DNA of 64,000 bases from the NCBI GenBank assembly GCA_963801165.1, contig CAWDDT010000004.1:384001-448000 (forward strand). The letters run 5' to 3'. Every line of letters starts with the position of its first letter. Position 1 is the first letter of the stretch. The notes under the pieces are model-generated. The model was given only the letters and a program-made list of their open reading frames with translations, was not told where the DNA came from and made no database searches. Positions 1 to 64,000 of this stretch are shown in pieces. The translations under genes and the position numbers were made by a program. Source of the DNA: an uncultured bacterium (GTDB taxonomy: Bacteria; Actinomycetota; Acidimicrobiia; Spongiisociales; UBA5794).

Positions 1-1324
1 TCATCTCCCGGTACAGCTCAGAAGGGCTGTTCCCGGTCACGGCCAGGATCTCCGACGCCAGCAGGGCGAGCAGGATGCCGTCCTTGTCGGTAGTCCACAC
101 CGATCCGTCTTTGCGCAAGAATGACGCGCCGGCCGACTCCTCACCGCCAAACCCGATCGAACCGTCGAGCAGGCCGGGGACGAACCACTTGAACCCGACC
201 GGGACCTCGATGAGCCGGCGCCCTAGCCCCTTGGCGACCCGGTCGATCATTGACGACGACACCAGCGTCTTGCCGATGGCTGTGTCGTCCCGCCAGCCGG
301 GCCGGTGTGAGTACAGGTACTCGATGGCCACGGCAAGGAAGTGGTTCGGGTTCATCAAACCGGCGTCCGGGGTCACGATCCCATGTCTGTCGGAGTCGGC
401 ATCGTTACCGGTGGAGATCTGGAACGCGTCCCGGTTGGCGATCAGCGACGCCATGGCGCTCGGCGATGAGCAGTCCATCCGGATCTTGCCGTCCCAATCA
501 AGGGTCATGAACCGCCAGGTCGCGTCGACGAGCGGGTTGATCACTGTCAGGTCGAGCCGGTGTGTCTCGGCGATCCGGCCCCAATAGTCGACGCTGGCGC
601 CACCCAGTGGGTCGGCGCCGATATGGATCCCGGCGTCCCGGATCGCATCGAGGTTGAGGACCGAGATGAGATCGGCCACATAACCGTTGCAGAAGTCGTA
701 CGTGAGCGTGGTCTCGGCGGCCAGCGCTGTTGCCAGGGACACCCGGTTTACGCCCCGGTTGCCGGAAGCCAGCAACTCGTTGGCTCGGGCGGCGATCCAG
801 CCGGTGGCGTCGGTGTCCGCCGGGCCACCGTGCGGAGGGTTGTACTTGAAGCCACCGTCACCGGGCGGGTTGTGCGATGGGGTGACGACGATGCCGTCCG
901 CCTCCCCGCCGCCACCAGAGCCGGTGTGCTCCCGGTTGTGGGTGAGGATGGCGTGGCTCACCGCCGGGGTCGGCGTGTAGCGACCGTCGACGTCGACAAA
1001 CACGGTTACGTCGTTGCCGGCCAGCACCTCGAGCGCCGTCGCCCACGCCGGTTCCGACAGACCGTGGGTGTCGCGGCCGATGAACAGAGGCCCGTTGATT
1101 CCCTGGCTAGACCGGTACTCGCAGATGGCCTGGGTGGTCGCCGCGATATGTGCTTCGTTGAAGGAGCCGTTGAGACTCGAGCCGCGATGACCGGACGTGC
1201 CGAAAGCGACTCGCTGCGCCGGATCCTCCGGGTCGGGTGCGATGGTGTAGTAGGCCGTGATCAGGTGCGGGACGTCTACGAGGTCATCCGGTTGGGCAGG
1301 GGTTCCGGCGCGTTCGTGAGCCAT
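1..1324 (-). CDS. pgm: Phosphoglucomutase (alpha-D-glucose phosphate-specific), 3' end runs off the window
   Basis: Minus strand from ATG at 1324 reads [26 protein letters not shown]..., with [17 protein letters not shown] (catalytic Ser) and DADSDRHG (metal loop). Not in the ORF track because it is truncated. Confidence 0.93.
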
Positions 1325-1386
1325 GGCTCCAATCCTTTTGGCTGGTAGCCGATGATAGGGATTGGCCCGGCCGCAGCGGGCGGCCC

Positions 1387-2550
1387 TCAGTTGGTGGCGA
1401 GCTCCAACACCAGCGGGCTGCGGAACGTCGACGACGGCATCCAGGGCAAGTCTTCGTGGACCCGACGGTACTCGGGTACTACGTCGTGGAACTCTTTCAT
1501 GGCGATCTTGACCGACATGCGGGCGATGGTGGTGCCCAGACAGATATGGGTGCCGCCGCCAAAGCCGACATGGCCCTTGGTGCTCCGGTCGATGTCGTAC
1601 ACATCCGCGTCGGGGTACTGCCGCTCGTCACGATTCGCCGATCCGTAGGCGAGACAGACGAAGTCTCCCATCTTCATGCTCTGGCCATGCATCGTGTGGT
1701 CCCGGGTGAGCCGGCGCTTGAATCGCTGCGCCGAGGTGTTGTAGCGCAGCGACTCTTCCATGGCGGGGCGCAGCAGGTCGGGGTTCTCGACACAGCGCCG
1801 CCGGGCGTCGGGGAAATCGGCCAGATTGAGGGCAAACATGGACATAAACCCACCGAGTGACTCGACCCCGGCCATGATCAGCGTGGTCGTGGTGAGCAAT
1901 ACCTCTCGCTCATCGAGACGGTCGCCGTCGATCTCGGCCTCGGCGAAGTGGGTGATCAGGTCGTCGTGTGGGTGCTTCTGACGCTCCGCGATCACCACCG
2001 CCGCATAGTCCTTCACCCATTCGAAGGCGGCGATGTGCTCGGGGCCTTTGTCGCGGGTCACCGGATCGTTCTGGACCATGAGCACGGCCTTCTGGCGAAC
2101 GATCTCCTCGTCCTCCATCGGGATACCGAGCACGGCGAACAGCACGCGGACGGTGAATTTCGAGGAGAAGTCGAGTATGAAATCGAATCGGTCGCGGTCC
2201 CGCACCGATTCGGCGGCGTTGCGGGCGATCGCCTCGATATCCGGGGTGAGGCTGTTGAGGTTGCGGCGCACGAACGCATGTTGGATCAGACCACGTAGCC
2301 GGTCGTGGTGGGGCGGGTCGGTGGTTCCCAGGGTGGCGCCGGCCCGGTTGGGAAACTCGGTCATCATGTTTCCGTGCGCCGACGAGAAGGTCCCGGGGTC
2401 GCTGAGCGCTCCGACGACGTCCGCATAGCGGGAGAGAACCCACATCCCGGCTTCCTCGCTCCAGAAGCACGGGTATTCGTCGCGTAACGTGCGGTAGGCC
2501 GGGAACGGATCCACGTCTATCTCGGGTGCGAATGGATCAAATCGGAACAT
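1387..2550 (-). CDS. Cytochrome P450
   Basis: I-helix AGVES, ExxR (EESLR), heme ligand [10 protein letters not shown]. Likely start MFRFDPF at 2550. Confidence 0.93.
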
Positions 2551-2629
2551 GCGGGGAGGGTAGGAGCAGCCAGGGTGTGAATAAAGGGACGATCGAGCCT
2601 TACCCGGGTACTTTCCCGGCAATGGCTCG

Positions 2630-3523
2630 TCACATCGGCTGGTGGAACCTGCGGAACTCGTTTGGCGTGGTCCCGGTTCGGCGTCTGAAGAACCGGGAGA
2701 AGTAGGAGGGGTCGACGAAGCCGAGCTCCGTCGCAAGCCGGTGGACGGGTACCGCGGTGTAGATCAGACGCCGCCGCGCCTCGAGCTCGAGCCTCCCCTG
2801 AACGATCTCGAAGGCGGTGACACCCGCGACGGCCCGGCAGACACGGTTGAGCGAGCTCTCCGACATGTGCAGCAGGTCGGCATACCGGCCGAGTGGCCAA
2901 TGGTCGGCATAGTGATCCTCCACGGCTGCCCGAAACTCGCGGAACCGGTCGTGAGGGCGCCGCCGCACCGACAGAGCATCGATGGTGTCGACCTTTCTGG
3001 CCAGGATCGTGAGGATCACCAAAACGATGGATTCCATGATCGGCACTCTTCCCGTGTCGACGGCCTCGTGCTCACGGAACAGCTCCTCACAGAGGACCCG
3101 CAGCCTGGGGACGACTGCGTCGCCGGTGTCGAGCGCAAGGGTGAGTCCGTTGACGAACAGCCTCTCCCTGATCCACCGTCCCATCGCCATAGTCTCGAGC
3201 CTGTCGTCGGCGACGGTGATGACGAAACCGGCGCTCTCATACACAAAATCGAACGAATGAACCACACCCGGTGGCGTGGTGATGACCGCCGGGGCAGGTA
3301 GATCGCGTGTTGTCTCATCGAGCGAGACGTGGACCGCCCCGTCGAGCACGAGCATCACCTGCGCCAGCCCCGGGTGCTTGTGCGGATCGATCAACCAGTC
3401 GAACAGCTCGCTGCGGCTTCGTATCCGCTCGATGTGGAGGAAATCTACGACATGGGCGGTCGGCTCACCGTAGAGCGAGTGGACCGGCACCGTGTCGGCT
3501 CTTCTGGTTCGTTTGGGGTTCAT
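2630..3523 (-). CDS. AraC-family transcriptional regulator (PobR-like cupin sensor)
   Basis: N-terminal LYGE...HIERI...IDPHKH cupin domain; C-terminal LGFVDPSYFSRFFRRRTGTTPNEFR HTH. Divergent from ligAB. Confidence 0.88.
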   Translation of the reverse strand: MNPKRTRRADTVPVHSLYGEPTAHVVDFLHIERIRSRSELFDWLIDPHKHPGLAQVMLVLDGAVHVSLDETTRDLPAPAVITTPPGVVHSFDFVYESAGFVITVADDRLETMAMGRWIRERLFVNGLTLALDTGDAVVPRLRVLCEELFREHEAVDTGRVPIMESIVLVILTILARKVDTIDALSVRRRPHDRFREFRAAVEDHYADHWPLGRYADLLHMSESSLNRVCRAVAGVTAFEIVQGRLELEARRRLIYTAVPVHRLATELGFVDPSYFSRFFRRRTGTTPNEFRRFHQPM

Positions 3524-3695
3524 GTCGCCGCGTTGTTGCATACGGTGGCCCAATCCGGGACCACTAGTTTGACGGGATAGTACCGGAACTGGCCCGAATC
3601 GTCCTTCACCAACGTCCGGTTTGGCGCGTACGATTCCCCCGTACCCAAAATCAGGTCCCCTTACATAGGGGCTGACCCGGGAAGGAGGCTCGGCG

Positions 3696-4097
3696 GTGAG
3701 TTGGAAGAAGCATGAGTACGAGGAGATCCCGGGCACGTACGTGTTCGATGGGAAGACGTCTCATTCGTCGTATGGCCTGAACAAGCTGTTCTACTCGTTC
3801 AATCAGGCCGAGAACCGGCAGGCCTTCGCCGAGGATCCGGCGGGGTATGCGGATCGCTTTGATCTGACCGACGAGCAGCGGCAGGCCCTGCTGTCGGGTG
3901 ATTTTCTGACGCTGTTGAAGATGGGAGCGAACATCTACTACCTGGCGAAGCTGGCGATTCCCTCGGGGACGTCCGTCCAGGATGCGGGTGCGTCGTTCCA
4001 CGGGATATCGACCGAGGAGTTCAAAGGGTTGCTACAGGGCAATGCGGAGGGTTTCCAGGAGAAACTCCGAGACGCTGGAGGTTTTTGGAATGGCTAG
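3696..4097 (+). CDS. ligA: Protocatechuate 4,5-dioxygenase-type alpha subunit
   Basis: IPGTYVFDG...YGLNK...GANIYYLAKL is LigA-like; overlaps the ligB start. Confidence 0.85.
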   Translation: MSWKKHEYEEIPGTYVFDGKTSHSSYGLNKLFYSFNQAENRQAFAEDPAGYADRFDLTDEQRQALLSGDFLTLLKMGANIYYLAKLAIPSGTSVQDAGASFHGISTEEFKGLLQGNAEGFQEKLRDAGGFWNG

Positions 4098-4932
4098 AGT
4101 CGTTGGTGGCATCACCACCTCCCACATACCGGCGGTCGGTAACGCTCTCGCCGACCCATCGAAACGAAACGATCCCTACTGGAAGCGCTTCTTCGACGGC
4201 TACGGGCCTGCCAAGGAGTGGCTCGCCAAGGTGCAGCCCGACGTGGCAATCGTCGTCTACAACGACCACGGGCTCAACTTCTTCCTCAACACCATCCCGA
4301 CGTTCGCAATCGGCTGCGCCGACGAATACAAGACCGCAGATGAGGGATGGGCGCTGCCACAACTCGAAGTGTTCCCCGGCGACGCCCAACTCTCCTGGCA
4401 TATCACCGAGTCGCTGATCGAGCAGGAGTTCGACATCACCATGTGTCAGGAGATGTTGGTCGACCACGGGTTCGTGGTTCCGATGCAGCTGATGTGGGGT
4501 GACGTCGACGGCTGGCCGGTCAGAGCGATCCCGTTTGCGGTCAACACGGTCCAGCATCCCCTGCCGACGGCGCGGCGTCTCTACGGGCTCGGGCATGCCC
4601 TGCGCAAGGCAGTCGAGTCGTATCCGGAAGACCTGAAGGTCGTCGTTCTCGGCACCGGTGGCATGTCGCACCAGTTGCAGGGGGAGCGTTCCGGGTTGAT
4701 CAACGTCGACTACGACCTCGCCTGCATCGACAGCATCATCAACGACCCGGATTGGCTCGTCAGCCAAACCAACAGCGAGATCATCGAGCAGGCAGGAACC
4801 GAAGGCGTCGAGGTGATCATGTGGCTCGCCATGCGGGGAGCGCTCCACTCCAACGTCACCGCGGTCCACAAGCACTACCACGCCCCGATCTCCAACACCG
4901 GCGCAGGCGTGCTCGTTCTCGAGAACACGTGA
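4090..4932 (+). CDS. ligB: Protocatechuate/gallate 4,5-dioxygenase-type beta subunit (class III extradiol dioxygenase)
   Basis: TSHIP, YNDH, VDHG, GGMSHQLQGER and GTEGVE motifs; start ATG at 4090. Confidence 0.88.
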   Translation: MARVVGGITTSHIPAVGNALADPSKRNDPYWKRFFDGYGPAKEWLAKVQPDVAIVVYNDHGLNFFLNTIPTFAIGCADEYKTADEGWALPQLEVFPGDAQLSWHITESLIEQEFDITMCQEMLVDHGFVVPMQLMWGDVDGWPVRAIPFAVNTVQHPLPTARRLYGLGHALRKAVESYPEDLKVVVLGTGGMSHQLQGERSGLINVDYDLACIDSIINDPDWLVSQTNSEIIEQAGTEGVEVIMWLAMRGALHSNVTAVHKHYHAPISNTGAGVLVLENT

Positions 4933-4950
4933 TCTCGAGGGCCGCCCAGC

Positions 4951-5949
4951 TCAGGAGCGGTGGCGAGCGATGTCGACCCGCTCCAGCAGGTAGCGGTCGA
5001 GGTTGCGGATGATCGGTGTGAGGTCATTCTCCGGGATCCGGGCGGCCGCCTTCTCCGACGCGCGCATCCGCTCGGTCGCCTCATCGAGTACCCGGTCGGC
5101 AAACCCGCCTTCGATGACGAGCCGGATCACCCGATCGATGGTGCCCGGCTCGTAGGGGGCACCCCCGCCGAGTAGACCCCGGATCTCGGCACCGTCGGGG
5201 CCGTCTGCGGCGTACAGGAGTGGCAGTGTGAATGTCCCCTCGCCGATATCGCTGCCGGCCGGTTTGCCGAGCCATTGCTCGTCGGCGACGAAATCGAGAA
5301 CGTCGTCGGCGAGTTGGAAGACGAGACCCATCTCCCAGGCCCAGTCGCTGATGGCATCGATGGTCTCTCGTCCGGCACCGCCGGTCATCGCCCCGAGCCG
5401 TGCCGAGGTGCGGATCAGGCTGGCGGTTTTGCCCCCGATCACGGAGTAGTAATCATCGGGACCGTGGTCGAGATCGTTGGCAAGCCGGAGCTCCATGACC
5501 TGACCTTCGCACAGTGTCGCGTAGGTTCTGGCGATCAGCTCCACGGCCTCGGTGCCGAGCGGGGCGGCCACCTCGGAAGCGCGGGCGAGCAGGAAATCCC
5601 CGGCCAGGATTGCGACGGTGTTGTTCCAGTTCTCATTGACCGAGACCGTACCCCGCCTGGTCTCGGCTTCGTCGATGACGTCGTCGTGGTAGAGCGAACC
5701 GAGATGCACCAACTCCACGGCCACACCGGCTTCGACCGGCTCCGGCCCGTCCCTGCCACCCAGCTCAGCGGCCACCTGAGCGAGCAGCGGGCGATAACGC
5801 TTGCCGCCCGCTGCCAGGCCGTGTTGGGCGATCTGGGTCAGAAACTCGTCGTCCGCGGTCGTGACTTCGAGCAACCGATGCTCCACGTCGGTCATTCGTC
5901 TCCACACGCGGGGCACGGGAACGAGATCCTGGAGAATGGGACTGTCCAT
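4951..5949 (-). CDS. Polyprenyl diphosphate synthase (HepT/IspB-like)
   Basis: GGKRYRP, first DDxxD (HDDVID..RRG), KT, second DDxxD (QLADDVLD). Confidence 0.92.
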   Translation of the reverse strand: MDSPILQDLVPVPRVWRRMTDVEHRLLEVTTADDEFLTQIAQHGLAAGGKRYRPLLAQVAAELGGRDGPEPVEAGVAVELVHLGSLYHDDVIDEAETRRGTVSVNENWNNTVAILAGDFLLARASEVAAPLGTEAVELIARTYATLCEGQVMELRLANDLDHGPDDYYSVIGGKTASLIRTSARLGAMTGGAGRETIDAISDWAWEMGLVFQLADDVLDFVADEQWLGKPAGSDIGEGTFTLPLLYAADGPDGAEIRGLLGGGAPYEPGTIDRVIRLVIEGGFADRVLDEATERMRASEKAAARIPENDLTPIIRNLDRYLLERVDIARHRS

Positions 5950-6182
5950 GTGAACACGGATAGTAGTCCTCCGCTTGGGGATGGCTCCCATCGGGTCATC
6001 GCCGTCGCTACAGACACATATCTGGATTACAGTCGGTAGTCCAGTTGTTGTTCTACTAATGACAATCAGAATGCGGCCGATGTTCCGAGTAGCGTTGGTC
6101 GCGGGGTCGGGGGCGTGTCACCGGCCTTAGCTATACTCCGAGAGGCGCACGGCAAACCGGGCGTCGACTTTAGAGGTGAAGA

Positions 6183-8699
<2,517 letters not shown>

Positions 8700-8720
8700 C
8701 GCACAAGTCAATACGATTCG

Positions 8721-8752
8721 AGAGCCGGCGGTGAAGATCGCCGGCTCTTTCT
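8721..8752 (+). terminator. Intrinsic terminator after clpC
   Basis: AGAGCCGGCG / CGCCGGCTCT 10-bp stem followed by TTCT. Confidence 0.75.
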
Positions 8753-8843
8753 GTCCGCGCTTCTCGAGTGGCAGTACAGTCACTCAGGCAGACCCATCAG
8801 TCTGGGTCGAGCGTCGCCGTCACCGATGTGAATGGAACTGGGG

Positions 8844-9650
8844 ATGAGCAGACGAAGCCTGGTTGCTGCACTTGCCGGTGTGGTCGTGGTTGTTGGCGTG
8901 CTCGCCCTTGCGTTGATGCTCACGAGGAGCCACACGACTGTGATCGATGCCGACCAGGCGCGCGCTGCGGCCACTACGAGCATCACCTCGTCTTCGGTGG
9001 TGACTGCGACGACGTTGGTGGGCGGGACTCCCACGGCTCCGCAGACGGGTGGCGATGTCGTCGTCTACGTGTATGCCATGTCCGGTCACGAGGAGATCGA
9101 CGCGCTCGCCGGCGCGAAACACAAGTATCCGTCCGAGACCTATCTCACCATCCGGTTGGGTGGGTGCGGCCAGATGTGGCGCTGGCAGGCCATCGAGGAG
9201 CGCTGGTCGGCGTGGGAGGTGTGCGACCCGCAGCACGTGACCGTCGCCGGGTTCGACTCGTTCAACAAGTGGTTCGGTGTTGAAGACCTCCAGCACTATC
9301 GCTGCGACGGGCCGGCACCGTATCTGCCCCCGACCCCGGACACGGACACCTGGACGTTCGTGTGCTCGACCGACAGCATCCAGCAGGCTACGACGGCCGA
9401 GGTGGTTGGGATGGAGACAATCGATGTCGGCGGCGAGCCGGTCGACACGGTCCACATCCACTACGTGGACACGCTTTCCGGCGACAGCACGGGGGGCAGC
9501 GAGACCGACCGCTGGGTCCGCCCGGGCGATCCGCTCGTGATCAAGGAGGCCGGCTCGACGGCGAGCGCCAGCACCAGCCCCATCGGCACGGTGAACTACA
9601 CCGAGGAGTACGAGATAAGCATCGAGTCGTTGGATCCCCTGACGCAGTGA
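8844..9650 (+). CDS. Hypothetical membrane-anchored or secreted protein
   Basis: N-terminal hydrophobic segment, Thr/Ser linker, beta-rich domain with 4 Cys; start 8832 or 8844. Confidence 0.7.
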   Translation: MSRRSLVAALAGVVVVVGVLALALMLTRSHTTVIDADQARAAATTSITSSSVVTATTLVGGTPTAPQTGGDVVVYVYAMSGHEEIDALAGAKHKYPSETYLTIRLGGCGQMWRWQAIEERWSAWEVCDPQHVTVAGFDSFNKWFGVEDLQHYRCDGPAPYLPPTPDTDTWTFVCSTDSIQQATTAEVVGMETIDVGGEPVDTVHIHYVDTLSGDSTGGSETDRWVRPGDPLVIKEAGSTASASTSPIGTVNYTEEYEISIESLDPLTQ

Positions 9651-9663
9651 TCACGATTCCCTC

Positions 9664-9716
9664 TTGACAAATGGCTGAACAGCGTTAAGTTAACACCGAT
9701 CACTTAACATCGTTCA
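9664..9716 (+). promoter_or_regulatory. MMPL operon promoter with triple TetR-type operator
   Basis: TTGACA at 9664, then three 13-bp pseudo-palindromes at 14-bp period: TGAACAGCGTTAA (9676), TTAACACCGATCA (9690), TTAACATCGTTCA (9704). Confidence 0.7.
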
Positions 9717-9736
9717 CTCAGAGGGAGGGAACCATC

Positions 9737-11959
9737 ATGAGACGTCTCGGCGATCTCGTTGTTCGATTCAGAGTCCTGGTCCTGGTCGGTGCGCTTGCCG
9801 GTTTGGTCCTCGCCGGCATCTTCGGCGGGGGAGTGGCCGACTCGCTGTCCAATGGAGGGTTCGCGGACCCCAACGCCGAATCGGTGCAGGCGGCCGATGT
9901 GCTGGAGACGCAGTTTGGTGTCTCCGATCCCGCCGTTGTCCTTGTCGTAACCGCACCGGGTGGGTCGGTGGACGATCCTGTGGTGGCGCAAGCCGGTCTC
10001 GATCTGACCGCGCAGCTGGCGGCGGAGGACGGTGTCACCTCGGCGTCGTCCTACTGGGCGCTCGGCGGTCCTGCCTCGTTGCGATCGATTGCCGGTAACC
10101 GGGCGCTGGTGTTTGCCACCGTCGCCGGTGACCAGGGCGAGGTGCTCACCCGCTCCGGTGACCTCGCAGATGAGTACCGCGGTGCTCACGACGGTCTCGA
10201 CATCGCCGTCGCCGGTCAGGGCCCGATGTTTGCGGAGGTCCAGGACACCATCGAGAAGGACCTGGCCCGGGCCGAGACCCTTGCGTTCCCCGTAACGGCA
10301 ATCCTCCTCGTGCTCATCTTCGGCAGCATCGTGGCCGCCTCGCTGCCGCTGTTCATCGGCGGTCTCTCCATCGTCGGCACCTTCCTGGCTCTGCAGATCC
10401 TGACCGGATTCACCGAGGTGTCGATCTTCGCCCTGAATCTGACCACTGCCCTGGGGCTCGGGCTTGCCATCGACTACTCGTTGTTCGTCGTCTCCCGGTA
10501 CCGGGAAGAGCTGGCGGCAGGGTTCGAACCCACGCAAGCCGTCGTACGCACCGTGCAGACCGCGGGCCGAACCGTGCTCTTCTCGGCGGGTACCGTTGCC
10601 GCCTCACTGGCTTCCATGCTGGTCTTCAACCTCGCATTCCTCCGATCGTTCGGCTACGCCGGGATCGCGGTCGTGGCCCTGGCGGCGTCCGGTGCCGTCG
10701 TGGTGCTGCCGGCCATCCTCGCTCTGCTCGGACATCGAGTCGACAGGCTGCGGATCCGCAATGTGAAGCCGGTGGGTGACGGCGAGGGTATGTGGCATCG
10801 GATCGCCACCACTGTCATGCGCCGCCCGTGGCCGGTTGCTACCGGCGCCATCCTGCTGCTGGTTGTTCTCGGGCTGCCGTTCCTCGGTGTCAAGCTCGGC
10901 GAGGGCGACGATCGGGTGCTGCCGGCAACTGCCTATGCCCGGGAAGCAGGCGACATCCTCCGTGCCGACTTCGACTCATTCGAAGCCGCTCCGATCAATG
11001 TCGTCGCCGCGGATTCGGCTACCGACGCCACCACAGTCGCACAGTTTGCGGCGACGCTGTCGACCCTCGACGGCGTCGGGCATGTCGAGGCCGCAACCGG
11101 AACCTACGCCGGCGGCACGTTGGTCTCGCCTCCTACGCCTGCCAATGCCCGATTCACCTCACCAGCCGGTGGGGCCTACTACTCCGTCGTCCCGACGGTG
11201 GAGCCGATCTCACCCGAAGGTGAGGCGTTGGTGAAGGCGATCCGCGGGCTTGATGCACCTTTCGCCGTTCAGGTGACCGGTGGATCCGCGGGTCTGGTCG
11301 ACACCAAGGCATCGCTGTTCGGCTCCCTGCCGTACGCCCTTGGGATCATCGCCATGATCACCTTCGTCGTGCTGTTCTTGATGTTCGGCTCCGTGGTTGT
11401 TCCCCTCAAGGCGGCCGTGCTCAACATGTTGTCGCTGTCGGCGACGTTCGGGGCGATGGTGTGGATCTTCCAGGATGGGCATCTGTCGAACCTGCTCGGT
11501 TTCACCGCTACCGGCACTCTCCAGTTGACGATGCCGATCCTCATGTTTGCGATCGCCTTCGGGCTGTCGATGGACTACGAGGTGTTCCTGCTCAGCCGTA
11601 TCAAGGAGGAGCACGACGCCGGGAGGAGCAACATCGATTCCGTGGCCACGGGTCTGGAGCGCACCGGCCGTATCGTGACCGCGGCGGCGGTGCTGATAGC
11701 AGTCGTCTTCATCGCCTTCGCAACTTCGAACGTGTCGTTCATGAAGATGTTCGGCGTCGGGATGACGCTGGCCGTCCTCGTCGATGCCTTCGTCGTCAGG
11801 GCAACCCTGGTCCCCGCCTTCATGAGGCTCGCCGGCGATGCCAACTGGTGGTCGCCACGCTGGTTGCGCGGCATCTACCGCCGGTTCGGGATCAGGGAGC
11901 AAGTTGACCTGCGCCGGGAAGTTCCCCCTATCATCGACATCGCCCCCCAAGAGGTGTGA
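9737..11959 (+). CDS. MMPL (RND) family transporter
   Basis: GLAIDYSLFVVSRYREE and GLSMDYEVFLLSRIKEE duplicated MMPL motifs; 740 aa. Confidence 0.93.
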   Translation: MRRLGDLVVRFRVLVLVGALAGLVLAGIFGGGVADSLSNGGFADPNAESVQAADVLETQFGVSDPAVVLVVTAPGGSVDDPVVAQAGLDLTAQLAAEDGVTSASSYWALGGPASLRSIAGNRALVFATVAGDQGEVLTRSGDLADEYRGAHDGLDIAVAGQGPMFAEVQDTIEKDLARAETLAFPVTAILLVLIFGSIVAASLPLFIGGLSIVGTFLALQILTGFTEVSIFALNLTTALGLGLAIDYSLFVVSRYREELAAGFEPTQAVVRTVQTAGRTVLFSAGTVAASLASMLVFNLAFLRSFGYAGIAVVALAASGAVVVLPAILALLGHRVDRLRIRNVKPVGDGEGMWHRIATTVMRRPWPVATGAILLLVVLGLPFLGVKLGEGDDRVLPATAYAREAGDILRADFDSFEAAPINVVAADSATDATTVAQFAATLSTLDGVGHVEAATGTYAGGTLVSPPTPANARFTSPAGGAYYSVVPTVEPISPEGEALVKAIRGLDAPFAVQVTGGSAGLVDTKASLFGSLPYALGIIAMITFVVLFLMFGSVVVPLKAAVLNMLSLSATFGAMVWIFQDGHLSNLLGFTATGTLQLTMPILMFAIAFGLSMDYEVFLLSRIKEEHDAGRSNIDSVATGLERTGRIVTAAAVLIAVVFIAFATSNVSFMKMFGVGMTLAVLVDAFVVRATLVPAFMRLAGDANWWSPRWLRGIYRRFGIREQVDLRREVPPIIDIAPQEV

Positions 11960-12648
11960 TGACAAACCCCGATCGATCTGCTGCCGGCTCCCGGCGCCAC
12001 AAGGCGCCGGGAGCCGGCATACATCACCGGCACCGGCGGCGTTCCCGCCGGGGAGAGGGTGACAAGCTTCGTCTCGACATCCTCGACGCTGCCGAGCAGC
12101 TTCTCGTCGAGATGGGATCGCCAGACATGGTCTCGATGCGCGCGATTGCCGACCGGGTGGGGGTGTCACCGCCGGCCATTTATATGCATTTCGATGACAA
12201 GGACGAGCTGTTCTTCGAGTGCTGCAACCGGCGCTTCACGGAGATGGCCGGTCGAATGCGAGAGGCTTCCGAACAGCAGACCACGGCCATGGGCCGCCTC
12301 GAGGCGATGGGCCGGGCGTACATCGACTTTGGTCTCTCGAGGGGCGAGCAGTACGAGGTTATGTTGCTCGGCAAGCATCCCGCCAGCCTCGGACCGGAGG
12401 AGGTACTCGAGCTGCCGGGGGCTCAGGCGCTCTCAATGGCTGCTGCGGCCGTGGCCGAAGGGGTTGCCGCAGGCGAGCTTCGCGCCGACCTCGACGCGAT
12501 GGCGACGGCCGTCGCACTGTGGGCAACCACTCACGGGGTGGTGCTTGTGCTTCTCGATAATCGCCGACACCCATTCCCGAACGCTCTCGAGGATGGGGTG
12601 GTCGTCGACCACCTCATCGCGATGCTGCGCCACGGGCTGCTCGCCTAG
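11956..12648 (+). CDS. TetR/AcrR-family regulator (WHG-type C-terminus)
   Basis: SMRAIADRVGVSPPAIYMHFDDKDEL HTH; LWATTHG. Confidence 0.9.
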   Translation: MMTNPDRSAAGSRRHKAPGAGIHHRHRRRSRRGEGDKLRLDILDAAEQLLVEMGSPDMVSMRAIADRVGVSPPAIYMHFDDKDELFFECCNRRFTEMAGRMREASEQQTTAMGRLEAMGRAYIDFGLSRGEQYEVMLLGKHPASLGPEEVLELPGAQALSMAAAAVAEGVAAGELRADLDAMATAVALWATTHGVVLVLLDNRRHPFPNALEDGVVVDHLIAMLRHGLLA

Positions 12649-12656
12649 TTGCTGAC

Positions 12657-13505
12657 TTAGTTGCTAACCGTATTCCCGTAGAACTTGACCTCGGCAACGG
12701 CGATCTCGTCGAAGGCGACCTCGCCGTTCACTGCCTGCGAGGCGTAGGTGCTGAGGATCTCGATTGTGAGCGATGTAGTTCCGATGCTCGGTAGGTCGAT
12801 TGTCTGCGGACCGCCCGGCTCATCCTTCAGGGTGTTGCGGATGTCGATGCCGGGCAGATCATCCATGTTGATCTTGTACCCGTTGATCCGGTAATTTCGC
12901 TCGAACCGGGTCTCGTCAGAGATGTTGAAAATCTCGAGATGGTCTAGGCGCACCGGCTGGGCGAAGCGGAACGTCAGGGTGAGGTCGGCACCATGCGGCG
13001 CCTGCCACTCGGTGGAGAAGTCGTTGTCGTAGAGGTTGGCTGCGGAGAACGATGCGCTGATCTGGGCGGTGGCCGTTGCCTCGGTCGGGGTGATTTCGAC
13101 CAGGTCGGCCAGAGTGGTCGATGTTGTCGATGTTGTCGTTGTGGTCGTCTCATCGCCTCCGCCACCACGGAACACATTGACCACGAGGGCGATCAGCGCG
13201 ACGAGGAGCACTGCGGCGGCGAGCACGCTGAGCGCTCTGCCGCCGGGGGTCGCTCGCACCATCGGCGCCGGCGCAACCGGCAGGGGCTCCTTGGTGAGAC
13301 GTGCTCCGCATTGCTCACAATGGCGGTTGTAGGTCGGGTTGAACGCTCCACAAGACGGGCAGGGGATCTGCTCGACCGGCGTGGTGGTCTGATTGCGTTC
13401 TTGGGCGGGTGCCGGCGGTGGTGGCTCACTTCCCGGTGGGGGCGGTCCGTCGTCGAGCTCAAATGGCTTGAACAGATCGTCGAATGAGTCGTTGTCTTTC
13501 GCCAC
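12657..13505 (-). CDS. Zinc-ribbon / TM / discoidin-like domain membrane protein
   Basis: CPSC..CEQC, one TM helix, poly-Thr linker, NLYDNDFSTEW...IAVAEVKFYG (F5/8 type C-like). Confidence 0.7.
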   Translation of the reverse strand: MAKDNDSFDDLFKPFELDDGPPPPGSEPPPPAPAQERNQTTTPVEQIPCPSCGAFNPTYNRHCEQCGARLTKEPLPVAPAPMVRATPGGRALSVLAAAVLLVALIALVVNVFRGGGGDETTTTTTSTTSTTLADLVEITPTEATATAQISASFSAANLYDNDFSTEWQAPHGADLTLTFRFAQPVRLDHLEIFNISDETRFERNYRINGYKINMDDLPGIDIRNTLKDEPGGPQTIDLPSIGTTSLTIEILSTYASQAVNGEVAFDEIAVAEVKFYGNTVSN

Positions 13506-13549
13506 GTCACGTCTCCGTCAGTCGGTCCGCCTCGGCTATTGTGCCACGG

Positions 13550-13687
13550 ATGCTCGTGATTAGTGCGATACGTCAGACCGAGGCTTGGTCAGGCACCTCG
13601 ATTGTGCTCGGCCTTCTGCTGCTCGGTGTGCTCGTAGGTCTTCTGGCGAGGCGAATCCGGCGCTTCATGCGCGATACCCGGCGGTGA
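13550..13687 (+). CDS. Putative small single-TM protein (45 aa)
   Basis: MLVISAIRQTEAWSGTSIVLGLLLLGVLVGLLARRIRRF: hydrophobic helix plus basic tail, filling an intergenic gap. Confidence 0.45.
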   Translation: MLVISAIRQTEAWSGTSIVLGLLLLGVLVGLLARRIRRFMRDTRR

Positions 13688-13701
13688 GTGACGTAGCCGG
13701 G

Positions 13702-14520
13702 TCAGACCCCCGCCGGTCGCAGGAATCGACGCAACGCCAATGGGACGCAGACGGCGATCAGGCCGGTGCACCACAGCACCATTGCGGCAACCGGGTGGAC
13801 CAACTGCCACGAGCCCGCCGAGGGAACGCCTTGGGCTACCTGACGGACCGCCGCCACCAGCGCCGATATCGGCTCCCAGTAGGCGATGGAGCGCGGAATC
13901 GCCGCCATCCCGGCGATCGGGACGAACGCGCCGCCGAGGAATGCCAGCGGCATGATGATGGTGAAGCCGAGTCCCTGCATTGCATCGGAGCTACGCACCC
14001 ACATGCCGAGCAGGACCCCGAACCATGTAAACGCAGACAGCCCGAGCAGGACCAGCGCGCTGAGACCGACCAACCCCCAGGCGGAGGCCACAGGTCTCCA
14101 GCCGAGTGCCAGCCCCATGCCCGCCACGATGGCGATACCGATGATCTGTTCGAGCACCTGACCGATGACCTGCGCCGAGATCACCGAGAGCCGCGTGATG
14201 GGGAGGGACTTGAAACGGTCGACGACGCCGCTGCCGAAATCGGTTGACGTTGCGACGCCGGCGCCGATCACGCCAAAGGCGAGGCTCTGCCCCAGAAGAC
14301 CGGGTAGCAGGTAGTCCTGGTATCGCATTCCCGGGATATGGATCGCCGAGCCGAACACGTAGAGGAACAACAAAGTGAAGATGATCGGTTGCAGCGTCAC
14401 GTCGAGGAGACGCTCGGGGACCCGGGGGATGGTACGGAGCCCGCGCCCGACGAGAAGGGCCGTTTCCCTGACATAGCGGGTGAAAGCCGTTCGCTTGTAG
14501 GTGATTGCAGTGGTGGTCAT
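13702..14520 (-). CDS. ABC-2 exporter permease (DrrB-like)
   Basis: QPIIFTLLFLYVFG, GVVDRFKSLPI. Confidence 0.9.
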   Translation of the reverse strand: MTTTAITYKRTAFTRYVRETALLVGRGLRTIPRVPERLLDVTLQPIIFTLLFLYVFGSAIHIPGMRYQDYLLPGLLGQSLAFGVIGAGVATSTDFGSGVVDRFKSLPITRLSVISAQVIGQVLEQIIGIAIVAGMGLALGWRPVASAWGLVGLSALVLLGLSAFTWFGVLLGMWVRSSDAMQGLGFTIIMPLAFLGGAFVPIAGMAAIPRSIAYWEPISALVAAVRQVAQGVPSAGSWQLVHPVAAMVLWCTGLIAVCVPLALRRFLRPAGV

Positions 14521-15509
14521 GCGACGTTCCTTTGCCGTTCGTCGACGGTTTCGGTTTGAGGTCGATGCCCGGTCAGGGCGAGGAAGGCGTCGTCGAGTGT
14601 CGGTCGCCGCAATGCAATCTCACTTGTGGGAAGATCGAGGTCGCTAACCGCGTGCGAAACGGCGGCGAGATCGATGGCCTCATTGGGCGCGGGAATCGAT
14701 ATCAGTCGTCTCTCGGGGGACGCACTGATCTCGAAGCGGCCTTCTAGACCATGGATGAGGTCGTCGTATCCGGCAGTGTCGATGGCAACAACGTCGACTC
14801 GTTGTCCGCCTATCTGTGATTTGAGCTCGTGCGACGTCCCTGCGGCAACGGCACGACCGTGATCGATCAGCACGATCTCGTCGGCGAGTTGGTCGGCCTC
14901 CTCGAGATATTGGGTGGTGAGCAGGAGGGTGACACCGTCGGCCACCAGCTCCCTGATGGTTCCCCATACCACCTGCCGGCTCCGCGGGTCCAGCCCTGTG
15001 GTCGGCTCGTCAAGCACGAGCAGTTCGGGCCGGATGACCAGACCTGCGGCGAGGTCGATGCGCCGCCGCTGTCCTCCCGAGACATTCTTGACCAGCTTGT
15101 CGGCGAACTCATCGATGTCGAACCGGTCCACGAGGTCGGCCACCACCCTCTTGGCTGCGGACCGGGCGATGCCACGCAAGCGTGTCATCAGGATGAGGTT
15201 CTCTCGTGCGGTGAGGTTGTCCTCCAGGGCTGCGAACTGGCCCGTCAGGGCGATCCGGGTGCGTACCTCATGGCTGTGGCGCACTACGTCGTACCCGCAC
15301 ACGGTGGCCGTACCTGAAGTGGGTCGCTCCAACGTCGCCAGCATGCGGACGGTTGTCGTCTTGCCGGCACCGTTGGGACCGAGCAGGGCCGAGACGTTTC
15401 CTGCGGCGACAGTCAGGTCGAGGTCCCGGACCGCGACGAGATCGCCGTATCGCTTGGTCAGCCCGGCGGTGTGCACCGCGAGGTCTGAACTGTTCGTTCT
15501 GTAACTCAT
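14517..15509 (-). CDS. ABC exporter ATP-binding protein (DrrA-like)
   Basis: GPNGAGKTT, VSGGQRRR, LDEPTTGLDP, TTQYLEEAD, RPTLDDAFLALTG. Confidence 0.92.
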   Translation of the reverse strand: MSYRTNSSDLAVHTAGLTKRYGDLVAVRDLDLTVAAGNVSALLGPNGAGKTTTVRMLATLERPTSGTATVCGYDVVRHSHEVRTRIALTGQFAALEDNLTARENLILMTRLRGIARSAAKRVVADLVDRFDIDEFADKLVKNVSGGQRRRIDLAAGLVIRPELLVLDEPTTGLDPRSRQVVWGTIRELVADGVTLLLTTQYLEEADQLADEIVLIDHGRAVAAGTSHELKSQIGGQRVDVVAIDTAGYDDLIHGLEGRFEISASPERRLISIPAPNEAIDLAAVSHAVSDLDLPTSEIALRRPTLDDAFLALTGHRPQTETVDERQRNVA

Positions 15510-15519
15510 GTGCCAAAGG

Positions 15520-15566
15520 TACAGTCACTGAATAAATACTGCAAGTGAATTTTTTCTGCTACTGTA
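15520..15566. promoter_or_regulatory. Putative TetR operator pair in AT-rich divergent promoter
   Basis: TACAGTCACTGAA (15520-15532) and imperfect inverted copy TTCTGCTACTGTA (15554-15566). Confidence 0.45.
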
Positions 15567-15572
15567 TGAAAC

Positions 15573-16586
15573 ATGAGCGACAGCAGGCAAGAACTCTCCG
15601 ATGCCGGCGGAATCGGCGAGTTGATCCGGAGCGTGTTCGACATCGGAGATTCCCGACCACCGCCACAGGGATTGCGGGAGCGAAAGAAACGTGAGTTGCG
15701 CCAGCGGGTATCCGATACCGCGACCCAGATGTTTCTCAGGGACGGTTTCGATCAGGTACGGGTGAGCGACGTTGCCGAAGCATGTGGAGTCTCGGACAAG
15801 ACCGTGTTCAACTACTTCCCGACGAAAGAGTCGATGCTTCTCGATCGTGAGGAGGAGATGGCGGAGGCCATCGAGCGCGCCATCCGCGACAGTGGCGAGG
15901 GGGTGGCGACGACCGATGCGATCGTCGCCGTGATCGAGTGCCACGTGGAGATGATGTTCTCCGTGTGGGAGGCGTGGGACAGCCCGGCCGAGGCACTCCT
16001 GATATTCCGTGATTTTGCCGACATGATCGATCAGACGCCGTCGCTTCTCGCTGCGATGAACGCGATGATGGAGCGTTTGACCCAGGTCGCGGCCGGGGCG
16101 CTAGCTGAACGGGCCGGTGTCGACCCCGAGGATCCGGAGCCGCAGCTGGCGGCGGCAATCGCTCTCGGGTTGTGGCAGTCACATGCGAGGGCCGTGTACC
16201 GGTATTCCGACGGCTCGCGCGAGATCGCCGAGGTGAAGGCGGCGGTACTGGACGACATCCGCCGCACGGCCCGGGTCGCCAACACCGGCCTCTCGACATT
16301 CGACCTTGCGTTGCGCCTGACGACCAGCGATGACGAACTGGCCGCGGCAATGGAGGCGGGAATCGACGCTCGTCGTCAGATGGTGCGAGCCATCAAGCAA
16401 GCCCGTCAGGCTTGGATTCAGGTCATGGACGAAGTACGGGCCGCCGGCGACGCCGCCGATCCGAAAGGGAATGACCGACGGGCTCGGCGCCAGGCGATGC
16501 GGGCCAAACAGCGCGAGATCCAGACGCGCAAGCGCAAGCTCCAGGCCCAGATGAGACGGGGACAGGGTCGTGGTCACCACCGGTGA
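15573..16586 (+). CDS. TetR-family regulator with long C-terminal helical/basic extension
   Basis: GLRERKK...GFDQVRVSDVAEACGVSDKTVFNYFPTKE HTH; about 90 extra C-terminal residues. Confidence 0.88.
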   Translation: MSDSRQELSDAGGIGELIRSVFDIGDSRPPPQGLRERKKRELRQRVSDTATQMFLRDGFDQVRVSDVAEACGVSDKTVFNYFPTKESMLLDREEEMAEAIERAIRDSGEGVATTDAIVAVIECHVEMMFSVWEAWDSPAEALLIFRDFADMIDQTPSLLAAMNAMMERLTQVAAGALAERAGVDPEDPEPQLAAAIALGLWQSHARAVYRYSDGSREIAEVKAAVLDDIRRTARVANTGLSTFDLALRLTTSDDELAAAMEAGIDARRQMVRAIKQARQAWIQVMDEVRAAGDAADPKGNDRRARRQAMRAKQREIQTRKRKLQAQMRRGQGRGHHR

Positions 16587-16628
16587 GCATCATCGCTATC
16601 TGTCGGTGTCAGATCGTATGCTGGCGGC

Positions 16629-17978
16629 ATGACCTCACGGAATAGTAAGAGCCGGCAGCCGGATTACAGGTGCACCAACTGCGGATACACGACCGGTCGG
16701 TGGATGGGTTTCTGTCCCCAATGCCGAACCGAAGGCTCGCTGGCAGAGTCGATCGCCCCGCGCGGGCCGTCAGCGCAGACCAGGACGCTTCGGGATATCC
16801 CGGTCGGGGACAAGCCGCGGACGGCGACGGGCATAGCCGAGATAGACCGTGTGCTCGGTGGTGGGCTTGTCACCGGCTCGGTTGTGCTGGTCGGGGGCGA
16901 GCCCGGTGTGGGCAAGTCGACATTGCTCCTTCAACTCGCCGCACGCGTCGCCGAGTCAAAGCCGGTGCTGCTCGCCTCTGCCGAGGAGTCGGTGGCTCAG
17001 GTGGCCCTCCGGGCGGAACGGCTTGGGCTCGACCCCCCCGGGCTTCGCATCATCGCCGACGGTCGAGTGGAAGCGATCCTCGGGGCATGTGTGGAAGAGG
17101 ATCCGGAGCTTCTGATTGTCGACTCGATCCAGACGGTCACCGTTGACGATGCGGACGGCACAGCCGGTGGTGTGGTCCAGGTTCGGGAGTCGGCAGCCCG
17201 CTTCATCGAGTACGCCAAACGGTCGGGTACGGCGGTGGCGCTCGTGGGTCACGTCACCAAGGACGGGTCTATCGCCGGTCCGAAGATGCTGGAGCACATG
17301 GTCGACGTCGTCATCTATCTGGAGGGGGAGAGCGACGCCGGCCTCCGGTTGCTCCGTTCGCTAAAGAACCGGTACGGGTCGATCAACCAGGTCGGGGTAT
17401 TCACCATGGGCGACACGGGCATGGCGGAGGTCCCCGATCCCTCGGGCGTTCTCATCGCTTCGCACCGATCCGGTGCGTCGGGCACGGTGCTGTTTCCGAT
17501 GGTCGAGGGCCGTCGATCGATGCTATGCGAGGTGCAAGCTCTCGTCGTCCCGACCGTGCTGCCGCAACCGCGCCGCAGCGTGAAAGGGCTCGATGCCGCC
17601 AGGGTGCACCAACTGCTGGCGGTCCTGGAGCGGCATGGTCATTTCGACACGAGCAAGTCCGACGTGCACGTGAACGTAGTAGGCGGGGTGCGTTTGCGCG
17701 ACCCGGCCGTCGATCTCGCCGTCGCGCTTGCTATTGCCTCGTCGATACTCGACCGACCACTCCCGCTGGCCGCCGCCTGGGGCGAGATCGGGCTCACCGG
17801 CGAGATCAGGGCTGCGGCGCACTCCGATCGCCGCTACGAGGAAGCGGTGCGTTTCGAGCCGCAACTGGTGATCCACCCGGGCAACAACGGCACCCGCACC
17901 ATCCAGGAGGCACTGCTCGTGGCGGGGTTGGCGCCGGGGAGAAAAGTGGCTCCAATCCATGCGGATACAACCCAGTAG
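16629..17978 (+). CDS. radA: DNA repair protein RadA/Sms
   Basis: C4 zinc finger, GEPGVGKST, KNRYG, Lon-like C-terminus GEIGLTGE. Confidence 0.96.
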   Translation: MTSRNSKSRQPDYRCTNCGYTTGRWMGFCPQCRTEGSLAESIAPRGPSAQTRTLRDIPVGDKPRTATGIAEIDRVLGGGLVTGSVVLVGGEPGVGKSTLLLQLAARVAESKPVLLASAEESVAQVALRAERLGLDPPGLRIIADGRVEAILGACVEEDPELLIVDSIQTVTVDDADGTAGGVVQVRESAARFIEYAKRSGTAVALVGHVTKDGSIAGPKMLEHMVDVVIYLEGESDAGLRLLRSLKNRYGSINQVGVFTMGDTGMAEVPDPSGVLIASHRSGASGTVLFPMVEGRRSMLCEVQALVVPTVLPQPRRSVKGLDAARVHQLLAVLERHGHFDTSKSDVHVNVVGGVRLRDPAVDLAVALAIASSILDRPLPLAAAWGEIGLTGEIRAAAHSDRRYEEAVRFEPQLVIHPGNNGTRTIQEALLVAGLAPGRKVAPIHADTTQ

Positions 17979-18003
17979 GTACGTTTTGAGGTAGCCTGCA
18001 CGG

Positions 18004-19047
18004 ATGCCTTCCCGTGTTCCCGACTCCAATGAGATACTCCGTCGGTTTGCTCCTGGGACTCCGCTGCGTGTCGCGGTTGAGCTGATCCACGCCCAGGGGA
18101 CCGGCGCCTTGATCCTGATCGGCTCAGGGAGCGAGCTGGAGGAGCTGTGCAGCGGCGGATTTCATCTTGCCGAGACGGCCTTCACGGCCCAGCGTATCGC
18201 CGAGCTGGCGAAGATGGACGGCGGTATCGTCATCGACGACGAGCGCAATCTGATCACCCGGGCGAACGTCCATTTCATCCCGGACCCGTCGATCGAGACG
18301 AACGAAACGGGTACTCGTTTTCGCACCGCCGAGCGGCTCGCCGTCCAGACCGGCCGGGATGTGCTCTCCGTGAGCGAGGAAGGTTGGCGGACGGCGGTCG
18401 TCTATCGCAACGGCGAGCGCCACGAGCTGGCGCGACCCGCAGATCTGGTGGCCGGGGCCAACAACTCGCTCAACTCCCTGGAGCGGCTTCGCCGGCGTCT
18501 TGAATCCGCCGAAGATCGGCTCACCAGAGCCGAGGTGGACGACGTTGTCGTGGTGCGTGACGTGCTGACGGTCTTGGCCCGGGCGGTGCTCGTGTCTCGC
18601 ATGTACGGTGAGGTGCAACGGACCCTGGTGGCTCTCGGGGGCGAGGGCGGGCTTATCAAGATCCAGGCGACCGATCTGGTCGAGGGAGTGGCGGATCTCG
18701 CTGAGGTCGTGTTCTCCGACTACCGCAAGCGCAGCGGGAAGCGCTCCGTGTTCGAGCGGCTTTCGGTGGTGCCGACCGACGAGCTGCACAACATGACGGC
18801 GCTGGCGACCGAACTCGGCTTCTCGGACGTCGATGAAGGCCTCGAGCCGCGGGGGTTGCGGGCACTGTCTCGAGTACCCCGGCTCCCCGAGCAGGTTCGC
18901 CAGAGCATCGTCGGGCACTTCCGCGGGTTCCAGCGAATGCTCAACGCGGATGCATCGGATTTCGAGAAGGTCGAAGGCGTTGGCAGGGCCCGCGCCCAAC
19001 AGCTACACCGCTATTTCGACCGCCTGTCCGAGCTCGGTGACGGCTGA
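18004..19047 (+). CDS. disA: DNA integrity scanning protein DisA (diadenylate cyclase family), RHR motif altered to RFR
   Basis: ELAKMDGG, ETGTRFRTAER, C-terminal HhH (VEGVGRARA); directly downstream of radA. Confidence 0.9.
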   Translation: MPSRVPDSNEILRRFAPGTPLRVAVELIHAQGTGALILIGSGSELEELCSGGFHLAETAFTAQRIAELAKMDGGIVIDDERNLITRANVHFIPDPSIETNETGTRFRTAERLAVQTGRDVLSVSEEGWRTAVVYRNGERHELARPADLVAGANNSLNSLERLRRRLESAEDRLTRAEVDDVVVVRDVLTVLARAVLVSRMYGEVQRTLVALGGEGGLIKIQATDLVEGVADLAEVVFSDYRKRSGKRSVFERLSVVPTDELHNMTALATELGFSDVDEGLEPRGLRALSRVPRLPEQVRQSIVGHFRGFQRMLNADASDFEKVEGVGRARAQQLHRYFDRLSELGDG

Positions 19048-19115
19048 AAGTCGACCGGCTCGCCGTTTCGGTCGCTGCACTCATTACAATGCGCGTCTAG
19101 CAACCTGGAAGAAGT

Positions 19116-20003
19116 GTGACGAACCAGAAGACGACTGCCAGCCAGTCGAAGAAGACGGCATCAAAGAAATCCTCTAGCGGGTCGTCGACAAGAGCGACTG
19201 CAAACAAGACGACGGCGGCCGCAAAGAAGACGACGACGGCGAAGGCATCGACGAAGCGGCCGACTGCCACAAAGGCCGCGGCCAAGAAGACGGCGGCAGC
19301 CAAGAAGCCGGCGGCAGCCAAGAAGACGGCGGCAGCCAAGAAGACGGCGGCAGCCAAGAAGACGGCGGCCGCAAAGAAGACCACGTCGACGGCGAAGGAA
19401 GCCCCGGCTAAGAAGAAGGCTCCTACCAAGAAGGCGGCGGCTGCTGGCAAGACGCCGGTCGCCAAGGCGTCGACGGCGAAGAAGGCTCCTCCTGTGGAGA
19501 GCCCGTTTACGGTCGGCGATTATGTGGTGTACCCCCACCACGGTGCCGCCACCATCATCAAGCGGGAGAAGATCGAATTCGACGGGGAGAAACACGAGTA
19601 CTTCGTACTCGAGATCGCCACCGACCAGCTCACGGTGCGCGTCCCGGTCGGCAAGGCCGTTGATCTCGGGGTGCGACCTGTGATCTCTCAGAACAAGGCA
19701 CGGCAGGTGTTCCGTACCTTCAAGGATGAGCCACAGGAAGCGGGTAAGAACTGGAGCCGGTGGTACAAGCTGCTCACGGAGAAGATCAACTCAGGCGACA
19801 TATTCCAGGTCGCCGAGGTTGTCCGTGACCTGACCTATGCCCAGCAGGTCAAGGGGATCTCGCCGGCGCTGAAGCGGATGCTGGCCAAGGCCCGCTTGAT
19901 CATCATCTCCGAGCTACGGTTCGCCCTCGACCTCGATGAAGACGAGGCGGTCAAGAGGCTCGATCGTGCCTTGCCCAAGGTGGAGGTTCCGGAGGAAGAG
20001 TGA
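19116..20003 (+). CDS. carD: CarD-family RNA polymerase-binding factor with N-terminal Lys/Ala-rich histone-H1-like tail
   Basis: FTVGDYVVYPHHGA, NWSRWYK, SGDIFQVAEVVRDL; conserved position upstream of ispD-ispF. Confidence 0.92.
   Translation: MTNQKTTASQSKKTASKKSSSGSSTRATANKTTAAAKKTTTAKASTKRPTATKAAAKKTAAAKKPAAAKKTAAAKKTAAAKKTAAAKKTTSTAKEAPAKKKAPTKKAAAAGKTPVAKASTAKKAPPVESPFTVGDYVVYPHHGAATIIKREKIEFDGEKHEYFVLEIATDQLTVRVPVGKAVDLGVRPVISQNKARQVFRTFKDEPQEAGKNWSRWYKLLTEKINSGDIFQVAEVVRDLTYAQQVKGISPALKRMLAKARLIIISELRFALDLDEDEAVKRLDRALPKVEVPEEE
19281..19370 (+). repeat. 18-bp coding tandem repeat (AKK[T/P]AA x5) in carD
   Basis: GCCAAGAAGACGGCGGCA-type unit, five near-perfect copies plus a partial copy. 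Confidence 0.9.
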
Positions 20004-20647
20004 GTGTTTTCCCGGACAGCGCGTCAATATGGGGCATAGTCGTTGCCGGCGGCATTGGGTCGCGTTTCGGCGGCCCAAAGCACTCGATGGAGTTGCAGGG
20101 TAAGCCGCTATGGGCCTGGGGACGGGACATGCTGGTTGATGCCGGTGTCAGCCAGGTGGTCGTCGTCGGCCCCGTACCCGGGGGGATCCCGGGCGGTAAC
20201 CGGCGCCGTGACTCGGTGGCCGCCGGGCTCGCCGAGGTACCTGAAGACGTCGACTACGTCATCATCCACGATGCCGCCCGTCCCCTGGCGACGCCTTCGA
20301 TGGTCGCCAAGATCATCGAGACACTGTTGACCAGGGATGTCGACGGGGTGGTGCCTGCGGTCCCGGTTCGCGACACGCTCAAAGAGGTCGACGACAAGGA
20401 CATCGTCTCGGGAACGTTGCCCCGAGACCATGTGGTTGCGGTGCAGACCCCGCAGGGCTTTGTGACGTCGCGGCTGCGTGAGGCCCACAGGGCGTTGGAG
20501 GGGAGCTTCACGGATGATGCCGGCATGGTCGAGAAGAACGGCGGGCGGGTGATCGTCGTGCCCGGCGATCCGCGCAACCTCAAGGTGACCTATGCCGAGG
20601 ACCTGGCGGTGGTGCGCGCCCTCGTTGCCGCCGAGGAGCACGTGTGA
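20000..20647 (+). CDS. ispD: 2-C-methyl-D-erythritol 4-phosphate cytidylyltransferase
   Basis: AGGIGSRFGGPK, IHDAARP, QTPQGF, TDDAG, NLKVT. Confidence 0.93.
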   Translation: MSVFPDSASIWGIVVAGGIGSRFGGPKHSMELQGKPLWAWGRDMLVDAGVSQVVVVGPVPGGIPGGNRRRDSVAAGLAEVPEDVDYVIIHDAARPLATPSMVAKIIETLLTRDVDGVVPAVPVRDTLKEVDDKDIVSGTLPRDHVVAVQTPQGFVTSRLREAHRALEGSFTDDAGMVEKNGGRVIVVPGDPRNLKVTYAEDLAVVRALVAAEEHV

Positions 20648-21114
20648 GGGTCGGCTGGGGATTCGACGCTCATCGGATCGGCGGTGACGGGCCGATGCTC
20701 ATCGGGGGAGTCGTGGTGGACGAGAAACGGGGTCTCATCGGCACCTCGGACGCCGACGTCGCGTTGCATGCCATCACGGATGCCGCACTAGGAGCAGCCG
20801 CACTCGGCGACATGGGAACGCTGTTCCCATCAGACGACCCGAGGTGGCACGGAGCAGATTCGGCGGGCCTGCTCGGCGAGGTGATCAGAAAGATCGATGA
20901 CCGCGGGATCGCGATATACCACGTCGATTTGACGATCATTGCCGAGACGGTGCGGATATCGCCCTTCCGGATGGCGATCAGGCAGCGGATCGCCGAGATC
21001 ACGCGGGCCCCGCTCGGGTCGGTGTCCGTGAAGGCGACCACGACAGACGGTATGGGTTTCATCGGCCGCGACGAGGGGGTCGCAGCCATGGCGGTGGTGA
21101 CGCTAGACCGCTGA
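20644..21114 (+). CDS. ispF: 2-C-methyl-D-erythritol 2,4-cyclodiphosphate synthase
   Basis: GFDAH, SDADVALHAITDAALGA, SVKATTTDGMGFIGRDEG. Confidence 0.94.
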   Translation: MRVGWGFDAHRIGGDGPMLIGGVVVDEKRGLIGTSDADVALHAITDAALGAAALGDMGTLFPSDDPRWHGADSAGLLGEVIRKIDDRGIAIYHVDLTIIAETVRISPFRMAIRQRIAEITRAPLGSVSVKATTTDGMGFIGRDEGVAAMAVVTLDR

Positions 21115-21810
21115 CACGACCCGGAGCGTCGTCTGCGGATCGTTGCTGATGATGGCGTCGACGCCGGCCTCGGCGACGGTGCGGATGGACACGGGATCAT
21201 CGACGGTCCATACCGCGAGGCGAAGCCCGTGGTTGTGGACGGCCGTGACAATTCCGACCGGGTCGGCCAGGACGTCTGCGATGTTTGGCGCTACCCATTG
21301 GTGACCTGCCGCCACGATCGAATCGAGGTCACGCGCGGGCCGGAACCCGGCGGCGACCAGCTGGCCGGTGGTGACGGTGGGATCGGCCCGGCGCACGGCA
21401 GCCGCCGTTTCCGGGTGAAACGACGTCACGACTACCCGCTCATGCAGATCGTGGGTGTTGATCCAGCGGGCGATGGCGTCGGCCATCTCGTCTCCCGGGT
21501 CGAAATCCGGCTCACCCGGGGAGTTCTTGATTTCGACGTTGATGATGAGGTCGGCGAGCACGGCAAGCGCTTCGTCGAGCGTCGGTACCTCGGGGTGGCT
21601 GTGGCGGATGGCCGCGAAGTCGTGGTGGATCAGCGGCCCCATCTCGCCGATGTCGGGGTCGTGGTTGAGCACGATCACACCGTCGGAGGTGAAGCGGACA
21701 TCGAGCTCGACCCCGTCGGCACCCTGGGCAACGGCGAGCTCGAAAGCCTCGATCGTGTTGTCCGCGGCGTGGGCGGAGGCGCCCCGGTGGCCGAGTACGA
21801 GCGGTTGCAT
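21103..21810 (-). CDS. Glycerophosphodiester phosphodiesterase
   Basis: GHRGASAHAADNT, VELDV, HD, NVEIK, WTVD. Confidence 0.92.
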   Translation of the reverse strand: MQPLVLGHRGASAHAADNTIEAFELAVAQGADGVELDVRFTSDGVIVLNHDPDIGEMGPLIHHDFAAIRHSHPEVPTLDEALAVLADLIINVEIKNSPGEPDFDPGDEMADAIARWINTHDLHERVVVTSFHPETAAAVRRADPTVTTGQLVAAGFRPARDLDSIVAAGHQWVAPNIADVLADPVGIVTAVHNHGLRLAVWTVDDPVSIRTVAEAGVDAIISNDPQTTLRVVSAV

Positions 21811-21864
21811 GACGGTTTCCTTTCGTTCGATGCAACGCTACCCCAGGCTGATACCATCCCGGCC

Positions 21865-23268
21865 ATGCGCATCTTCAACACTCTCGGACGAGCTCTCCAG
21901 GACTTCGAGCCGCGCGACGCGGGCAAGGTCGGGATGTACGTCTGTGGAGCGACCGTGCAGTCGAAACCGCATGTCGGCCACGGCCGCTATGCCGTGGTGT
22001 TCGACGTGGTGCGCCGCTACTTCGAGTGGCTCGGCTACGAGGTCACCTACGTGCGCAATATCACCGATGTCGACGACAAGATCATCGCCGCCGCCAACGA
22101 GATGGGCGTGACGATCGAGGACGTCGTCGCCATGGCCGACGGCGCCTTCCAGACAGCCTACGAGGCGCTGCGGGTGCGGCCGCCCGACATCGAGCCGCGG
22201 GCCACCGATCACATCCCGGAGATGATCGAGATGATCGAGGCCCTCATCGAGCGCGATCATGCCTATGCGGCGGGGGGTGACGTGTACTTCTCGGTGCGCA
22301 GCTTCCCCGAGTACGGCAAGTTGTCGGGGCGCAACATCGACGAGCTGCGCAGCGGCGAGCGGATCGAGCCGGGAGAGTACAAGCGCGACCCGCTCGACTT
22401 CGCCCTCTGGAAGGGCGCCAAGCCGGGAGAACCGAAATGGGACTCGCCCTGGGGGCCGGGCCGGCCGGGATGGCACATCGAGTGCTCGGCGATGTCACAC
22501 AAATATTTGGGAACCGGGTTCGACATCCATGGGGGCGGGCACGACCTCATATTCCCCCACCACGAGAACGAGATAACCCAGGCGGAGAGCGCCGGGCACG
22601 TCCCGTTCGCCCGTTTCTGGATGCACAACGGGCTGCTCAACCTGAGCGGCGAGAAGATGTCCAAGTCGACCGGCCACGTCATCGACCTCGTCGAGGGCAT
22701 CGAGACGTATTCGCCAGGGGCGGTGCGGCTGTTCTACCTGCGCACCCATTACCGCAAACCGCTCGAGTTCAGCGAGGAAGCCCTGACCGACGCCAGGGCG
22801 TCGCTCGACCGCATCTGGGCATTCCGGCGCCGGGTGCCGGGCCCGGTCGAGAACGCCCCTCTCGAGGCCGCGATGGCGTCGTTCCGGGAGGCGATGGACA
22901 ACGACCTCGACAACGCTGGAGCGCTCGCCGTGCTGTTCGACGTGATCCGCGACGGTAATCGCAGGCTCGACGGCGGTGAGGATGCCGGACCGTGGGTCGC
23001 CGCGTACGACGAGATCACCGGCGTGCTCGGCCTCGACGAGCCCGAGGCGGCCATCGATGATCTCGACGAGGATCTGCGGGCGCTGGCTACCGGTCTCGGG
23101 GTTGAAGCGGCATCAGCGGAGGCGGCGGTCGACGCATTGATCGAGCTGCGCGCGGAGGCGCGCGAGGACAGAGACTGGGCGACGGCGGATCAGATCAGGG
23201 ACGGGCTGAAGGCGGCGGGCATCATCCTGGAGGACACGGCAGATGGCATCCGCTGGCATCGGGGATAG
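21865..23268 (+). CDS. cysS: Cysteine--tRNA ligase
   Basis: YVCG..HVGH, DFALWK, GRPGWHIECSAM, KMSKS; start MRIFNTL at 21865. Confidence 0.97.
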   Translation: MRIFNTLGRALQDFEPRDAGKVGMYVCGATVQSKPHVGHGRYAVVFDVVRRYFEWLGYEVTYVRNITDVDDKIIAAANEMGVTIEDVVAMADGAFQTAYEALRVRPPDIEPRATDHIPEMIEMIEALIERDHAYAAGGDVYFSVRSFPEYGKLSGRNIDELRSGERIEPGEYKRDPLDFALWKGAKPGEPKWDSPWGPGRPGWHIECSAMSHKYLGTGFDIHGGGHDLIFPHHENEITQAESAGHVPFARFWMHNGLLNLSGEKMSKSTGHVIDLVEGIETYSPGAVRLFYLRTHYRKPLEFSEEALTDARASLDRIWAFRRRVPGPVENAPLEAAMASFREAMDNDLDNAGALAVLFDVIRDGNRRLDGGEDAGPWVAAYDEITGVLGLDEPEAAIDDLDEDLRALATGLGVEAASAEAAVDALIELRAEAREDRDWATADQIRDGLKAAGIILEDTADGIRWHRG

Positions 23269-23998
23269 CCTCGAGGGCTTTCATGCAGTACGGGCTGCCC
23301 TCGACGCCGGTCGGGTGACCAGCATCCGGGTGGAGGGCCACCGGGTACGCCGGCCCGAGTACGCCGACCTGCTCGCCGATGCAGTGGCCGCTGGTGTTCC
23401 CATCAAGAGGGTCGACGAATTGGGCGACATGGCGGTGACCACCGCCCCTCAGGGGATCATGGCCCGGGCCCGTCCGATTTCCTTCGTGTCGATCGATCAG
23501 GTGGCCCGGGCATCACGGCCGCCGGCGGTGCTGGTGCTCGACCATCTCGAGGACCCGAGGAACATCGGTGCGATTGCCCGCAGCATGGTGGCGGCCGGCT
23601 GGCGGGGTCTCGTTCTCCCCGAGCGCCGCTCGGCGTCTCTCGGTCCAACGGCGTTCAAGGCGGCGGTGGGCGCATTCGAGCATCTGAAGATCTGTGAGGT
23701 GAAGTCGACCGCCGACGGTCTGCGGAGGCTGCGGGCGATGGGGATCTGGCTGGTGGGTCTCGACGGGGAGGGGGAGCAGTCGCTGTTCCGGCTCGACCTG
23801 CTTCGCGAGCCGGTGGCTCTCGTTGTGGGCGCTGAGGGCAAGGGGATGACCCGTCTCGCCAAGGACCTCGTCGATCTGACCGTCTACATCCCGATCAGCC
23901 CGGACATCGAAAGCCTGAACGCATCTGTCGCCGCCTCGCTAGCGTTGTACGAAGTCAGCCGTATGCGGGGCACTAAACTCGGCGGCCCGCTGGCGTAG
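23243..23998 (+). CDS. rlmB: 23S rRNA 2'-O-methyltransferase (RlmB/TrmH family)
   Basis: DPRNIGAIARS, GAEGKG, ESLNASVA SPOUT motifs; follows cysS. Confidence 0.88.
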   Translation: MASAGIGDSLEGFHAVRAALDAGRVTSIRVEGHRVRRPEYADLLADAVAAGVPIKRVDELGDMAVTTAPQGIMARARPISFVSIDQVARASRPPAVLVLDHLEDPRNIGAIARSMVAAGWRGLVLPERRSASLGPTAFKAAVGAFEHLKICEVKSTADGLRRLRAMGIWLVGLDGEGEQSLFRLDLLREPVALVVGAEGKGMTRLAKDLVDLTVYIPISPDIESLNASVAASLALYEVSRMRGTKLGGPLA

Positions 23999-24065
23999 CT
24001 CAGCTCGGCAGAGCAGCTGATTTGTAATCAGCAGGTCATGGGTTCGAATCCCTTCGCCAGCTCCA
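23989..24065 (+). tRNA. tRNA-Thr(TGT)
   Basis: Acceptor stem GCTGGCG/CGCCAGC, anticodon arm GCTGA-TTTGTAA-TCAGC, GGTTCGAATCC T-loop, encoded CCA. Confidence 0.96.
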
Positions 24066-24067
24066 GT

Positions 24068-24095
24068 GAAATCCCCCGTGTTTGCGGGGGGTTTC
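24068..24095 (+). terminator. Hairpin after tRNA (probably bidirectional with the integrase gene)
   Basis: GAAATCCCCCG...CGGGGGGTTTC stem-loop. Confidence 0.7.
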
Positions 24096-24098
24096 TGT

Positions 24099-25238
24099 TT
24101 ATGGGCCTTCGAGGCCGATGCCGTCTGATCTGGGTTTGGTCCGCATTTGGTCCGTCACGGCTTGGGCGTGTGCCCGGTCGAGTGCGGCGGCGAGGGCGTC
24201 GGTTTCTGATGGGAAGGGGTGTCCGTAGCGGTCCATGGTGACGGTGATCGATGAGTGGCCGAGGTGGAGTTGTGCCGCCTTGGGGTGGGCTCCTTGGGAG
24301 ATCAGCAGTGCGGCGCAGGTGTGTCGCATGTCGTGGATCCGGAGTTCTCTGGGTAGTTCGGCTCGTTGCACGGCGGGGGCCCAGATCCGGTGTCGGAAGT
24401 TGGAGTTGCGGAGGGGGAGACCTTCGGCGGAGGTGAACACGAGAGCGTCGGGCTGGTCGGGGACGTGTTCGGCGAGGTGCTGGGTGAGGAGGTCACTGAG
24501 GAAGTGGGGGATGGTGACCATGCGGCGGCGGTGGGTTTTGGTGGTGCCGAAATAGAGGGTGCCGCGCACTTCGGCGAGTGATTCGGCGACTTCGATCTGG
24601 GATTTCTCGAGTTGGCATCGTCGGCGGCGGAGCGCGGCGGCTTCGCCCCAGCGCAGACCGCTGTAGGCGAGTAGGTAGACGAGGGTTCCATAGGGCTGCT
24701 CGATGGTGGCGGCGAGGCGTTCTACCTGGTCGGCGGAGAGGAAGAGCATCTCTCGATGTGGTTGTCGGGGGGCTTTGACACCGGTGACGGGGTTGGCGGT
24801 GAGGTATCCGGCTTCTACGGCGAGTTTCATCATGCTGTCGAGCACTTGGCGAGCCTGACGGATCACCGATGGGCCCGCCCCGGAATCCTGGAGGTCGGCG
24901 ACCCATTCCTCAACGGCCATGCGGTCGAGGTGGCGGAGTTGCAGGTCCCCGAACTCGGGGAGGACGTGGACCCTGAGGTTGGACTCGTAGCCGGCGACGG
25001 TCTTCGGCTTCAGGTTGCTCTTGGTGCGCAGCCACCGCTGGGACCATTCGGCAACGCTGGTTTTCGACAGGCGCGGGTCGGTCCACTCGCCCCGCAGTAT
25101 GTCGGTTTCGACGGTGGCGGCAAACCGGTCGGCGTCGGCCTTCTTGTAGAAGCTCCTGGCGCGTTCCCTTCCCGTGGGGTCCCGGTACCGCACCTGCCAC
25201 GGGCGGCGCCGGCCCGGTCGATGCTGGATGTGCGCCAC
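24099..25238 (-). CDS. Tyrosine recombinase/integrase
   Basis: Arm-binding WQVRYRDPTG, GLRWGE, HDMRH, LGHSS, DRYGH (catalytic Tyr); GTG start at 25238. Confidence 0.95.
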   Translation of the reverse strand: MAHIQHRPGRRRPWQVRYRDPTGRERARSFYKKADADRFAATVETDILRGEWTDPRLSKTSVAEWSQRWLRTKSNLKPKTVAGYESNLRVHVLPEFGDLQLRHLDRMAVEEWVADLQDSGAGPSVIRQARQVLDSMMKLAVEAGYLTANPVTGVKAPRQPHREMLFLSADQVERLAATIEQPYGTLVYLLAYSGLRWGEAAALRRRRCQLEKSQIEVAESLAEVRGTLYFGTTKTHRRRMVTIPHFLSDLLTQHLAEHVPDQPDALVFTSAEGLPLRNSNFRHRIWAPAVQRAELPRELRIHDMRHTCAALLISQGAHPKAAQLHLGHSSITVTMDRYGHPFPSETDALAAALDRAHAQAVTDQMRTKPRSDGIGLEGP

Positions 25239-25240
25239 GT

Positions 25241-25429
25241 TCAGGTGCCTTGTCGCAGTTGGCCAGCGATCCATTGTTCGACGTCCCGGCGCCGATAACG
25301 GATATACCGACCGACCCGAAATCCACGCGGTCCTTCGCTACGGCAGCGCCAGGCATACACCGTGGCCAGCGGCACACCGAGAAACCTGGCGAGATCCTGC
25401 GCCGACAAGAGGGGTTCGAGCTGATCCAT
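25241..25429 (-). CDS. Excisionase-like HTH protein
   Basis: LLSAQDLARFLGVPLATVYAW...GPRGFRVGRYIRYRRRDVEQW; immediately upstream of the integrase. Confidence 0.88.
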   Translation of the reverse strand: MDQLEPLLSAQDLARFLGVPLATVYAWRCRSEGPRGFRVGRYIRYRRRDVEQWIAGQLRQGT

Positions 25430-25831
25430 ACGCCAACTCTGCAGCGGGACCCTGTTACCAGAGTGTCAGCAGACCTGTCAGCAAACGGTCACGATCCGGA
25501 CAGGGTGAGGTTCCCCCGGTTTCCCGGACTGTTTTGGTTGATGGTCATGCCACAGCCGTGAGGGGGCTGTGACGGTTTTCGTATTCGATTGGGGGCAGGT
25601 TCCCGAGTGATGAGTGCCGGCGACGCCGGTTGTAGAAGGCTTCGATGTATTCGAAGATCGCTTGGGCGAGTTCTTTGCGGGTTGTCCATTGTCGCCGGTC
25701 GAGTAGTTCGAGTTGGAGGGTTCCGAAGAACGATTCGGCCATTGCGTTGTCTAGGGCGTCACCGACGGTGCCCATCGATCCCAACAGTCCGGCTTTGCGG
25801 AGCCGTTGCCCGAACGCCCACGAGGTGTATT

Positions 25832-27383
<1,552 letters not shown>

Positions 27384-27880
27384 TCAGCTATCGACCAGCC
27401 CACTACCCGCCGCGACCAGGCGTCGAGCGACCACGGCGAGATACACCTTGCCTTCTGTGGTGGGATGCTCGGTGATATCTGAAACCCACAGGCGATCAGG
27501 ACCGGTGACGGTGAAGCGGCGGTTGACCAGATCATCAGACGGGATCGCTTGTGGGTCACGGCGGGTGCAACCACGCCGGCGACGCCGATACACGCCCTCT
27601 ATGCCGGCTTGGCGCATCAACCGTTCCACCCGCTTGCGACCCACCCGGACATCGAGACCCAGCTGCAGCTCGGCCCACACCCTGGGACTCCCGTAGGTGC
27701 CGCGAGACTGTCGCCAAACCTCGATAATCGTCTCCGACAGGGCAGCGTCTTCGATCTGGCGGCGACAGGGATGTTTCTGGCGATACCGCCACTCATAGAA
27801 CCCGCTGGTCGACACCCCAAACGTCTTGGCCATAAACCTGATCGGGAACAAAGCCTTCTGCGCATCCATAAACCGAAAGA

Positions 27881-28168
27881 TCACTTCGGCCGGACATTCT
27901 CCGAGGCGAAGAAGGCTGCGGCTCGAGAGAGCAAATCACGCTCCATCTTGAGCACCCGATTCTCCTTCCTCAGACGCACCAGCTCCTCCCGCTCCTCACT
28001 CGTCAAACCCGGCTTGACGCCTTCATCGACATCGGCCTGGCTAATCCACCGCCACAGACTCGACTCCGAAACCCCCAAATCCGCAGCAAGCTCCGGCATC
28101 GGCTTGATCCGCTCCCGAGCCAACTCCACCGCCCTCCGCCGAAACTCCGGCGAGAACCGTCCACCCAT
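27881..28168 (-). CDS. IS3 OrfA (HTH and leucine zipper)
   Basis: RFSPEFRRRAVEL...LGVSESSLWRW...EELVRLRKENRVLKMERDLLSRAAAFFA. Confidence 0.92.
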   Translation of the reverse strand: MGGRFSPEFRRRAVELARERIKPMPELAADLGVSESSLWRWISQADVDEGVKPGLTSEEREELVRLRKENRVLKMERDLLSRAAAFFASENVRPK

Positions 28169-28300
28169 AGCCTCTCCTCTCCGGCAGGACCCTCAGGCCC
28201 CACACACTACGTGTCCGGAGAAACGGGGGAAGCTCACTGTCTCAACACCACACGCATCTGCAACACAGTTGCTCATGTATACGCGTAGACACGGGAGGAC

Positions 28301-28825
28301 ATGATGGGGCTCGATCGTGGCGCCTTGGCAAACCTTGATCAGAGGCTGCTGGCAGAGCTCGACCGAGATGAGCGGTTCCAGATGGTCCGGGTGCCGGTGT
28401 CGCCTGCGAAGTGGTCGACGTGGAAGCGATTGTGCGCTGCCGCTGGGATCTCGATGGGTCGAGCGATCGTCGCGTTGATCGACCGGGAAATGGCAAGTGC
28501 GGCTGATGCCTCGGGCGACGATTCTCCGGTGTTGGCACAGCGGATACGTGAGCAACTGGCCAGCCGAGAGGCTGAGGTGACGAGTCGAGAACGCGAGATG
28601 GCTGTGGCTGAGAAGAGGCTCCGCAGCAGAAGAGAGCAGCTCCGCCGCTGGGAAGCCGAGCTTCAGACACTGGCACAGCGAGTCGAGTCGGCATCGAAGC
28701 TAGCCGGCCACCGTGACGCCACACCGAAGGTCGGCCGTAACGACCGCTGTTCCTGCGGATCCGGACTCAAGTACAAGCACTGTCACGGCTTGCCCGCTCA
28801 ACCACCCAACGTTGTTCCCAGATAA
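28301..28825 (+). CDS. Protein with RHH-like N-terminus, coiled coil and C-terminal SEC-C metal-binding motif
   Basis: [36 protein letters not shown]; E/R-rich coil; [21 protein letters not shown]. Confidence 0.8.
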
Positions 28826-28916
28826 CGGGATTACCGGCATAATGCCGGTTATCTCTCGCTGAAGGGCGCTCGATAACGCTCGCCGCTGTGGGTGATCTGG
28901 GTGGTTGTGTTGTCTC

Positions 28917-28930
28917 GATATCGCGATATC
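28917..28930. promoter_or_regulatory. Palindromic operator of the TA operon
   Basis: Perfect 14-bp palindrome GATATCGCGATATC, 8 bp before the antitoxin ATG. Confidence 0.6.
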
Positions 28931-28938
28931 ATGAGTGC

Positions 28939-29148
28939 ATGACTAAACAGACCACCGTGCGGCTCCCCGAAGACCTTGCTGACGATGCCGAGGCCGTCGC
29001 CCGCGTCAACGGCACCAGCGTCAATGCGCTGATCGTCGATGCACTCAAGGCTGAAATCGGGCGAGTCCGCCAAGACGAAGACTTCACCAGCCGCGCCAAG
29101 CGACTCCTCGACCGCGACAGGGAACTCTTGGAGCGCCTCGCCCAGTGA
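28939..29148 (+). CDS. Ribbon-helix-helix antitoxin
   Basis: MTKQTTVRLPEDL...SVNALIVDALK; GTGA overlap with the toxin. Confidence 0.82.
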   Translation: MTKQTTVRLPEDLADDAEAVARVNGTSVNALIVDALKAEIGRVRQDEDFTSRAKRLLDRDRELLERLAQ

Positions 29149-29552
29149 CTCGCTACATCAAGCTGGCCGAGTACTTCTGGCTGGCCCAACAAGCTACCGG
29201 TGTCGACGCTGACGCTCTCGCCAAAGCGTCCCGATCCGAGCTTGCCGACTCGGCGTTGCACGCCCCTCAAGCCGGGTTCGGTGATATCGAGTTCTACCCC
29301 GACCTCTATGACAAGGCAGCGGTGCTGGTTTGCCGGCTGGCTTGGAATCATCCGCTCCCTGACGGGAACAAGCGGGCTGCCTGGGCGGCGCTGGTGATGT
29401 TCATCGACCTCAACGACGGCACCTGGGAACCCGACCCACCCGACATCGACCAGACCGAAGCGGCCATGCTTGCCATCGCTGCCAGCGAAGTCGACGAGAC
29501 CTGGACCGCCTCCTGGCTCAAAGAGCGGGTCCGCTTTGGCGACCCAACCTGA
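29145..29552 (+). CDS. Doc (death-on-curing, Fic-family) toxin
   Basis: LADSALHAPQA...FYPDLYDKAAVL...NHPLPDGNKR. Confidence 0.9.
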   Translation: MTRYIKLAEYFWLAQQATGVDADALAKASRSELADSALHAPQAGFGDIEFYPDLYDKAAVLVCRLAWNHPLPDGNKRAAWAALVMFIDLNDGTWEPDPPDIDQTEAAMLAIAASEVDETWTASWLKERVRFGDPT

Positions 29553-29567
29553 CCAGATCGCTCGATA

Positions 29568-29645
29568 CCGAGCAGAAACGAGCATGTCGCAAAGAATCCC
29601 CGATCGGCACTTCGCCGCTCGGCACGGTGAACACTCACAGTCGTG
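29568..29645. repeat. Structured 78-bp repeat, copy A
   Basis: Ungapped 53/78 identity (hand count) to 30318-30395; CCGAGC...GCTCGG inverted pair. Confidence 0.7.
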
Positions 29646-30213
29646 GCGTCTCTCCGGTCCCTGACCCTGATAGAGCCGATCCGCCGAATTCGCCGGGCCC
29701 GGTGCCGATCCATGAACCGGTCGCAATCCGCAGCACGCCAATGGCGGCGACGATTCCCAACAGCCCGCCCAGCGTGTTCAGGGCGAAGTCTTGGATATCC
29801 GCGCTACGTCCCAGACCGAATACCCACTGGGTGCCCTCCACTACCAGCGAAACGGCGACGCAGAGACCTAACGCTTTCGCCGCGGGGCGGCGGGCTCCGG
29901 CCCAAGCGATCCGTGCCAGAAAGCCCAAGGGAACGAACAGCCCGACATTGGCTACGACATTTCGTGCATCGACGTGCGCAAAGAGATTGAGATTCGAGCC
30001 CGGGTGCGAATCGGAATCCCCGACCGGAGTCAGCGTCAGATACCAGACACCAACCAACGCCACCACGAGCCACGAAGCGGCCAACCGCGACATCGTCGTC
30101 CGAGCGTCCGCACCTCGACGCCTTGACACCACCAACACCCCAACGCCAGCGACAAACGCGATCACCACAAGCCAGAGAAGATCCTCCATACCGGCACTGA
30201 ACTCGTTGACCAT
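29635..30213 (-). CDS. VanZ-family membrane protein
   Basis: NVGLFVPLGFL...SLVVEGTQWVFGLGRSADIQDFALNTLGG; start uncertain (30189 or 30213). Confidence 0.85.
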   Translation of the reverse strand: MVNEFSAGMEDLLWLVVIAFVAGVGVLVVSRRRGADARTTMSRLAASWLVVALVGVWYLTLTPVGDSDSHPGSNLNLFAHVDARNVVANVGLFVPLGFLARIAWAGARRPAAKALGLCVAVSLVVEGTQWVFGLGRSADIQDFALNTLGGLLGIVAAIGVLRIATGSWIGTGPGEFGGSALSGSGTGETPRL

Positions 30214-30317
30214 TGCTCGATCATAGGAACGCACAGTCGCCTATCAGATCTGGCCACATCACGCTTGATCACCGCCGTCGACGCTGGCGGGCCTCGACAG
30301 GCCGGGATCAGCAATAT

Positions 30318-30395
30318 CCGAGCGGGAACGAGCATTTTCGAGAGTGCTCGATACCGGCACCTCCGCGCTCGGTGAGGTGACCACTCAGGGTTGTG
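30318..30395. repeat. Structured 78-bp repeat, copy B
   Basis: Direct-orientation homologue of 29568-29645, with internal hairpin CGAGCA...TGCTCG. Confidence 0.7.
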
Positions 30396-30487
30396 CCCCG
30401 GCTGCGGTGGTCGCCTAGTCGCTGGCTTGCGTCGATTGCCCCCGTATCGTCACCTATGCGGGCCTTGCCTCTAGCATTCGTCGGGTT

Positions 30488-30886
30488 ATGGCTTTCATCA
30501 GCACATCGGATGTGAGACTCGTTGGAATCATTGTTCTGGTCGCGGGGCTTGGCTGCCTGTTCATCGTTCGCCGCAGACGTCCCAAGGCGTGGATTCTCGC
30601 GGCAGTCGGAGCTGTGCTTTCGACGTGGGGAGTGATACTCATCTGGAAATCTGGTGTCACCGTCATCGATGGCCCCGACGGTTTCCGATCGGTGTCGGAT
30701 ATGATGGGTTCAACGTTCGATTCTTGGCTGTGGGTCGTCGTATCCGGAGTAGTCAGCGGTCTTGTTTGGTTCGGTGCAGTAGCGGTGCGAGCGCGTCGTG
30801 GGCCGCTGTCATGGACCTCAGCTGCCATCTTCGGTGGAGCGTTCCTCGCCGCCGTATCGGCGGGCCTTCTCGATTCGTCTATCTAG
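30488..30886 (+). CDS. Hypothetical 4-TM membrane protein
   Basis: Four hydrophobic segments in 132 aa. Confidence 0.6.
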   Translation: MAFISTSDVRLVGIIVLVAGLGCLFIVRRRRPKAWILAAVGAVLSTWGVILIWKSGVTVIDGPDGFRSVSDMMGSTFDSWLWVVVSGVVSGLVWFGAVAVRARRGPLSWTSAAIFGGAFLAAVSAGLLDSSI

Positions 30887-31029
30887 CTCTTCGCGTCGAA
30901 GGACCGCCCCGATCACCAGACAATCGAGGCATCACGCCCCGATTGCCGACCGCCCGGGAACGAAGCCTCCATGCCGGTCTCTTGGCTACTCGCCGTTGTG
31001 GTTCCAATGGTTTTGGAGTGGTTGCCGGA

Positions 31030-32793
31030 CTATCTGGCCAGAACCTGGACTGATTCTTGGTTTGGCCATACGGGTGGTGGCCAGAACCCGAGGCTCTTGT
31101 TGTTGAAGTCGATGATGGTGAACGGCACGAGTCCGCCGATGTCGTCGAGGTTCTGTCGTTGCCAGGTGGAGCCGTCGTTGCTGAACCACATGGCGGGAAG
31201 GCTCTCGGATACTCGTCCTGCGTCGAAGTCGAGACCGGCGGCGTAGAAGCGGGAGTCGACTCTTGTGACGGCGTACACCTCCATGTAGCCAAACTCGGCG
31301 GCGGTGTCGCCGGCGGGTGGAGGTTGTCGTGTCCAGTCGATTCCGTTGGGGGATGTCCAGACGGCCATCAGGTTGGTGCCGAACGGGCTGCCGCCGAGGG
31401 CGACAAAGCCGGTATCGGTTTCGGTGATCGTGTACATGTAGGCGTCTTCAAAGCCTGCCCCTTGTGGGGTCACGAGTTCCCAGTCAAGGCCGTTGGGTGA
31501 TGTCCAGACGGCAGCGGTGGGGACGAATTCGCCCCACGGGGAAGCGCCGACTGCGATTAGCCCGTTGTCGCTGGTGATCACTTCGCTGATCGCGGAGTTG
31601 TTGAACAGTTCGGCATCGCTTGCGGGGGCCTGTTCCCAAGTGGTGCCGTCGGTTGTGGTGAACAGTGTTGCGATGGTGGATTCGGCTTCGGCGCCACGCC
31701 GCAACAGCACCGTCAACCGGTCCGGGGTGTTGAAGACGGCATCGACATATCCGATCGAGTACCCCTGGTCGCTGAGGAACTCGATCGGTTCCCACCTACG
31801 CCCGTCATCAGACCGCAGCAGGGTGGAGCCGTATGTGAATAGTCCGAATGGGCTCTCGATCATGTCGGTGAGGCAACCGATGCGCATGTCGCCAATCCTG
31901 GTCGGGCCTTCGGTGCGTTCCCAGGTCACACCATCGTCGCTTACCCATACCGGGAAACCGGGTTCACTCTCGACAGGGCATCCCACGGCAACGATCGATC
32001 CGTCGATGACTCCAGCATCGGTGATGGTGACAGCACCAAACGCTCCGGGGTCTGCCCCGGTCGAAGTCCACCCGTTGATCGGTTCCGCCGGGAGAGTTGT
32101 CGTTGTTGTCGAGCCGGTCGACGGTGTTGGCGATTCGGCGAGGACTTCGCCGTCTCCGTTGAGGGCGGCGACGCTGGTGGGGAGGATGTCACCCGCCCAG
32201 CAGTATTCGAAGAACTGCGCCGGGATTGCCTGTCCGTCGTAAATCGCCGTGTACACCAGGTCCCCGTCGGGGAACGTCACCACGACATCAGACACGCTGT
32301 AATGGATCGCCCCGAAGACGCAGGACAGTGGCGGTTCAGCAAGATGGTCGGTTGTCATGAACGGTCCAGAGAGGGGAGCGTCGGTGCTCGGCTCCAGGCC
32401 GCAGAGGGTGCCGTCCAACTCCATACAGATGGATCCGTTCTCATCGAAGTACGCGGTCAACAACCAGGACTCATCGGCACCGTCGTAAGATCCGTCGGCG
32501 ATGACAAAGGTCGGTCCCCGGGTAACGGGCTCCTCGTCGACCTCGGCAGCGGATGTCGTGCTCGTTGTTGTCGATTCGGGAGGCGCGGTGGTGATGACGG
32601 TGGGCGCTACCGGAGTAGGACCATCGGTGCGGGTTAGCCACAGCGCAGCACCACCCACGGTGATGGTCACCACCGCAGCGATCGCCAGCACCTTCAACCT
32701 TCCCATCGTATGGGGAGGCTGCGGCACCGGGACCTGCTCGAGTTCAGAGTTGAGACGTGCTCCTGCCCGGCGTAGTTCATCGTCGAGACTCAT
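31030..32793 (-). CDS. Putative anti-sigma/sensor: short cytoplasmic N-terminus, TM, extracellular Asp-box repeat (beta-propeller-like) domain
   Basis: MSLDDELRRAG + TM + Thr linkers + six SxDGxxW-like repeats; ATGA-coupled to the ECF sigma. Confidence 0.75.
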   Translation of the reverse strand: MSLDDELRRAGARLNSELEQVPVPQPPHTMGRLKVLAIAAVVTITVGGAALWLTRTDGPTPVAPTVITTAPPESTTTSTTSAAEVDEEPVTRGPTFVIADGSYDGADESWLLTAYFDENGSICMELDGTLCGLEPSTDAPLSGPFMTTDHLAEPPLSCVFGAIHYSVSDVVVTFPDGDLVYTAIYDGQAIPAQFFEYCWAGDILPTSVAALNGDGEVLAESPTPSTGSTTTTTLPAEPINGWTSTGADPGAFGAVTITDAGVIDGSIVAVGCPVESEPGFPVWVSDDGVTWERTEGPTRIGDMRIGCLTDMIESPFGLFTYGSTLLRSDDGRRWEPIEFLSDQGYSIGYVDAVFNTPDRLTVLLRRGAEAESTIATLFTTTDGTTWEQAPASDAELFNNSAISEVITSDNGLIAVGASPWGEFVPTAAVWTSPNGLDWELVTPQGAGFEDAYMYTITETDTGFVALGGSPFGTNLMAVWTSPNGIDWTRQPPPAGDTAAEFGYMEVYAVTRVDSRFYAAGLDFDAGRVSESLPAMWFSNDGSTWQRQNLDDIGGLVPFTIIDFNNKSLGFWPPPVWPNQESVQVLAR

Positions 32794-33338
32794 GCCCGGT
32801 CACCTCCCATCTCGAGACGTTTCGCCAGCGTCTGCTTGGCCCTACTCAGGTGGGTCTTGACCGTTTCCTCCGAACACCCCATTACCTCGGCTACCTCACG
32901 ACGAGACAACCCATTCAGATATACCAACGCCACCGTCTGGGCCTGCCGGCGAGGCAGCCGGCGCACCTCCCGCCACAAATCAAGATCAGCCTCCACATCC
33001 AACCCCGGATAGTCACCCGGTGGCGACCCGAGTCGCATCAATGCTCTCGCCTGAGCCGCAGTCCGACGGAACCACGAAACCGAGCTGTTCGCCACGACGG
33101 TTCGCACCCACGCCCCCGGATTGTCCATTCCGCTCACCCGGTCCCATTGGTAAAGCGTGGTCAGGAATGCCTCTTGCACCAGCTCCTCAGCCACGGACCG
33201 GTTTCCCGATAGGACAATGGCCAGCCCCAGCACCTGGCGGTACTGGCGGCGATAGAACACCTCAAAGGTCTCCCTGGCCCTAACAACCGGCAGGTCATCC
33301 ACCAGACTCAACTCACCCCATGTCTGAATCGTTGCCAC
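32790..33338 (-). CDS. ECF RNA polymerase sigma factor (SigE-like)
   Basis: AEELVQEAF (region 2), AWVRTVVAN, LPRRQAQTVALVY...EVAEVMGCSEETVKTHLSRA (region 4). Confidence 0.93.
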   Translation of the reverse strand: MATIQTWGELSLVDDLPVVRARETFEVFYRRQYRQVLGLAIVLSGNRSVAEELVQEAFLTTLYQWDRVSGMDNPGAWVRTVVANSSVSWFRRTAAQARALMRLGSPPGDYPGLDVEADLDLWREVRRLPRRQAQTVALVYLNGLSRREVAEVMGCSEETVKTHLSRAKQTLAKRLEMGGDRA

Positions 33339-33655
33339 ACCCAGTAAAACGCATCAGACCCACATTATGGGGGACAGCAACCCAATAAGGTCTAGAAAAG
33401 CTCTGCCGTCGCCCCCAACCAACGATCAACAGATCCCGCTCGACAAGCACTTCGCCGGGGCCGGGCTTCTTCATGGACGGATGTGCACAAGAGATTTCGA
33501 TCGGTTCATCAACGGCCGCAATGGTGCGTTGGCCCGCATTTGGTCCGCGAGAGGATGGAGAACGGTCACAAATGATGACAAATGCCGGAGGCTGAAAACG
33601 TCTACGACACAGAGCATTTCAGCGAATCGCCAGTGTCGCCGTTTACCCTCCGCAT

Positions 33656-33701
33656 TGATTTGTAATCAGCAGGTCATGGGTTCGAATCCCTTCGCCAGCT
33701 C
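33656..33701 (+). repeat. att duplicate (3' part of tRNA-Thr)
   Basis: Identical to 24018-24063; lacks the 5' acceptor strand and D-arm. Confidence 0.95.
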
Positions 33702-33759
33702 AGTGGAATCCCCCGTTTTGACGGGGGATTCTGTCTATGGGCCGTCGAGGCCGGCACAC

Positions 33760-34083
33760 GGCACGGTGTCGCCGTACCAACTACCCGTCGAGCTGCCGAC
33801 CGCATGGTCGGCAGCCTTTGGACCCGACGAGAAACTCGCACTTGGCCTCTCGACGAACGACGTGGCCCTGATCTCCGGGTCCGACCTGATGATCCTCGAC
33901 GGGCTTCCGGTTGACGGATCACCCATCGACATTGCCTGGACCGATGAGGGCGCTGGGCTGCTCGTGAACGTGTCGGCCGCGACCGTCAACGACTCCGGAA
34001 TATACGGCTGCGACATATCAATGCTGACACCCTGCCAGAAGGTCGTGGACTGGTCCCCCGATGTCCGGCTCGCCCACAACTGA
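33760..34083 (+). pseudogene. Probable C-terminal fragment of a beta-propeller protein
   Basis: SAAFGPDEKLALG...PIDIAWTDEGAGLLV; no credible start codon. Confidence 0.35.
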
Positions 34084-34430
34084 GTCGTGATGTGGCCTAT
34101 GCCGCTCAACAGCGAGGGCCGCAAGGAAGGGACGGGCCCGGTGGGGTCGACTCCCACCCAGTCGACTCGCGTTCCGCTAGTCGACTCCGGCACGCAGGCC
34201 AAGACCAACGGTGCAGATACGGGCCAACGTCTTGAGAAGCTCAGCCGTCGAGAACCGGCGACGGTGTCCTTGGCGGCCCGACCTCCAACGAGGGACACCA
34301 ACGAACGGGGAGGCCCCGCCCGCTCATGGCATCACTTCTCTGCTCGGCTTGTCGGATACAGACTGTGGTGGAGAGGGAGGCTGGCTGCCGGCAAAGACTC
34401 TGGACGTCTTTGCGTATCGCTGTGGCGAGA

Positions 34431-34694
34431 TCATCTTGGTCGGTAGACGTCACGGCGGTGCTGGATCCTGTGGATTAGGACGGTGTCGTCGTTCTCGAAG
34501 ATCTCGTAGATGATGCGGTAGTCACCGCGCCGTGCGGAGTGGAGTCCTTCGAGTTCGCCGAGTAGTGGCTTCCCGAGCCGCTGGGGATTCTCAGCGATAG
34601 GTCCGAAGATTGCCGCTAGGGCAGCGTTGCGGACTTTCTCGGGGAGCTGGTTGAGGTGGCGCAGACCCTCAGGTGTGATCTCGACTTCGTACAC
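34431..34694 (-). CDS. RelE/ParE-family toxin
   Basis: MYEVEIT...GKPLLGELEGLHSARRGDYRIIYEI...IQHRRDVYR. Confidence 0.92.
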   Translation of the reverse strand: MYEVEITPEGLRHLNQLPEKVRNAALAAIFGPIAENPQRLGKPLLGELEGLHSARRGDYRIIYEIFENDDTVLIHRIQHRRDVYRPR

Positions 34695-34703
34695 GAAGTC
34701 ACC

Positions 34704-34958
34704 TCAGATGTGATCTGATAGGCGGAGTCGCTTGCCTTTGGCGGCTTCTCGTCTTGACCGTCGCAACGACTTCATCAGTTCGTCGTCTCTGAGGATGTCG
34801 AGTGACTCCTCGAGGGATTCGAGATCGTCGAGGCTCATGAGCACAAATGAGGGTCGGCCGTTGCGGGTCACCAAGATTCGGTCGTGTTCGACTTCGACCC
34901 GGTCGGCCAACTCAGAGAGATGTGCCTTGACTTCTGAGAAGGGGAGGGTGTCGCTCAT
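34704..34958 (-). CDS. Phd/YefM-family antitoxin
   Basis: LPFSEVKAHLSELADRV...ILVTRNGRPSFVLMSLDDLESLEES. Confidence 0.92.
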   Translation of the reverse strand: MSDTLPFSEVKAHLSELADRVEVEHDRILVTRNGRPSFVLMSLDDLESLEESLDILRDDELMKSLRRSRREAAKGKRLRLSDHI

Positions 34959-35145
34959 GCCCACCAGTATAGGTCGGAATATTGACCTATCAAAAGCCTC
35001 GTTCGGTATCAGCCAAGCAGCGCATATTTACGAGTCTCGAGCAAGCACGAGCACGACACCTAACCACGCAAAGCGGCACGTCGAGGAGCGGGTCGTCAGA
35101 CACGCAGCGTAGTCCGGTCAAGTATGCCGGCGTGCAGAGGGGTGG

Positions 35146-35490
35146 CTACAGCTGCCGCAGGCGTAGGCTGCGCACATGCTCGAAGTCGGATCTGTTTCGG
35201 GTAGCGAGGCCGAGCCCATGTTCAATGGCAGTTGCGGCGATGAGTGCGTCCGGAAGACGGATGCCGCGCTCACGACGAATGCGGCCGGCTCGTTCGGCCA
35301 CGGTGCGGTCCACCGGGAGCTCCCGAAACGGGGCAAGCAACATGCTGACCAGATTGGTGGCGGTATTGCCGGCGAAGAGCTCGGCCCGGGTGATGACTGA
35401 GTAGTGCAATCGGTGGCGACCGGGGGCAAGCTGCCGTGCTCCTCGAAGATGGTCGATGAAGATGTCGGTGTCGACGAGGATGTCAGCCAC
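35146..35490 (-). CDS. vapC: VapC PIN-domain toxin
   Basis: ILVDTDIFIDHLRG, SVITRAEL, LPDALIAATA, ATRNRSDF. Confidence 0.9.
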   Translation of the reverse strand: MADILVDTDIFIDHLRGARQLAPGRHRLHYSVITRAELFAGNTATNLVSMLLAPFRELPVDRTVAERAGRIRRERGIRLPDALIAATAIEHGLGLATRNRSDFEHVRSLRLRQL

Positions 35491-35704
35491 GATCCCATTC
35501 GTCCCGGCTAGGTGCCGTCGCTCCTGGTGCTGCTCCAAAGGTGGTCGCGAGCGCCGGTTCTGGATCGGGTGCTTCGTCCTCGAGATAGAAATCGAGGGCA
35601 CGGCGAATGATCTCCGCCATGGTTACGCCTTCGTCCTCGGCCAGGGCGTCGATGCGTTGGCGCTGCTCCTTAGTGAGGTATACCTGCGTGCGAATTGCGG
35701 ACAT
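35483..35704 (-). CDS. CopG/RHH antitoxin (VapB-like)
   Basis: IRTQVYLTKEQRQRIDALAEDEGVTMAEIIRRALD; overlaps vapC. Confidence 0.87.
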   Translation of the reverse strand: MSAIRTQVYLTKEQRQRIDALAEDEGVTMAEIIRRALDFYLEDEAPDPEPALATTFGAAPGATAPSRDEWDRG

Positions 35705-35857
35705 ACATCACAATATACAGCACCACTAGGCTCAGATCAACGGCCTCGGAGCAGAGACCAGCATGTTGTCGACCACGCAGAGCGGCACCGCGTAGCTCGG
35801 CCGGGTGGGGGTCTAGATCCCTCGATGCCGGTGGTGTCGGGTGAAAGGACCGTATCG

Positions 35858-36200
35858 ATGTCCTCTGATAGGAACCCTCCAGCGGAAAAGGACCGTGATG
35901 CTGGCTTGGCTGTGCCCGATGCTGACATGTCGGAGTGGGCTGAGGCTTTGGTGGCTCAGGCCCGCACCGACGGGATCGAGCTGACTGGTGAGGGCGGCTT
36001 GTTGACGGGTTTGATCCGGCAGGTCCTCCAGACAGGTCTTCGAGGTGGAGATGGCTGATCATCTCGGCTACGACCGCTATTCGCCGGAGGTAGGGGTTCG
36101 GGGAACTCCCGCAACGGCCATTCCCCACAGCGGGTGACGACCGATGTTGGTGAGGTCGAGTTGCTGGTCGCGAGGGATCGTGCCGGCTCGTTCGAGCTGA
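35858..36200 (+). pseudogene. IS256-family transposase N-terminal fragment
   Basis: LTGEGGLLTGLIRQVLQ / EMADHLGYD / GNSRNG...TDVGEVELLVARDRAGSFE, in shifting frames and truncated. Confidence 0.85.
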
Positions 36201-36279
36201 CGAATGGGGCGGCAAGTATCCAGCGATGATCCGCTCCTGGGAGAACAGCTGCACCGTAGTCGGCCGCTCAACCTTGGTT

Positions 36280-37809
36280 TTAGGCGGCTCCCGATTCGGC
36301 GGTCACCCCGGCCATGAGCAACCCGACCTGTTCCCGGGTCGTCGTCTTGGGGTCCACGATGCCCATCACCTGGCCCTCGTACATCACCGCGATCCGGTCG
36401 GAAACGCCGAATACCTCATCCAGGTCCTCGGAGATCATCAGCACCGCCGTCCTGGCGTCACGCTGCTCGATCAGCCGTTGGTGGATGTACTCGGAGGCGC
36501 CGATGTCGACACCGCGGGTGGGCTGGGCGGCCACCAGCGCCTTGGGAGTGCCGGACAACTCACGGGCGATGATCATCTTCTGAATGTTGCCGCCGGACAG
36601 GTTGCGGGCAGGCGTATCCAGGGTCGGGGTCTTGACCGCATACTCGCCGACCAGTTGCCGGCAATGGCTGGTGATCGCCCCGAAGTCGTAAAGACCCCGC
36701 TTGAGGAACTTCTTGTCGCTGTGCTCGGTCAGGAGCAGGTTCTCCGAGACGGTGAAGTTTGATATCGCCCCATCCTGCATCCGTTTCTCGGGGATGTAGG
36801 CGAGGCCGGTCGCTCGGACCTCAGCAGGCTTCATGCCCGTCACGTCCACCCCGTCAATCGTGATTGTCCCCGCGGTGGGGGTGCGCAAGCCGGCGATTGC
36901 CTCAGCGAGGAGCATTTGACCGTTGCCGGACACCCCGGCGATGCCGAGGATCTCGCCGGCATTCACATCGAGGTCGATGCCCTTTACCCCTTCCTGGCCC
37001 CGGTCCTGCAGCACCCGTAGCCCGCGAATCTCGAGGGTCGCGTTTCCAGGGTTGGCTGCCGCCTTGTCAGGGGCGAGCTTGACGGCTCGACCCACCATCA
37101 TCTGTGCGAGGCTCTCCCGGGTAGCGCCCGCGACGGGGACGTGTCCGGTCACCTTGCCCTGGCGGAGCACCGTGATGCGGGTGCTCAACGCCAGTACCTC
37201 GTGGAGCTTGTGTGAGATGAAGATCAGGCCGCGACCATCGTCGCATAGCTGGCGGAGCGTATCGAAGAGTTGATTTACTTCCTGCGGTGTGAGGACCGCA
37301 GTCGGCTCGTCGAGGATGAGCAAACGCGCATCGCGATATAGGGCCTTGATGATCTCGACCCGCTGCTGCTGACCCACCGCCAACTGCCACACGTATGCGC
37401 TGGGCTCAACCTTCAGCCCGTAGACCTTGCCGAGCTCCAGGATGCGGGCCGAGACCGCATCGAGGTCTGTGACCACCCCGCGGCTTGATCGCAGCCCGAG
37501 GGCGACATTCTCGGCAACGGTCAGGCTCGGCACCAGCATGAAGTGCTGGTGGATCATCCCGATGCCGTTGGCGATGGCATCCGTCGGGCTGGCGATATGA
37601 AGGGGGTTGCCATTGAGGAAGATCTCACCCTCATCGGGGTCGTACAACCCGTAAAGGATCTTCATCAGCGTGCTCTTGCCTGCTCCGTTCTCGCCGAGCA
37701 GGGTGTGTACCTCGCCGGGGAAGAGATCGAAGTCGATGTGGTCGCTGGCGAGAACACCCGGGAACCGCTTGGTGATCCCTCGCATGTCCAGCATCGGGGC
37801 TCCGGTCAA
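36280..37809 (-). CDS. Nucleoside/heterocycle ABC importer ATP-binding protein (two NBDs)
   Basis: GENGAGKSTL, LDEPTAVLTPQE, LSGGNIQK, QPTRGVD; start uncertain. Confidence 0.92.
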   Translation of the reverse strand: MTGAPMLDMRGITKRFPGVLASDHIDFDLFPGEVHTLLGENGAGKSTLMKILYGLYDPDEGEIFLNGNPLHIASPTDAIANGIGMIHQHFMLVPSLTVAENVALGLRSSRGVVTDLDAVSARILELGKVYGLKVEPSAYVWQLAVGQQQRVEIIKALYRDARLLILDEPTAVLTPQEVNQLFDTLRQLCDDGRGLIFISHKLHEVLALSTRITVLRQGKVTGHVPVAGATRESLAQMMVGRAVKLAPDKAAANPGNATLEIRGLRVLQDRGQEGVKGIDLDVNAGEILGIAGVSGNGQMLLAEAIAGLRTPTAGTITIDGVDVTGMKPAEVRATGLAYIPEKRMQDGAISNFTVSENLLLTEHSDKKFLKRGLYDFGAITSHCRQLVGEYAVKTPTLDTPARNLSGGNIQKMIIARELSGTPKALVAAQPTRGVDIGASEYIHQRLIEQRDARTAVLMISEDLDEVFGVSDRIAVMYEGQVMGIVDPKTTTREQVGLLMAGVTAESGAA

Positions 37810-37830
37810 TGTGATGCCTTTCGCTTGCTT

Positions 37831-37863
37831 TGGGTGGGGAGACCGCCAGCGTCTCCCCACCCA
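37831..37863. terminator. Strong intercistronic hairpin between the BMP and ATPase genes
   Basis: 13-bp perfect stem TGGGTGGGGAGAC / GTCTCCCCACCCA. Confidence 0.65.
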
Positions 37864-37878
37864 GGATGATCACCGGAA

Positions 37879-38970
37879 TTAGGAGCCGGTGACGATCGAG
37901 CCGTCGATGATGCCGTTGATGGCGGCATCTGCCTTGGCCCTCACGTCAGCGGGAAGGTCGTAGCCGTCGTTGAACTCGATGACCTCGCCTCCGTTGGCGA
38001 GATTGATGCGGTAGATGTGGTTTGCGTCCGCCGCTTTGTTCTGGACCTGAGCGATGATGTCGCGCAGCACGACCTCCCAGTGATAGACCTGCGAAGCGAC
38101 GACGATGTCCGGAGCGAGCTGCGTTTGGTTGGCCTGAGTGCCGAACCAAAGGACGTTGCTCTCTTGGGCAACTCCGACTGCGCCAACCATGCTCTGGGAG
38201 CTTCCCGTCAGCACGTCGGCTCCGGCGCTGATGTCCGACTGGGCCGTTTCCGAGGCCAGAGCAACATCGCTGAATGAGCCCGTGTAGACGATCTTCACGT
38301 CGGCGTTCGGATTCTCGGCGAGCGCGCCCTTATCAAAGGCGTCGATATACAGCTTGGCGTCACCAACCTCCACCGGTCCGACCACTCCAATGACCCCGGA
38401 CTGGCTCAGGGCGGCAGCCATGACGCCCATCACATATCCGCCCTCGTCGGCCCGCGCCTCATAGGAGTAAACGTTGTCGAGGCCGAAGGTGTCGGTCGTG
38501 GTGCCCCACGCAAAGGTGACGTCCGGATAATCGGGGGCGATCTCCTGCAGCGATCCGCCGTACTGCGAGCCGTGGGCGATGACCAAGTCGTAGCCCTGGT
38601 CGGCGTAGTCGCGAAGCGCCGCGGCGGCATCATCGACCACAAACAGGTTGTCGCTGATCGCGATCTCGACGTTGCCCATCTCGCTCTTGATCACGTTCGC
38701 GGCGTCAACCATCGATTGGGTGAAGGCGAGATCGTTCTGGGCGGACGGCGCCACGATGGCGATTCGCAGCGGTGTCGTCGGCGCCGCGGTGGTTTCGGCC
38801 ATCGTGGTTGGCGTCTCTGCCGCCGTCGTTCCTGGCGCGGCGGTGGTTGCGGCCGCCGTTGTGGTTGTTGGCGCGGCAGTAGTGGTAGCAGCGGTGTCGT
38901 CACCGCCACAGCCGGCGACAGCCAGCGCAACCGCCACAAAAACGGTAAACAAAGCGTATCTGCTTCTCAT
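37879..38970 (-). CDS. BMP-family ABC substrate-binding lipoprotein (purine nucleoside type)
   Basis: Lipobox AVAGC, Thr/Ala linker, NDLAFTQS, GYDLVIAHG, YTGSFSD. Confidence 0.88.
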   Translation of the reverse strand: MRSRYALFTVFVAVALAVAGCGGDDTAATTTAAPTTTTAAATTAAPGTTAAETPTTMAETTAAPTTPLRIAIVAPSAQNDLAFTQSMVDAANVIKSEMGNVEIAISDNLFVVDDAAAALRDYADQGYDLVIAHGSQYGGSLQEIAPDYPDVTFAWGTTTDTFGLDNVYSYEARADEGGYVMGVMAAALSQSGVIGVVGPVEVGDAKLYIDAFDKGALAENPNADVKIVYTGSFSDVALASETAQSDISAGADVLTGSSQSMVGAVGVAQESNVLWFGTQANQTQLAPDIVVASQVYHWEVVLRDIIAQVQNKAADANHIYRINLANGGEVIEFNDGYDLPADVRAKADAAINGIIDGSIVTGS

Positions 38971-39023
38971 TGGTTTGTTCCTTCTCTCTGTCTTATCCGG
39001 GTCCGGCGAACCGGCCCGGGAAC

Positions 39024-39956
39024 TCATGTACCTCTCTCGAACGGTTTGGTCAGAGCCGTGGGTGCGCGGAATCGCTGGGCAACGACGACGAGGGCCAGGA
39101 TGGTGACCACCGCGGGAGCCATGGCCGCGATATCGGACCAGCTGCGCGGGATGACCCCGATCGTCTTCAGTTGCAGCACGATTGAGTTTACGAAGCCGTA
39201 GAGCAATGCGCCAGCCATCACGCCCAGCGGGCGCCAAGCGCCGAAGTAAACGAGGGCGATAGCGATGAACCCGGCAGCGTTTGTCAAGTTGCCCTGGAAG
39301 ATCTTGAGGTCGATCGCCAGCGCGGCACCAGCGATGCCGGCGAGCGTCCCGCCGATCATCACCGTTGCGTAGCGAATCCGGTTGACGTTGACCCCGAGGC
39401 TGTCCGCGGCCTCCGGGTTCTCACCGACGGCCCGGATCCTCATCCCAAATGTGGTCCAGTTGATGATGAAGATGCTGATCGGGACCGCGGCGAACGCGAG
39501 ATAGACGATGATGCTGTGCCGGAACAGCATCTCGCCGACGACCGGGATGTCGCTCAGGCCGGGAATGTCGAGCTTGGGGAAGCTCGCGATCGGAAGTGGG
39601 GAGCCGACCCATCGTTGGAAGAGCAGGTCGCTGAAACCCAGGCCGAACAGATAGACGCCGATACCGCTGATGCCCTGCTGGGCTTTGAGGGTCACCGACA
39701 TGATCGCGGTGAGGATCCCAAACAACAGACCGACCAGCAAGCCGACCAACAGTCCGATCCACACGTTGCCGGATTGCAGGACCGCGTAATAGCCACCGAA
39801 CGCACCGAGCAGCATTACCCCGTCGACTCCGAGGTTGAGGACACCGCTGCGCTGGCCGTACATCTCGCCGAGCGATGCGATCAGGAGCGGGACGGCGAGC
39901 CTGATTCCGGATGCGACCGTTGCGATGAGCACGGCCTGGGTAAAGAATTTACTCAT
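39024..39956 (-). CDS. Nucleoside-type ABC permease
   Basis: QRSGVLNLGVDG, RAVGENPEAADSLG, GFIAIALVYFGAWRP. Confidence 0.9.
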   Translation of the reverse strand: MSKFFTQAVLIATVASGIRLAVPLLIASLGEMYGQRSGVLNLGVDGVMLLGAFGGYYAVLQSGNVWIGLLVGLLVGLLFGILTAIMSVTLKAQQGISGIGVYLFGLGFSDLLFQRWVGSPLPIASFPKLDIPGLSDIPVVGEMLFRHSIIVYLAFAAVPISIFIINWTTFGMRIRAVGENPEAADSLGVNVNRIRYATVMIGGTLAGIAGAALAIDLKIFQGNLTNAAGFIAIALVYFGAWRPLGVMAGALLYGFVNSIVLQLKTIGVIPRSWSDIAAMAPAVVTILALVVVAQRFRAPTALTKPFERGT

Positions 39957-41128
39957 AGCGCTACCCCGGGCGGGTCGGGCGAGTCGAGTTCCGGTGGTCC
40001 GGCGGCCGCGGTGTCTGCCGAAGCCCCGGTGAGAGGAGTGGTGTCCTCGCCGACGACCGGCCGTCGCTCCAGTAGTCGCTGCCGGAAGCGCTCGGTCGAG
40101 ACCACGAAGATGACCACGATCCCGTTGAGCGCCAGGATCAAAGCAGAGGGGACCTGGACGGCGCGTTGCAGCGAATTGCCACCAACCAGCAGGCCACCGA
40201 ACAGGAAGGAGGCCGGGATCGTCCAAAGCGGATGGAGACCGCCGAAGAGGGCGGCGACGATCCCGTTGAAGCCGGCCGATCCGGTGAACCCTGCCGTCGA
40301 TCCGTCGGTGATCATACGGTGGCTCTCGCTGCCAAAGACGAGCACGGCGCCGGCGAGTCCCGCCATCGCGCCGCTCAGGGTGAGCGCAAGGACGATCGTT
40401 CGCTTCACCGGGATTCCGGCATAGCGCGAGGCGTCTGTGTTCTGACCGACGGCCCGCAGCCGGTAGCCGAGCGGGGTGCGCCACAGCAGGATGTAAGCGC
40501 CAATTGCCGCCACAACCGCCAGCAAGGGCCCGATATGGAACCGGCCCGATCCCAGGAGGAGGGGAAGGTCGGCGCTCTCAGTCAGCCGCTGGGTTTGTGG
40601 GATCAGGTTGGCTCCATTCGGGTCGATGAGCGGGCCGCGCAGCAGATAGTTCATCAACTGGACCGCGACCACGTTCAACATGATGGTGCTGAGGATCTCG
40701 TTGACCCCGTAGTACGCCTTGAGCGCTCCGGGGACCGCGCCCCAGATGGCGCCGCCGACGATACCCGCCGCGAGGACTAGCGGGAGCATGACGATGGCGG
40801 GCAGTGAGGGTGCGTTGAGGGCGACGATGGTTGACAGCAGCGCTCCGGCGACCATCTGACCCTCGCCGCCGATGTTGATCACGTTCGCCCGGAAGGCGAT
40901 CGTGATTCCGACGCCGACGAATAGCAGCGGGGTGGCCTTGAGGGCGGTCTCGGTGAGGGCCTTCCAGGAGCCGAATGCCCCGGAAAGCATCGCCCGCAAC
41001 CCTTCCAACGGGCTGGCGCTGAACGCGAGGAGCATGAGCGCTCCGAGCAGGAGGGCGGCAAGCACCGATCCGATCGAAACCGCGTATGCGATGATCCGGC
41101 GCTGGCGGATCCCACCGAGCGAAGTCAT
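39953..41128 (-). CDS. Nucleoside-type ABC permease
   Basis: NIGGEGQ, VNEILSTIMLN, RAVGQN, GFNGIVAALFG. Confidence 0.9.
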   Translation of the reverse strand: MTSLGGIRQRRIIAYAVSIGSVLAALLLGALMLLAFSASPLEGLRAMLSGAFGSWKALTETALKATPLLFVGVGITIAFRANVINIGGEGQMVAGALLSTIVALNAPSLPAIVMLPLVLAAGIVGGAIWGAVPGALKAYYGVNEILSTIMLNVVAVQLMNYLLRGPLIDPNGANLIPQTQRLTESADLPLLLGSGRFHIGPLLAVVAAIGAYILLWRTPLGYRLRAVGQNTDASRYAGIPVKRTIVLALTLSGAMAGLAGAVLVFGSESHRMITDGSTAGFTGSAGFNGIVAALFGGLHPLWTIPASFLFGGLLVGGNSLQRAVQVPSALILALNGIVVIFVVSTERFRQRLLERRPVVGEDTTPLTGASADTAAAGPPELDSPDPPGVAL

Positions 41129-41287
41129 CCGCGGCGCTCCTTTCGAAGTTCGGCTATTCAACCACCGGGATCCGGGTCAGGCTGCTATTTGCTTTACGAA
41201 ATGTCAAGTCGAAGGCGATGCGTTTGCGGCGTCGTGGTCGCGATCGAGATCAATAGCTCCGGGCTCCTCGCTGATCAGGTGCGGCCA

Positions 41288-41908
41288 TCAGTTGTGCTCG
41301 CTCGGGCCCATGATCGTGATGCCCTCGGTCTCCTCGACGTGCCGGACGAAGGCGTAGGTGTCCTCACGGCCGTCGGAATGCTTGCGCGCTATCCCGGGTT
41401 CGAGTATGCCATCGGTCTTCGCGACGACGACATACGGTTCACGCGCCGCTAGGCCCGCCGCACAGTGCATGTCGAATTCATCCAGGTCGCTTGTGACAAA
41501 CGCTTTCTCGATCCCGGCCCCCCGGGCGATCGCCGCCAGGTCGACCAAGCCCGAGGCGGTGTGGGTACGCGGGCCACCGATGGACTGGTACTGCTCGTTG
41601 TCCCAGACGACGACGAGCAGGTTCTCCGGGCGCTCGTTGCCCAGCGTCGCAAGAATGCCGAGGCCGAAGAGCATCCCGCCGTCGGTGTCCAGCGAGACGA
41701 TCTGCCGGTGCGGGAGCCCGACCGCCAGCCCGAACGCCTCGGGGGTCACGCAGCCCAGCTGCTGCTGGAAGAGGCTGGCCCGGCGCATGTGCGGGGCGGC
41801 GTTGTACCACTCGTCGACGGCGCCGCCTAGGGACAGCACCACCAGTTCGTCGCTCAGGCGCGCACCCAGGCGTTGCATGCACGCGAACCGGCGCAGGCGT
41901 GGGCTCAT
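41288..41908 (-). CDS. TPP-dependent decarboxylase beta subunit (ComE/phosphonopyruvate decarboxylase-like)
   Basis: TPP motif DTDGGMLFGLG...WDNEQYQSIGG; ATGA-coupled to the alpha subunit. Confidence 0.8.
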   Translation of the reverse strand: MSPRLRRFACMQRLGARLSDELVVLSLGGAVDEWYNAAPHMRRASLFQQQLGCVTPEAFGLAVGLPHRQIVSLDTDGGMLFGLGILATLGNERPENLLVVVWDNEQYQSIGGPRTHTASGLVDLAAIARGAGIEKAFVTSDLDEFDMHCAAGLAAREPYVVVAKTDGILEPGIARKHSDGREDTYAFVRHVEETEGITIMGPSEHN

Positions 41909-42405
41909 CGAACGATTCCTCCGCCGAGCACAATGGCCGAGTGGTGGTAGGCGGCGTAGGACCAAGCATACGCATCGGTGATGGCCCGCTCGATCTCGTC
42001 GACGTCGCGCACGATCCGGTACGGTGTCCGCAGCGCCTGCAGGATCGGCTCCATCGTGATGCCGTGCGGCACAGCCCACCAGTTGTTCTCTCCGAGCTCA
42101 CCGCGATAGCTCATGACCATGATCACCGGGATTCCGGCGCCCAGGCCCATCCGGGCCAGGTGCTCTGTGGCTGCCCGGAGCCCGGAGTTCTCCATCACCA
42201 GCGCGGCCCGCTTTCCGGACAGGAAGACGCCGCCGCAGATGGCGGCCCCCTCGCCCTCGTTAGTCACCGGGATGGTGCGCAGGTCGGGGTCCGCTTCCAG
42301 GGCCGGGTACAGCTCCTTGAGAAGCGAGTCCGGCAGGTACGCGACGACGCTCACGCCGGCAGCCTTCAGGCCCCGGACGACAGCGTCGACGGCATCGGGT
42401 GTCAT
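41905..42405 (-). CDS. TPP-dependent decarboxylase alpha subunit (ComD-like)
   Basis: YLPDSLLK, VTNEGEGAAICGG, MENSGL, MSYRG. Confidence 0.82.
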   Translation of the reverse strand: MTPDAVDAVVRGLKAAGVSVVAYLPDSLLKELYPALEADPDLRTIPVTNEGEGAAICGGVFLSGKRAALVMENSGLRAATEHLARMGLGAGIPVIMVMSYRGELGENNWWAVPHGITMEPILQALRTPYRIVRDVDEIERAITDAYAWSYAAYHHSAIVLGGGIVR

Positions 42406-42610
42406 GAGCGCTCCATCGGATCTGTCCTCGGACGGGTTCTCGACCGGGTGGTCACTGTAGCCCGATGACTCGGAGGCTGATTCGTGTCCGATCGACGTTG
42501 TCCTGGTCGTCAAGAGCCCGGGCCGCTGAACGAGGATCAGCAGGGTTTCGACGAAAGGTGTCGACGATGCGCTGGCGATTGCCAGCCGTTGCCCCAAGAA
42601 AAGGCATGCG

Positions 42611-42633
42611 TGTTACATGTACGTTGGTAGAAT
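42611..42633. promoter_or_regulatory. Putative GntR operator and -10 in the divergent promoter
   Basis: TGTTACATGTA (42611-42621) recurs inverted at 43457-43467; TAGAAT at 42628. Confidence 0.6.
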
Positions 42634-42668
42634 GCGGCGTTGAGCGAGATTGAAAGGATTGTTCACCC

Positions 42669-43379
42669 GTGGTCTATGAGACTCTCAAGTCGATCCGGCC
42701 CGGTCGTCTTCTTGCCGATGAGGCCTACGCACAGCTGAGCGAGGGCATTCTGCGCAACGAGCTTCCGCCGGGAACTTCGCTGTCGGTGCCGGAGCTTTCA
42801 CGGCAGCTTGGGATCAGCCGCAGCCCTGTTCGTGAGGCTGTGCAGAGGCTTATATACAATGGGCTTGCCGACTATCGGGGACGGCGTGGCACGGTCGTTT
42901 CTTCGATAGGTATCCCTGAGTTCGTCGCTCTGCTCGATGTTCGGGAGGTGTTGGAGGGCTTGGCGGCTCGAAGAGCGGCGGAATTGGCCACGTCTGCTGA
43001 ACGCGCACGTCTCGAGCAACTCCATGCCGGGTTCGGTGGCATCCCCCGGGGGGCCGAGGCATCGATTTCGGGTTTCGTTGAGCACGACATGGCGTTTCAC
43101 CGACTCATTCGTGGAATGGCCCGAAACGAGGAGCTGGCGATGATCCTCGAGCGATCACAGGCGCGCGCACATCTGTCTATGCATTCGCTGTGGGGTGGTA
43201 CTCACAACGTTGATGCCGCGCAGGCAGAGCATGGCGACATCTGTGCCGCGATTGTGGCGGGAGATGGTGAACTGGCCGAAGTGGCGGCGAAACGTCACAT
43301 CGCTGGGCTTCGAAGCCGGACGCTTGCGTTCTCGGCCGGGAAGACACTGCCGGTCACAGAATCTGCTGCTTCTGGTTGA
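42669..43379 (+). CDS. GntR-family regulator (FCD domain)
   Basis: LSRQLGISRSPVREA, REVLEGLAAR, DMAFH, EHGDI...H. Confidence 0.93.
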   Translation: MVYETLKSIRPGRLLADEAYAQLSEGILRNELPPGTSLSVPELSRQLGISRSPVREAVQRLIYNGLADYRGRRGTVVSSIGIPEFVALLDVREVLEGLAARRAAELATSAERARLEQLHAGFGGIPRGAEASISGFVEHDMAFHRLIRGMARNEELAMILERSQARAHLSMHSLWGGTHNVDAAQAEHGDICAAIVAGDGELAEVAAKRHIAGLRSRTLAFSAGKTLPVTESAASG

Positions 43380-43440
43380 TGGTTCGGCCGGGTCTGTCAA
43401 ATCACCCGGGTCGAGGATTCTCGGTGAACCGCAGGTCTAC

Positions 43441-43468
43441 TTGACGTGAAACATCTTACATGTAACAT
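43441..43468 (+). promoter_or_regulatory. Promoter and GntR operator of the xdh operon
   Basis: TTGACG-N16-TAACAT overlapping the palindrome TTACATGTAA (43456-43465). Confidence 0.6.
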
Positions 43469-43499
43469 ACATCAAGAGTTGGAGGAGGTGCAGAGTATC

Positions 43500-44411
43500 T
43501 TGACGTACGGCTCAGTAGAGGCAGTCAGTCCCGTCGACTCGGTCCCTCGACCAATGTCATGGGACGAGGCTCTTGCCCTCCGATCGGCACACCCCGAGAT
43601 GGTGCCGATTTGTGGTGGAACAGATCTCATGGTCGAGATCAACTTTGGCCGCACGCGGCCCGCACGACTGCTTGACCTGACGCATATCCCGGAACTGGAC
43701 TCCTGGGAGCTAGTAGGAGACGGAACTGCTGTGCGTATAGGCGCCGGCGTTTCGTACACCAGGATCATCTCTGAGCTCAAAGACCTGTGCCCCGGTCTGG
43801 CGCAGGCCGCGCGTACCGTCGGGTCACCTCAAATTCGCAATCGTGGGACCGTGGCCGGCAACCTCGGGACCGCATCGCCCGCTGGTGATTCGCATCCGCC
43901 GCTCTTTGCCGTGAGGGCCACGGTCGAGGCAGCGTCGACACGGGGTACTCGATTGATCGCGATCGATGACTACTTCCTCGGTCCCAAGCGGAATGCACTC
44001 GAACCCGACGAGCTCATCCGGGCGATCCTCGTCCCGGTCGCCACGGGCCCGCAGCAGTTTGCCAAGGTTGGGCCCCGAACCGCCATGGTCATAGCCACCG
44101 CGTCGTTTGCGGTGAGTCTCGACCCGGTCGACGGCCGGGTCGGCACCGGCATCGGCTCTGCGGGGCCGACTCCCTTGCGTGCGAGAGCGGCAGAACAGCT
44201 GCTCGAAGCTGTCTTGCGGGACCGCTGGTCGGTTCCCGGTCTTCCGGATGCCGACACGCTTGCTGACTTTGGGAGGCACGTGGCCGCTGCGGCTTCGCCC
44301 ATCGACGATGTTCGTGGCACAGCCGACTATCGCCGTCACGCCTTGTCCGTAATTTCGGGGCGCTGCCTCAAGTGGGCATGGACGCAGCTACACGAGGAGT
44401 CGCAGCAATGA
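43500..44411 (+). CDS. Xanthine dehydrogenase-family FAD-binding subunit
   Basis: GGTDLMV, GSPQIRNRGTVAGNLGTASPAGD, PIDDVRGTADYRR; start uncertain (TTG after GGAGGAGG). Confidence 0.92.
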   Translation: MTYGSVEAVSPVDSVPRPMSWDEALALRSAHPEMVPICGGTDLMVEINFGRTRPARLLDLTHIPELDSWELVGDGTAVRIGAGVSYTRIISELKDLCPGLAQAARTVGSPQIRNRGTVAGNLGTASPAGDSHPPLFAVRATVEAASTRGTRLIAIDDYFLGPKRNALEPDELIRAILVPVATGPQQFAKVGPRTAMVIATASFAVSLDPVDGRVGTGIGSAGPTPLRARAAEQLLEAVLRDRWSVPGLPDADTLADFGRHVAAAASPIDDVRGTADYRRHALSVISGRCLKWAWTQLHEESQQ

Positions 44412-44890
44412 GGGTGCGGCTGACGGTCAATGGTATCGATCAGGTCATTGATGACGCTGCGGAGATGGAGAGCCTGCTGTTCCTGCTTCGGGAGCGGCTG
44501 CAGCTGCGGGGAAGCAAGAATGCTTGCGAACAGGGAGAGTGTGGCTCGTGCTCGGTGCTTTTGGATGGCGTGCTGGTATGCGCCTGTCTTGTCGCGACGG
44601 GTCAGGTCGACGGGGCGAATGTCGTCACCGTTGAAGGGCTCGCAGGAACGGGAGAAGGAGAGCCTCAACACCCGATTCAGAAGGCGTTTGTGGACAGCGG
44701 CGCCGTCCAATGCGGCTTCTGCACGCCGGGCATGGTCATGTCGACGCTTGCCCTACTCGAGGCGAATCCGTTGCCCGACGAATTAACGGTTCGAGAAGAG
44801 CTTTCGGGGAACCTCTGCAGGTGTACCGGCTACAAGAAGATTCTCGATGCGGTGAACATGGCTGCGGCGCAGATGGGAGGTAGCTCATGA
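44408..44890 (+). CDS. Xanthine dehydrogenase-family 2x[2Fe-2S] subunit
   Basis: CEQGECGSC...[18 protein letters not shown]. Confidence 0.94.
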
Positions 44891-45900
44891 AGGCTACCGA
44901 AAAGATCCCGGTCACCATCCTCACCGGCTTCCTTGGTTCGGGCAAGACCACGCTGCTGAATTACATCTTGCGTGAACAGCACGGTAAGCGCATCGCCATC
45001 ATCGAGAACGAGGCCGGCGAGATCGACATCGACTCCGACCTCGTGGTTGCCTCAGACGAAGAGATCTACAAGATGGCCAACGGCTGCATCTGTTGCGTCA
45101 CTTCGGTTCGTGCGGACCTGCTCGATGTCATCAAGAAGCTGATGAAGCGCGAGGACCGCATCGACTACATCATGATCGAGACCAGCGGTCTCGCCGATCC
45201 GATGCCGGTTGCCCAGTCCTTCTTCCAGGAGGAGGCGGTACTGGATGAGGTGAACCTCGACGCCATTGTGGCCCTCGTAGACTCAAAGCACATCGAGCAA
45301 CACCTCGACGATATTCGCTACGACGGCATAGACAACCAGGCGGTCGATCAGATCGTGAGCGCCGACCGCATCATCATCAACAAGATCGATCTGGTCGATG
45401 CCGCCACAGTTGATCGCATAAAGGCGAGGGTCAGAGAGCTGAACCAGCGCTCCGAAATCGACACATCTAGCTACGCAGAGGTGAACCTCGACGGGGTTCT
45501 GGGGACCAGGGCTTTTGAGCTGTTGCAGCGAGCAGCCAGTGATCCGACCTTCCTGGAGAACCACTACGTCCACAGTCACGATCCCGCTGTTGAAACCCAC
45601 TCGATTCGTTTGAGTGGCGAACTTGATGGCGACGCCGTGGAGCGGGTTGCCGCGACCGTTGCAGAGGACTACGGAGCAGACCTCTTGCGCTGGAAGGGTG
45701 TTCTCGCGATAGCCGGCAACCCGAATCGAGTGGCGCTGCAAGGAGTACACCAGGTCTACGAGCTGCACGATCTCGATGAATGGCCGACCGGTCACCGGGA
45801 CAGCCGGGTCGTCTTCATTGGGAAAAGCCTTCGCAAGGATGATCTCGTCGAGAGGTTCGAGAGCTGCGCTGTGGACTCATCTCAGGTGGTGCCGCAATGA
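44887..45900 (+). CDS. COG0523/CobW-family metallochaperone GTPase
   Basis: [32 protein letters not shown]...QGVH. Confidence 0.93.
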
Positions 45901-48284
45901 GCGCGGGGGGAACCACCCTGAGCGACAGAGCGACCCGTCAGAGCGCGGCAGGTGTCGGTACGTCGGCATCTCGCCCCGACGGGATTCCGAAGGTCGATGG
46001 CTCATTCATCTACTCCTCCGACGAGTATCACGAGGGGTCGCTGTGGGGAGCCACCCTCCGTAGCCCCCATCCTCGGGCTCGCATCGTGTCGATCGACACC
46101 TCGGCCGCCGAAGGCGTTGACGGTGTTGCAGCGGTGTTGACGCATCAGGATGTGCCGGGATCGAAGACGTACGGAATGAAGATCTCGGATCAACCTGTCC
46201 TCGCTTTCGACGAGGCCCGGTACCAGGGCGAACCAGTTGCGCTGGTTGCAGCTACCCATCCCGATATCGCGCGCCGGGCCTGTGGTCTCATCGAGGTGCA
46301 ATACGAGGAGCTGATTCCGAATACGGATCCGGAGGCGTCCTTGACAGGCACCGTCGACGGTCTTCGCAACGGTGGTTTGGCCCGTCATGTGAAGATCCGT
46401 CATGGCGATGTGGCCGCGGCCCGTGACCATGCCGACGTGGTGATCGAGGCCCGGTATGAGCTCGGGACCCAGGACCCAGCGTTCCTCGGGCCGGAATCCG
46501 GTCTTGCCGTTCCGGTTGGCGACGGTGGCGTCGAACTCTACGTCTCTTGCCAGAACCTCCATCTCGATCAGAAGCAAGTCGCGGCGAGCCTCGGGTTGCC
46601 GTTGGAGAAGGTCCGACTCGTCCTCTCGGGGGTTGGGGGAGCGTTCGGTGGCAAAGAAGACCTGAATGTTCATATCCACGCCTGCATGCTCGCGCTGGCA
46701 ACCGGCCGACCAGTCCGCATGGTCTATAACCGCGAAGAGTCCTTCTTCGGGCACGTCCACAGGCATCCGGCGACCGCTACCGTGGAGCTGGGCGCGACAA
46801 ACGACGGGAGGCTGGTCTTCAGCAAAGTCCGGCTGGTTCTCGACGGTGGTGCGTATACCTCTACCTCAGAAATAGTGATTGCCAACGGCTCGTACTTTGC
46901 GGCCGGTGCCTATCGATGCCCCAACGTGGAGATCGATGGCTATGCGACGTACACCAACAACCCTCCGTGCGGTGCCATGCGTGGATTTGGTGCCGTGCAA
47001 TCTTGTTACGCGATCGAGTCAGCCATGGATCGTCTGGCTCGTGAACTCGGCCTGCACCCGCTGGACCTCCGGATGCGCAACGCAATCACCGCCGGTGACC
47101 TCCTCCCCACCGGTCAGCTCATCGATGGTCCAGCGCCGGTGCGGGAATTACTGATGTTCCTGCGCGACCTGCCTCTTCCAGAGGAACCTGCCGATGAGTT
47201 GTGCGACCTTCGATCCCGTCCCGGCGGTGTCGGCAACGTCACTCATGGCGAAGGCATCAAGCGCGGGATCGGCTATGCGCTCGGCATGAAGGCCATCGGG
47301 TTCTCCGGCGGAGTCGATGACACCTCGACGGCACAGGTCACGCTGTTGATTCACGACGGCGAGCCGATTGCCGAGGTGTACTGCGCAGCTGCAGAATTGG
47401 GTCAGGGCATCGTGACTCTCGAGACCCAGGTGGTCCGCACCGAGCTCGGAGTCAGCAAGGTCGTGCTGGCGGACAAAGACACCCTGATCGGCGAAGCCGG
47501 GGCATCGTCCGCCTCGCGCCAGAGCTGGATGAGCTGCGGTGCCGTGCTCGGAGCCTGCGAGTCGGTTCGTGAAGACCTATTGGAACGGGCCGCTGTGATG
47601 GTCGGCGAGCCCGCCGGGTTGTTGCGGTTTGACGGCATCGACATCTGTATGGCGGAAGACGGTCGACCCCTGATCAGCGCTGCTGAAGTTCTCGGTGAAG
47701 AGCCCGTCTCCCACACCTTCACCTATCACCACCGTCCCACCGAAGCGATCGACCAGGAGCGCGGGCAGGGCGACGCCCATATAGCCTTCGCCTATGCGGC
47801 CCATCGAGCGGTGGTGGACGTTGATGTCGAGCTCGGGTTGGTGCGTGTCGTAGAACTCGCCGTTGCTCAAGACGTCGGTCGGGCATTGAATCCCATCGCG
47901 GTCGAAGGGCAGATCGAGGGGGCATCGGTGCAAGGTCTCGGTCTGGCCGTCATGGAGGAGATACAGATCGACGAGGGCCATGTCCGCAATCCGTCTTTCA
48001 CCGACTACCTCATTCCGACGATGCTCGACGTTCCACCGATGCCGATGAAGGTGTTCGAGTTTCCCCACCCCGACTCGCCGTACGGGCTCAACGGAGTTGG
48101 CGAACCGTCCAGCTTGTCCTCGACTCCCGCAATTCTCAATGCTCTGCGTTCTGCCACAGGTCTTGACCTGCGGCGGGCACCTGTCCGACCGACCGATTTC
48201 CTATCAACCGATTTCCTATCAACCGATTTCCTATCAACCGATTTCCTATCAACCGATTTCCTATCAAAGGAGGAAACTGCATGA
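45897..48284 (+). CDS. Xanthine dehydrogenase-family molybdopterin subunit (actinobacterial PucD-like)
   Basis: [45 protein letters not shown] (catalytic Glu). Confidence 0.92.
48192..48266 (+). repeat. Perfect 15-bp tandem repeat x5 (ACCGATTTCCTATCA; encodes TDFLS x5)
   Basis: Five identical units ending directly at the AAGGAGG RBS of the next gene. Confidence 0.95.
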
Positions 48285-49201
48285 TTATCGACACCCATCT
48301 ACATCCAACCAACGTGGTGGATGAGGCGTGGCGTCACACGGGCACTCCGTTCACCGGTGAGCGGATGATCGAGATGATGGATGGCCCCTATTGGATAAAC
48401 GGCAAGCCGCGGCGTATCGACATGGGGTTCATCCAGAACCCTCCCGGGAACACGGTATGGCGTGACGGTCGTGCTGGTGGCCGCGAAGGTATTCGCGACT
48501 ACATGAAGTACATCACCGAGCTGACCCAGACGTACCCGGACCGGTTCATCGGCAACTTCACGTACAACCCGCGTTATGGACCGGAGAACGGTGCTGCCGA
48601 GCTTGAGTTCCATGTCAAGGAATTCGGCTTCAAGATGCTGAAGCTGCATTCGAACATGCACGCGTACCGTCCCGACCGGGCCCTGGACTGGCTACGGCCG
48701 GTAATGAAGAAATGCGACGAGCTTGGTGTGATCGTCCTGATCCACACCGGTGACGGGCCCTATTCGATTCCGACACAGTTCTATCCGATCATTCGCGAGT
48801 TCCCGAACGTCAAGTTCATCATTGGGCACTTCGGCGTGCAGACCGGTGGTGTGTATTGCTTCGAGGCCTTCTGGATGATCATGGACTCACCAAACGTGTG
48901 GGGCGAATCCGGTTGGCTGCTGCAATCACGGATCGTCGAATTCGCCAAGGAGATGCCGCGCGATCGTCTGGTATTTGGCACAGACTCGCCACCAAACGAC
49001 CCGGGCATGTGGCTGACAGAGCTCGAAGTTCTCTGCCATGAGCCACCGCAGGGCCTTAATATCGGCGAGGACCAACTCGAGGACTACATGGGCAACAACA
49101 TTGCCCGACTTGTCGGAATCACCCCGACGGCCCCACCAAAGGACGTCGAGGCCGCCAAGGCGCAACTTGCCGCCGGTAGCTACGGCACCCCGATTACATA
49201 G
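48281..49201 (+). CDS. Amidohydrolase superfamily protein (Amidohydro_2-like)
   Basis: IIDTHLH, LKLH, IHTG, IGHFG, VFGTDSP. Confidence 0.88.
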   Translation: MIIDTHLHPTNVVDEAWRHTGTPFTGERMIEMMDGPYWINGKPRRIDMGFIQNPPGNTVWRDGRAGGREGIRDYMKYITELTQTYPDRFIGNFTYNPRYGPENGAAELEFHVKEFGFKMLKLHSNMHAYRPDRALDWLRPVMKKCDELGVIVLIHTGDGPYSIPTQFYPIIREFPNVKFIIGHFGVQTGGVYCFEAFWMIMDSPNVWGESGWLLQSRIVEFAKEMPRDRLVFGTDSPPNDPGMWLTELEVLCHEPPQGLNIGEDQLEDYMGNNIARLVGITPTAPPKDVEAAKAQLAAGSYGTPIT

Positions 49202-49212
49202 CGGAGCGAGCA

Positions 49213-49830
49213 ATGTCCGGACGCGAGACAGCGGGATCGAGTGGCGCAAGCACTCGCCCGCGTCTCGTGGTCGGGATCACCGGCTCGAGCGCTCCGCACT
49301 ACGGACTTCAGCTGCTGAGGTGCCTCCATGAATTGGGTTCAGTAGAGACGCATCTGGTGGTTTCGGAGCAGGGCAGGGAGAACATCAAGATCGAGGCGGG
49401 CCTTGATCCCACTCTAGTGAGCGGCTGGGCCGACGTCGTCCACGATCCACGCGACTTCGCAGCGGTGATCTCGTCGGGTTCGTTTCTAACAATGGGAATG
49501 GTGATAGCTCCGTGCTCGATGAGCACACTCGCCTCGATCGCTCACGGGATCACAACGAACTTGTTGGTCCGTGCCGCGGACGTGTGCCTGAAGGAGCGAC
49601 GGCGGCTGGTGCTGGTTCCGCGGGAAACACCGCTTAGCCTGATTCATCTCCGCAACATGGTGGCCGTCACCGAAGCGGGCGCCACGGTACTACCCCCGAC
49701 GCCCGCGTTCTACCACGACCCACGCTCAATCGATGACCTCATTGCGCAGACGACGGGCAAGATCCTTGATCAATTCGGGATACGTCACGACCTTTTCAAG
49801 AGGTGGCGAGAGGAGCCTGACCTCACGTGA
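49213..49830 (+). CDS. ubiX: Flavin prenyltransferase UbiX
   Basis: GITGSS, ISSGS, APCSMSTL, RAADVCLKERR, PRETP, PAFY. Confidence 0.95.
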   Translation: MSGRETAGSSGASTRPRLVVGITGSSAPHYGLQLLRCLHELGSVETHLVVSEQGRENIKIEAGLDPTLVSGWADVVHDPRDFAAVISSGSFLTMGMVIAPCSMSTLASIAHGITTNLLVRAADVCLKERRRLVLVPRETPLSLIHLRNMVAVTEAGATVLPPTPAFYHDPRSIDDLIAQTTGKILDQFGIRHDLFKRWREEPDLT

Positions 49831-51214
49831 GTGCATTCACCGCCGATCAAGACCTTCACTCCTTCGTTGCCTCATACGAGGAGGAGTACCCCGATGATGT
49901 GTTGATAGTCGACCAACCCGTATCTCCGGTCCAGGATGTTACGGGCGTCGTCTGGGAACTCGCCTCGGCGGGCCGTCACGAGATGCTTCACTTTTCGAAC
50001 GTCGTCGGTATCGAGCACGACGTCGTGACCAATATTTTCGCGTTCGCGACGGCGGATCGCACGCCTCCTCGGGGTGGATGCAGGATCGCTACACGAGGAG
50101 TTCCAAAGGCGCGCCACGAATCTGATCCCACCCAAGGAGGTGGCTACAGCTCCTGTGCTGGACGAAGTCCATGCGTCGGGAGGATTCGACCTACATGACT
50201 TGCCGCTCATCACCCATTTCGAAACCGACCGTGCCCCCTACATCACGAGTGGAATCGTCGTCGCTGAGGATCCGAACGGTGTCGGCAACCTGAGCTACCA
50301 CCGGGCCATGGTCCACTCCTCTTCCGAACTGGCCACCAGCCTCCATTCCCGGGGCGATTTGTGGCGACTGCTGCAGGGAGCCGGGGAGCGGGGCGAGGTG
50401 CTCCCCGTGGCGATGGTGGTGGGCGGGCATCCGCTGTTCATGCTGGGAGCTGCGGCCCGTGTTCCGATCACGGTGGATGAGCGTCAGGTTGCCGGGGGCC
50501 TCTTTGGGGAGCCGCTCCAGGTAGTGCGCACGCCACTCCACGGGATTCAGGTGCCGGCCACATGCGGAACTCGTGCTCGAGGGCTTCATTGATCCGGCCG
50601 CCCACGCGGCGGAGGGGCCATTCGGGGAGTTCAGCGGATATTCCTCCGACCGATCGACGAACAACGTTATCCATGTAGAGAACGTGCTCAAACGCCGCAA
50701 CGCAGTACTGGTCGATGTCGTTGGCGGCAACTCGGCGGAGCATTTGAACCTCGGTCGAATCCCCCGCGAGTCCGAGATGAGCGAGAAGCTCAAAGCCAGG
50801 TTCCCGTCAGTCACCGCGGTCCACTATCCAAGCTCCGGTACGCACTTTCACTGCTATGTCGCGGTGGACCAACGCCGACCCGGAGAGGCACGGCAGATCA
50901 TGCTCGCCCTTCTCGGTTGGGATCCATACCTCAAGACGGTGGTGGCGGTCGACTCCGATGTCGAATGCTCGAGCGATGCCGATGTCCTCTGGGCGCTGGC
51001 GACACACTTCCAGCCGGCGCGCGACCTATTTGTCATCCCGGGCCTTCCCGGCAGCGCGCTGGACCCATCGTCGATGCCCGACGGATCAACCTCGCGCATG
51101 GGCCTTGACGCTACCCGCGGGGCGGATTTCCGCGGCACGCGCATTGCCATATCGGCCGAAGCGCGATCCCGGGCAGCCGAAATTGTTGCTGACCGTATAG
51201 GCGGAGGACGGTGA
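49827..51214 (+). pseudogene. UbiD-family prFMN-dependent (de)carboxylase with two apparent +1 frameshifts (possibly sequencing errors)
   Basis: VVTNIF|SRRRIARLLG, LPLITH..D...YITSG, NLSYHR, P..AELVLEG, EGPFGEFSGY, VAVDSDV...VLWAL; extra bases near 50043 and 50563. Confidence 0.85.
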
Positions 51215-51304
51215 CCGTCGAGTGAACTCCACACCACTGTGGCGCGGTGCCGGGTCGAGGCGCAACGGGTCGCATTGCCGGTGCTGGCCCCGTTGACAGC
51301 AGGC

Positions 51305-51760
51305 ATGTCCGACCGTCGTGATGAGGCATTGGCCTACGTCGAGAGCCACAACGTCATGACGCTTGCCACAAATGGCACTCGAGGGCCGTGGGCCACTGCC
51401 GTGTTCTACGTGAACGAAGGTTTCACGCTCACGTTCCTCTCCTCGCCGCGGAGCCGACATGCGAGTGATCTGGCTGTAGATTCTCGCTGTGGCGCAGCAG
51501 TTCACGAGGACTACTCAGATTGGCGGCAGATCAGGGGCCTCCAACTGGAGGGGAATGTCCGGGTGTTGTCAGGCACCGAGCAGCGCAAGGCCATCAAGCG
51601 ATATGCACAGAAGTTCCCCGTAACCCGTCTCGATCAAGCACCCGCGGTGGTACGGGCGGCTCTGGAACGAGTGGCCTGGTACGAGTTTGTTCCGGATCGT
51701 TGCTTCTTCGTCGACAACACACACAGCTTCGGCCGTCGGGACGAAATCCTGCTCGCATGA
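51305..51760 (+). CDS. Pyridoxamine 5'-phosphate oxidase-like FMN-binding protein (UPF0306-like)
   Basis: HNVMTLAT, PWATAVFY, SRH, IRGLQLEG, DNTHSFGRRDE. Confidence 0.85.
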   Translation: MSDRRDEALAYVESHNVMTLATNGTRGPWATAVFYVNEGFTLTFLSSPRSRHASDLAVDSRCGAAVHEDYSDWRQIRGLQLEGNVRVLSGTEQRKAIKRYAQKFPVTRLDQAPAVVRAALERVAWYEFVPDRCFFVDNTHSFGRRDEILLA

Positions 51761-51863
51761 ACTCCGCGGATGATTCGCTAGGAAGCCGGGACTTGGTAGC
51801 CGACGCGTTCCTCATCGATCTGTGTGGGTTCGACAGGGGCCGGGCGCTCCCTCCGCGGCCCCG

Positions 51864-52655
51864 TCACGCAACTTCACGTGAGTGTGCCGGGCTCATGGTC
51901 GCTTGTGGTGTCGGTTCCAGCGAGTCTGCAATTGCCGCCCACGATGTGTCGGCGGCGATTCTCGCCCACACCTTGCGGACTTTGCGGATGTTGGCATGAA
52001 TCGTGCGCATGATGTTGTCCGCCTCTTGCACCGATATCTCATCCTGATCCCGGCTGAGGAGCATGCTCAGTTGGTCCCGGCAGCCGCCGAGCACCTCAGC
52101 GAGGGCCGAAGCCGGGCCGCGGACGTGCCTCGGGCGGAACGTGCCGGCAAGGTCGTCGACGGCGTCGAGCGCCTTGCCGAGCTCCTGCCGATAGAGATCA
52201 TCCATTGACCGTTGGTCTGCGAGCCATCTGCAGCGAGTGACCGCCGCCAGAATCCGGTCGAGCGCAATCTGCCCTGTGTGGAGGAGATTGGTGGTCGAGA
52301 TATTGGTCGTCGAGATAGTAGTGGTCGAGACTGTCTGGTCCGGGTCTTTGCTCGGCGCCAGGTCGGCGGGTGCCGATGCAGGCTCGACGAAGCCGTGCGC
52401 GGCTTGCGGCAAAGCCGTGGATGGAAGGCGACCGCCCGGCGATGTGAGTCTCGGAGTCGATCCGGCTGCTGCCCTTGCCATCACGGTGGCGTGGACCCGC
52501 TGGATGCGTTGGGCGACATCCTGTGCCAGATCCACCACGACCATGCGCCGGCCCCCGGTGAGTACCAGGACCGTCTCCGGCATCTGTTCGATTTGCTCTA
52601 TCGACTTGACGTTGATGAGGACGGTCCTGTTGCGGAGTGGCGTGATCGGAATCAT
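51864..52655 (-). CDS. FlbD/SwrD-like N-terminal domain fused to an unknown helical domain
   Basis: MIPITPLRNRTVLINVKSIEQIEQMPETVLVLTGGRRMVV fits the FlbD pattern; ATGA overlap with the upstream gene. Confidence 0.65.
   Translation of the reverse strand: MIPITPLRNRTVLINVKSIEQIEQMPETVLVLTGGRRMVVVDLAQDVAQRIQRVHATVMARAAAGSTPRLTSPGGRLPSTALPQAAHGFVEPASAPADLAPSKDPDQTVSTTTISTTNISTTNLLHTGQIALDRILAAVTRCRWLADQRSMDDLYRQELGKALDAVDDLAGTFRPRHVRGPASALAEVLGGCRDQLSMLLSRDQDEISVQEADNIMRTIHANIRKVRKVWARIAADTSWAAIADSLEPTPQATMSPAHSREVA
52286..52330 (-). repeat. Imperfect 15-bp coding repeat x3 (STTTI/STTNI/STTNL)
   Basis: GATTGGTGGTCGAGA, TATTGGTCGTCGAGA, TAGTAGTGGTCGAGA. Confidence 0.7.
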
Positions 52656-53428
52656 CGCGGCCACAAGATCAGTGATCGAAGTGTGTTGGCCCAGCGCAGC
52701 ATCTCGAGCACAGCCGGCGGTGGCTCATCGGCGTCCACCTTCGGCGGTGTGGCGTCCCGTTTGATCTCGACGGCGCCGGCGGCCATCGTTTTGGATTGGT
52801 CGGGCTCGCTGACCTGGTCATCGCCGCGTCGATCAGCTGTTGCCACCGCGGGCGCGTACGGGATCGGGGCGTACTCGTCTGGCGGTGGTGAGGTCATGAT
52901 CGGGGCTGCCGCCAGCCACAGTCTGATCACTCTGACCGCCTCGGGGGAGACTCTGAGGCTGGTGCTGTCGGCGCCGAGGATCGAGGTGCTCATCGCCTCG
53001 GCGAAGTGCTCGACGGGAGCCTGTTCCCATCCTGCGGAGTAGTCGAACCAGTCGCGATCGAGAGGGAGTTGCTGCGCCGAGAGGAACGCTTCGGTGAGGT
53101 TCTCGTCGGCGAACGCACCGCACGAAAGGAAGGCGTGGTGCGACAGTTCGTGAATAACGATCCCGGGCAATGTGGCGACGTCACCGCTTGGATCGATGAC
53201 CACCTGTTGGGTGGCCACCCGGTACTCGCCCCGACGAGAAGGCAGCTCTTCGAGGGTGATTGTCACCCCGGAAGCGCATCCCTGCCTTGGACCGAGTGCG
53301 TCCCACCATTGCTGGTACGCCTGTGCGATCACCGACTCGGCCGTGACCGAAGTGGCTCTTGCAACACCCGGCACAACGCCAATGCTGCCAAGTACCAGCA
53401 TTGCTGTGATTGCTACTCGAACACGCAT
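52652..53428 (-). CDS. Secreted zincin-type metallopeptidase-like protein
   Basis: Signal peptide (..VARA), VIHELSHH (HExxH) and downstream EHFAE. Confidence 0.7.
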   Translation of the reverse strand: MRVRVAITAMLVLGSIGVVPGVARATSVTAESVIAQAYQQWWDALGPRQGCASGVTITLEELPSRRGEYRVATQQVVIDPSGDVATLPGIVIHELSHHAFLSCGAFADENLTEAFLSAQQLPLDRDWFDYSAGWEQAPVEHFAEAMSTSILGADSTSLRVSPEAVRVIRLWLAAAPIMTSPPPDEYAPIPYAPAVATADRRGDDQVSEPDQSKTMAAGAVEIKRDATPPKVDADEPPPAVLEMLRWANTLRSLILWPR

Positions 53429-53462
53429 TTTCGACCGTCCCCTGTCTTGGTGTCTGTCTTGT

Positions 53463-53524
53463 CTGTCGGCGGAAGTGATTGGTGGTTAACTAGTTATTTT
53501 GTGCCGCATGGTGATAGTCACCAG
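53463..53524 (-). promoter_or_regulatory. Sigma-28-like promoter with upstream CTGGTGACTAT box
   Basis: Minus strand TTAA-N15-GCCGACAG (53463-53489); box at 53514-53524. Confidence 0.5.
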
Positions 53525-53561
53525 ATGGCCATGCGCGAGTCGTCTGGAGTTGGTGGGATCG

Positions 53562-55223
53562 CTAGCGACGGTCACCCAAGACGGGCAACCGTGCACTGGC
53601 TGCAGCGTTCTCGATGGCTACGGTGAGTTCCTCCGGGCGCCACGGCTTTGCCAGGCGGTGGTCCAACCCGACTGTCTGGAACCGGACGGGATCGGTTTGT
53701 CCTGAGTAGGTGGTGATGGCCACGATCGGTACATGAGCGCCGCAGTCGCTGGAGCGGACCATCGTGGCAGCGTCCACGCCGTCTGCCGATCGTGGCATCT
53801 GCATGTCCACGGCAACCACATCAAACGATCCCGTCGAGAGAGCGTCGACGGCTGCGGCGCCATCGGCAGCGGCGGTGACCGCGTGACCTCTCGCCTCCAA
53901 TATGTCCATGACGAGCCGCTGGCTGGTCGGGCTCGGGTCGGCGAGCAGCACTCGTAGGCTGGACCGGCCTTCGCGCAGCCAGTGGCGTGTAACGAGTGAT
54001 GTGTTCGTGCCGGCATTCCGAGATTCTTGAACGGTCGCGACGACGGCGTCGGCGAGGTCGCTGTCGACGACGGGCATTGCCAGATAGCCGGCGACGCCGA
54101 GCGCGCGGCACCGCGCCGCGTCGCCGCGCCTACCTGAGGGAACGACGAGCGTGACGGGTATTCTCCGGTGAGTCCGGTTCAGGAACGCTTCAGCGGTGTC
54201 AAAAGGATGTTGTGACCCGTAGATAACTGCCGCCCTCGCCGTTGCCACGCCATCCTGGTCCGTCCTCCATGCAGCCGGGGCTTCATCGGGGTGGGCCACG
54301 GCGATCGGTGCCATCCCGGCAGAGCCGAGTGCCGCGAGCAGTCCTCGTCGATCGTCAGCGGACTCGGAGACGATCAGCACGGCCAGACCCGTCGTTGTTA
54401 GGGGCGGCGTTGCCACCGGCTGGTCCGGCTCGCTGGCGTCGCCGACACCGAGCTCGACGAGGAAATGAACGACCGCCCGATCGTCGGTCCATACCTGTCC
54501 ACCCATCTCCGTCACTACCGCGGATGTGAGCATACGCGACAGGCTGTTCTCTTTGCCCTGGCTCGGCCGGGCTGGGTGCGGGACGGAATCGACGCAGTGC
54601 TGTGTGGCGAGATCCTCGATGTCAAACCGCAGGCTCACTGTGTTACGCGGACCCTCTACTCCCGATACCGTGATTGCGATGGATCCGCGTTCGGAAGCGT
54701 CAACGGCCTGGCGGAGGAGCCGGATGATCACGTCTCTCAGTCTGCCGGGATCTCCTACAAGCGTGTCGTGGAGGTCGGTGGCGACGGTGCCGCCCAGTTG
54801 CACGAGCTTTGCTCCCGCCCGTGGGGTAGCTACTGCGACTGCATCGTGGAGCAATCCGCGTAGGCTGAACGCCACTGTCTCGAGTGCGAGTTCACCTTTC
54901 CATGCGTTCACGAGATCGCCGAGACCGTTGATGATGGTGACTAGAGCGGCAGCTGAGGATTCGACCTCGTTGAGCTGCAGCACGTGGTCGTAGGCGAGGT
55001 CGGAGACACGTGCCCGCGCTGCTGCCACCAGGATTCGGTCGATGGGCTCGGCGAGTTCGCTGCTGACGCTGCCGACCAGAGTGGCCAGTATCGATGCGAA
55101 ATCATCTGCATCTGCTAACGGGCCATACCCTTCGATACCGAGCGCATTTGCGGCGCCGGATTTGGCGGACATCATCATGGCGTGTAGGCCTCCTCGGTCG
55201 AGCGGATGACCGGTGATCTTCAT
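53562..55223 (-). CDS. Degenerate hybrid histidine kinase with two receiver domains
   Basis: GDPGRLRDVII (N-box region lacking Asn), no DxGxG; REC1 lacks the phospho-Asp; REC2 keeps VDMQMP and AKP. Confidence 0.75.
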   Translation of the reverse strand: MKITGHPLDRGGLHAMMMSAKSGAANALGIEGYGPLADADDFASILATLVGSVSSELAEPIDRILVAAARARVSDLAYDHVLQLNEVESSAAALVTIINGLGDLVNAWKGELALETVAFSLRGLLHDAVAVATPRAGAKLVQLGGTVATDLHDTLVGDPGRLRDVIIRLLRQAVDASERGSIAITVSGVEGPRNTVSLRFDIEDLATQHCVDSVPHPARPSQGKENSLSRMLTSAVVTEMGGQVWTDDRAVVHFLVELGVGDASEPDQPVATPPLTTTGLAVLIVSESADDRRGLLAALGSAGMAPIAVAHPDEAPAAWRTDQDGVATARAAVIYGSQHPFDTAEAFLNRTHRRIPVTLVVPSGRRGDAARCRALGVAGYLAMPVVDSDLADAVVATVQESRNAGTNTSLVTRHWLREGRSSLRVLLADPSPTSQRLVMDILEARGHAVTAAADGAAAVDALSTGSFDVVAVDMQMPRSADGVDAATMVRSSDCGAHVPIVAITTYSGQTDPVRFQTVGLDHRLAKPWRPEELTVAIENAAASARLPVLGDRR

Positions 55224-55347
55224 CGACCGTGGATACCCGGGTCTCGCCTCCGCGTCCTGTCGGTCGCCGAGAACGTTCCAGCATCGGTGGAGAGTTGCCA
55301 CTCGCGTACGCATTCTCGACCGTCCCCTGACGTTGCGTACTGGTCGT

Positions 55348-55410
55348 TCTTCGGCACAAGTGACCGCCGGTATGAGTGGTCATTTCGCGCGGGGTGCCAA
55401 TAGTCACCAG
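55348..55410 (-). promoter_or_regulatory. Sigma-28-like promoter with upstream CTGGTGACTAT box
   Basis: Minus strand CATA-N15-GCCGAAGA (55348-55374); box at 55400-55410. Confidence 0.5.
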
Positions 55411-55531
55411 GTCTGCTCCGAGACCGCATGGTTGGGTCCGTCCGCCAGGGTGGGCTGTCGTAGATTCCCCATCGGCTCGCCGTGAACAAGGCGCAGGCAG
55501 GGGCCGAAGCCCAAACGCATCGCGTCCCTGC

Positions 55532-57514
55532 TCACACTAGGACGGCGTCGGTGATGATCTCCACCAGGGCGGGGCCGGGATGGGCCAGCGCCTCCGCCAG
55601 GGCAGGGGCGAGCCCATCCTCACCTTCGACCCGTAGTCCCATTGCCCCGCATGACCGGGCGAAGGCGGCAAAATCGGGGTTCGTCAGCGAGGTTTGCCAC
55701 ACGTCGTACTCGGCGGCTCGTTGTTCCTTGCTTATCTTCCCCAGCTCGCCGTTTGTGAGCAGCACGCAGGTGATGTCCATCCCGTACTTGGCGGCAGTGG
55801 ACATTTCCATGGAGTATTGGCCGAAACCGCCGTCACCACACACGGCGATGACCTGCCGCTCGCCGTCCACCGCGGCCCAGGCACCCATCGCCGCGGGCAA
55901 CCCGAAGCCGATTGATCCCAGGTACCCGGACATCAGCACCGTCTGGTTGGTGACCTCGAAATAGCGGCCGAAGGAGTAGGTGTTGTTTCCCACGTCGACG
56001 CAGATCACCGCGTCGTCGTCGGCGGCTGTGGTCAGCTCCGCAAACACCGAAGCGGAGTTGAGGCCTTGGCCGCGATCGTCTCTGGCGCGGCGTGACGTCT
56101 CTTCCCGCCAGATCGCCCACCGATCGGCGAGCTCGGGCCGCTGATCGACCCATTCGCCGCCGTTCAGACCCGCGAGCAACTCCCGGGCGGTCAACCCGAC
56201 GTCTCCGAGAATCCCGAGCTCGACGGGATCGTGGCGACCGATTCCCCACCGGTCATGGTCAATTTGGATCGTCGGCTTGTAGGGAGCGATTCCCGTGTGG
56301 TTCGAGAAAGACGCACCAAAAACGATGAGCAGGTCCGACTCGTTCATGAACCAGCTGGCGACCGGAGTGCCGCTGCGTCCCAGCACACCACACCCGAGCG
56401 GGTGCCGATCGGGGATCTGACCCTTCGCCTTGAAGGTGGTCATCACCGGAGCGCTGAGCCTCTCCGCCAGTTCCACGACCGCGCCCATGTGGCGCCGCGC
56501 TCCGGCGCCCACGATGATGACGGGCCGTGATGCCGACTCGATCTTCACGCAGGCAGCGCGCACCACATCCAGATCGGGTGTGACCGGGTCGTGCGCCCAC
56601 CGCCCATCCGGCGGTGTAGGCGGGGCGTCTGTGACCGGGAGCGCTTGCACGTCGTCCGGGAGCATCAGATGCGTGACGGTTTGTTCGACGATTGCGCGTT
56701 TGCAGGCGAGGGCCATCAGCTCGGCATGGTTCGAATGCGCCTGCACCGTCTCCGACGAAGCGGCTACATCACCGAACACGGCTTCGAGGTCGAGATCCTG
56801 GAACGCTCCGCGTCCCTTGACCTTCGAGGGCACCTGGCCGGAGATGGCGAGAACCGGCGCCTGATCGAGCTTGGCGTCGTAGAGACCAGTCAACAGGTTT
56901 GTCGATCCGGGTCCGGCAATGCCGAAGCACGCTGCCGGGCGCCCGGTCAGCTTGCCATACGCGGATGCGGCAAACGCGGCGGCTCCCTCGTGACGGACCC
57001 CGATGTATCGCAGCTGCTTGCGCGTCTCGGCGCGCCGCATGGCATCGGCGAACCCGAGATTCGAGTGGCCGACCATGCCGAACACCGCGTGCACGCCCCA
57101 CGCAACCATCGTCTCGACGAGCACGTCCGAAACAGTGCGCCGATGCGCGACGTCGTCCGGTAGGGCGACGTAAATGCCGTCGTCACGCCGCTCGGTGGGA
57201 TATGCGGTTGGGGCGTCGGTGAAGCTGGGGGGCGGGAGACCGTTGCATGGGGAGAACTCATACCCGTGCCACGGGCAGCGCAGCCATCCGTTCTCGATCG
57301 ACCCTTCTCCGAGTGGACCGCCCTGATGCGGGCAGCGGTTGTCCAGTGCCCCGACGCAGCCCTCGTATTTGCTCACCGCCAGGCTCCGGTGCCCGACCGT
57401 GACCGTCATGACGCGTCCCTCGGATACGGCATCGTGGTCCGCAAGCCGGTGCCAGGACCAGCTTCCCGGCGGCGGTGTCGGCGGCTCTGTCGATGGGGCG
57501 CTGTTCGTTGCCAC
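55532..57514 (-). CDS. Rieske [2Fe-2S] domain fused to a pyruvate oxidase-like TPP/FAD enzyme
   Basis: CPHQGG...CPWHG; RHEGAAAFAA, GPGSTNL, GDGGF...LTNGELG. Confidence 0.9.
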   Translation of the reverse strand: MATNSAPSTEPPTPPPGSWSWHRLADHDAVSEGRVMTVTVGHRSLAVSKYEGCVGALDNRCPHQGGPLGEGSIENGWLRCPWHGYEFSPCNGLPPPSFTDAPTAYPTERRDDGIYVALPDDVAHRRTVSDVLVETMVAWGVHAVFGMVGHSNLGFADAMRRAETRKQLRYIGVRHEGAAAFAASAYGKLTGRPAACFGIAGPGSTNLLTGLYDAKLDQAPVLAISGQVPSKVKGRGAFQDLDLEAVFGDVAASSETVQAHSNHAELMALACKRAIVEQTVTHLMLPDDVQALPVTDAPPTPPDGRWAHDPVTPDLDVVRAACVKIESASRPVIIVGAGARRHMGAVVELAERLSAPVMTTFKAKGQIPDRHPLGCGVLGRSGTPVASWFMNESDLLIVFGASFSNHTGIAPYKPTIQIDHDRWGIGRHDPVELGILGDVGLTARELLAGLNGGEWVDQRPELADRWAIWREETSRRARDDRGQGLNSASVFAELTTAADDDAVICVDVGNNTYSFGRYFEVTNQTVLMSGYLGSIGFGLPAAMGAWAAVDGERQVIAVCGDGGFGQYSMEMSTAAKYGMDITCVLLTNGELGKISKEQRAAEYDVWQTSLTNPDFAAFARSCGAMGLRVEGEDGLAPALAEALAHPGPALVEIITDAVLV

Positions 57515-57642
57515 TATGTCTCCTTCGCTTCCACAGATTCTGGCGGTGTGCGGGCGGCGTTACACCCGGGCACCCGCGCCGAGCCGGGTGCAATTGTCGG
57601 CGGCAGCTTCACTTGACGGTACACGCCAGTCCCCAGTCGTAC

Positions 57643-57800
57643 TCACGTCGAGAAGAACCAGATGCGACCCGGGTCTGTTCCTGCGGAGCCCCGGGCGAAC
57701 CAGAAGGTTTCGAGTTGGGGAACCGCCTCGAGCCAGCTTCCTGCCAATCGCCCTGACGTCGCCTGCCCGGTGATGTCCCACGTGGAGCCGGTCTCCGCTT
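57643..57800 (-). pseudogene. Probable C-terminal remnant of a DUF3179-type protein
   Basis: ETGSTWDITGQATSGRLAGSWLEAVPQLETFWFA resembles the DUF3179 C-terminal motif. Confidence 0.5.
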
Positions 57801-57853
57801 CGTGCGTAGATCGTGCCGGTATATCGAAGTGGTGTACGCCGGAACAGGAGGGG

Positions 57854-58360
57854 TCACAGCCCGCGGGTGAGGGTGACGACATCGACCGGGGTCTCCTCGA
57901 CCAGCTCGAGATCGGTGCCGATGACGTCTAAGCCGTGGTGCTGGTAGAAGCGGATCGCTCGCTCGTTGCCGGTCTCGGTGCTGACGATCATCGTGGTGAA
58001 CCCGTAGCCCTTTGATGCCGCCACCGTAGCGTCGAGCAACCGGGTGCCGATCCCGGCCCCGATTGTCTCCCGGAGAACGACGATCCCCGACAGCTCGACC
58101 GTGTCCGCGGTCTCGGCGCGGGTCGAGGCGAAGCCGATGATCCGGTCACCCGACCTTGCTATGTACATCCGATGATCGGGGCCGCCAGTGCGCGACCGGA
58201 TCAGGTCGGGATCGGCGACGTCGGCGATGACCTCCTCGGTGGCGCCGGCAAAACCAGGGGCACCCGGCCCGGCCTGGCGCCATGCCTCCCACAGAAACGC
58301 CGAGATGGCGTCGACATCGCCATCCTTTGCTTCGCCAACCATCGGGGTGCTGTCCGTCAT
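57854..58360 (-). CDS. GNAT-family N-acetyltransferase
   Basis: IGAGIGTRLL, NERAIRFYQHHG. Confidence 0.88.
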   Translation of the reverse strand: MTDSTPMVGEAKDGDVDAISAFLWEAWRQAGPGAPGFAGATEEVIADVADPDLIRSRTGGPDHRMYIARSGDRIIGFASTRAETADTVELSGIVVLRETIGAGIGTRLLDATVAASKGYGFTTMIVSTETGNERAIRFYQHHGLDVIGTDLELVEETPVDVVTLTRGL

Positions 58361-58442
58361 GATCCCATTCAACCGCACCGAATATCGCCCCCAAAGTCGC
58401 GAAATCCGCATTTCTGTCACACCCCACCGATAACGTGGCCAC

Positions 58443-58695
58443 ATGCTCTCAGAGAAGGACATACAGGTCCTCGATTTCGAGGCAGGCTGGTGGCATTTCC
58501 CCGAGCCGAAAGATCGCGCGTATCCGCGACTATCTCGGCATGAGCTCCACGCGCTACTACCAGGCGTTGCGCCGGCTCGTCGAAGACGAGGAGGCTGCTC
58601 TCAGGTATCCACTGGTTATCAAGCGTCTGCGCAAGATGAGGGAAGAGCGGAAGAAAGCGCTCGCCAGGCGGATCGACACGCCGGTCGGCGGATGA
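58443..58695 (+). CDS. DUF3263-family protein with one apparent +1 frameshift near 58521
   Basis: LSEKDIQVLDFEAGWW...KDRA|IRDYLGMSSTRYYQALRRL...YPLVIKRLR. Confidence 0.8.
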
Positions 58696-59963
58696 GCGAG
58701 ACCTCTCCCGACGTCGTCCCCGAGACGACCGAGGTGAGACGCGAACGCGACCTGAACGCGGTGATCACGCGGATGGGCATCGCCGCCTGGAGCTTGGTCG
58801 GCGCCGCGGTCCTCATCTGGATCGTGCTCCTGGTGCTGGGACGAATCCAGATCCTGCTGGCACCGATCGTGCTGGCGGTCGCCATCATCTATATTCTCAA
58901 CCCACTCGTCGGCTGGCTCTCGGACCGCCATGTTCCCCGGATCCTGGCGGCCATGCTCGGGTTCCTCTTTCTGCTTGCGGTGCTTGCCGGTATCGGGGCC
59001 GCGGTTGCCCCGGTCGTTACCAATCAGGGCTCCGAGTTGACTACCAGTTTCCCGCAGATATACGAGGACACCGCCTCAGACCTCGAGAATATGGCCGCCG
59101 ACATGGGCTTCAACGTCGATCTCTGGTCGTACGACCAGTTGCAACAGTTCATCCACGACCCGCAGGCGCAGGATCAGATTCTGTCTGTTGTCTGGTCCCG
59201 TCTCGGTGACGTTACGAGCGGCGTGCTCGAGGCCATCCTTGTCTTTGTGATCGCACCGGTTGTGGCGTTCTACGTGCTCATCGACCTTCCCCGCGTCCGC
59301 AAGGAGGCGACCGCCCTCATACCGGAACGGCACAGGGCCGAGGTACTGCACGTGACGCGCCGGCTGGGCGGTGCGGTCGGTGGGTTCCTACGCGGCCAGA
59401 TGCTGGTGGCCCTGATCGTCGGCGTGCTCACCAGCACCGGCTTCTGGATCATCGGTCTCAACTTCTGGCTGATCATCGGGATGCTCGCCGGTGCGCTCAA
59501 CATCATCCCGTTCGTCGGCCCCTGGGTGGGGGGCTTTCTCGGGGTTATGGTCGGGTTCGTCACCGCAGACGCACGCACTGCGGTCCTTGCCGCCCTGGTT
59601 GCGCTCCTGGTCCAGCAGCTGGACAACCACCTCATCAGCCCGAACGTTCTCCGGGCGACGGTTCATCTGCACCCGGCACTGATCATCTTGTTGATCCTGC
59701 TCGGTGGTGGTGTCGGTGGCATCTGGGGCGTGCTGCTGGCGGTCCCGGTGGCCGCCAGCATCAAGATCGTCGCCGGCCATTTGTGGCGCACCCGCGTGCT
59801 TGGCCAGACCTGGGAGGATGCCTACGCAGACATGATGGAATCATCCCACCCGCCCGAACCTCTGCTCGATGAGATCATCCGGGAAATCGTCCATGCCGAC
59901 GCCGGCGCCCAGGAGACGGATGAGGTGGGGGCACCCGACGGCGGCGACGAGCCGACCGAGTAG
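58692..59963 (+). CDS. AI-2E (PerM) family transporter
   Basis: YILNPLV, FLRGQ, IPFVGP, QQLDNHLISP, LHP, LLAVP. Confidence 0.9.
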   Translation: MSETSPDVVPETTEVRRERDLNAVITRMGIAAWSLVGAAVLIWIVLLVLGRIQILLAPIVLAVAIIYILNPLVGWLSDRHVPRILAAMLGFLFLLAVLAGIGAAVAPVVTNQGSELTTSFPQIYEDTASDLENMAADMGFNVDLWSYDQLQQFIHDPQAQDQILSVVWSRLGDVTSGVLEAILVFVIAPVVAFYVLIDLPRVRKEATALIPERHRAEVLHVTRRLGGAVGGFLRGQMLVALIVGVLTSTGFWIIGLNFWLIIGMLAGALNIIPFVGPWVGGFLGVMVGFVTADARTAVLAALVALLVQQLDNHLISPNVLRATVHLHPALIILLILLGGGVGGIWGVLLAVPVAASIKIVAGHLWRTRVLGQTWEDAYADMMESSHPPEPLLDEIIREIVHADAGAQETDEVGAPDGGDEPTE

Positions 59964-59972
59964 CCACTCGTC

Positions 59973-60932
59973 ATGCTGGACGTGATCCTCGGTGCGTTGC
60001 TTGTCGGGTTGGGGATCCGCGGCTGGATGCGGGGTCTGTTGCGCGAGGTGATCAGCCTGGCGGTGCTCATTGTCGGAACCGTGGCTTCCTTCCGGTTGTC
60101 CACCCCGGTGGGAAGGGTACTGGTGAACATGTCCGGCATCTCCCCGGACGTCGGGCGCTACATCGCGGGCATCGGCATCTTCCTTGCCATAGCAGTGGGG
60201 GCGGGGATCGTCAGCCGGATCATCCACGGCGGCCTGCGTCTCCTTCCCGGTGTATCGACGCTGAACCGGGCCGCAGGTGCGACGCTCAGCCTCATCGCGT
60301 TCACCCTGGTGGTAACGCTCGCTGTGTCGATGGCGACCGTTGTCGATCTGCCCGACGCAGCGAAACGCCAACTCGACGAGTCGACGGTGGCGGCGGCTCT
60401 CACCGATCCGGGCGGGATTCCACAACGTGTGCTCGGCTTCCTCTCGGGTGATCGAGTGGTGGAGGTCTCGCTGCGTATCCGCTCGCTCACCGGCGCCGAC
60501 CACGCCGTCGCGTCGGCCGGTGCGCCTCTCGAGCTGCCCGCTACGGATCGGGAGGATCTGCAGCGACTCCCCGCCGCGGAGGCAACGATCCTCGATCTGC
60601 TCAATCGGGAGCGAGTTGCCGCTGATGTCGAGCCGTTGCCGGAAGCTACCGGTCTCGGAGACGTCGCGTTCGAGATGGCGGCGGACGGCTATAGCCGTGG
60701 ACGAATCGAGGTCCTGGAGAGCGAGCACCTGCGCGCCATTCTCAACAGCGCGGGCATTCCGACGACAACGGCGGTGGAGCTCGTCGTCCTCACCGCAGGT
60801 CCCGAGTCGGCGCATGCGGCACTCGTCGAGGAGATGAAGGACGAGATGACTGCCGCAGGTTTCACCCGGGCCGGGATCGCAGTCGTGGAGGGCCCCTTCG
60901 GGTTGCTCGTCGTCGAGCTACTCACCGACTAG
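59973..60932 (+). CDS. CvpA-family membrane domain fused to a CAP/SCP-like domain
   Basis: MLDVIL...GWMRGLLRE...LNRAAGA; ILDLLNRERVAADVEPL...GIAVV. Confidence 0.75.
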   Translation: MLDVILGALLVGLGIRGWMRGLLREVISLAVLIVGTVASFRLSTPVGRVLVNMSGISPDVGRYIAGIGIFLAIAVGAGIVSRIIHGGLRLLPGVSTLNRAAGATLSLIAFTLVVTLAVSMATVVDLPDAAKRQLDESTVAAALTDPGGIPQRVLGFLSGDRVVEVSLRIRSLTGADHAVASAGAPLELPATDREDLQRLPAAEATILDLLNRERVAADVEPLPEATGLGDVAFEMAADGYSRGRIEVLESEHLRAILNSAGIPTTTAVELVVLTAGPESAHAALVEEMKDEMTAAGFTRAGIAVVEGPFGLLVVELLTD

Positions 60933-61034
60933 GTGTAGTCGGTCCTCGGGGATAAGACCCGAATCATCCATGCGAAGGAGGACGCGCAATCGATGGTTCT
61001 CGTATGCTGCATCGGAACGGGTGTAGGAGGAAGC

Positions 61035-61970
61035 TTGAACGTCTTGGAGTGCGAGGGTCTGGTCAAGACCTTTGGTGATCTGGTCGCGGTCGACGATGTG
61101 GGGTTCCAGATCGCGCCCGGAGAGACGTACGGTCTGCTCGGGCCGAACGGGGCAGGCAAGACGACCACGATCTCGATGATCGCCGGGATTCTGGAGGCCG
61201 ATGCCGGCTCGGTGACGGTTGCCGGCAAGCAGATCACAACCCGGACGACCGAAGGCAACGTCGAGATCGGGTACGTGCCTCAGGACATCGCGATCTATCC
61301 GGATCTGTCCGCACGGGAGAACCTGCGCTTCTTCGGCAAGCTGTACGGTCTTGGCAAGGCCAGGTTGCTGGGTCGAATCGAAGAGGTACTGGAGGTGATC
61401 GGGCTCACCGACCGCGCCGACGATCGCACCGATGAGTACTCCGGCGGGATGAAGCGGCGGCTCAACATTGGCATCGGTCTGCTCCATGAGCCGAGCCTGT
61501 TGATTCTCGATGAGCCGACCGTCGGCGTTGATCCGCAAAGCCGCAACTCGATCCTCGAGAGTGTCGAAGCGCTCGGCTCGGCCGGTACCGCGGTGCTCTA
61601 CACGACTCACTACATGGAAGAAGCAGAGCGGTTGTGCGATCGGGTGGCCATCATCGATGCGGGAAGGATCCGCGCTGAGGGCACCCGGCGGGAGCTGGTC
61701 CAGCTCATGGGTCAGAAGGACACCATCAACCTCAGCGTCGTCGGGTCGGCACGGAGGCTGGTAGAGGCTCTGGAGCCGATAGAGCAGGTGGCCAGCGTCA
61801 CCGCGGCCGAGGGTTCTGTGGAGCTGCTCGTCGACGGCGCCAGCAGCCTGCTGCCCAGGATTCTCGACGCAGCCCAGGGCGCGGGAGTTGCCGTTTCTGG
61901 TGTTGAGGTGATCGAGCCCAATCTCGAATCGGTATTTCTCCACCTGACCGGGAAGGCGTTGCGCGACTGA
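61035..61970 (+). CDS. ABC exporter ATP-binding protein
   Basis: GPNGAGKTT, YSGGMKRR, LDEPTVGVDPQSR, THYMEEAE, NLESVFLHLTG. Confidence 0.93.
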   Translation: MNVLECEGLVKTFGDLVAVDDVGFQIAPGETYGLLGPNGAGKTTTISMIAGILEADAGSVTVAGKQITTRTTEGNVEIGYVPQDIAIYPDLSARENLRFFGKLYGLGKARLLGRIEEVLEVIGLTDRADDRTDEYSGGMKRRLNIGIGLLHEPSLLILDEPTVGVDPQSRNSILESVEALGSAGTAVLYTTHYMEEAERLCDRVAIIDAGRIRAEGTRRELVQLMGQKDTINLSVVGSARRLVEALEPIEQVASVTAAEGSVELLVDGASSLLPRILDAAQGAGVAVSGVEVIEPNLESVFLHLTGKALRD

Positions 61971-63142
61971 TGCGAGCCGCAATCATCATCGCGCTCAAGG
62001 ACTTGTCGCAGAGATTGCGTGACAAGTCGGCGATCCTGATGGGCATCGTCGCACCGCTCGGTCTGGCTTTCATCTTCGCCGCCATCATCCCCGATGCCAC
62101 CGCCGGCTCCTTCGATATCCACGTGGGTGTGGTCGACAGCGACGGTGGCGAGATCAGCGCAAGCTTCATCAATGACGTGCTTCCCTCCGTCGAGGCGCAG
62201 GGGCTGCTCACCGTCACCAAATACGACGATGTCGACCAGGCGTTGACGGACGTCGAGAACGGCGACGAGGACGCCGTCTACATCTTCCCGGCGGGCTATT
62301 CCGCCTCGGTGCAGAGTGGGGCCGGTGGGACGGTGCGGATGGTGCGCAACGTAGATTCCACCATCGGGGGCCAGGTCGCCAAGGCGGTTCTCGACGGCTA
62401 TCTGTCCGAGGTGGAAGCCGTGACCGTGTCGGTGGGGACGGCGATGGTCGACGGGGCGCGGGATGCCCCGGCAGTCAGGGCGCTCGCGATGGAGACCCCG
62501 GCCGCGGTGGTGCTCGCCGACACCGAGGCGTCGAACCGGACGCTCGACTCGACGACCTTCTTTGCCGCAGGCATGGCGGTTTTCTTCCTGTTCTTCACCG
62601 TTCAGTTCGGGGTGTCGTCGTTGCTCGAGGAACGGCTCAACGGCACTCTTCCCCGGCTGCTCGGCGCCCCGATCAACCGGTGGAGCATCATCGGGGGCAA
62701 GGCCATCACCAGCTTCGTCCTGGGGCTGGTCTCGATGGTCGTGCTTGCGGTGGGGACAACACTGTTGATCGGTGCCAACTGGGGTAACCCGGTCGCGGTG
62801 GCCATCCTCATGGTCGCAGGCGTGTTGGCCGCGTTGGGGATCATGGCCATGGTCGCCGTGGTTGCGAAGACCCCGGAGCAGGCCGCGAATTGGCAGTCGA
62901 TCATCGCCGTCGTTCTCGGTCTGCTCGGTGGAACGTTCTTCCCGCTCAGCCAGGGCCCGCGGCTGCTGGCGGCGCTGTCGAAACTGACCCCCCACGCCTG
63001 GTTCATGCAGGGTCTCGGGGACATCTCGTCTGGAGCCGGGCTGTCGGCGGTGATCACCCCGACCGTCGCCATGCTGGCGTTCTTCGTCGTAACGCTGGGG
63101 CTGGCGATCTGGTTTGGTCGGGAGAGGGTGCTGGCGCCATGA
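61970..63142 (+). CDS. ABC-2 exporter permease
   Basis: Large extracellular loop, EERLNGTLPRLLGAPI, LGGTFFP, LTPHAW. Confidence 0.9.
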   Translation: MRAAIIIALKDLSQRLRDKSAILMGIVAPLGLAFIFAAIIPDATAGSFDIHVGVVDSDGGEISASFINDVLPSVEAQGLLTVTKYDDVDQALTDVENGDEDAVYIFPAGYSASVQSGAGGTVRMVRNVDSTIGGQVAKAVLDGYLSEVEAVTVSVGTAMVDGARDAPAVRALAMETPAAVVLADTEASNRTLDSTTFFAAGMAVFFLFFTVQFGVSSLLEERLNGTLPRLLGAPINRWSIIGGKAITSFVLGLVSMVVLAVGTTLLIGANWGNPVAVAILMVAGVLAALGIMAMVAVVAKTPEQAANWQSIIAVVLGLLGGTFFPLSQGPRLLAALSKLTPHAWFMQGLGDISSGAGLSAVITPTVAMLAFFVVTLGLAIWFGRERVLAP

Positions 63143-64000
63143 AAGCTCTGGCCATTACCGCCGTGAACGTCAAGCGGATGCTCCGTGAGCCTTCGACGAT
63201 CTTCTTTGTGTTTGTCTTTCCGATGCTCCTCATCCTCGTCATTGGGGCCTCGTTCGGTGGCTCGTTCCGTCCCAAGGTCGGGCTGGTCAACGCCGGTGAT
63301 GGGCAGTACGCCGCCGCGTTCGCGGACCGGATCACAAGTGACGCGGACTTCAACACAATCAGCTACGACGATTCTGATCGGCTGCTGACAGATGTCGAAC
63401 GAGGAGTCGTGAATCTGGGTGTCGTTGTGCCTGCCGACTACGACCAGCAACTCGGGAGCGGAGCCGTGGCGAAAGTCCAGTTCCTGGGGAGGGCCGACCA
63501 GAGCGTCGTGGAGTATCGCGCCACCATCGAGGCGATTGCCGCAAGCGAGAGCGCCGTTTTCCGGGCGGCCCGCGTGGTGAGTGGTGAAGGTCTTGCCGGC
63601 TTCGACGATGCGGTAGCCACTGCCCGGATAGTTGCCGCAGGCGCCGGGGGTCTTGACGTTGCCACGGAGTCGAGCGGGGAGTCACTGTTTGGTGAGGGCT
63701 TGGGCCAGTTTGACCTCGGTGCACCATCGAACCTGATCCTTTTCGTGTTCCTCACCTCGCTGGCCGGTTCCGCAGCTCTAATCAACACCCGGCGTCTCGG
63801 AGTCTCCCGGCGCATGGTGTCGACACCCACCTCGATTGGTCAGATTCTCCTCGGCGAGACCGGCGGTCGGTTTGCGATCGCAATGATCCAGGGGCTCTTC
63901 ATCATGATCGGAGCCGCGGTTGCGTTCAACGTGCACTGGGGCAATCTGCTCGCGGCCGGGGTTCTGCTCGTCATGATTGCTCTGGTCGGCGCCGGCGGCG
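63139..64000 (+). CDS. ABC-2 exporter permease (runs off the window)
   Basis: MKALAITAVNVKRMLREPSTIFFVFVFPMLLILVIG...RRLGVSRRMVSTP. Confidence 0.85.
   Translation, partial: MKALAITAVNVKRMLREPSTIFFVFVFPMLLILVIGASFGGSFRPKVGLVNAGDGQYAAAFADRITSDADFNTISYDDSDRLLTDVERGVVNLGVVVPADYDQQLGSGAVAKVQFLGRADQSVVEYRATIEAIAASESAVFRAARVVSGEGLAGFDDAVATARIVAAGAGGLDVATESSGESLFGEGLGQFDLGAPSNLILFVFLTSLAGSAALINTRRLGVSRRMVSTPTSIGQILLGETGGRFAIAMIQGLFIMIGAAVAFNVHWGNLLAAGVLLVMIALVGAGG

Follow-up and report, generated by a model that had tools for sequence, protein, structure and literature searches.

A probable lumazine/pterin degradation gene cluster in an Acidimicrobiia bacterium

Which compound is processed by an operon that joins a molybdenum (Mo) hydroxylase, an amidohydrolase and a prFMN-dependent decarboxylase, and that lies divergent from an ABC importer? 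The genes occupy positions 36280-51760 of a stretch of 64,000 nucleotides (hereafter, the window), and the original prediction read them as a purine degradation system for which no described pathway had this combination. The latter claim has been overtaken by a publication on the soil bacterium Cupriavidus sp. LA-1, whose cluster I provided the first description of a lumazine-to-xanthine pathway (Doi, Maeda, Takaya 2025, Commun Biol 8:1292, PMC12391406). Since a system of this type was thus already described in Cupriavidus in 2025, these genes do not represent an unknown way of degrading purines. Based on homology and synteny, we propose that the region is probably a lumazine/pterin degradation cluster of the known bacterial kind, in an Acidimicrobiia variant. 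Lumazine and pterins, as pteridine pigments or products of cofactor breakdown, would most likely be its substrates and xanthine its product, so that xanthine would be made by the pathway and not degraded.

Two divergent operons

All genes named in the original prediction were recovered by Pfam where it had placed them. On the minus strand, the importer operon is headed by a two-subunit ComDE-like enzyme, made of a TPP_enzyme_N protein (41905-42405) and a TPP_enzyme_C protein (41288-41887). It continues with two BPD_transp_2 permeases (PF02653; 39953-41161 and 39024-39950) and a Bmp/PnrA-like substrate-binding lipoprotein (SBP; PF02608, 137 bits; 37879-38970), and its last gene encodes the transporter ATPase, with two ABC_tran domains (PF00005; 36280-37860). 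The plus strand carries a GntR/FCD regulator (PF00392, PF07729; 42669-43379), followed by the FAD (43446-44411) and 2Fe-2S (44408-44890) subunits of the Mo hydroxylase, which together account for PF00941, PF03450 and PF01799. Downstream come a COG0523/CobW-family GTPase (PF02492, PF07683; 44887-45900), the PucD-like Mo-cofactor subunit (PF01315, PF02738, PF20256; 45897-48284), an Amidohydro_2 protein (PF04909; 48281-49201), UbiX, the flavin prenyltransferase that makes prFMN (PF02441; 49213-49830), a UbiD-family decarboxylase (49827-51214) and a PNPOx/YhbP-like FMN-binding protein (PF01243, 48.9 bits; 51239-51760). The translational coupling that had been claimed is borne out by ATGA overlaps at four junctions (FAD/FeS, FeS/COG0523, COG0523/Mo and Mo/amidohydrolase) and by a GTGA overlap between UbiX and UbiD.

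A probable isomerase and decarboxylase shared with Cupriavidus

In the published account of LA-1, lumazine is hydroxylated to 6,7-dihydroxylumazine, which is isomerised to xanthine-8-carboxylate and then decarboxylated to xanthine, each conversion being supported by biochemical evidence. Hydroxylation is assigned there to LuDH (LA1_0145-0147) and decarboxylation to XCDC, the UbiD protein LA1_0150, partnered with the UbiX protein LA1_0144. The isomerase, DHLI, comprises a beta subunit (LA1_0151) with His6, His8 and Asp235, which is reported as inactive without an alpha subunit (LA1_0152) devoid of the two histidines; its activity is raised by the GTPase LA1_0143, a type described as always accompanying DHLI beta.

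Judging from its sequence, the window amidohydrolase corresponds by orthology to DHLI beta, the catalytic subunit. It retains His6, His8 and Asp235, whereas alpha-like copies present S6 and Y8 in place of the histidines, and shares 75-78% identity with the beta copy of Cupriavidus-type loci and 79-81% with other Burkholderiaceae beta copies. The protein is single-copy, and no alpha copy was found in the genome, which speaks against the assignment given the inactivity of LA-1 beta by itself. A beta-only DHLI is also what the main text of Doi et al. describes for Actinomycetota clusters (Streptomyces, Microbacterium), along with divergent MPT subunits. The original prediction was right to place an amidohydrolase in the operon; its family is PF04909, of the ACMSD/LigW type, and not that of the dihydropyrimidinase-type ring-opening hydrolases.

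Similarly, the UbiD-family protein, the only UbiD of the genome, is predicted to be an orthologue of XCDC. Its reading frame is split in the assembly (see below), and its three pieces are 46-51, 56-58 and 71-74% identical to their counterparts in five Cupriavidus-type loci. UbiX scores 250.5 against the NCBIfam model NF004685 (cut-off 188) and shares 50-58% identity with UbiX of Burkholderiaceae clusters, including 51-57% in four Cupriavidus-type loci. Among PDB structures, the HmfF-type 2,5-furandicarboxylate decarboxylase (6h6v, 6h6x), which likewise uses prFMN to decarboxylate a heteroaromatic acid, is the best match to an intact orthologue of the window UbiD, although the relationship is distant (191 bits over about 400 residues); XCDC is reported to have no activity on furan carboxylates. 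The COG0523 GTPase, whose translation contains a GCICC motif, shares 42-50% identity with the GTPases found in Burkholderiaceae clusters (42-45% in two Cupriavidus-type loci) and is likely a Zn chaperone for the amidohydrolase, the counterpart of LA1_0143.

Gene order points in the same direction. Beta and alpha copies in tandem (73-81% and 64-68% identical to the window protein, respectively) occur in 33 of 200 sampled Burkholderiaceae genomes, and we excised 12 of these loci. In five of them (L112, L113, L114, L120, L121), alpha, beta and UbiD are separated by about 3 kb from FAD, FeS and Mo, in an order that mirrors that from LA1_0152 to LA1_0143; UbiX is visible in four of the five and COG0523 in two (L113, L121) before the stretch ends. 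The L112 beta and UbiX proteins are exact Cupriavidus taiwanensis proteins. More widely, 73 of the 80 related genome loci have UbiD directly beside the amidohydrolase. Closer to the window host, the cluster is rare, which counts against the proposal: of 300 other genomes sampled from the class one had it, and of 16 from the same family none.

Compared to LA-1 cluster I as published, the window thus shares a three-subunit Mo/FeS/FAD hydroxylase, a COG0523-type GTPase, an Amidohydro_2 enzyme with the same three residues, UbiX, UbiD and a transcription regulator. It differs by the lack of the alpha subunit and of a pterin deaminase, by a Mo enzyme of another XOR lineage (PucD-like), by a BMP-type ABC importer instead of purine/pyrimidine nucleobase permeases, by the additional ComDE-like and PNPOx-like genes, and by a host without a uricase route. 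With respect to the Actinomycetota variants described by Doi et al., the window has all three hydroxylase subunits, as opposed to the MPT subunit only in Streptomyces and no XOR in Microbacterium, and has none of their cytosine-deaminase-like genes. Two Amycolatopsis loci (L072, L077) carry the window's XOR type, with 66-67% identity for the Mo and 59% for the FAD subunit.

Hydroxylase, substrate and fate of the product

With a score of 792.1 for a cut-off of 783.65, the Mo subunit clears the pucD model TIGR03196 by a thin margin, so that its PucD-like label holds, if narrowly, and the substrate of the enzyme could be xanthine or a different heterocycle. As opposed to PucD, the Bacillus-type xanthine dehydrogenase, it sits in a lumazine-type cluster and not among purine catabolic genes. 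A paralogue adjoining an 8-oxoguanine-deaminase-type gene has a pucD score of 680.7. The window subunit is 64-80% identical to its equivalents in Acidimicrobiia and Amycolatopsis clusters; with the Mo subunit of Cupriavidus-type LuDH it shares only 34-35% identity. As it is not an orthologue of Cupriavidus LuDH, its proposed role as lumazine/7-hydroxylumazine hydroxylase is drawn by analogy. Its C-terminus bears five TDFLS units, encoded by a perfect 15-bp repeat (48192-48267).

The following flow may be envisioned. The BMP-type importer would take up a pteridine such as lumazine or hydroxylated lumazine, and the Mo hydroxylase would add water-derived oxygen at C7 and C6, yielding 6,7-dihydroxylumazine. 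The Amidohydro_2 enzyme, presumably folded or loaded with Zn by the GTPase as suggested by the role of LA1_0143, would convert this compound to xanthine-8-carboxylate. UbiX would then supply prFMN to the UbiD-family enzyme, which would release xanthine and CO2; these last two conversions are proposed from orthology. The originally predicted order of Mo hydroxylation, an amidohydrolase ring step and prFMN decarboxylation fits the lumazine system, and pterins, listed among its possible substrates, fit the closest characterised system; the purine route itself is not supported.

Xanthine would probably enter purine salvage through phosphoribosyltransferases, as the genome (98.2% complete, 5.6% contamination) is without a uricase/allantoin route. 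Uricase, HIU hydrolase, OHCU decarboxylase and PuuE had no match genome-wide (PF01014, PF00576, PF09349, TIGR03212), and allantoinase (TIGR03178) only matches under the cut-off, so that the absence of uricase, HIU hydrolase and allantoinase first reported for the window extends, with this proviso, to the whole genome. The allantoicase search gave no match in this genome, but carries no weight, since the control genomes did not match either. Three HGPRT matches lie above cut-off, and an XPRT-like gene reaches 148 bits for a cut-off of 164.

The ComDE-like enzyme is part of a different, widespread module and is probably accessory here. It resembles sulfopyruvate (ComDE) and phosphonopyruvate decarboxylases in its split into two polypeptides, TPP_enzyme_N and TPP_enzyme_C, with no middle domain; however, its subunits score far below the NCBIfam sulfopyruvate decarboxylase cut-offs (100 for 148 and 80 for 221.5), and its family's neighbors are not sulfonate or phosphonate genes. 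A GMC oxidoreductase and an Amidohydro_1 (cog0402-type) amidohydrolase are its usual companions, and the neighbors also include Rieske/VanA-type oxygenase parts, an aldehyde dehydrogenase, BMP transporters and XOR enzymes; adjacency to a DHLI-like gene is limited to the window and three other loci (L056, L057, L062). The enzyme was found in none of 199 Burkholderiaceae genomes, though the isomerase pair is present in 33 of the 200 genomes of the matching sample; it has no part in the pathway of the organisms where this was characterised, which argues against the TPP step of the original prediction. The PNPOx-like protein, also accessory, scores 57.6 against NCBIfam YhbP (cut-off 176) and has a homologue in a single one of 80 related loci (L001, 59%). 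Both would be add-ons that the core route can do without.

Might the same enzyme types serve another substrate, for example a substituted lumazine or pterin, an alloxazine-type compound or a related N-heterocycle? The choice of substrate would then lie with the lineage-specific PucD-like hydroxylase, while the corresponding analogues would be handled by the isomerase and decarboxylase. Consistent with this are the distance of the Mo enzyme from LuDH, its nearest solved relatives (nicotinate dehydrogenase, 4-hydroxybenzoyl-CoA reductase and quinoline oxidoreductase), the lineage-variable XOR and deaminase types reported by Doi et al., a transporter unlike the LA-1 permeases and the extra ComDE-like and PNPOx-like genes. 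However, an isomerase that is 75-81% identical across phyla with its catalytic residues kept, and about 60-70% identity over most of UbiD, argue for the same reaction, and we regard another substrate as unlikely. Purine degradation without O2, in which the Mo enzyme would make xanthine or urate, the amidohydrolase open the ring, UbiD decarboxylate an aminoimidazole carboxylate and a TPP step follow, appears hardly credible. The narrow pucD match, the missing uricase and allantoin enzymes and the frequent association of BMP-type transporters with purine nucleosides, reflected in the Pfam name, speak for it, but the amidohydrolase and UbiD are orthologous to enzymes that make xanthine from 6,7-dihydroxylumazine, and the TPP enzyme mostly keeps other company. 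Moreover, the prFMN-dependent aminoimidazole-carboxylate decarboxylase put forward in its favor was not found in the literature searched.

Frameshifts, importer and regulator

The ubiD gene, named as a member of the operon in the original prediction, is present but split over three frames (49827-50042, 50044-50565 and 50567-51214) by +1 shifts at about 50043 and 50562-50565, with the UbiD_N, UbiD and UbiD_C domains of Pfam spread over the different frames. If the shifts were real in this strain, the pathway would be broken, with xanthine-8-carboxylate as its endpoint at most and a cluster in decay. Such a reading draws on the two shifts falling within 520 bases of the genome's only ubiD, on contigs fully identical to the window stopping short of both sites, on the second shift lying outside any homopolymer, and on the lack of indels against a close strain contig (L123) over 39100-45459 (6.3 kb), an indication that the assembly is not generally indel-ridden. 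On the other hand, the extra bases are missing from every covering contig, belonging to close strains, in four public runs (three of three runs at 50043 and four of four at 50562), and one contig without the base at 50043 otherwise matches the window exactly over 585 bases (49728-50312). With a further indel at 51214, these 1.2 kb contain three, which points to a locally faulty consensus, and the first shift sits in a TTTT run. Intact orthologues cover the gene contiguously across both shifts in tblastn, with no stops or other damage, and of the 35 strain differences listed, 30 affect the third base of a codon once the ubiD frame is corrected. The shifts are thus most likely errors or private changes of the assembly, and a broken pathway seems rather doubtful.

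Inclusion of the BMP importer in the system, as originally predicted, is backed by its recurrence beside the cluster in related Acidimicrobiia loci. Among the 60 nearest loci, 21-22 have a BMP-type transporter after the cluster (SBP 53-62%, ATPase 60-63% identity), and 22 contain SBP homologues of at least 45% identity. The window ATPase is 60-63% identical to ATPases adjoining amidohydrolase-UbiD in those Acidimicrobiia loci, but the ATPases of ComDE-type modules are more distant, at 40-50%; the permeases reach 56-65% with cluster-linked permeases. The SBP, whose N-terminus closes with a VAGC-type lipobox and which scores 109 against NCBIfam ABC_BMP_B6 (cut-off 400), is likely a pteridine receptor. 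Homologues of the GntR/FCD protein (at least 40% identity) occur in 16 of the 60 nearest loci, and the protein is a probable regulator of both divergent operons. The intergenic region 42598-42668 holds a palindrome, TACATGTA, and a TAGAAT box as putative elements. Within the importer operon, the linker at 38770-39040 is hypervariable relative to the strain contig L123.

Gene content and the published lumazine pathway

The ORF listing and Pfam scans resolve two divergent operons. On the minus strand, a TPP_enzyme_N protein (41905-42405) comes first in transcription order, followed by a TPP_enzyme_C protein (41288-41887) with which it makes up a ComDE-like two-subunit enzyme, two BPD_transp_2 permeases (39953-41161 and 39024-39950), a Bmp/PnrA-like lipoprotein, the substrate-binding protein or SBP (37879-38970), and a two-domain ABC ATPase (36280-37860). 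On the plus strand, a GntR/FCD regulator (42669-43379) precedes the FAD subunit (43446-44411) and 2Fe-2S subunit (44408-44890) of a xanthine-oxidoreductase (XOR)-family enzyme, a COG0523/CobW GTPase lying between the FeS and Mo genes (44887-45900), the Mo subunit (45897-48284), an Amidohydro_2 protein (PF04909; 48281-49201), UbiX (49213-49830), UbiD (49827-51214) and a PNPOx-like protein (51239-51760); plus-strand genes are joined by four ATGA overlaps and one GTGA overlap. The 4.55-Mb genome has one copy each of ubiD, ubiX, the amidohydrolase gene, the COG0523 gene and the TPP pair. All the genes named in the original prediction are therefore present as divergent operons, but it had overlooked that ubiD, described as a single gene, is spread in the assembly across three reading frames, and that the amidohydrolase belongs to PF04909, the ACMSD/LigW-type family.

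A single paper came up in a full-text search for these genes together, that of Doi, Maeda and Takaya 2025 (Commun Biol 8:1292; PMC12391406), and it already outdates the earlier statement that no described pathway combines these enzymes. As described there, cluster I of Cupriavidus sp. LA-1 converts lumazine to xanthine. LuDH, a three-subunit Mo dehydrogenase (LA1_0145-0147), hydroxylates lumazine twice, first to 7-hydroxylumazine and from there to 6,7-dihydroxylumazine; DHLI, a Zn amidohydrolase-2 enzyme, isomerizes the latter to xanthine-8-carboxylate; and XCDC, the UbiD enzyme LA1_0150, acts with UbiX (LA1_0144) to give xanthine. DHLI consists of a catalytic beta subunit (LA1_0151, with His6, His8 and Asp235) and an alpha subunit (LA1_0152) that lacks both histidines and is nonetheless needed for activity in LA-1. 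With the GTP-binding protein LA1_0143, a constant companion of beta, DHLI becomes more soluble and more active. The cluster also contains a pterin deaminase, two purine/pyrimidine permeases and two regulators. In Actinomycetota, according to the same text, clusters are without alpha and their MPT subunits are divergent, the type of XOR differing between lineages (PMC12391406).

In the region studied here, the Mo hydroxylase would produce 6,7-dihydroxylumazine, the Amidohydro_2 isomerase would convert it to xanthine-8-carboxylate, and UbiD with UbiX would yield xanthine. Such a lumazine/pteridine-to-xanthine pathway is the best explanation of the whole region and a probable one. Orthology is the basis for the predicted DHLI isomerase and UbiD decarboxylase steps; we infer the hydroxylase, importer and xanthine-salvage steps. 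The O2-independent purine-degradation model first proposed for these genes is not supported: the isomerase/decarboxylase module is orthologous to the lumazine-pathway module of Cupriavidus and the TPP enzyme is not a core step. New here are the host lineage, the PucD-like hydroxylase, the BMP importer and the attached ComDE-like enzyme; a beta-only isomerase may be added, though the paper remarks on the absence of alpha for Actinomycetota generally.

The description of the molecular route of bacterial pteridine degradation dates only from 2025 and mainly concerns soil Proteobacteria. We see the conserved isomerase/decarboxylase/chaperone module in Acidimicrobiia with another Mo hydroxylase lineage, an isomerase without alpha and a BMP-family ABC importer. 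Confirmation would extend the range and the habitats known for pteridine recycling, provide a natural test of an isomerase lacking its alpha partner and put the SBP forward as a candidate for a BMP protein that binds pteridines; the pathway may then serve bacteria without uricase for purine salvage rather than carbon supply.

The putative isomerase module, the Mo hydroxylase and the probable fate of xanthine

The amidohydrolase carries His6, His8 and Asp235, whereas the alpha-like copies of other genomes have Ser6 and Tyr8. It is strongly conserved, with 65-82% identity to proteins named from Ensifer, Sinorhizobium, Pseudomonas, Paraburkholderia, Streptomyces, Nocardia and others. No NCBIfam model matched it, and its solved relatives in the PDB are weak LigW-type matches alone (E about 7e-5). 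A tandem pair of beta-like (73-81% identical) and alpha-like (64-68%) genes occurs in 33 of 200 scored Burkholderiaceae genomes. We cut out 12 of these 33 pair loci as 20-kb stretches for comparison. In five of the 12 (L112, L113, L114, L120 and L121), alpha and then beta are followed by UbiD and, some 3 kb further on, by FAD, FeS and Mo, the mirror image of LA1_0152 to LA1_0143 as laid out in PMC12391406. UbiX is also visible within the 20 kb in four of these five Cupriavidus-type loci and COG0523 in two (L113 and L121); in L112, beta and UbiX exactly match proteins named Cupriavidus taiwanensis.

Against these loci the window amidohydrolase is 75-78% identical to beta, which, together with its PF04909 domain and the three catalytic residues, marks it as a putative catalytic DHLI beta. 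In LA-1, alpha lies beside beta (PMC12391406); by contrast, no DHLI alpha subunit exists in the host genome, where the amidohydrolase is single-copy. UbiD, compared in three pieces, shows 46-51%, 56-58% and 71-74% identity, UbiX 51-57% (four loci) and COG0523 42-45% (two loci). The COG0523/CobW protein, 42-50% identical to its Burkholderiaceae counterparts, thus resembles the LA1_0143-type chaperone, and both UbiD and UbiX are encoded within the cluster, ubiD with two frameshifts in the assembly. Identities are lower for the hydroxylase: 34-35% for the Mo subunit, 40-46% for FeS and 35-38% for FAD. Judged by these per-protein values, the isomerase/decarboxylase/UbiX/chaperone module is orthologous to the Cupriavidus module, and the Mo hydroxylase is of a different lineage.

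Automatic naming would label the latter enzyme a xanthine dehydrogenase. Its Mo subunit scores 792.1 bits on the NCBIfam equivalog model pucD (TIGR03196), about 1% above the cut-off of 783.65. It sits, however, in a lumazine-type cluster of a genome without uricase, and reading it as a proposed lumazine enzyme corrects a tempting misreading. The enzyme is a three-subunit XOR but not an orthologue of LuDH, the Mo subunits being only 34-35% identical. Among solved proteins it is closest to nicotinate dehydrogenase, 4-hydroxybenzoyl-CoA reductase and quinoline oxidoreductase. By tblastn, XOR-family Mo subunits occur at about 11 loci on several contigs of the 4.55-Mb genome. The C-terminus of the window's Mo subunit contains a perfect 15-bp tandem repeat (48192-48267, 5.1 copies) encoding TDFLS five times, just ahead of the overlapping amidohydrolase start. 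Alignments with homologues end at about residue 770 of 795, which makes the tail private to the window sequence.

Among the ORFs scanned at 17995-63142 we found no Amidohydro_1 or deaminase gene, and hence no pterin deaminase of PDA or CDA-like type. About 310 kb upstream of the cluster, the same genome contains a paralogous FAD/FeS/Mo enzyme (L203, C4:110001-124000) whose Mo subunit is 46% identical and scores 680.7 on the pucD model, below cut-off. Directly upstream of it lies an 8-oxoguanine-deaminase-type amidohydrolase (NF006055, 661 bits, cut-off 532). Isoxanthopterin deaminases are close relatives of the 8-oxoguanine-deaminase-type family, and L203 could therefore supply a deaminase; we regard this locus, a lead only, as a candidate for a deaminase paired with a hydroxylase and acting on pterins or oxidized purines.

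Searches of the host genome (98.2% complete, 5.6% contamination) for uricase, HIU hydrolase, OHCU decarboxylase and PuuE found nothing, and allantoinase gives matches below cut-off only. The absence of uricase, HIU hydrolase and allantoinase first noticed in the window alone thus holds genome-wide, with sub-cut-off allantoinase matches. Allantoicase (PF03561) has zero matches in the host genome, but as the control genomes did not match either, this says nothing about the host. Three HGPRT matches lie above cut-off and an XPRT-like gene marginally below. Since a uricase route is lacking and HGPRT/XPRT-like genes are at hand, the most economical reading is that xanthine would be fed into salvage. 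For the aminoimidazole-carboxylate step of clostridial purinolysis, our literature search found no prFMN enzyme.

Conservation of the neighborhood, the BMP importer and the ComDE-like enzyme

Genome contigs were scanned with the amidohydrolase alignment and the best 80 loci of 581 relatives were kept. The nearest 60 are mostly MAGs titled Acidimicrobiia, Acidimicrobiales, Ca. Aldehydirespirator, Ca. Spongiisociaceae or Ilumatobacteraceae; the remaining 20 come from Paraburkholderia, Caballeronia, Amycolatopsis and proteobacterial MAGs. UbiD lies near the amidohydrolase in 53/60 and 20/20 of these sets, respectively, hence in 73 of the best 80 loci, and COG0523 in 34/60 and 19/20. A Mo subunit of at least 55% identity is found in 24/60 against 2/20, a BMP-type SBP of at least 45% identity in 22/60 against 0/20, and a matching ATPase of at least 55% identity in 21/60 against 0/20. 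A second, alpha-like amidohydrolase shows the reverse distribution (0/60 against 13/20). The PNPOx-like gene recurs in a single one of the best 80 loci (L001). As to the co-occurrence expected at the outset, the amidohydrolase-UbiD association stands, but a ComDE-like gene accompanies a DHLI-like gene in only three of the best 80 loci.

The BMP importer is a recurrent component of the cluster in Acidimicrobiia. Its parts are 53-65% identical to cluster-linked Acidimicrobiia transporters and far less like the BMP transporters found beside ComDE-like genes elsewhere (SBP 24-30%, ATPase 40-50%). Of note, the Thr/Ala/Pro-rich linker that follows the SBP lipoprotein signal (38770-39040) is hypervariable, with many substitutions and indels relative to L123, a metagenome contig from a close strain; the 6 kb flanking this linker are nearly identical to L123.

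The ComDE-like pair differs from sulfopyruvate decarboxylase ComDE: both subunits score well under the NCBIfam cut-offs (TIGR03845, 100 against 147.95; TIGR03846, 79.8 against 221.5). Only three of the best 80 amidohydrolase loci, L056, L057 and L062, all from alphaproteobacterial MAGs, have close homologues (68-74% identical). Reading the ORFs of L056 (7034-17342) gives, on one strand, ComD, ComE, UbiD, isomerase, a Xan_ur permease, FAD, FeS, Mo and COG0523. Its DHLI-beta-like gene is 80-81% identical to that of the window, its UbiD is divergent (38-42%) and UbiX is absent from the locus. L057 and L062 contain the same homologues, and the three represent a variant cluster type. The ComDE-like pair heads the importer operon in the window and a ComD-ComE-UbiD'-isomerase operon in the three alphaproteobacterial loci.

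Scanning metagenomes with the ComE-like protein yielded 80 loci (76-100% identity). Lumazine-cluster genes are present in just one of them, L123, from a strain 98.2% identical to the window; DHLI, UbiD, UbiX and COG0523 were not found in the other 79, many of which are short contigs. Where a locus spans at least 15 kb (28 loci), the frequent partners are a GMC oxidoreductase (24/28), an Amidohydro_1 protein whose closest solved relatives are purine and triazine deaminases (24/28), VanA_C (17/28), aldehyde dehydrogenase (17/28), a Rieske protein (16/28), BMP-type transporter parts (15-17/28) and an FAD-Mo fusion XOR (12/28). Furthermore, no close ComE-like homologue (E<=1e-50) occurs in 199 scored Burkholderiaceae genomes, lineages of demonstrated lumazine degradation included. 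Because the TPP enzyme is so rarely joined to the lumazine module and was not found in these 199 genomes, we rejected it as an integral pathway step; it may be accessory. The family is uncharacterized and widespread, found alongside N-heterocycle catabolic genes and occasionally joined to the lumazine module. Look-ups returned only generic 'TPP-dependent enzyme' clusters in the protein atlas and, as closest PDB entries, 9u8q and 9u8r with uninformative titles; a literature search found nothing relevant. As a long shot, the enzyme might process the keto-acid or acyloin side chains that substituted pteridines or related amino-heterocycles carry (those of erythropterin or sepiapterin type, for instance) and funnel the products into the lumazine-to-xanthine core, making the region, with its BMP importer, a pteridine-to-purine salvage system for a bacterium that cannot catabolize urate.

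Elsewhere in the window, a 675-aa protein (55532-57559, minus strand) fuses an N-terminal Rieske 2Fe-2S domain to complete TPP_enzyme_N, M and C domains.

The ubiD reading frame and the origin of the region

UbiD_N, UbiD and UbiD_C are all present in three frames, separated by +1 shifts at about 50043 (in a TTTT run) and about 50562-50565, with no further damage. Intact UbiD orthologues from five related loci, plus L054, were used as tblastn queries: L051, L037, L001 and L026 cover the window gene contiguously across the three frames, L072 skips one residue at the second shift, and L054, the sixth query, aligns weakly (41-43%). We also compared Logan contigs from four public runs over 49700-51400. 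The base at 50043 is missing in all three covering runs, one contig being identical to the window from 49728 to 50312 save for this gap, and the base at 50562 is missing in 4/4 runs; close-strain contigs thus restore a single frame. The contigs covering the second site are 92-98% alike and so stem from related strains, and two runs have one additional C after 51214.

An intact frame is the population norm; the window's shifts are errors in the local consensus or else private changes of very recent date. That they are real is unlikely. Window-identical contigs end before both shift sites, and the assembly is not generally riddled with indel errors, since L123 shows zero indels over 39100-45459; in the frame-corrected gene, 30 of 35 listed strain differences sit at third codon positions, as expected for a gene under selection.

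Near-identical DNA to the window was found in soil and salt-marsh metagenome runs, and close relatives of the isomerase/decarboxylase/chaperone module in many MAGs titled Acidimicrobiia, Ca. Aldehydirespirator and Ca. Spongiisociaceae. Named relatives of the host's DisA protein place it in Acidimicrobiia. Among sampled relatives the isomerase is scarce (one of 300 other genomes of the class, none of 16 of the same family). GC3 is 0.62-0.75 in the plus-strand operon and 0.79-0.88 in the ComDE and importer operon, against a genome median of 0.778. The rarity of the isomerase and the low plus-strand GC3 hint at acquisition of the cluster by gene transfer, GC3 being suggestive only. An integrative island carrying the cluster was considered and rejected. 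An integrated element of about 9.7 kb (23989-33703) does lie upstream, with a tRNA-Thr (23989-24065), a phage-type integrase (24099-25274), IS-like fragments (rve, 25960-26466; HTH_38, 26390-27250) and an ECF sigma factor (32790-33338), but a 46-nt direct repeat of the tRNA 3' half (33658-33703) closes it before the cluster. Just upstream of the cluster, at 34-36 kb, are a PIN-domain protein (35146-35601, minus strand) and transposase-like fragments; just downstream, an FlbD-domain (flagellar/swarming) protein with a long non-homologous tail is encoded at 51864-52664 on the minus strand.
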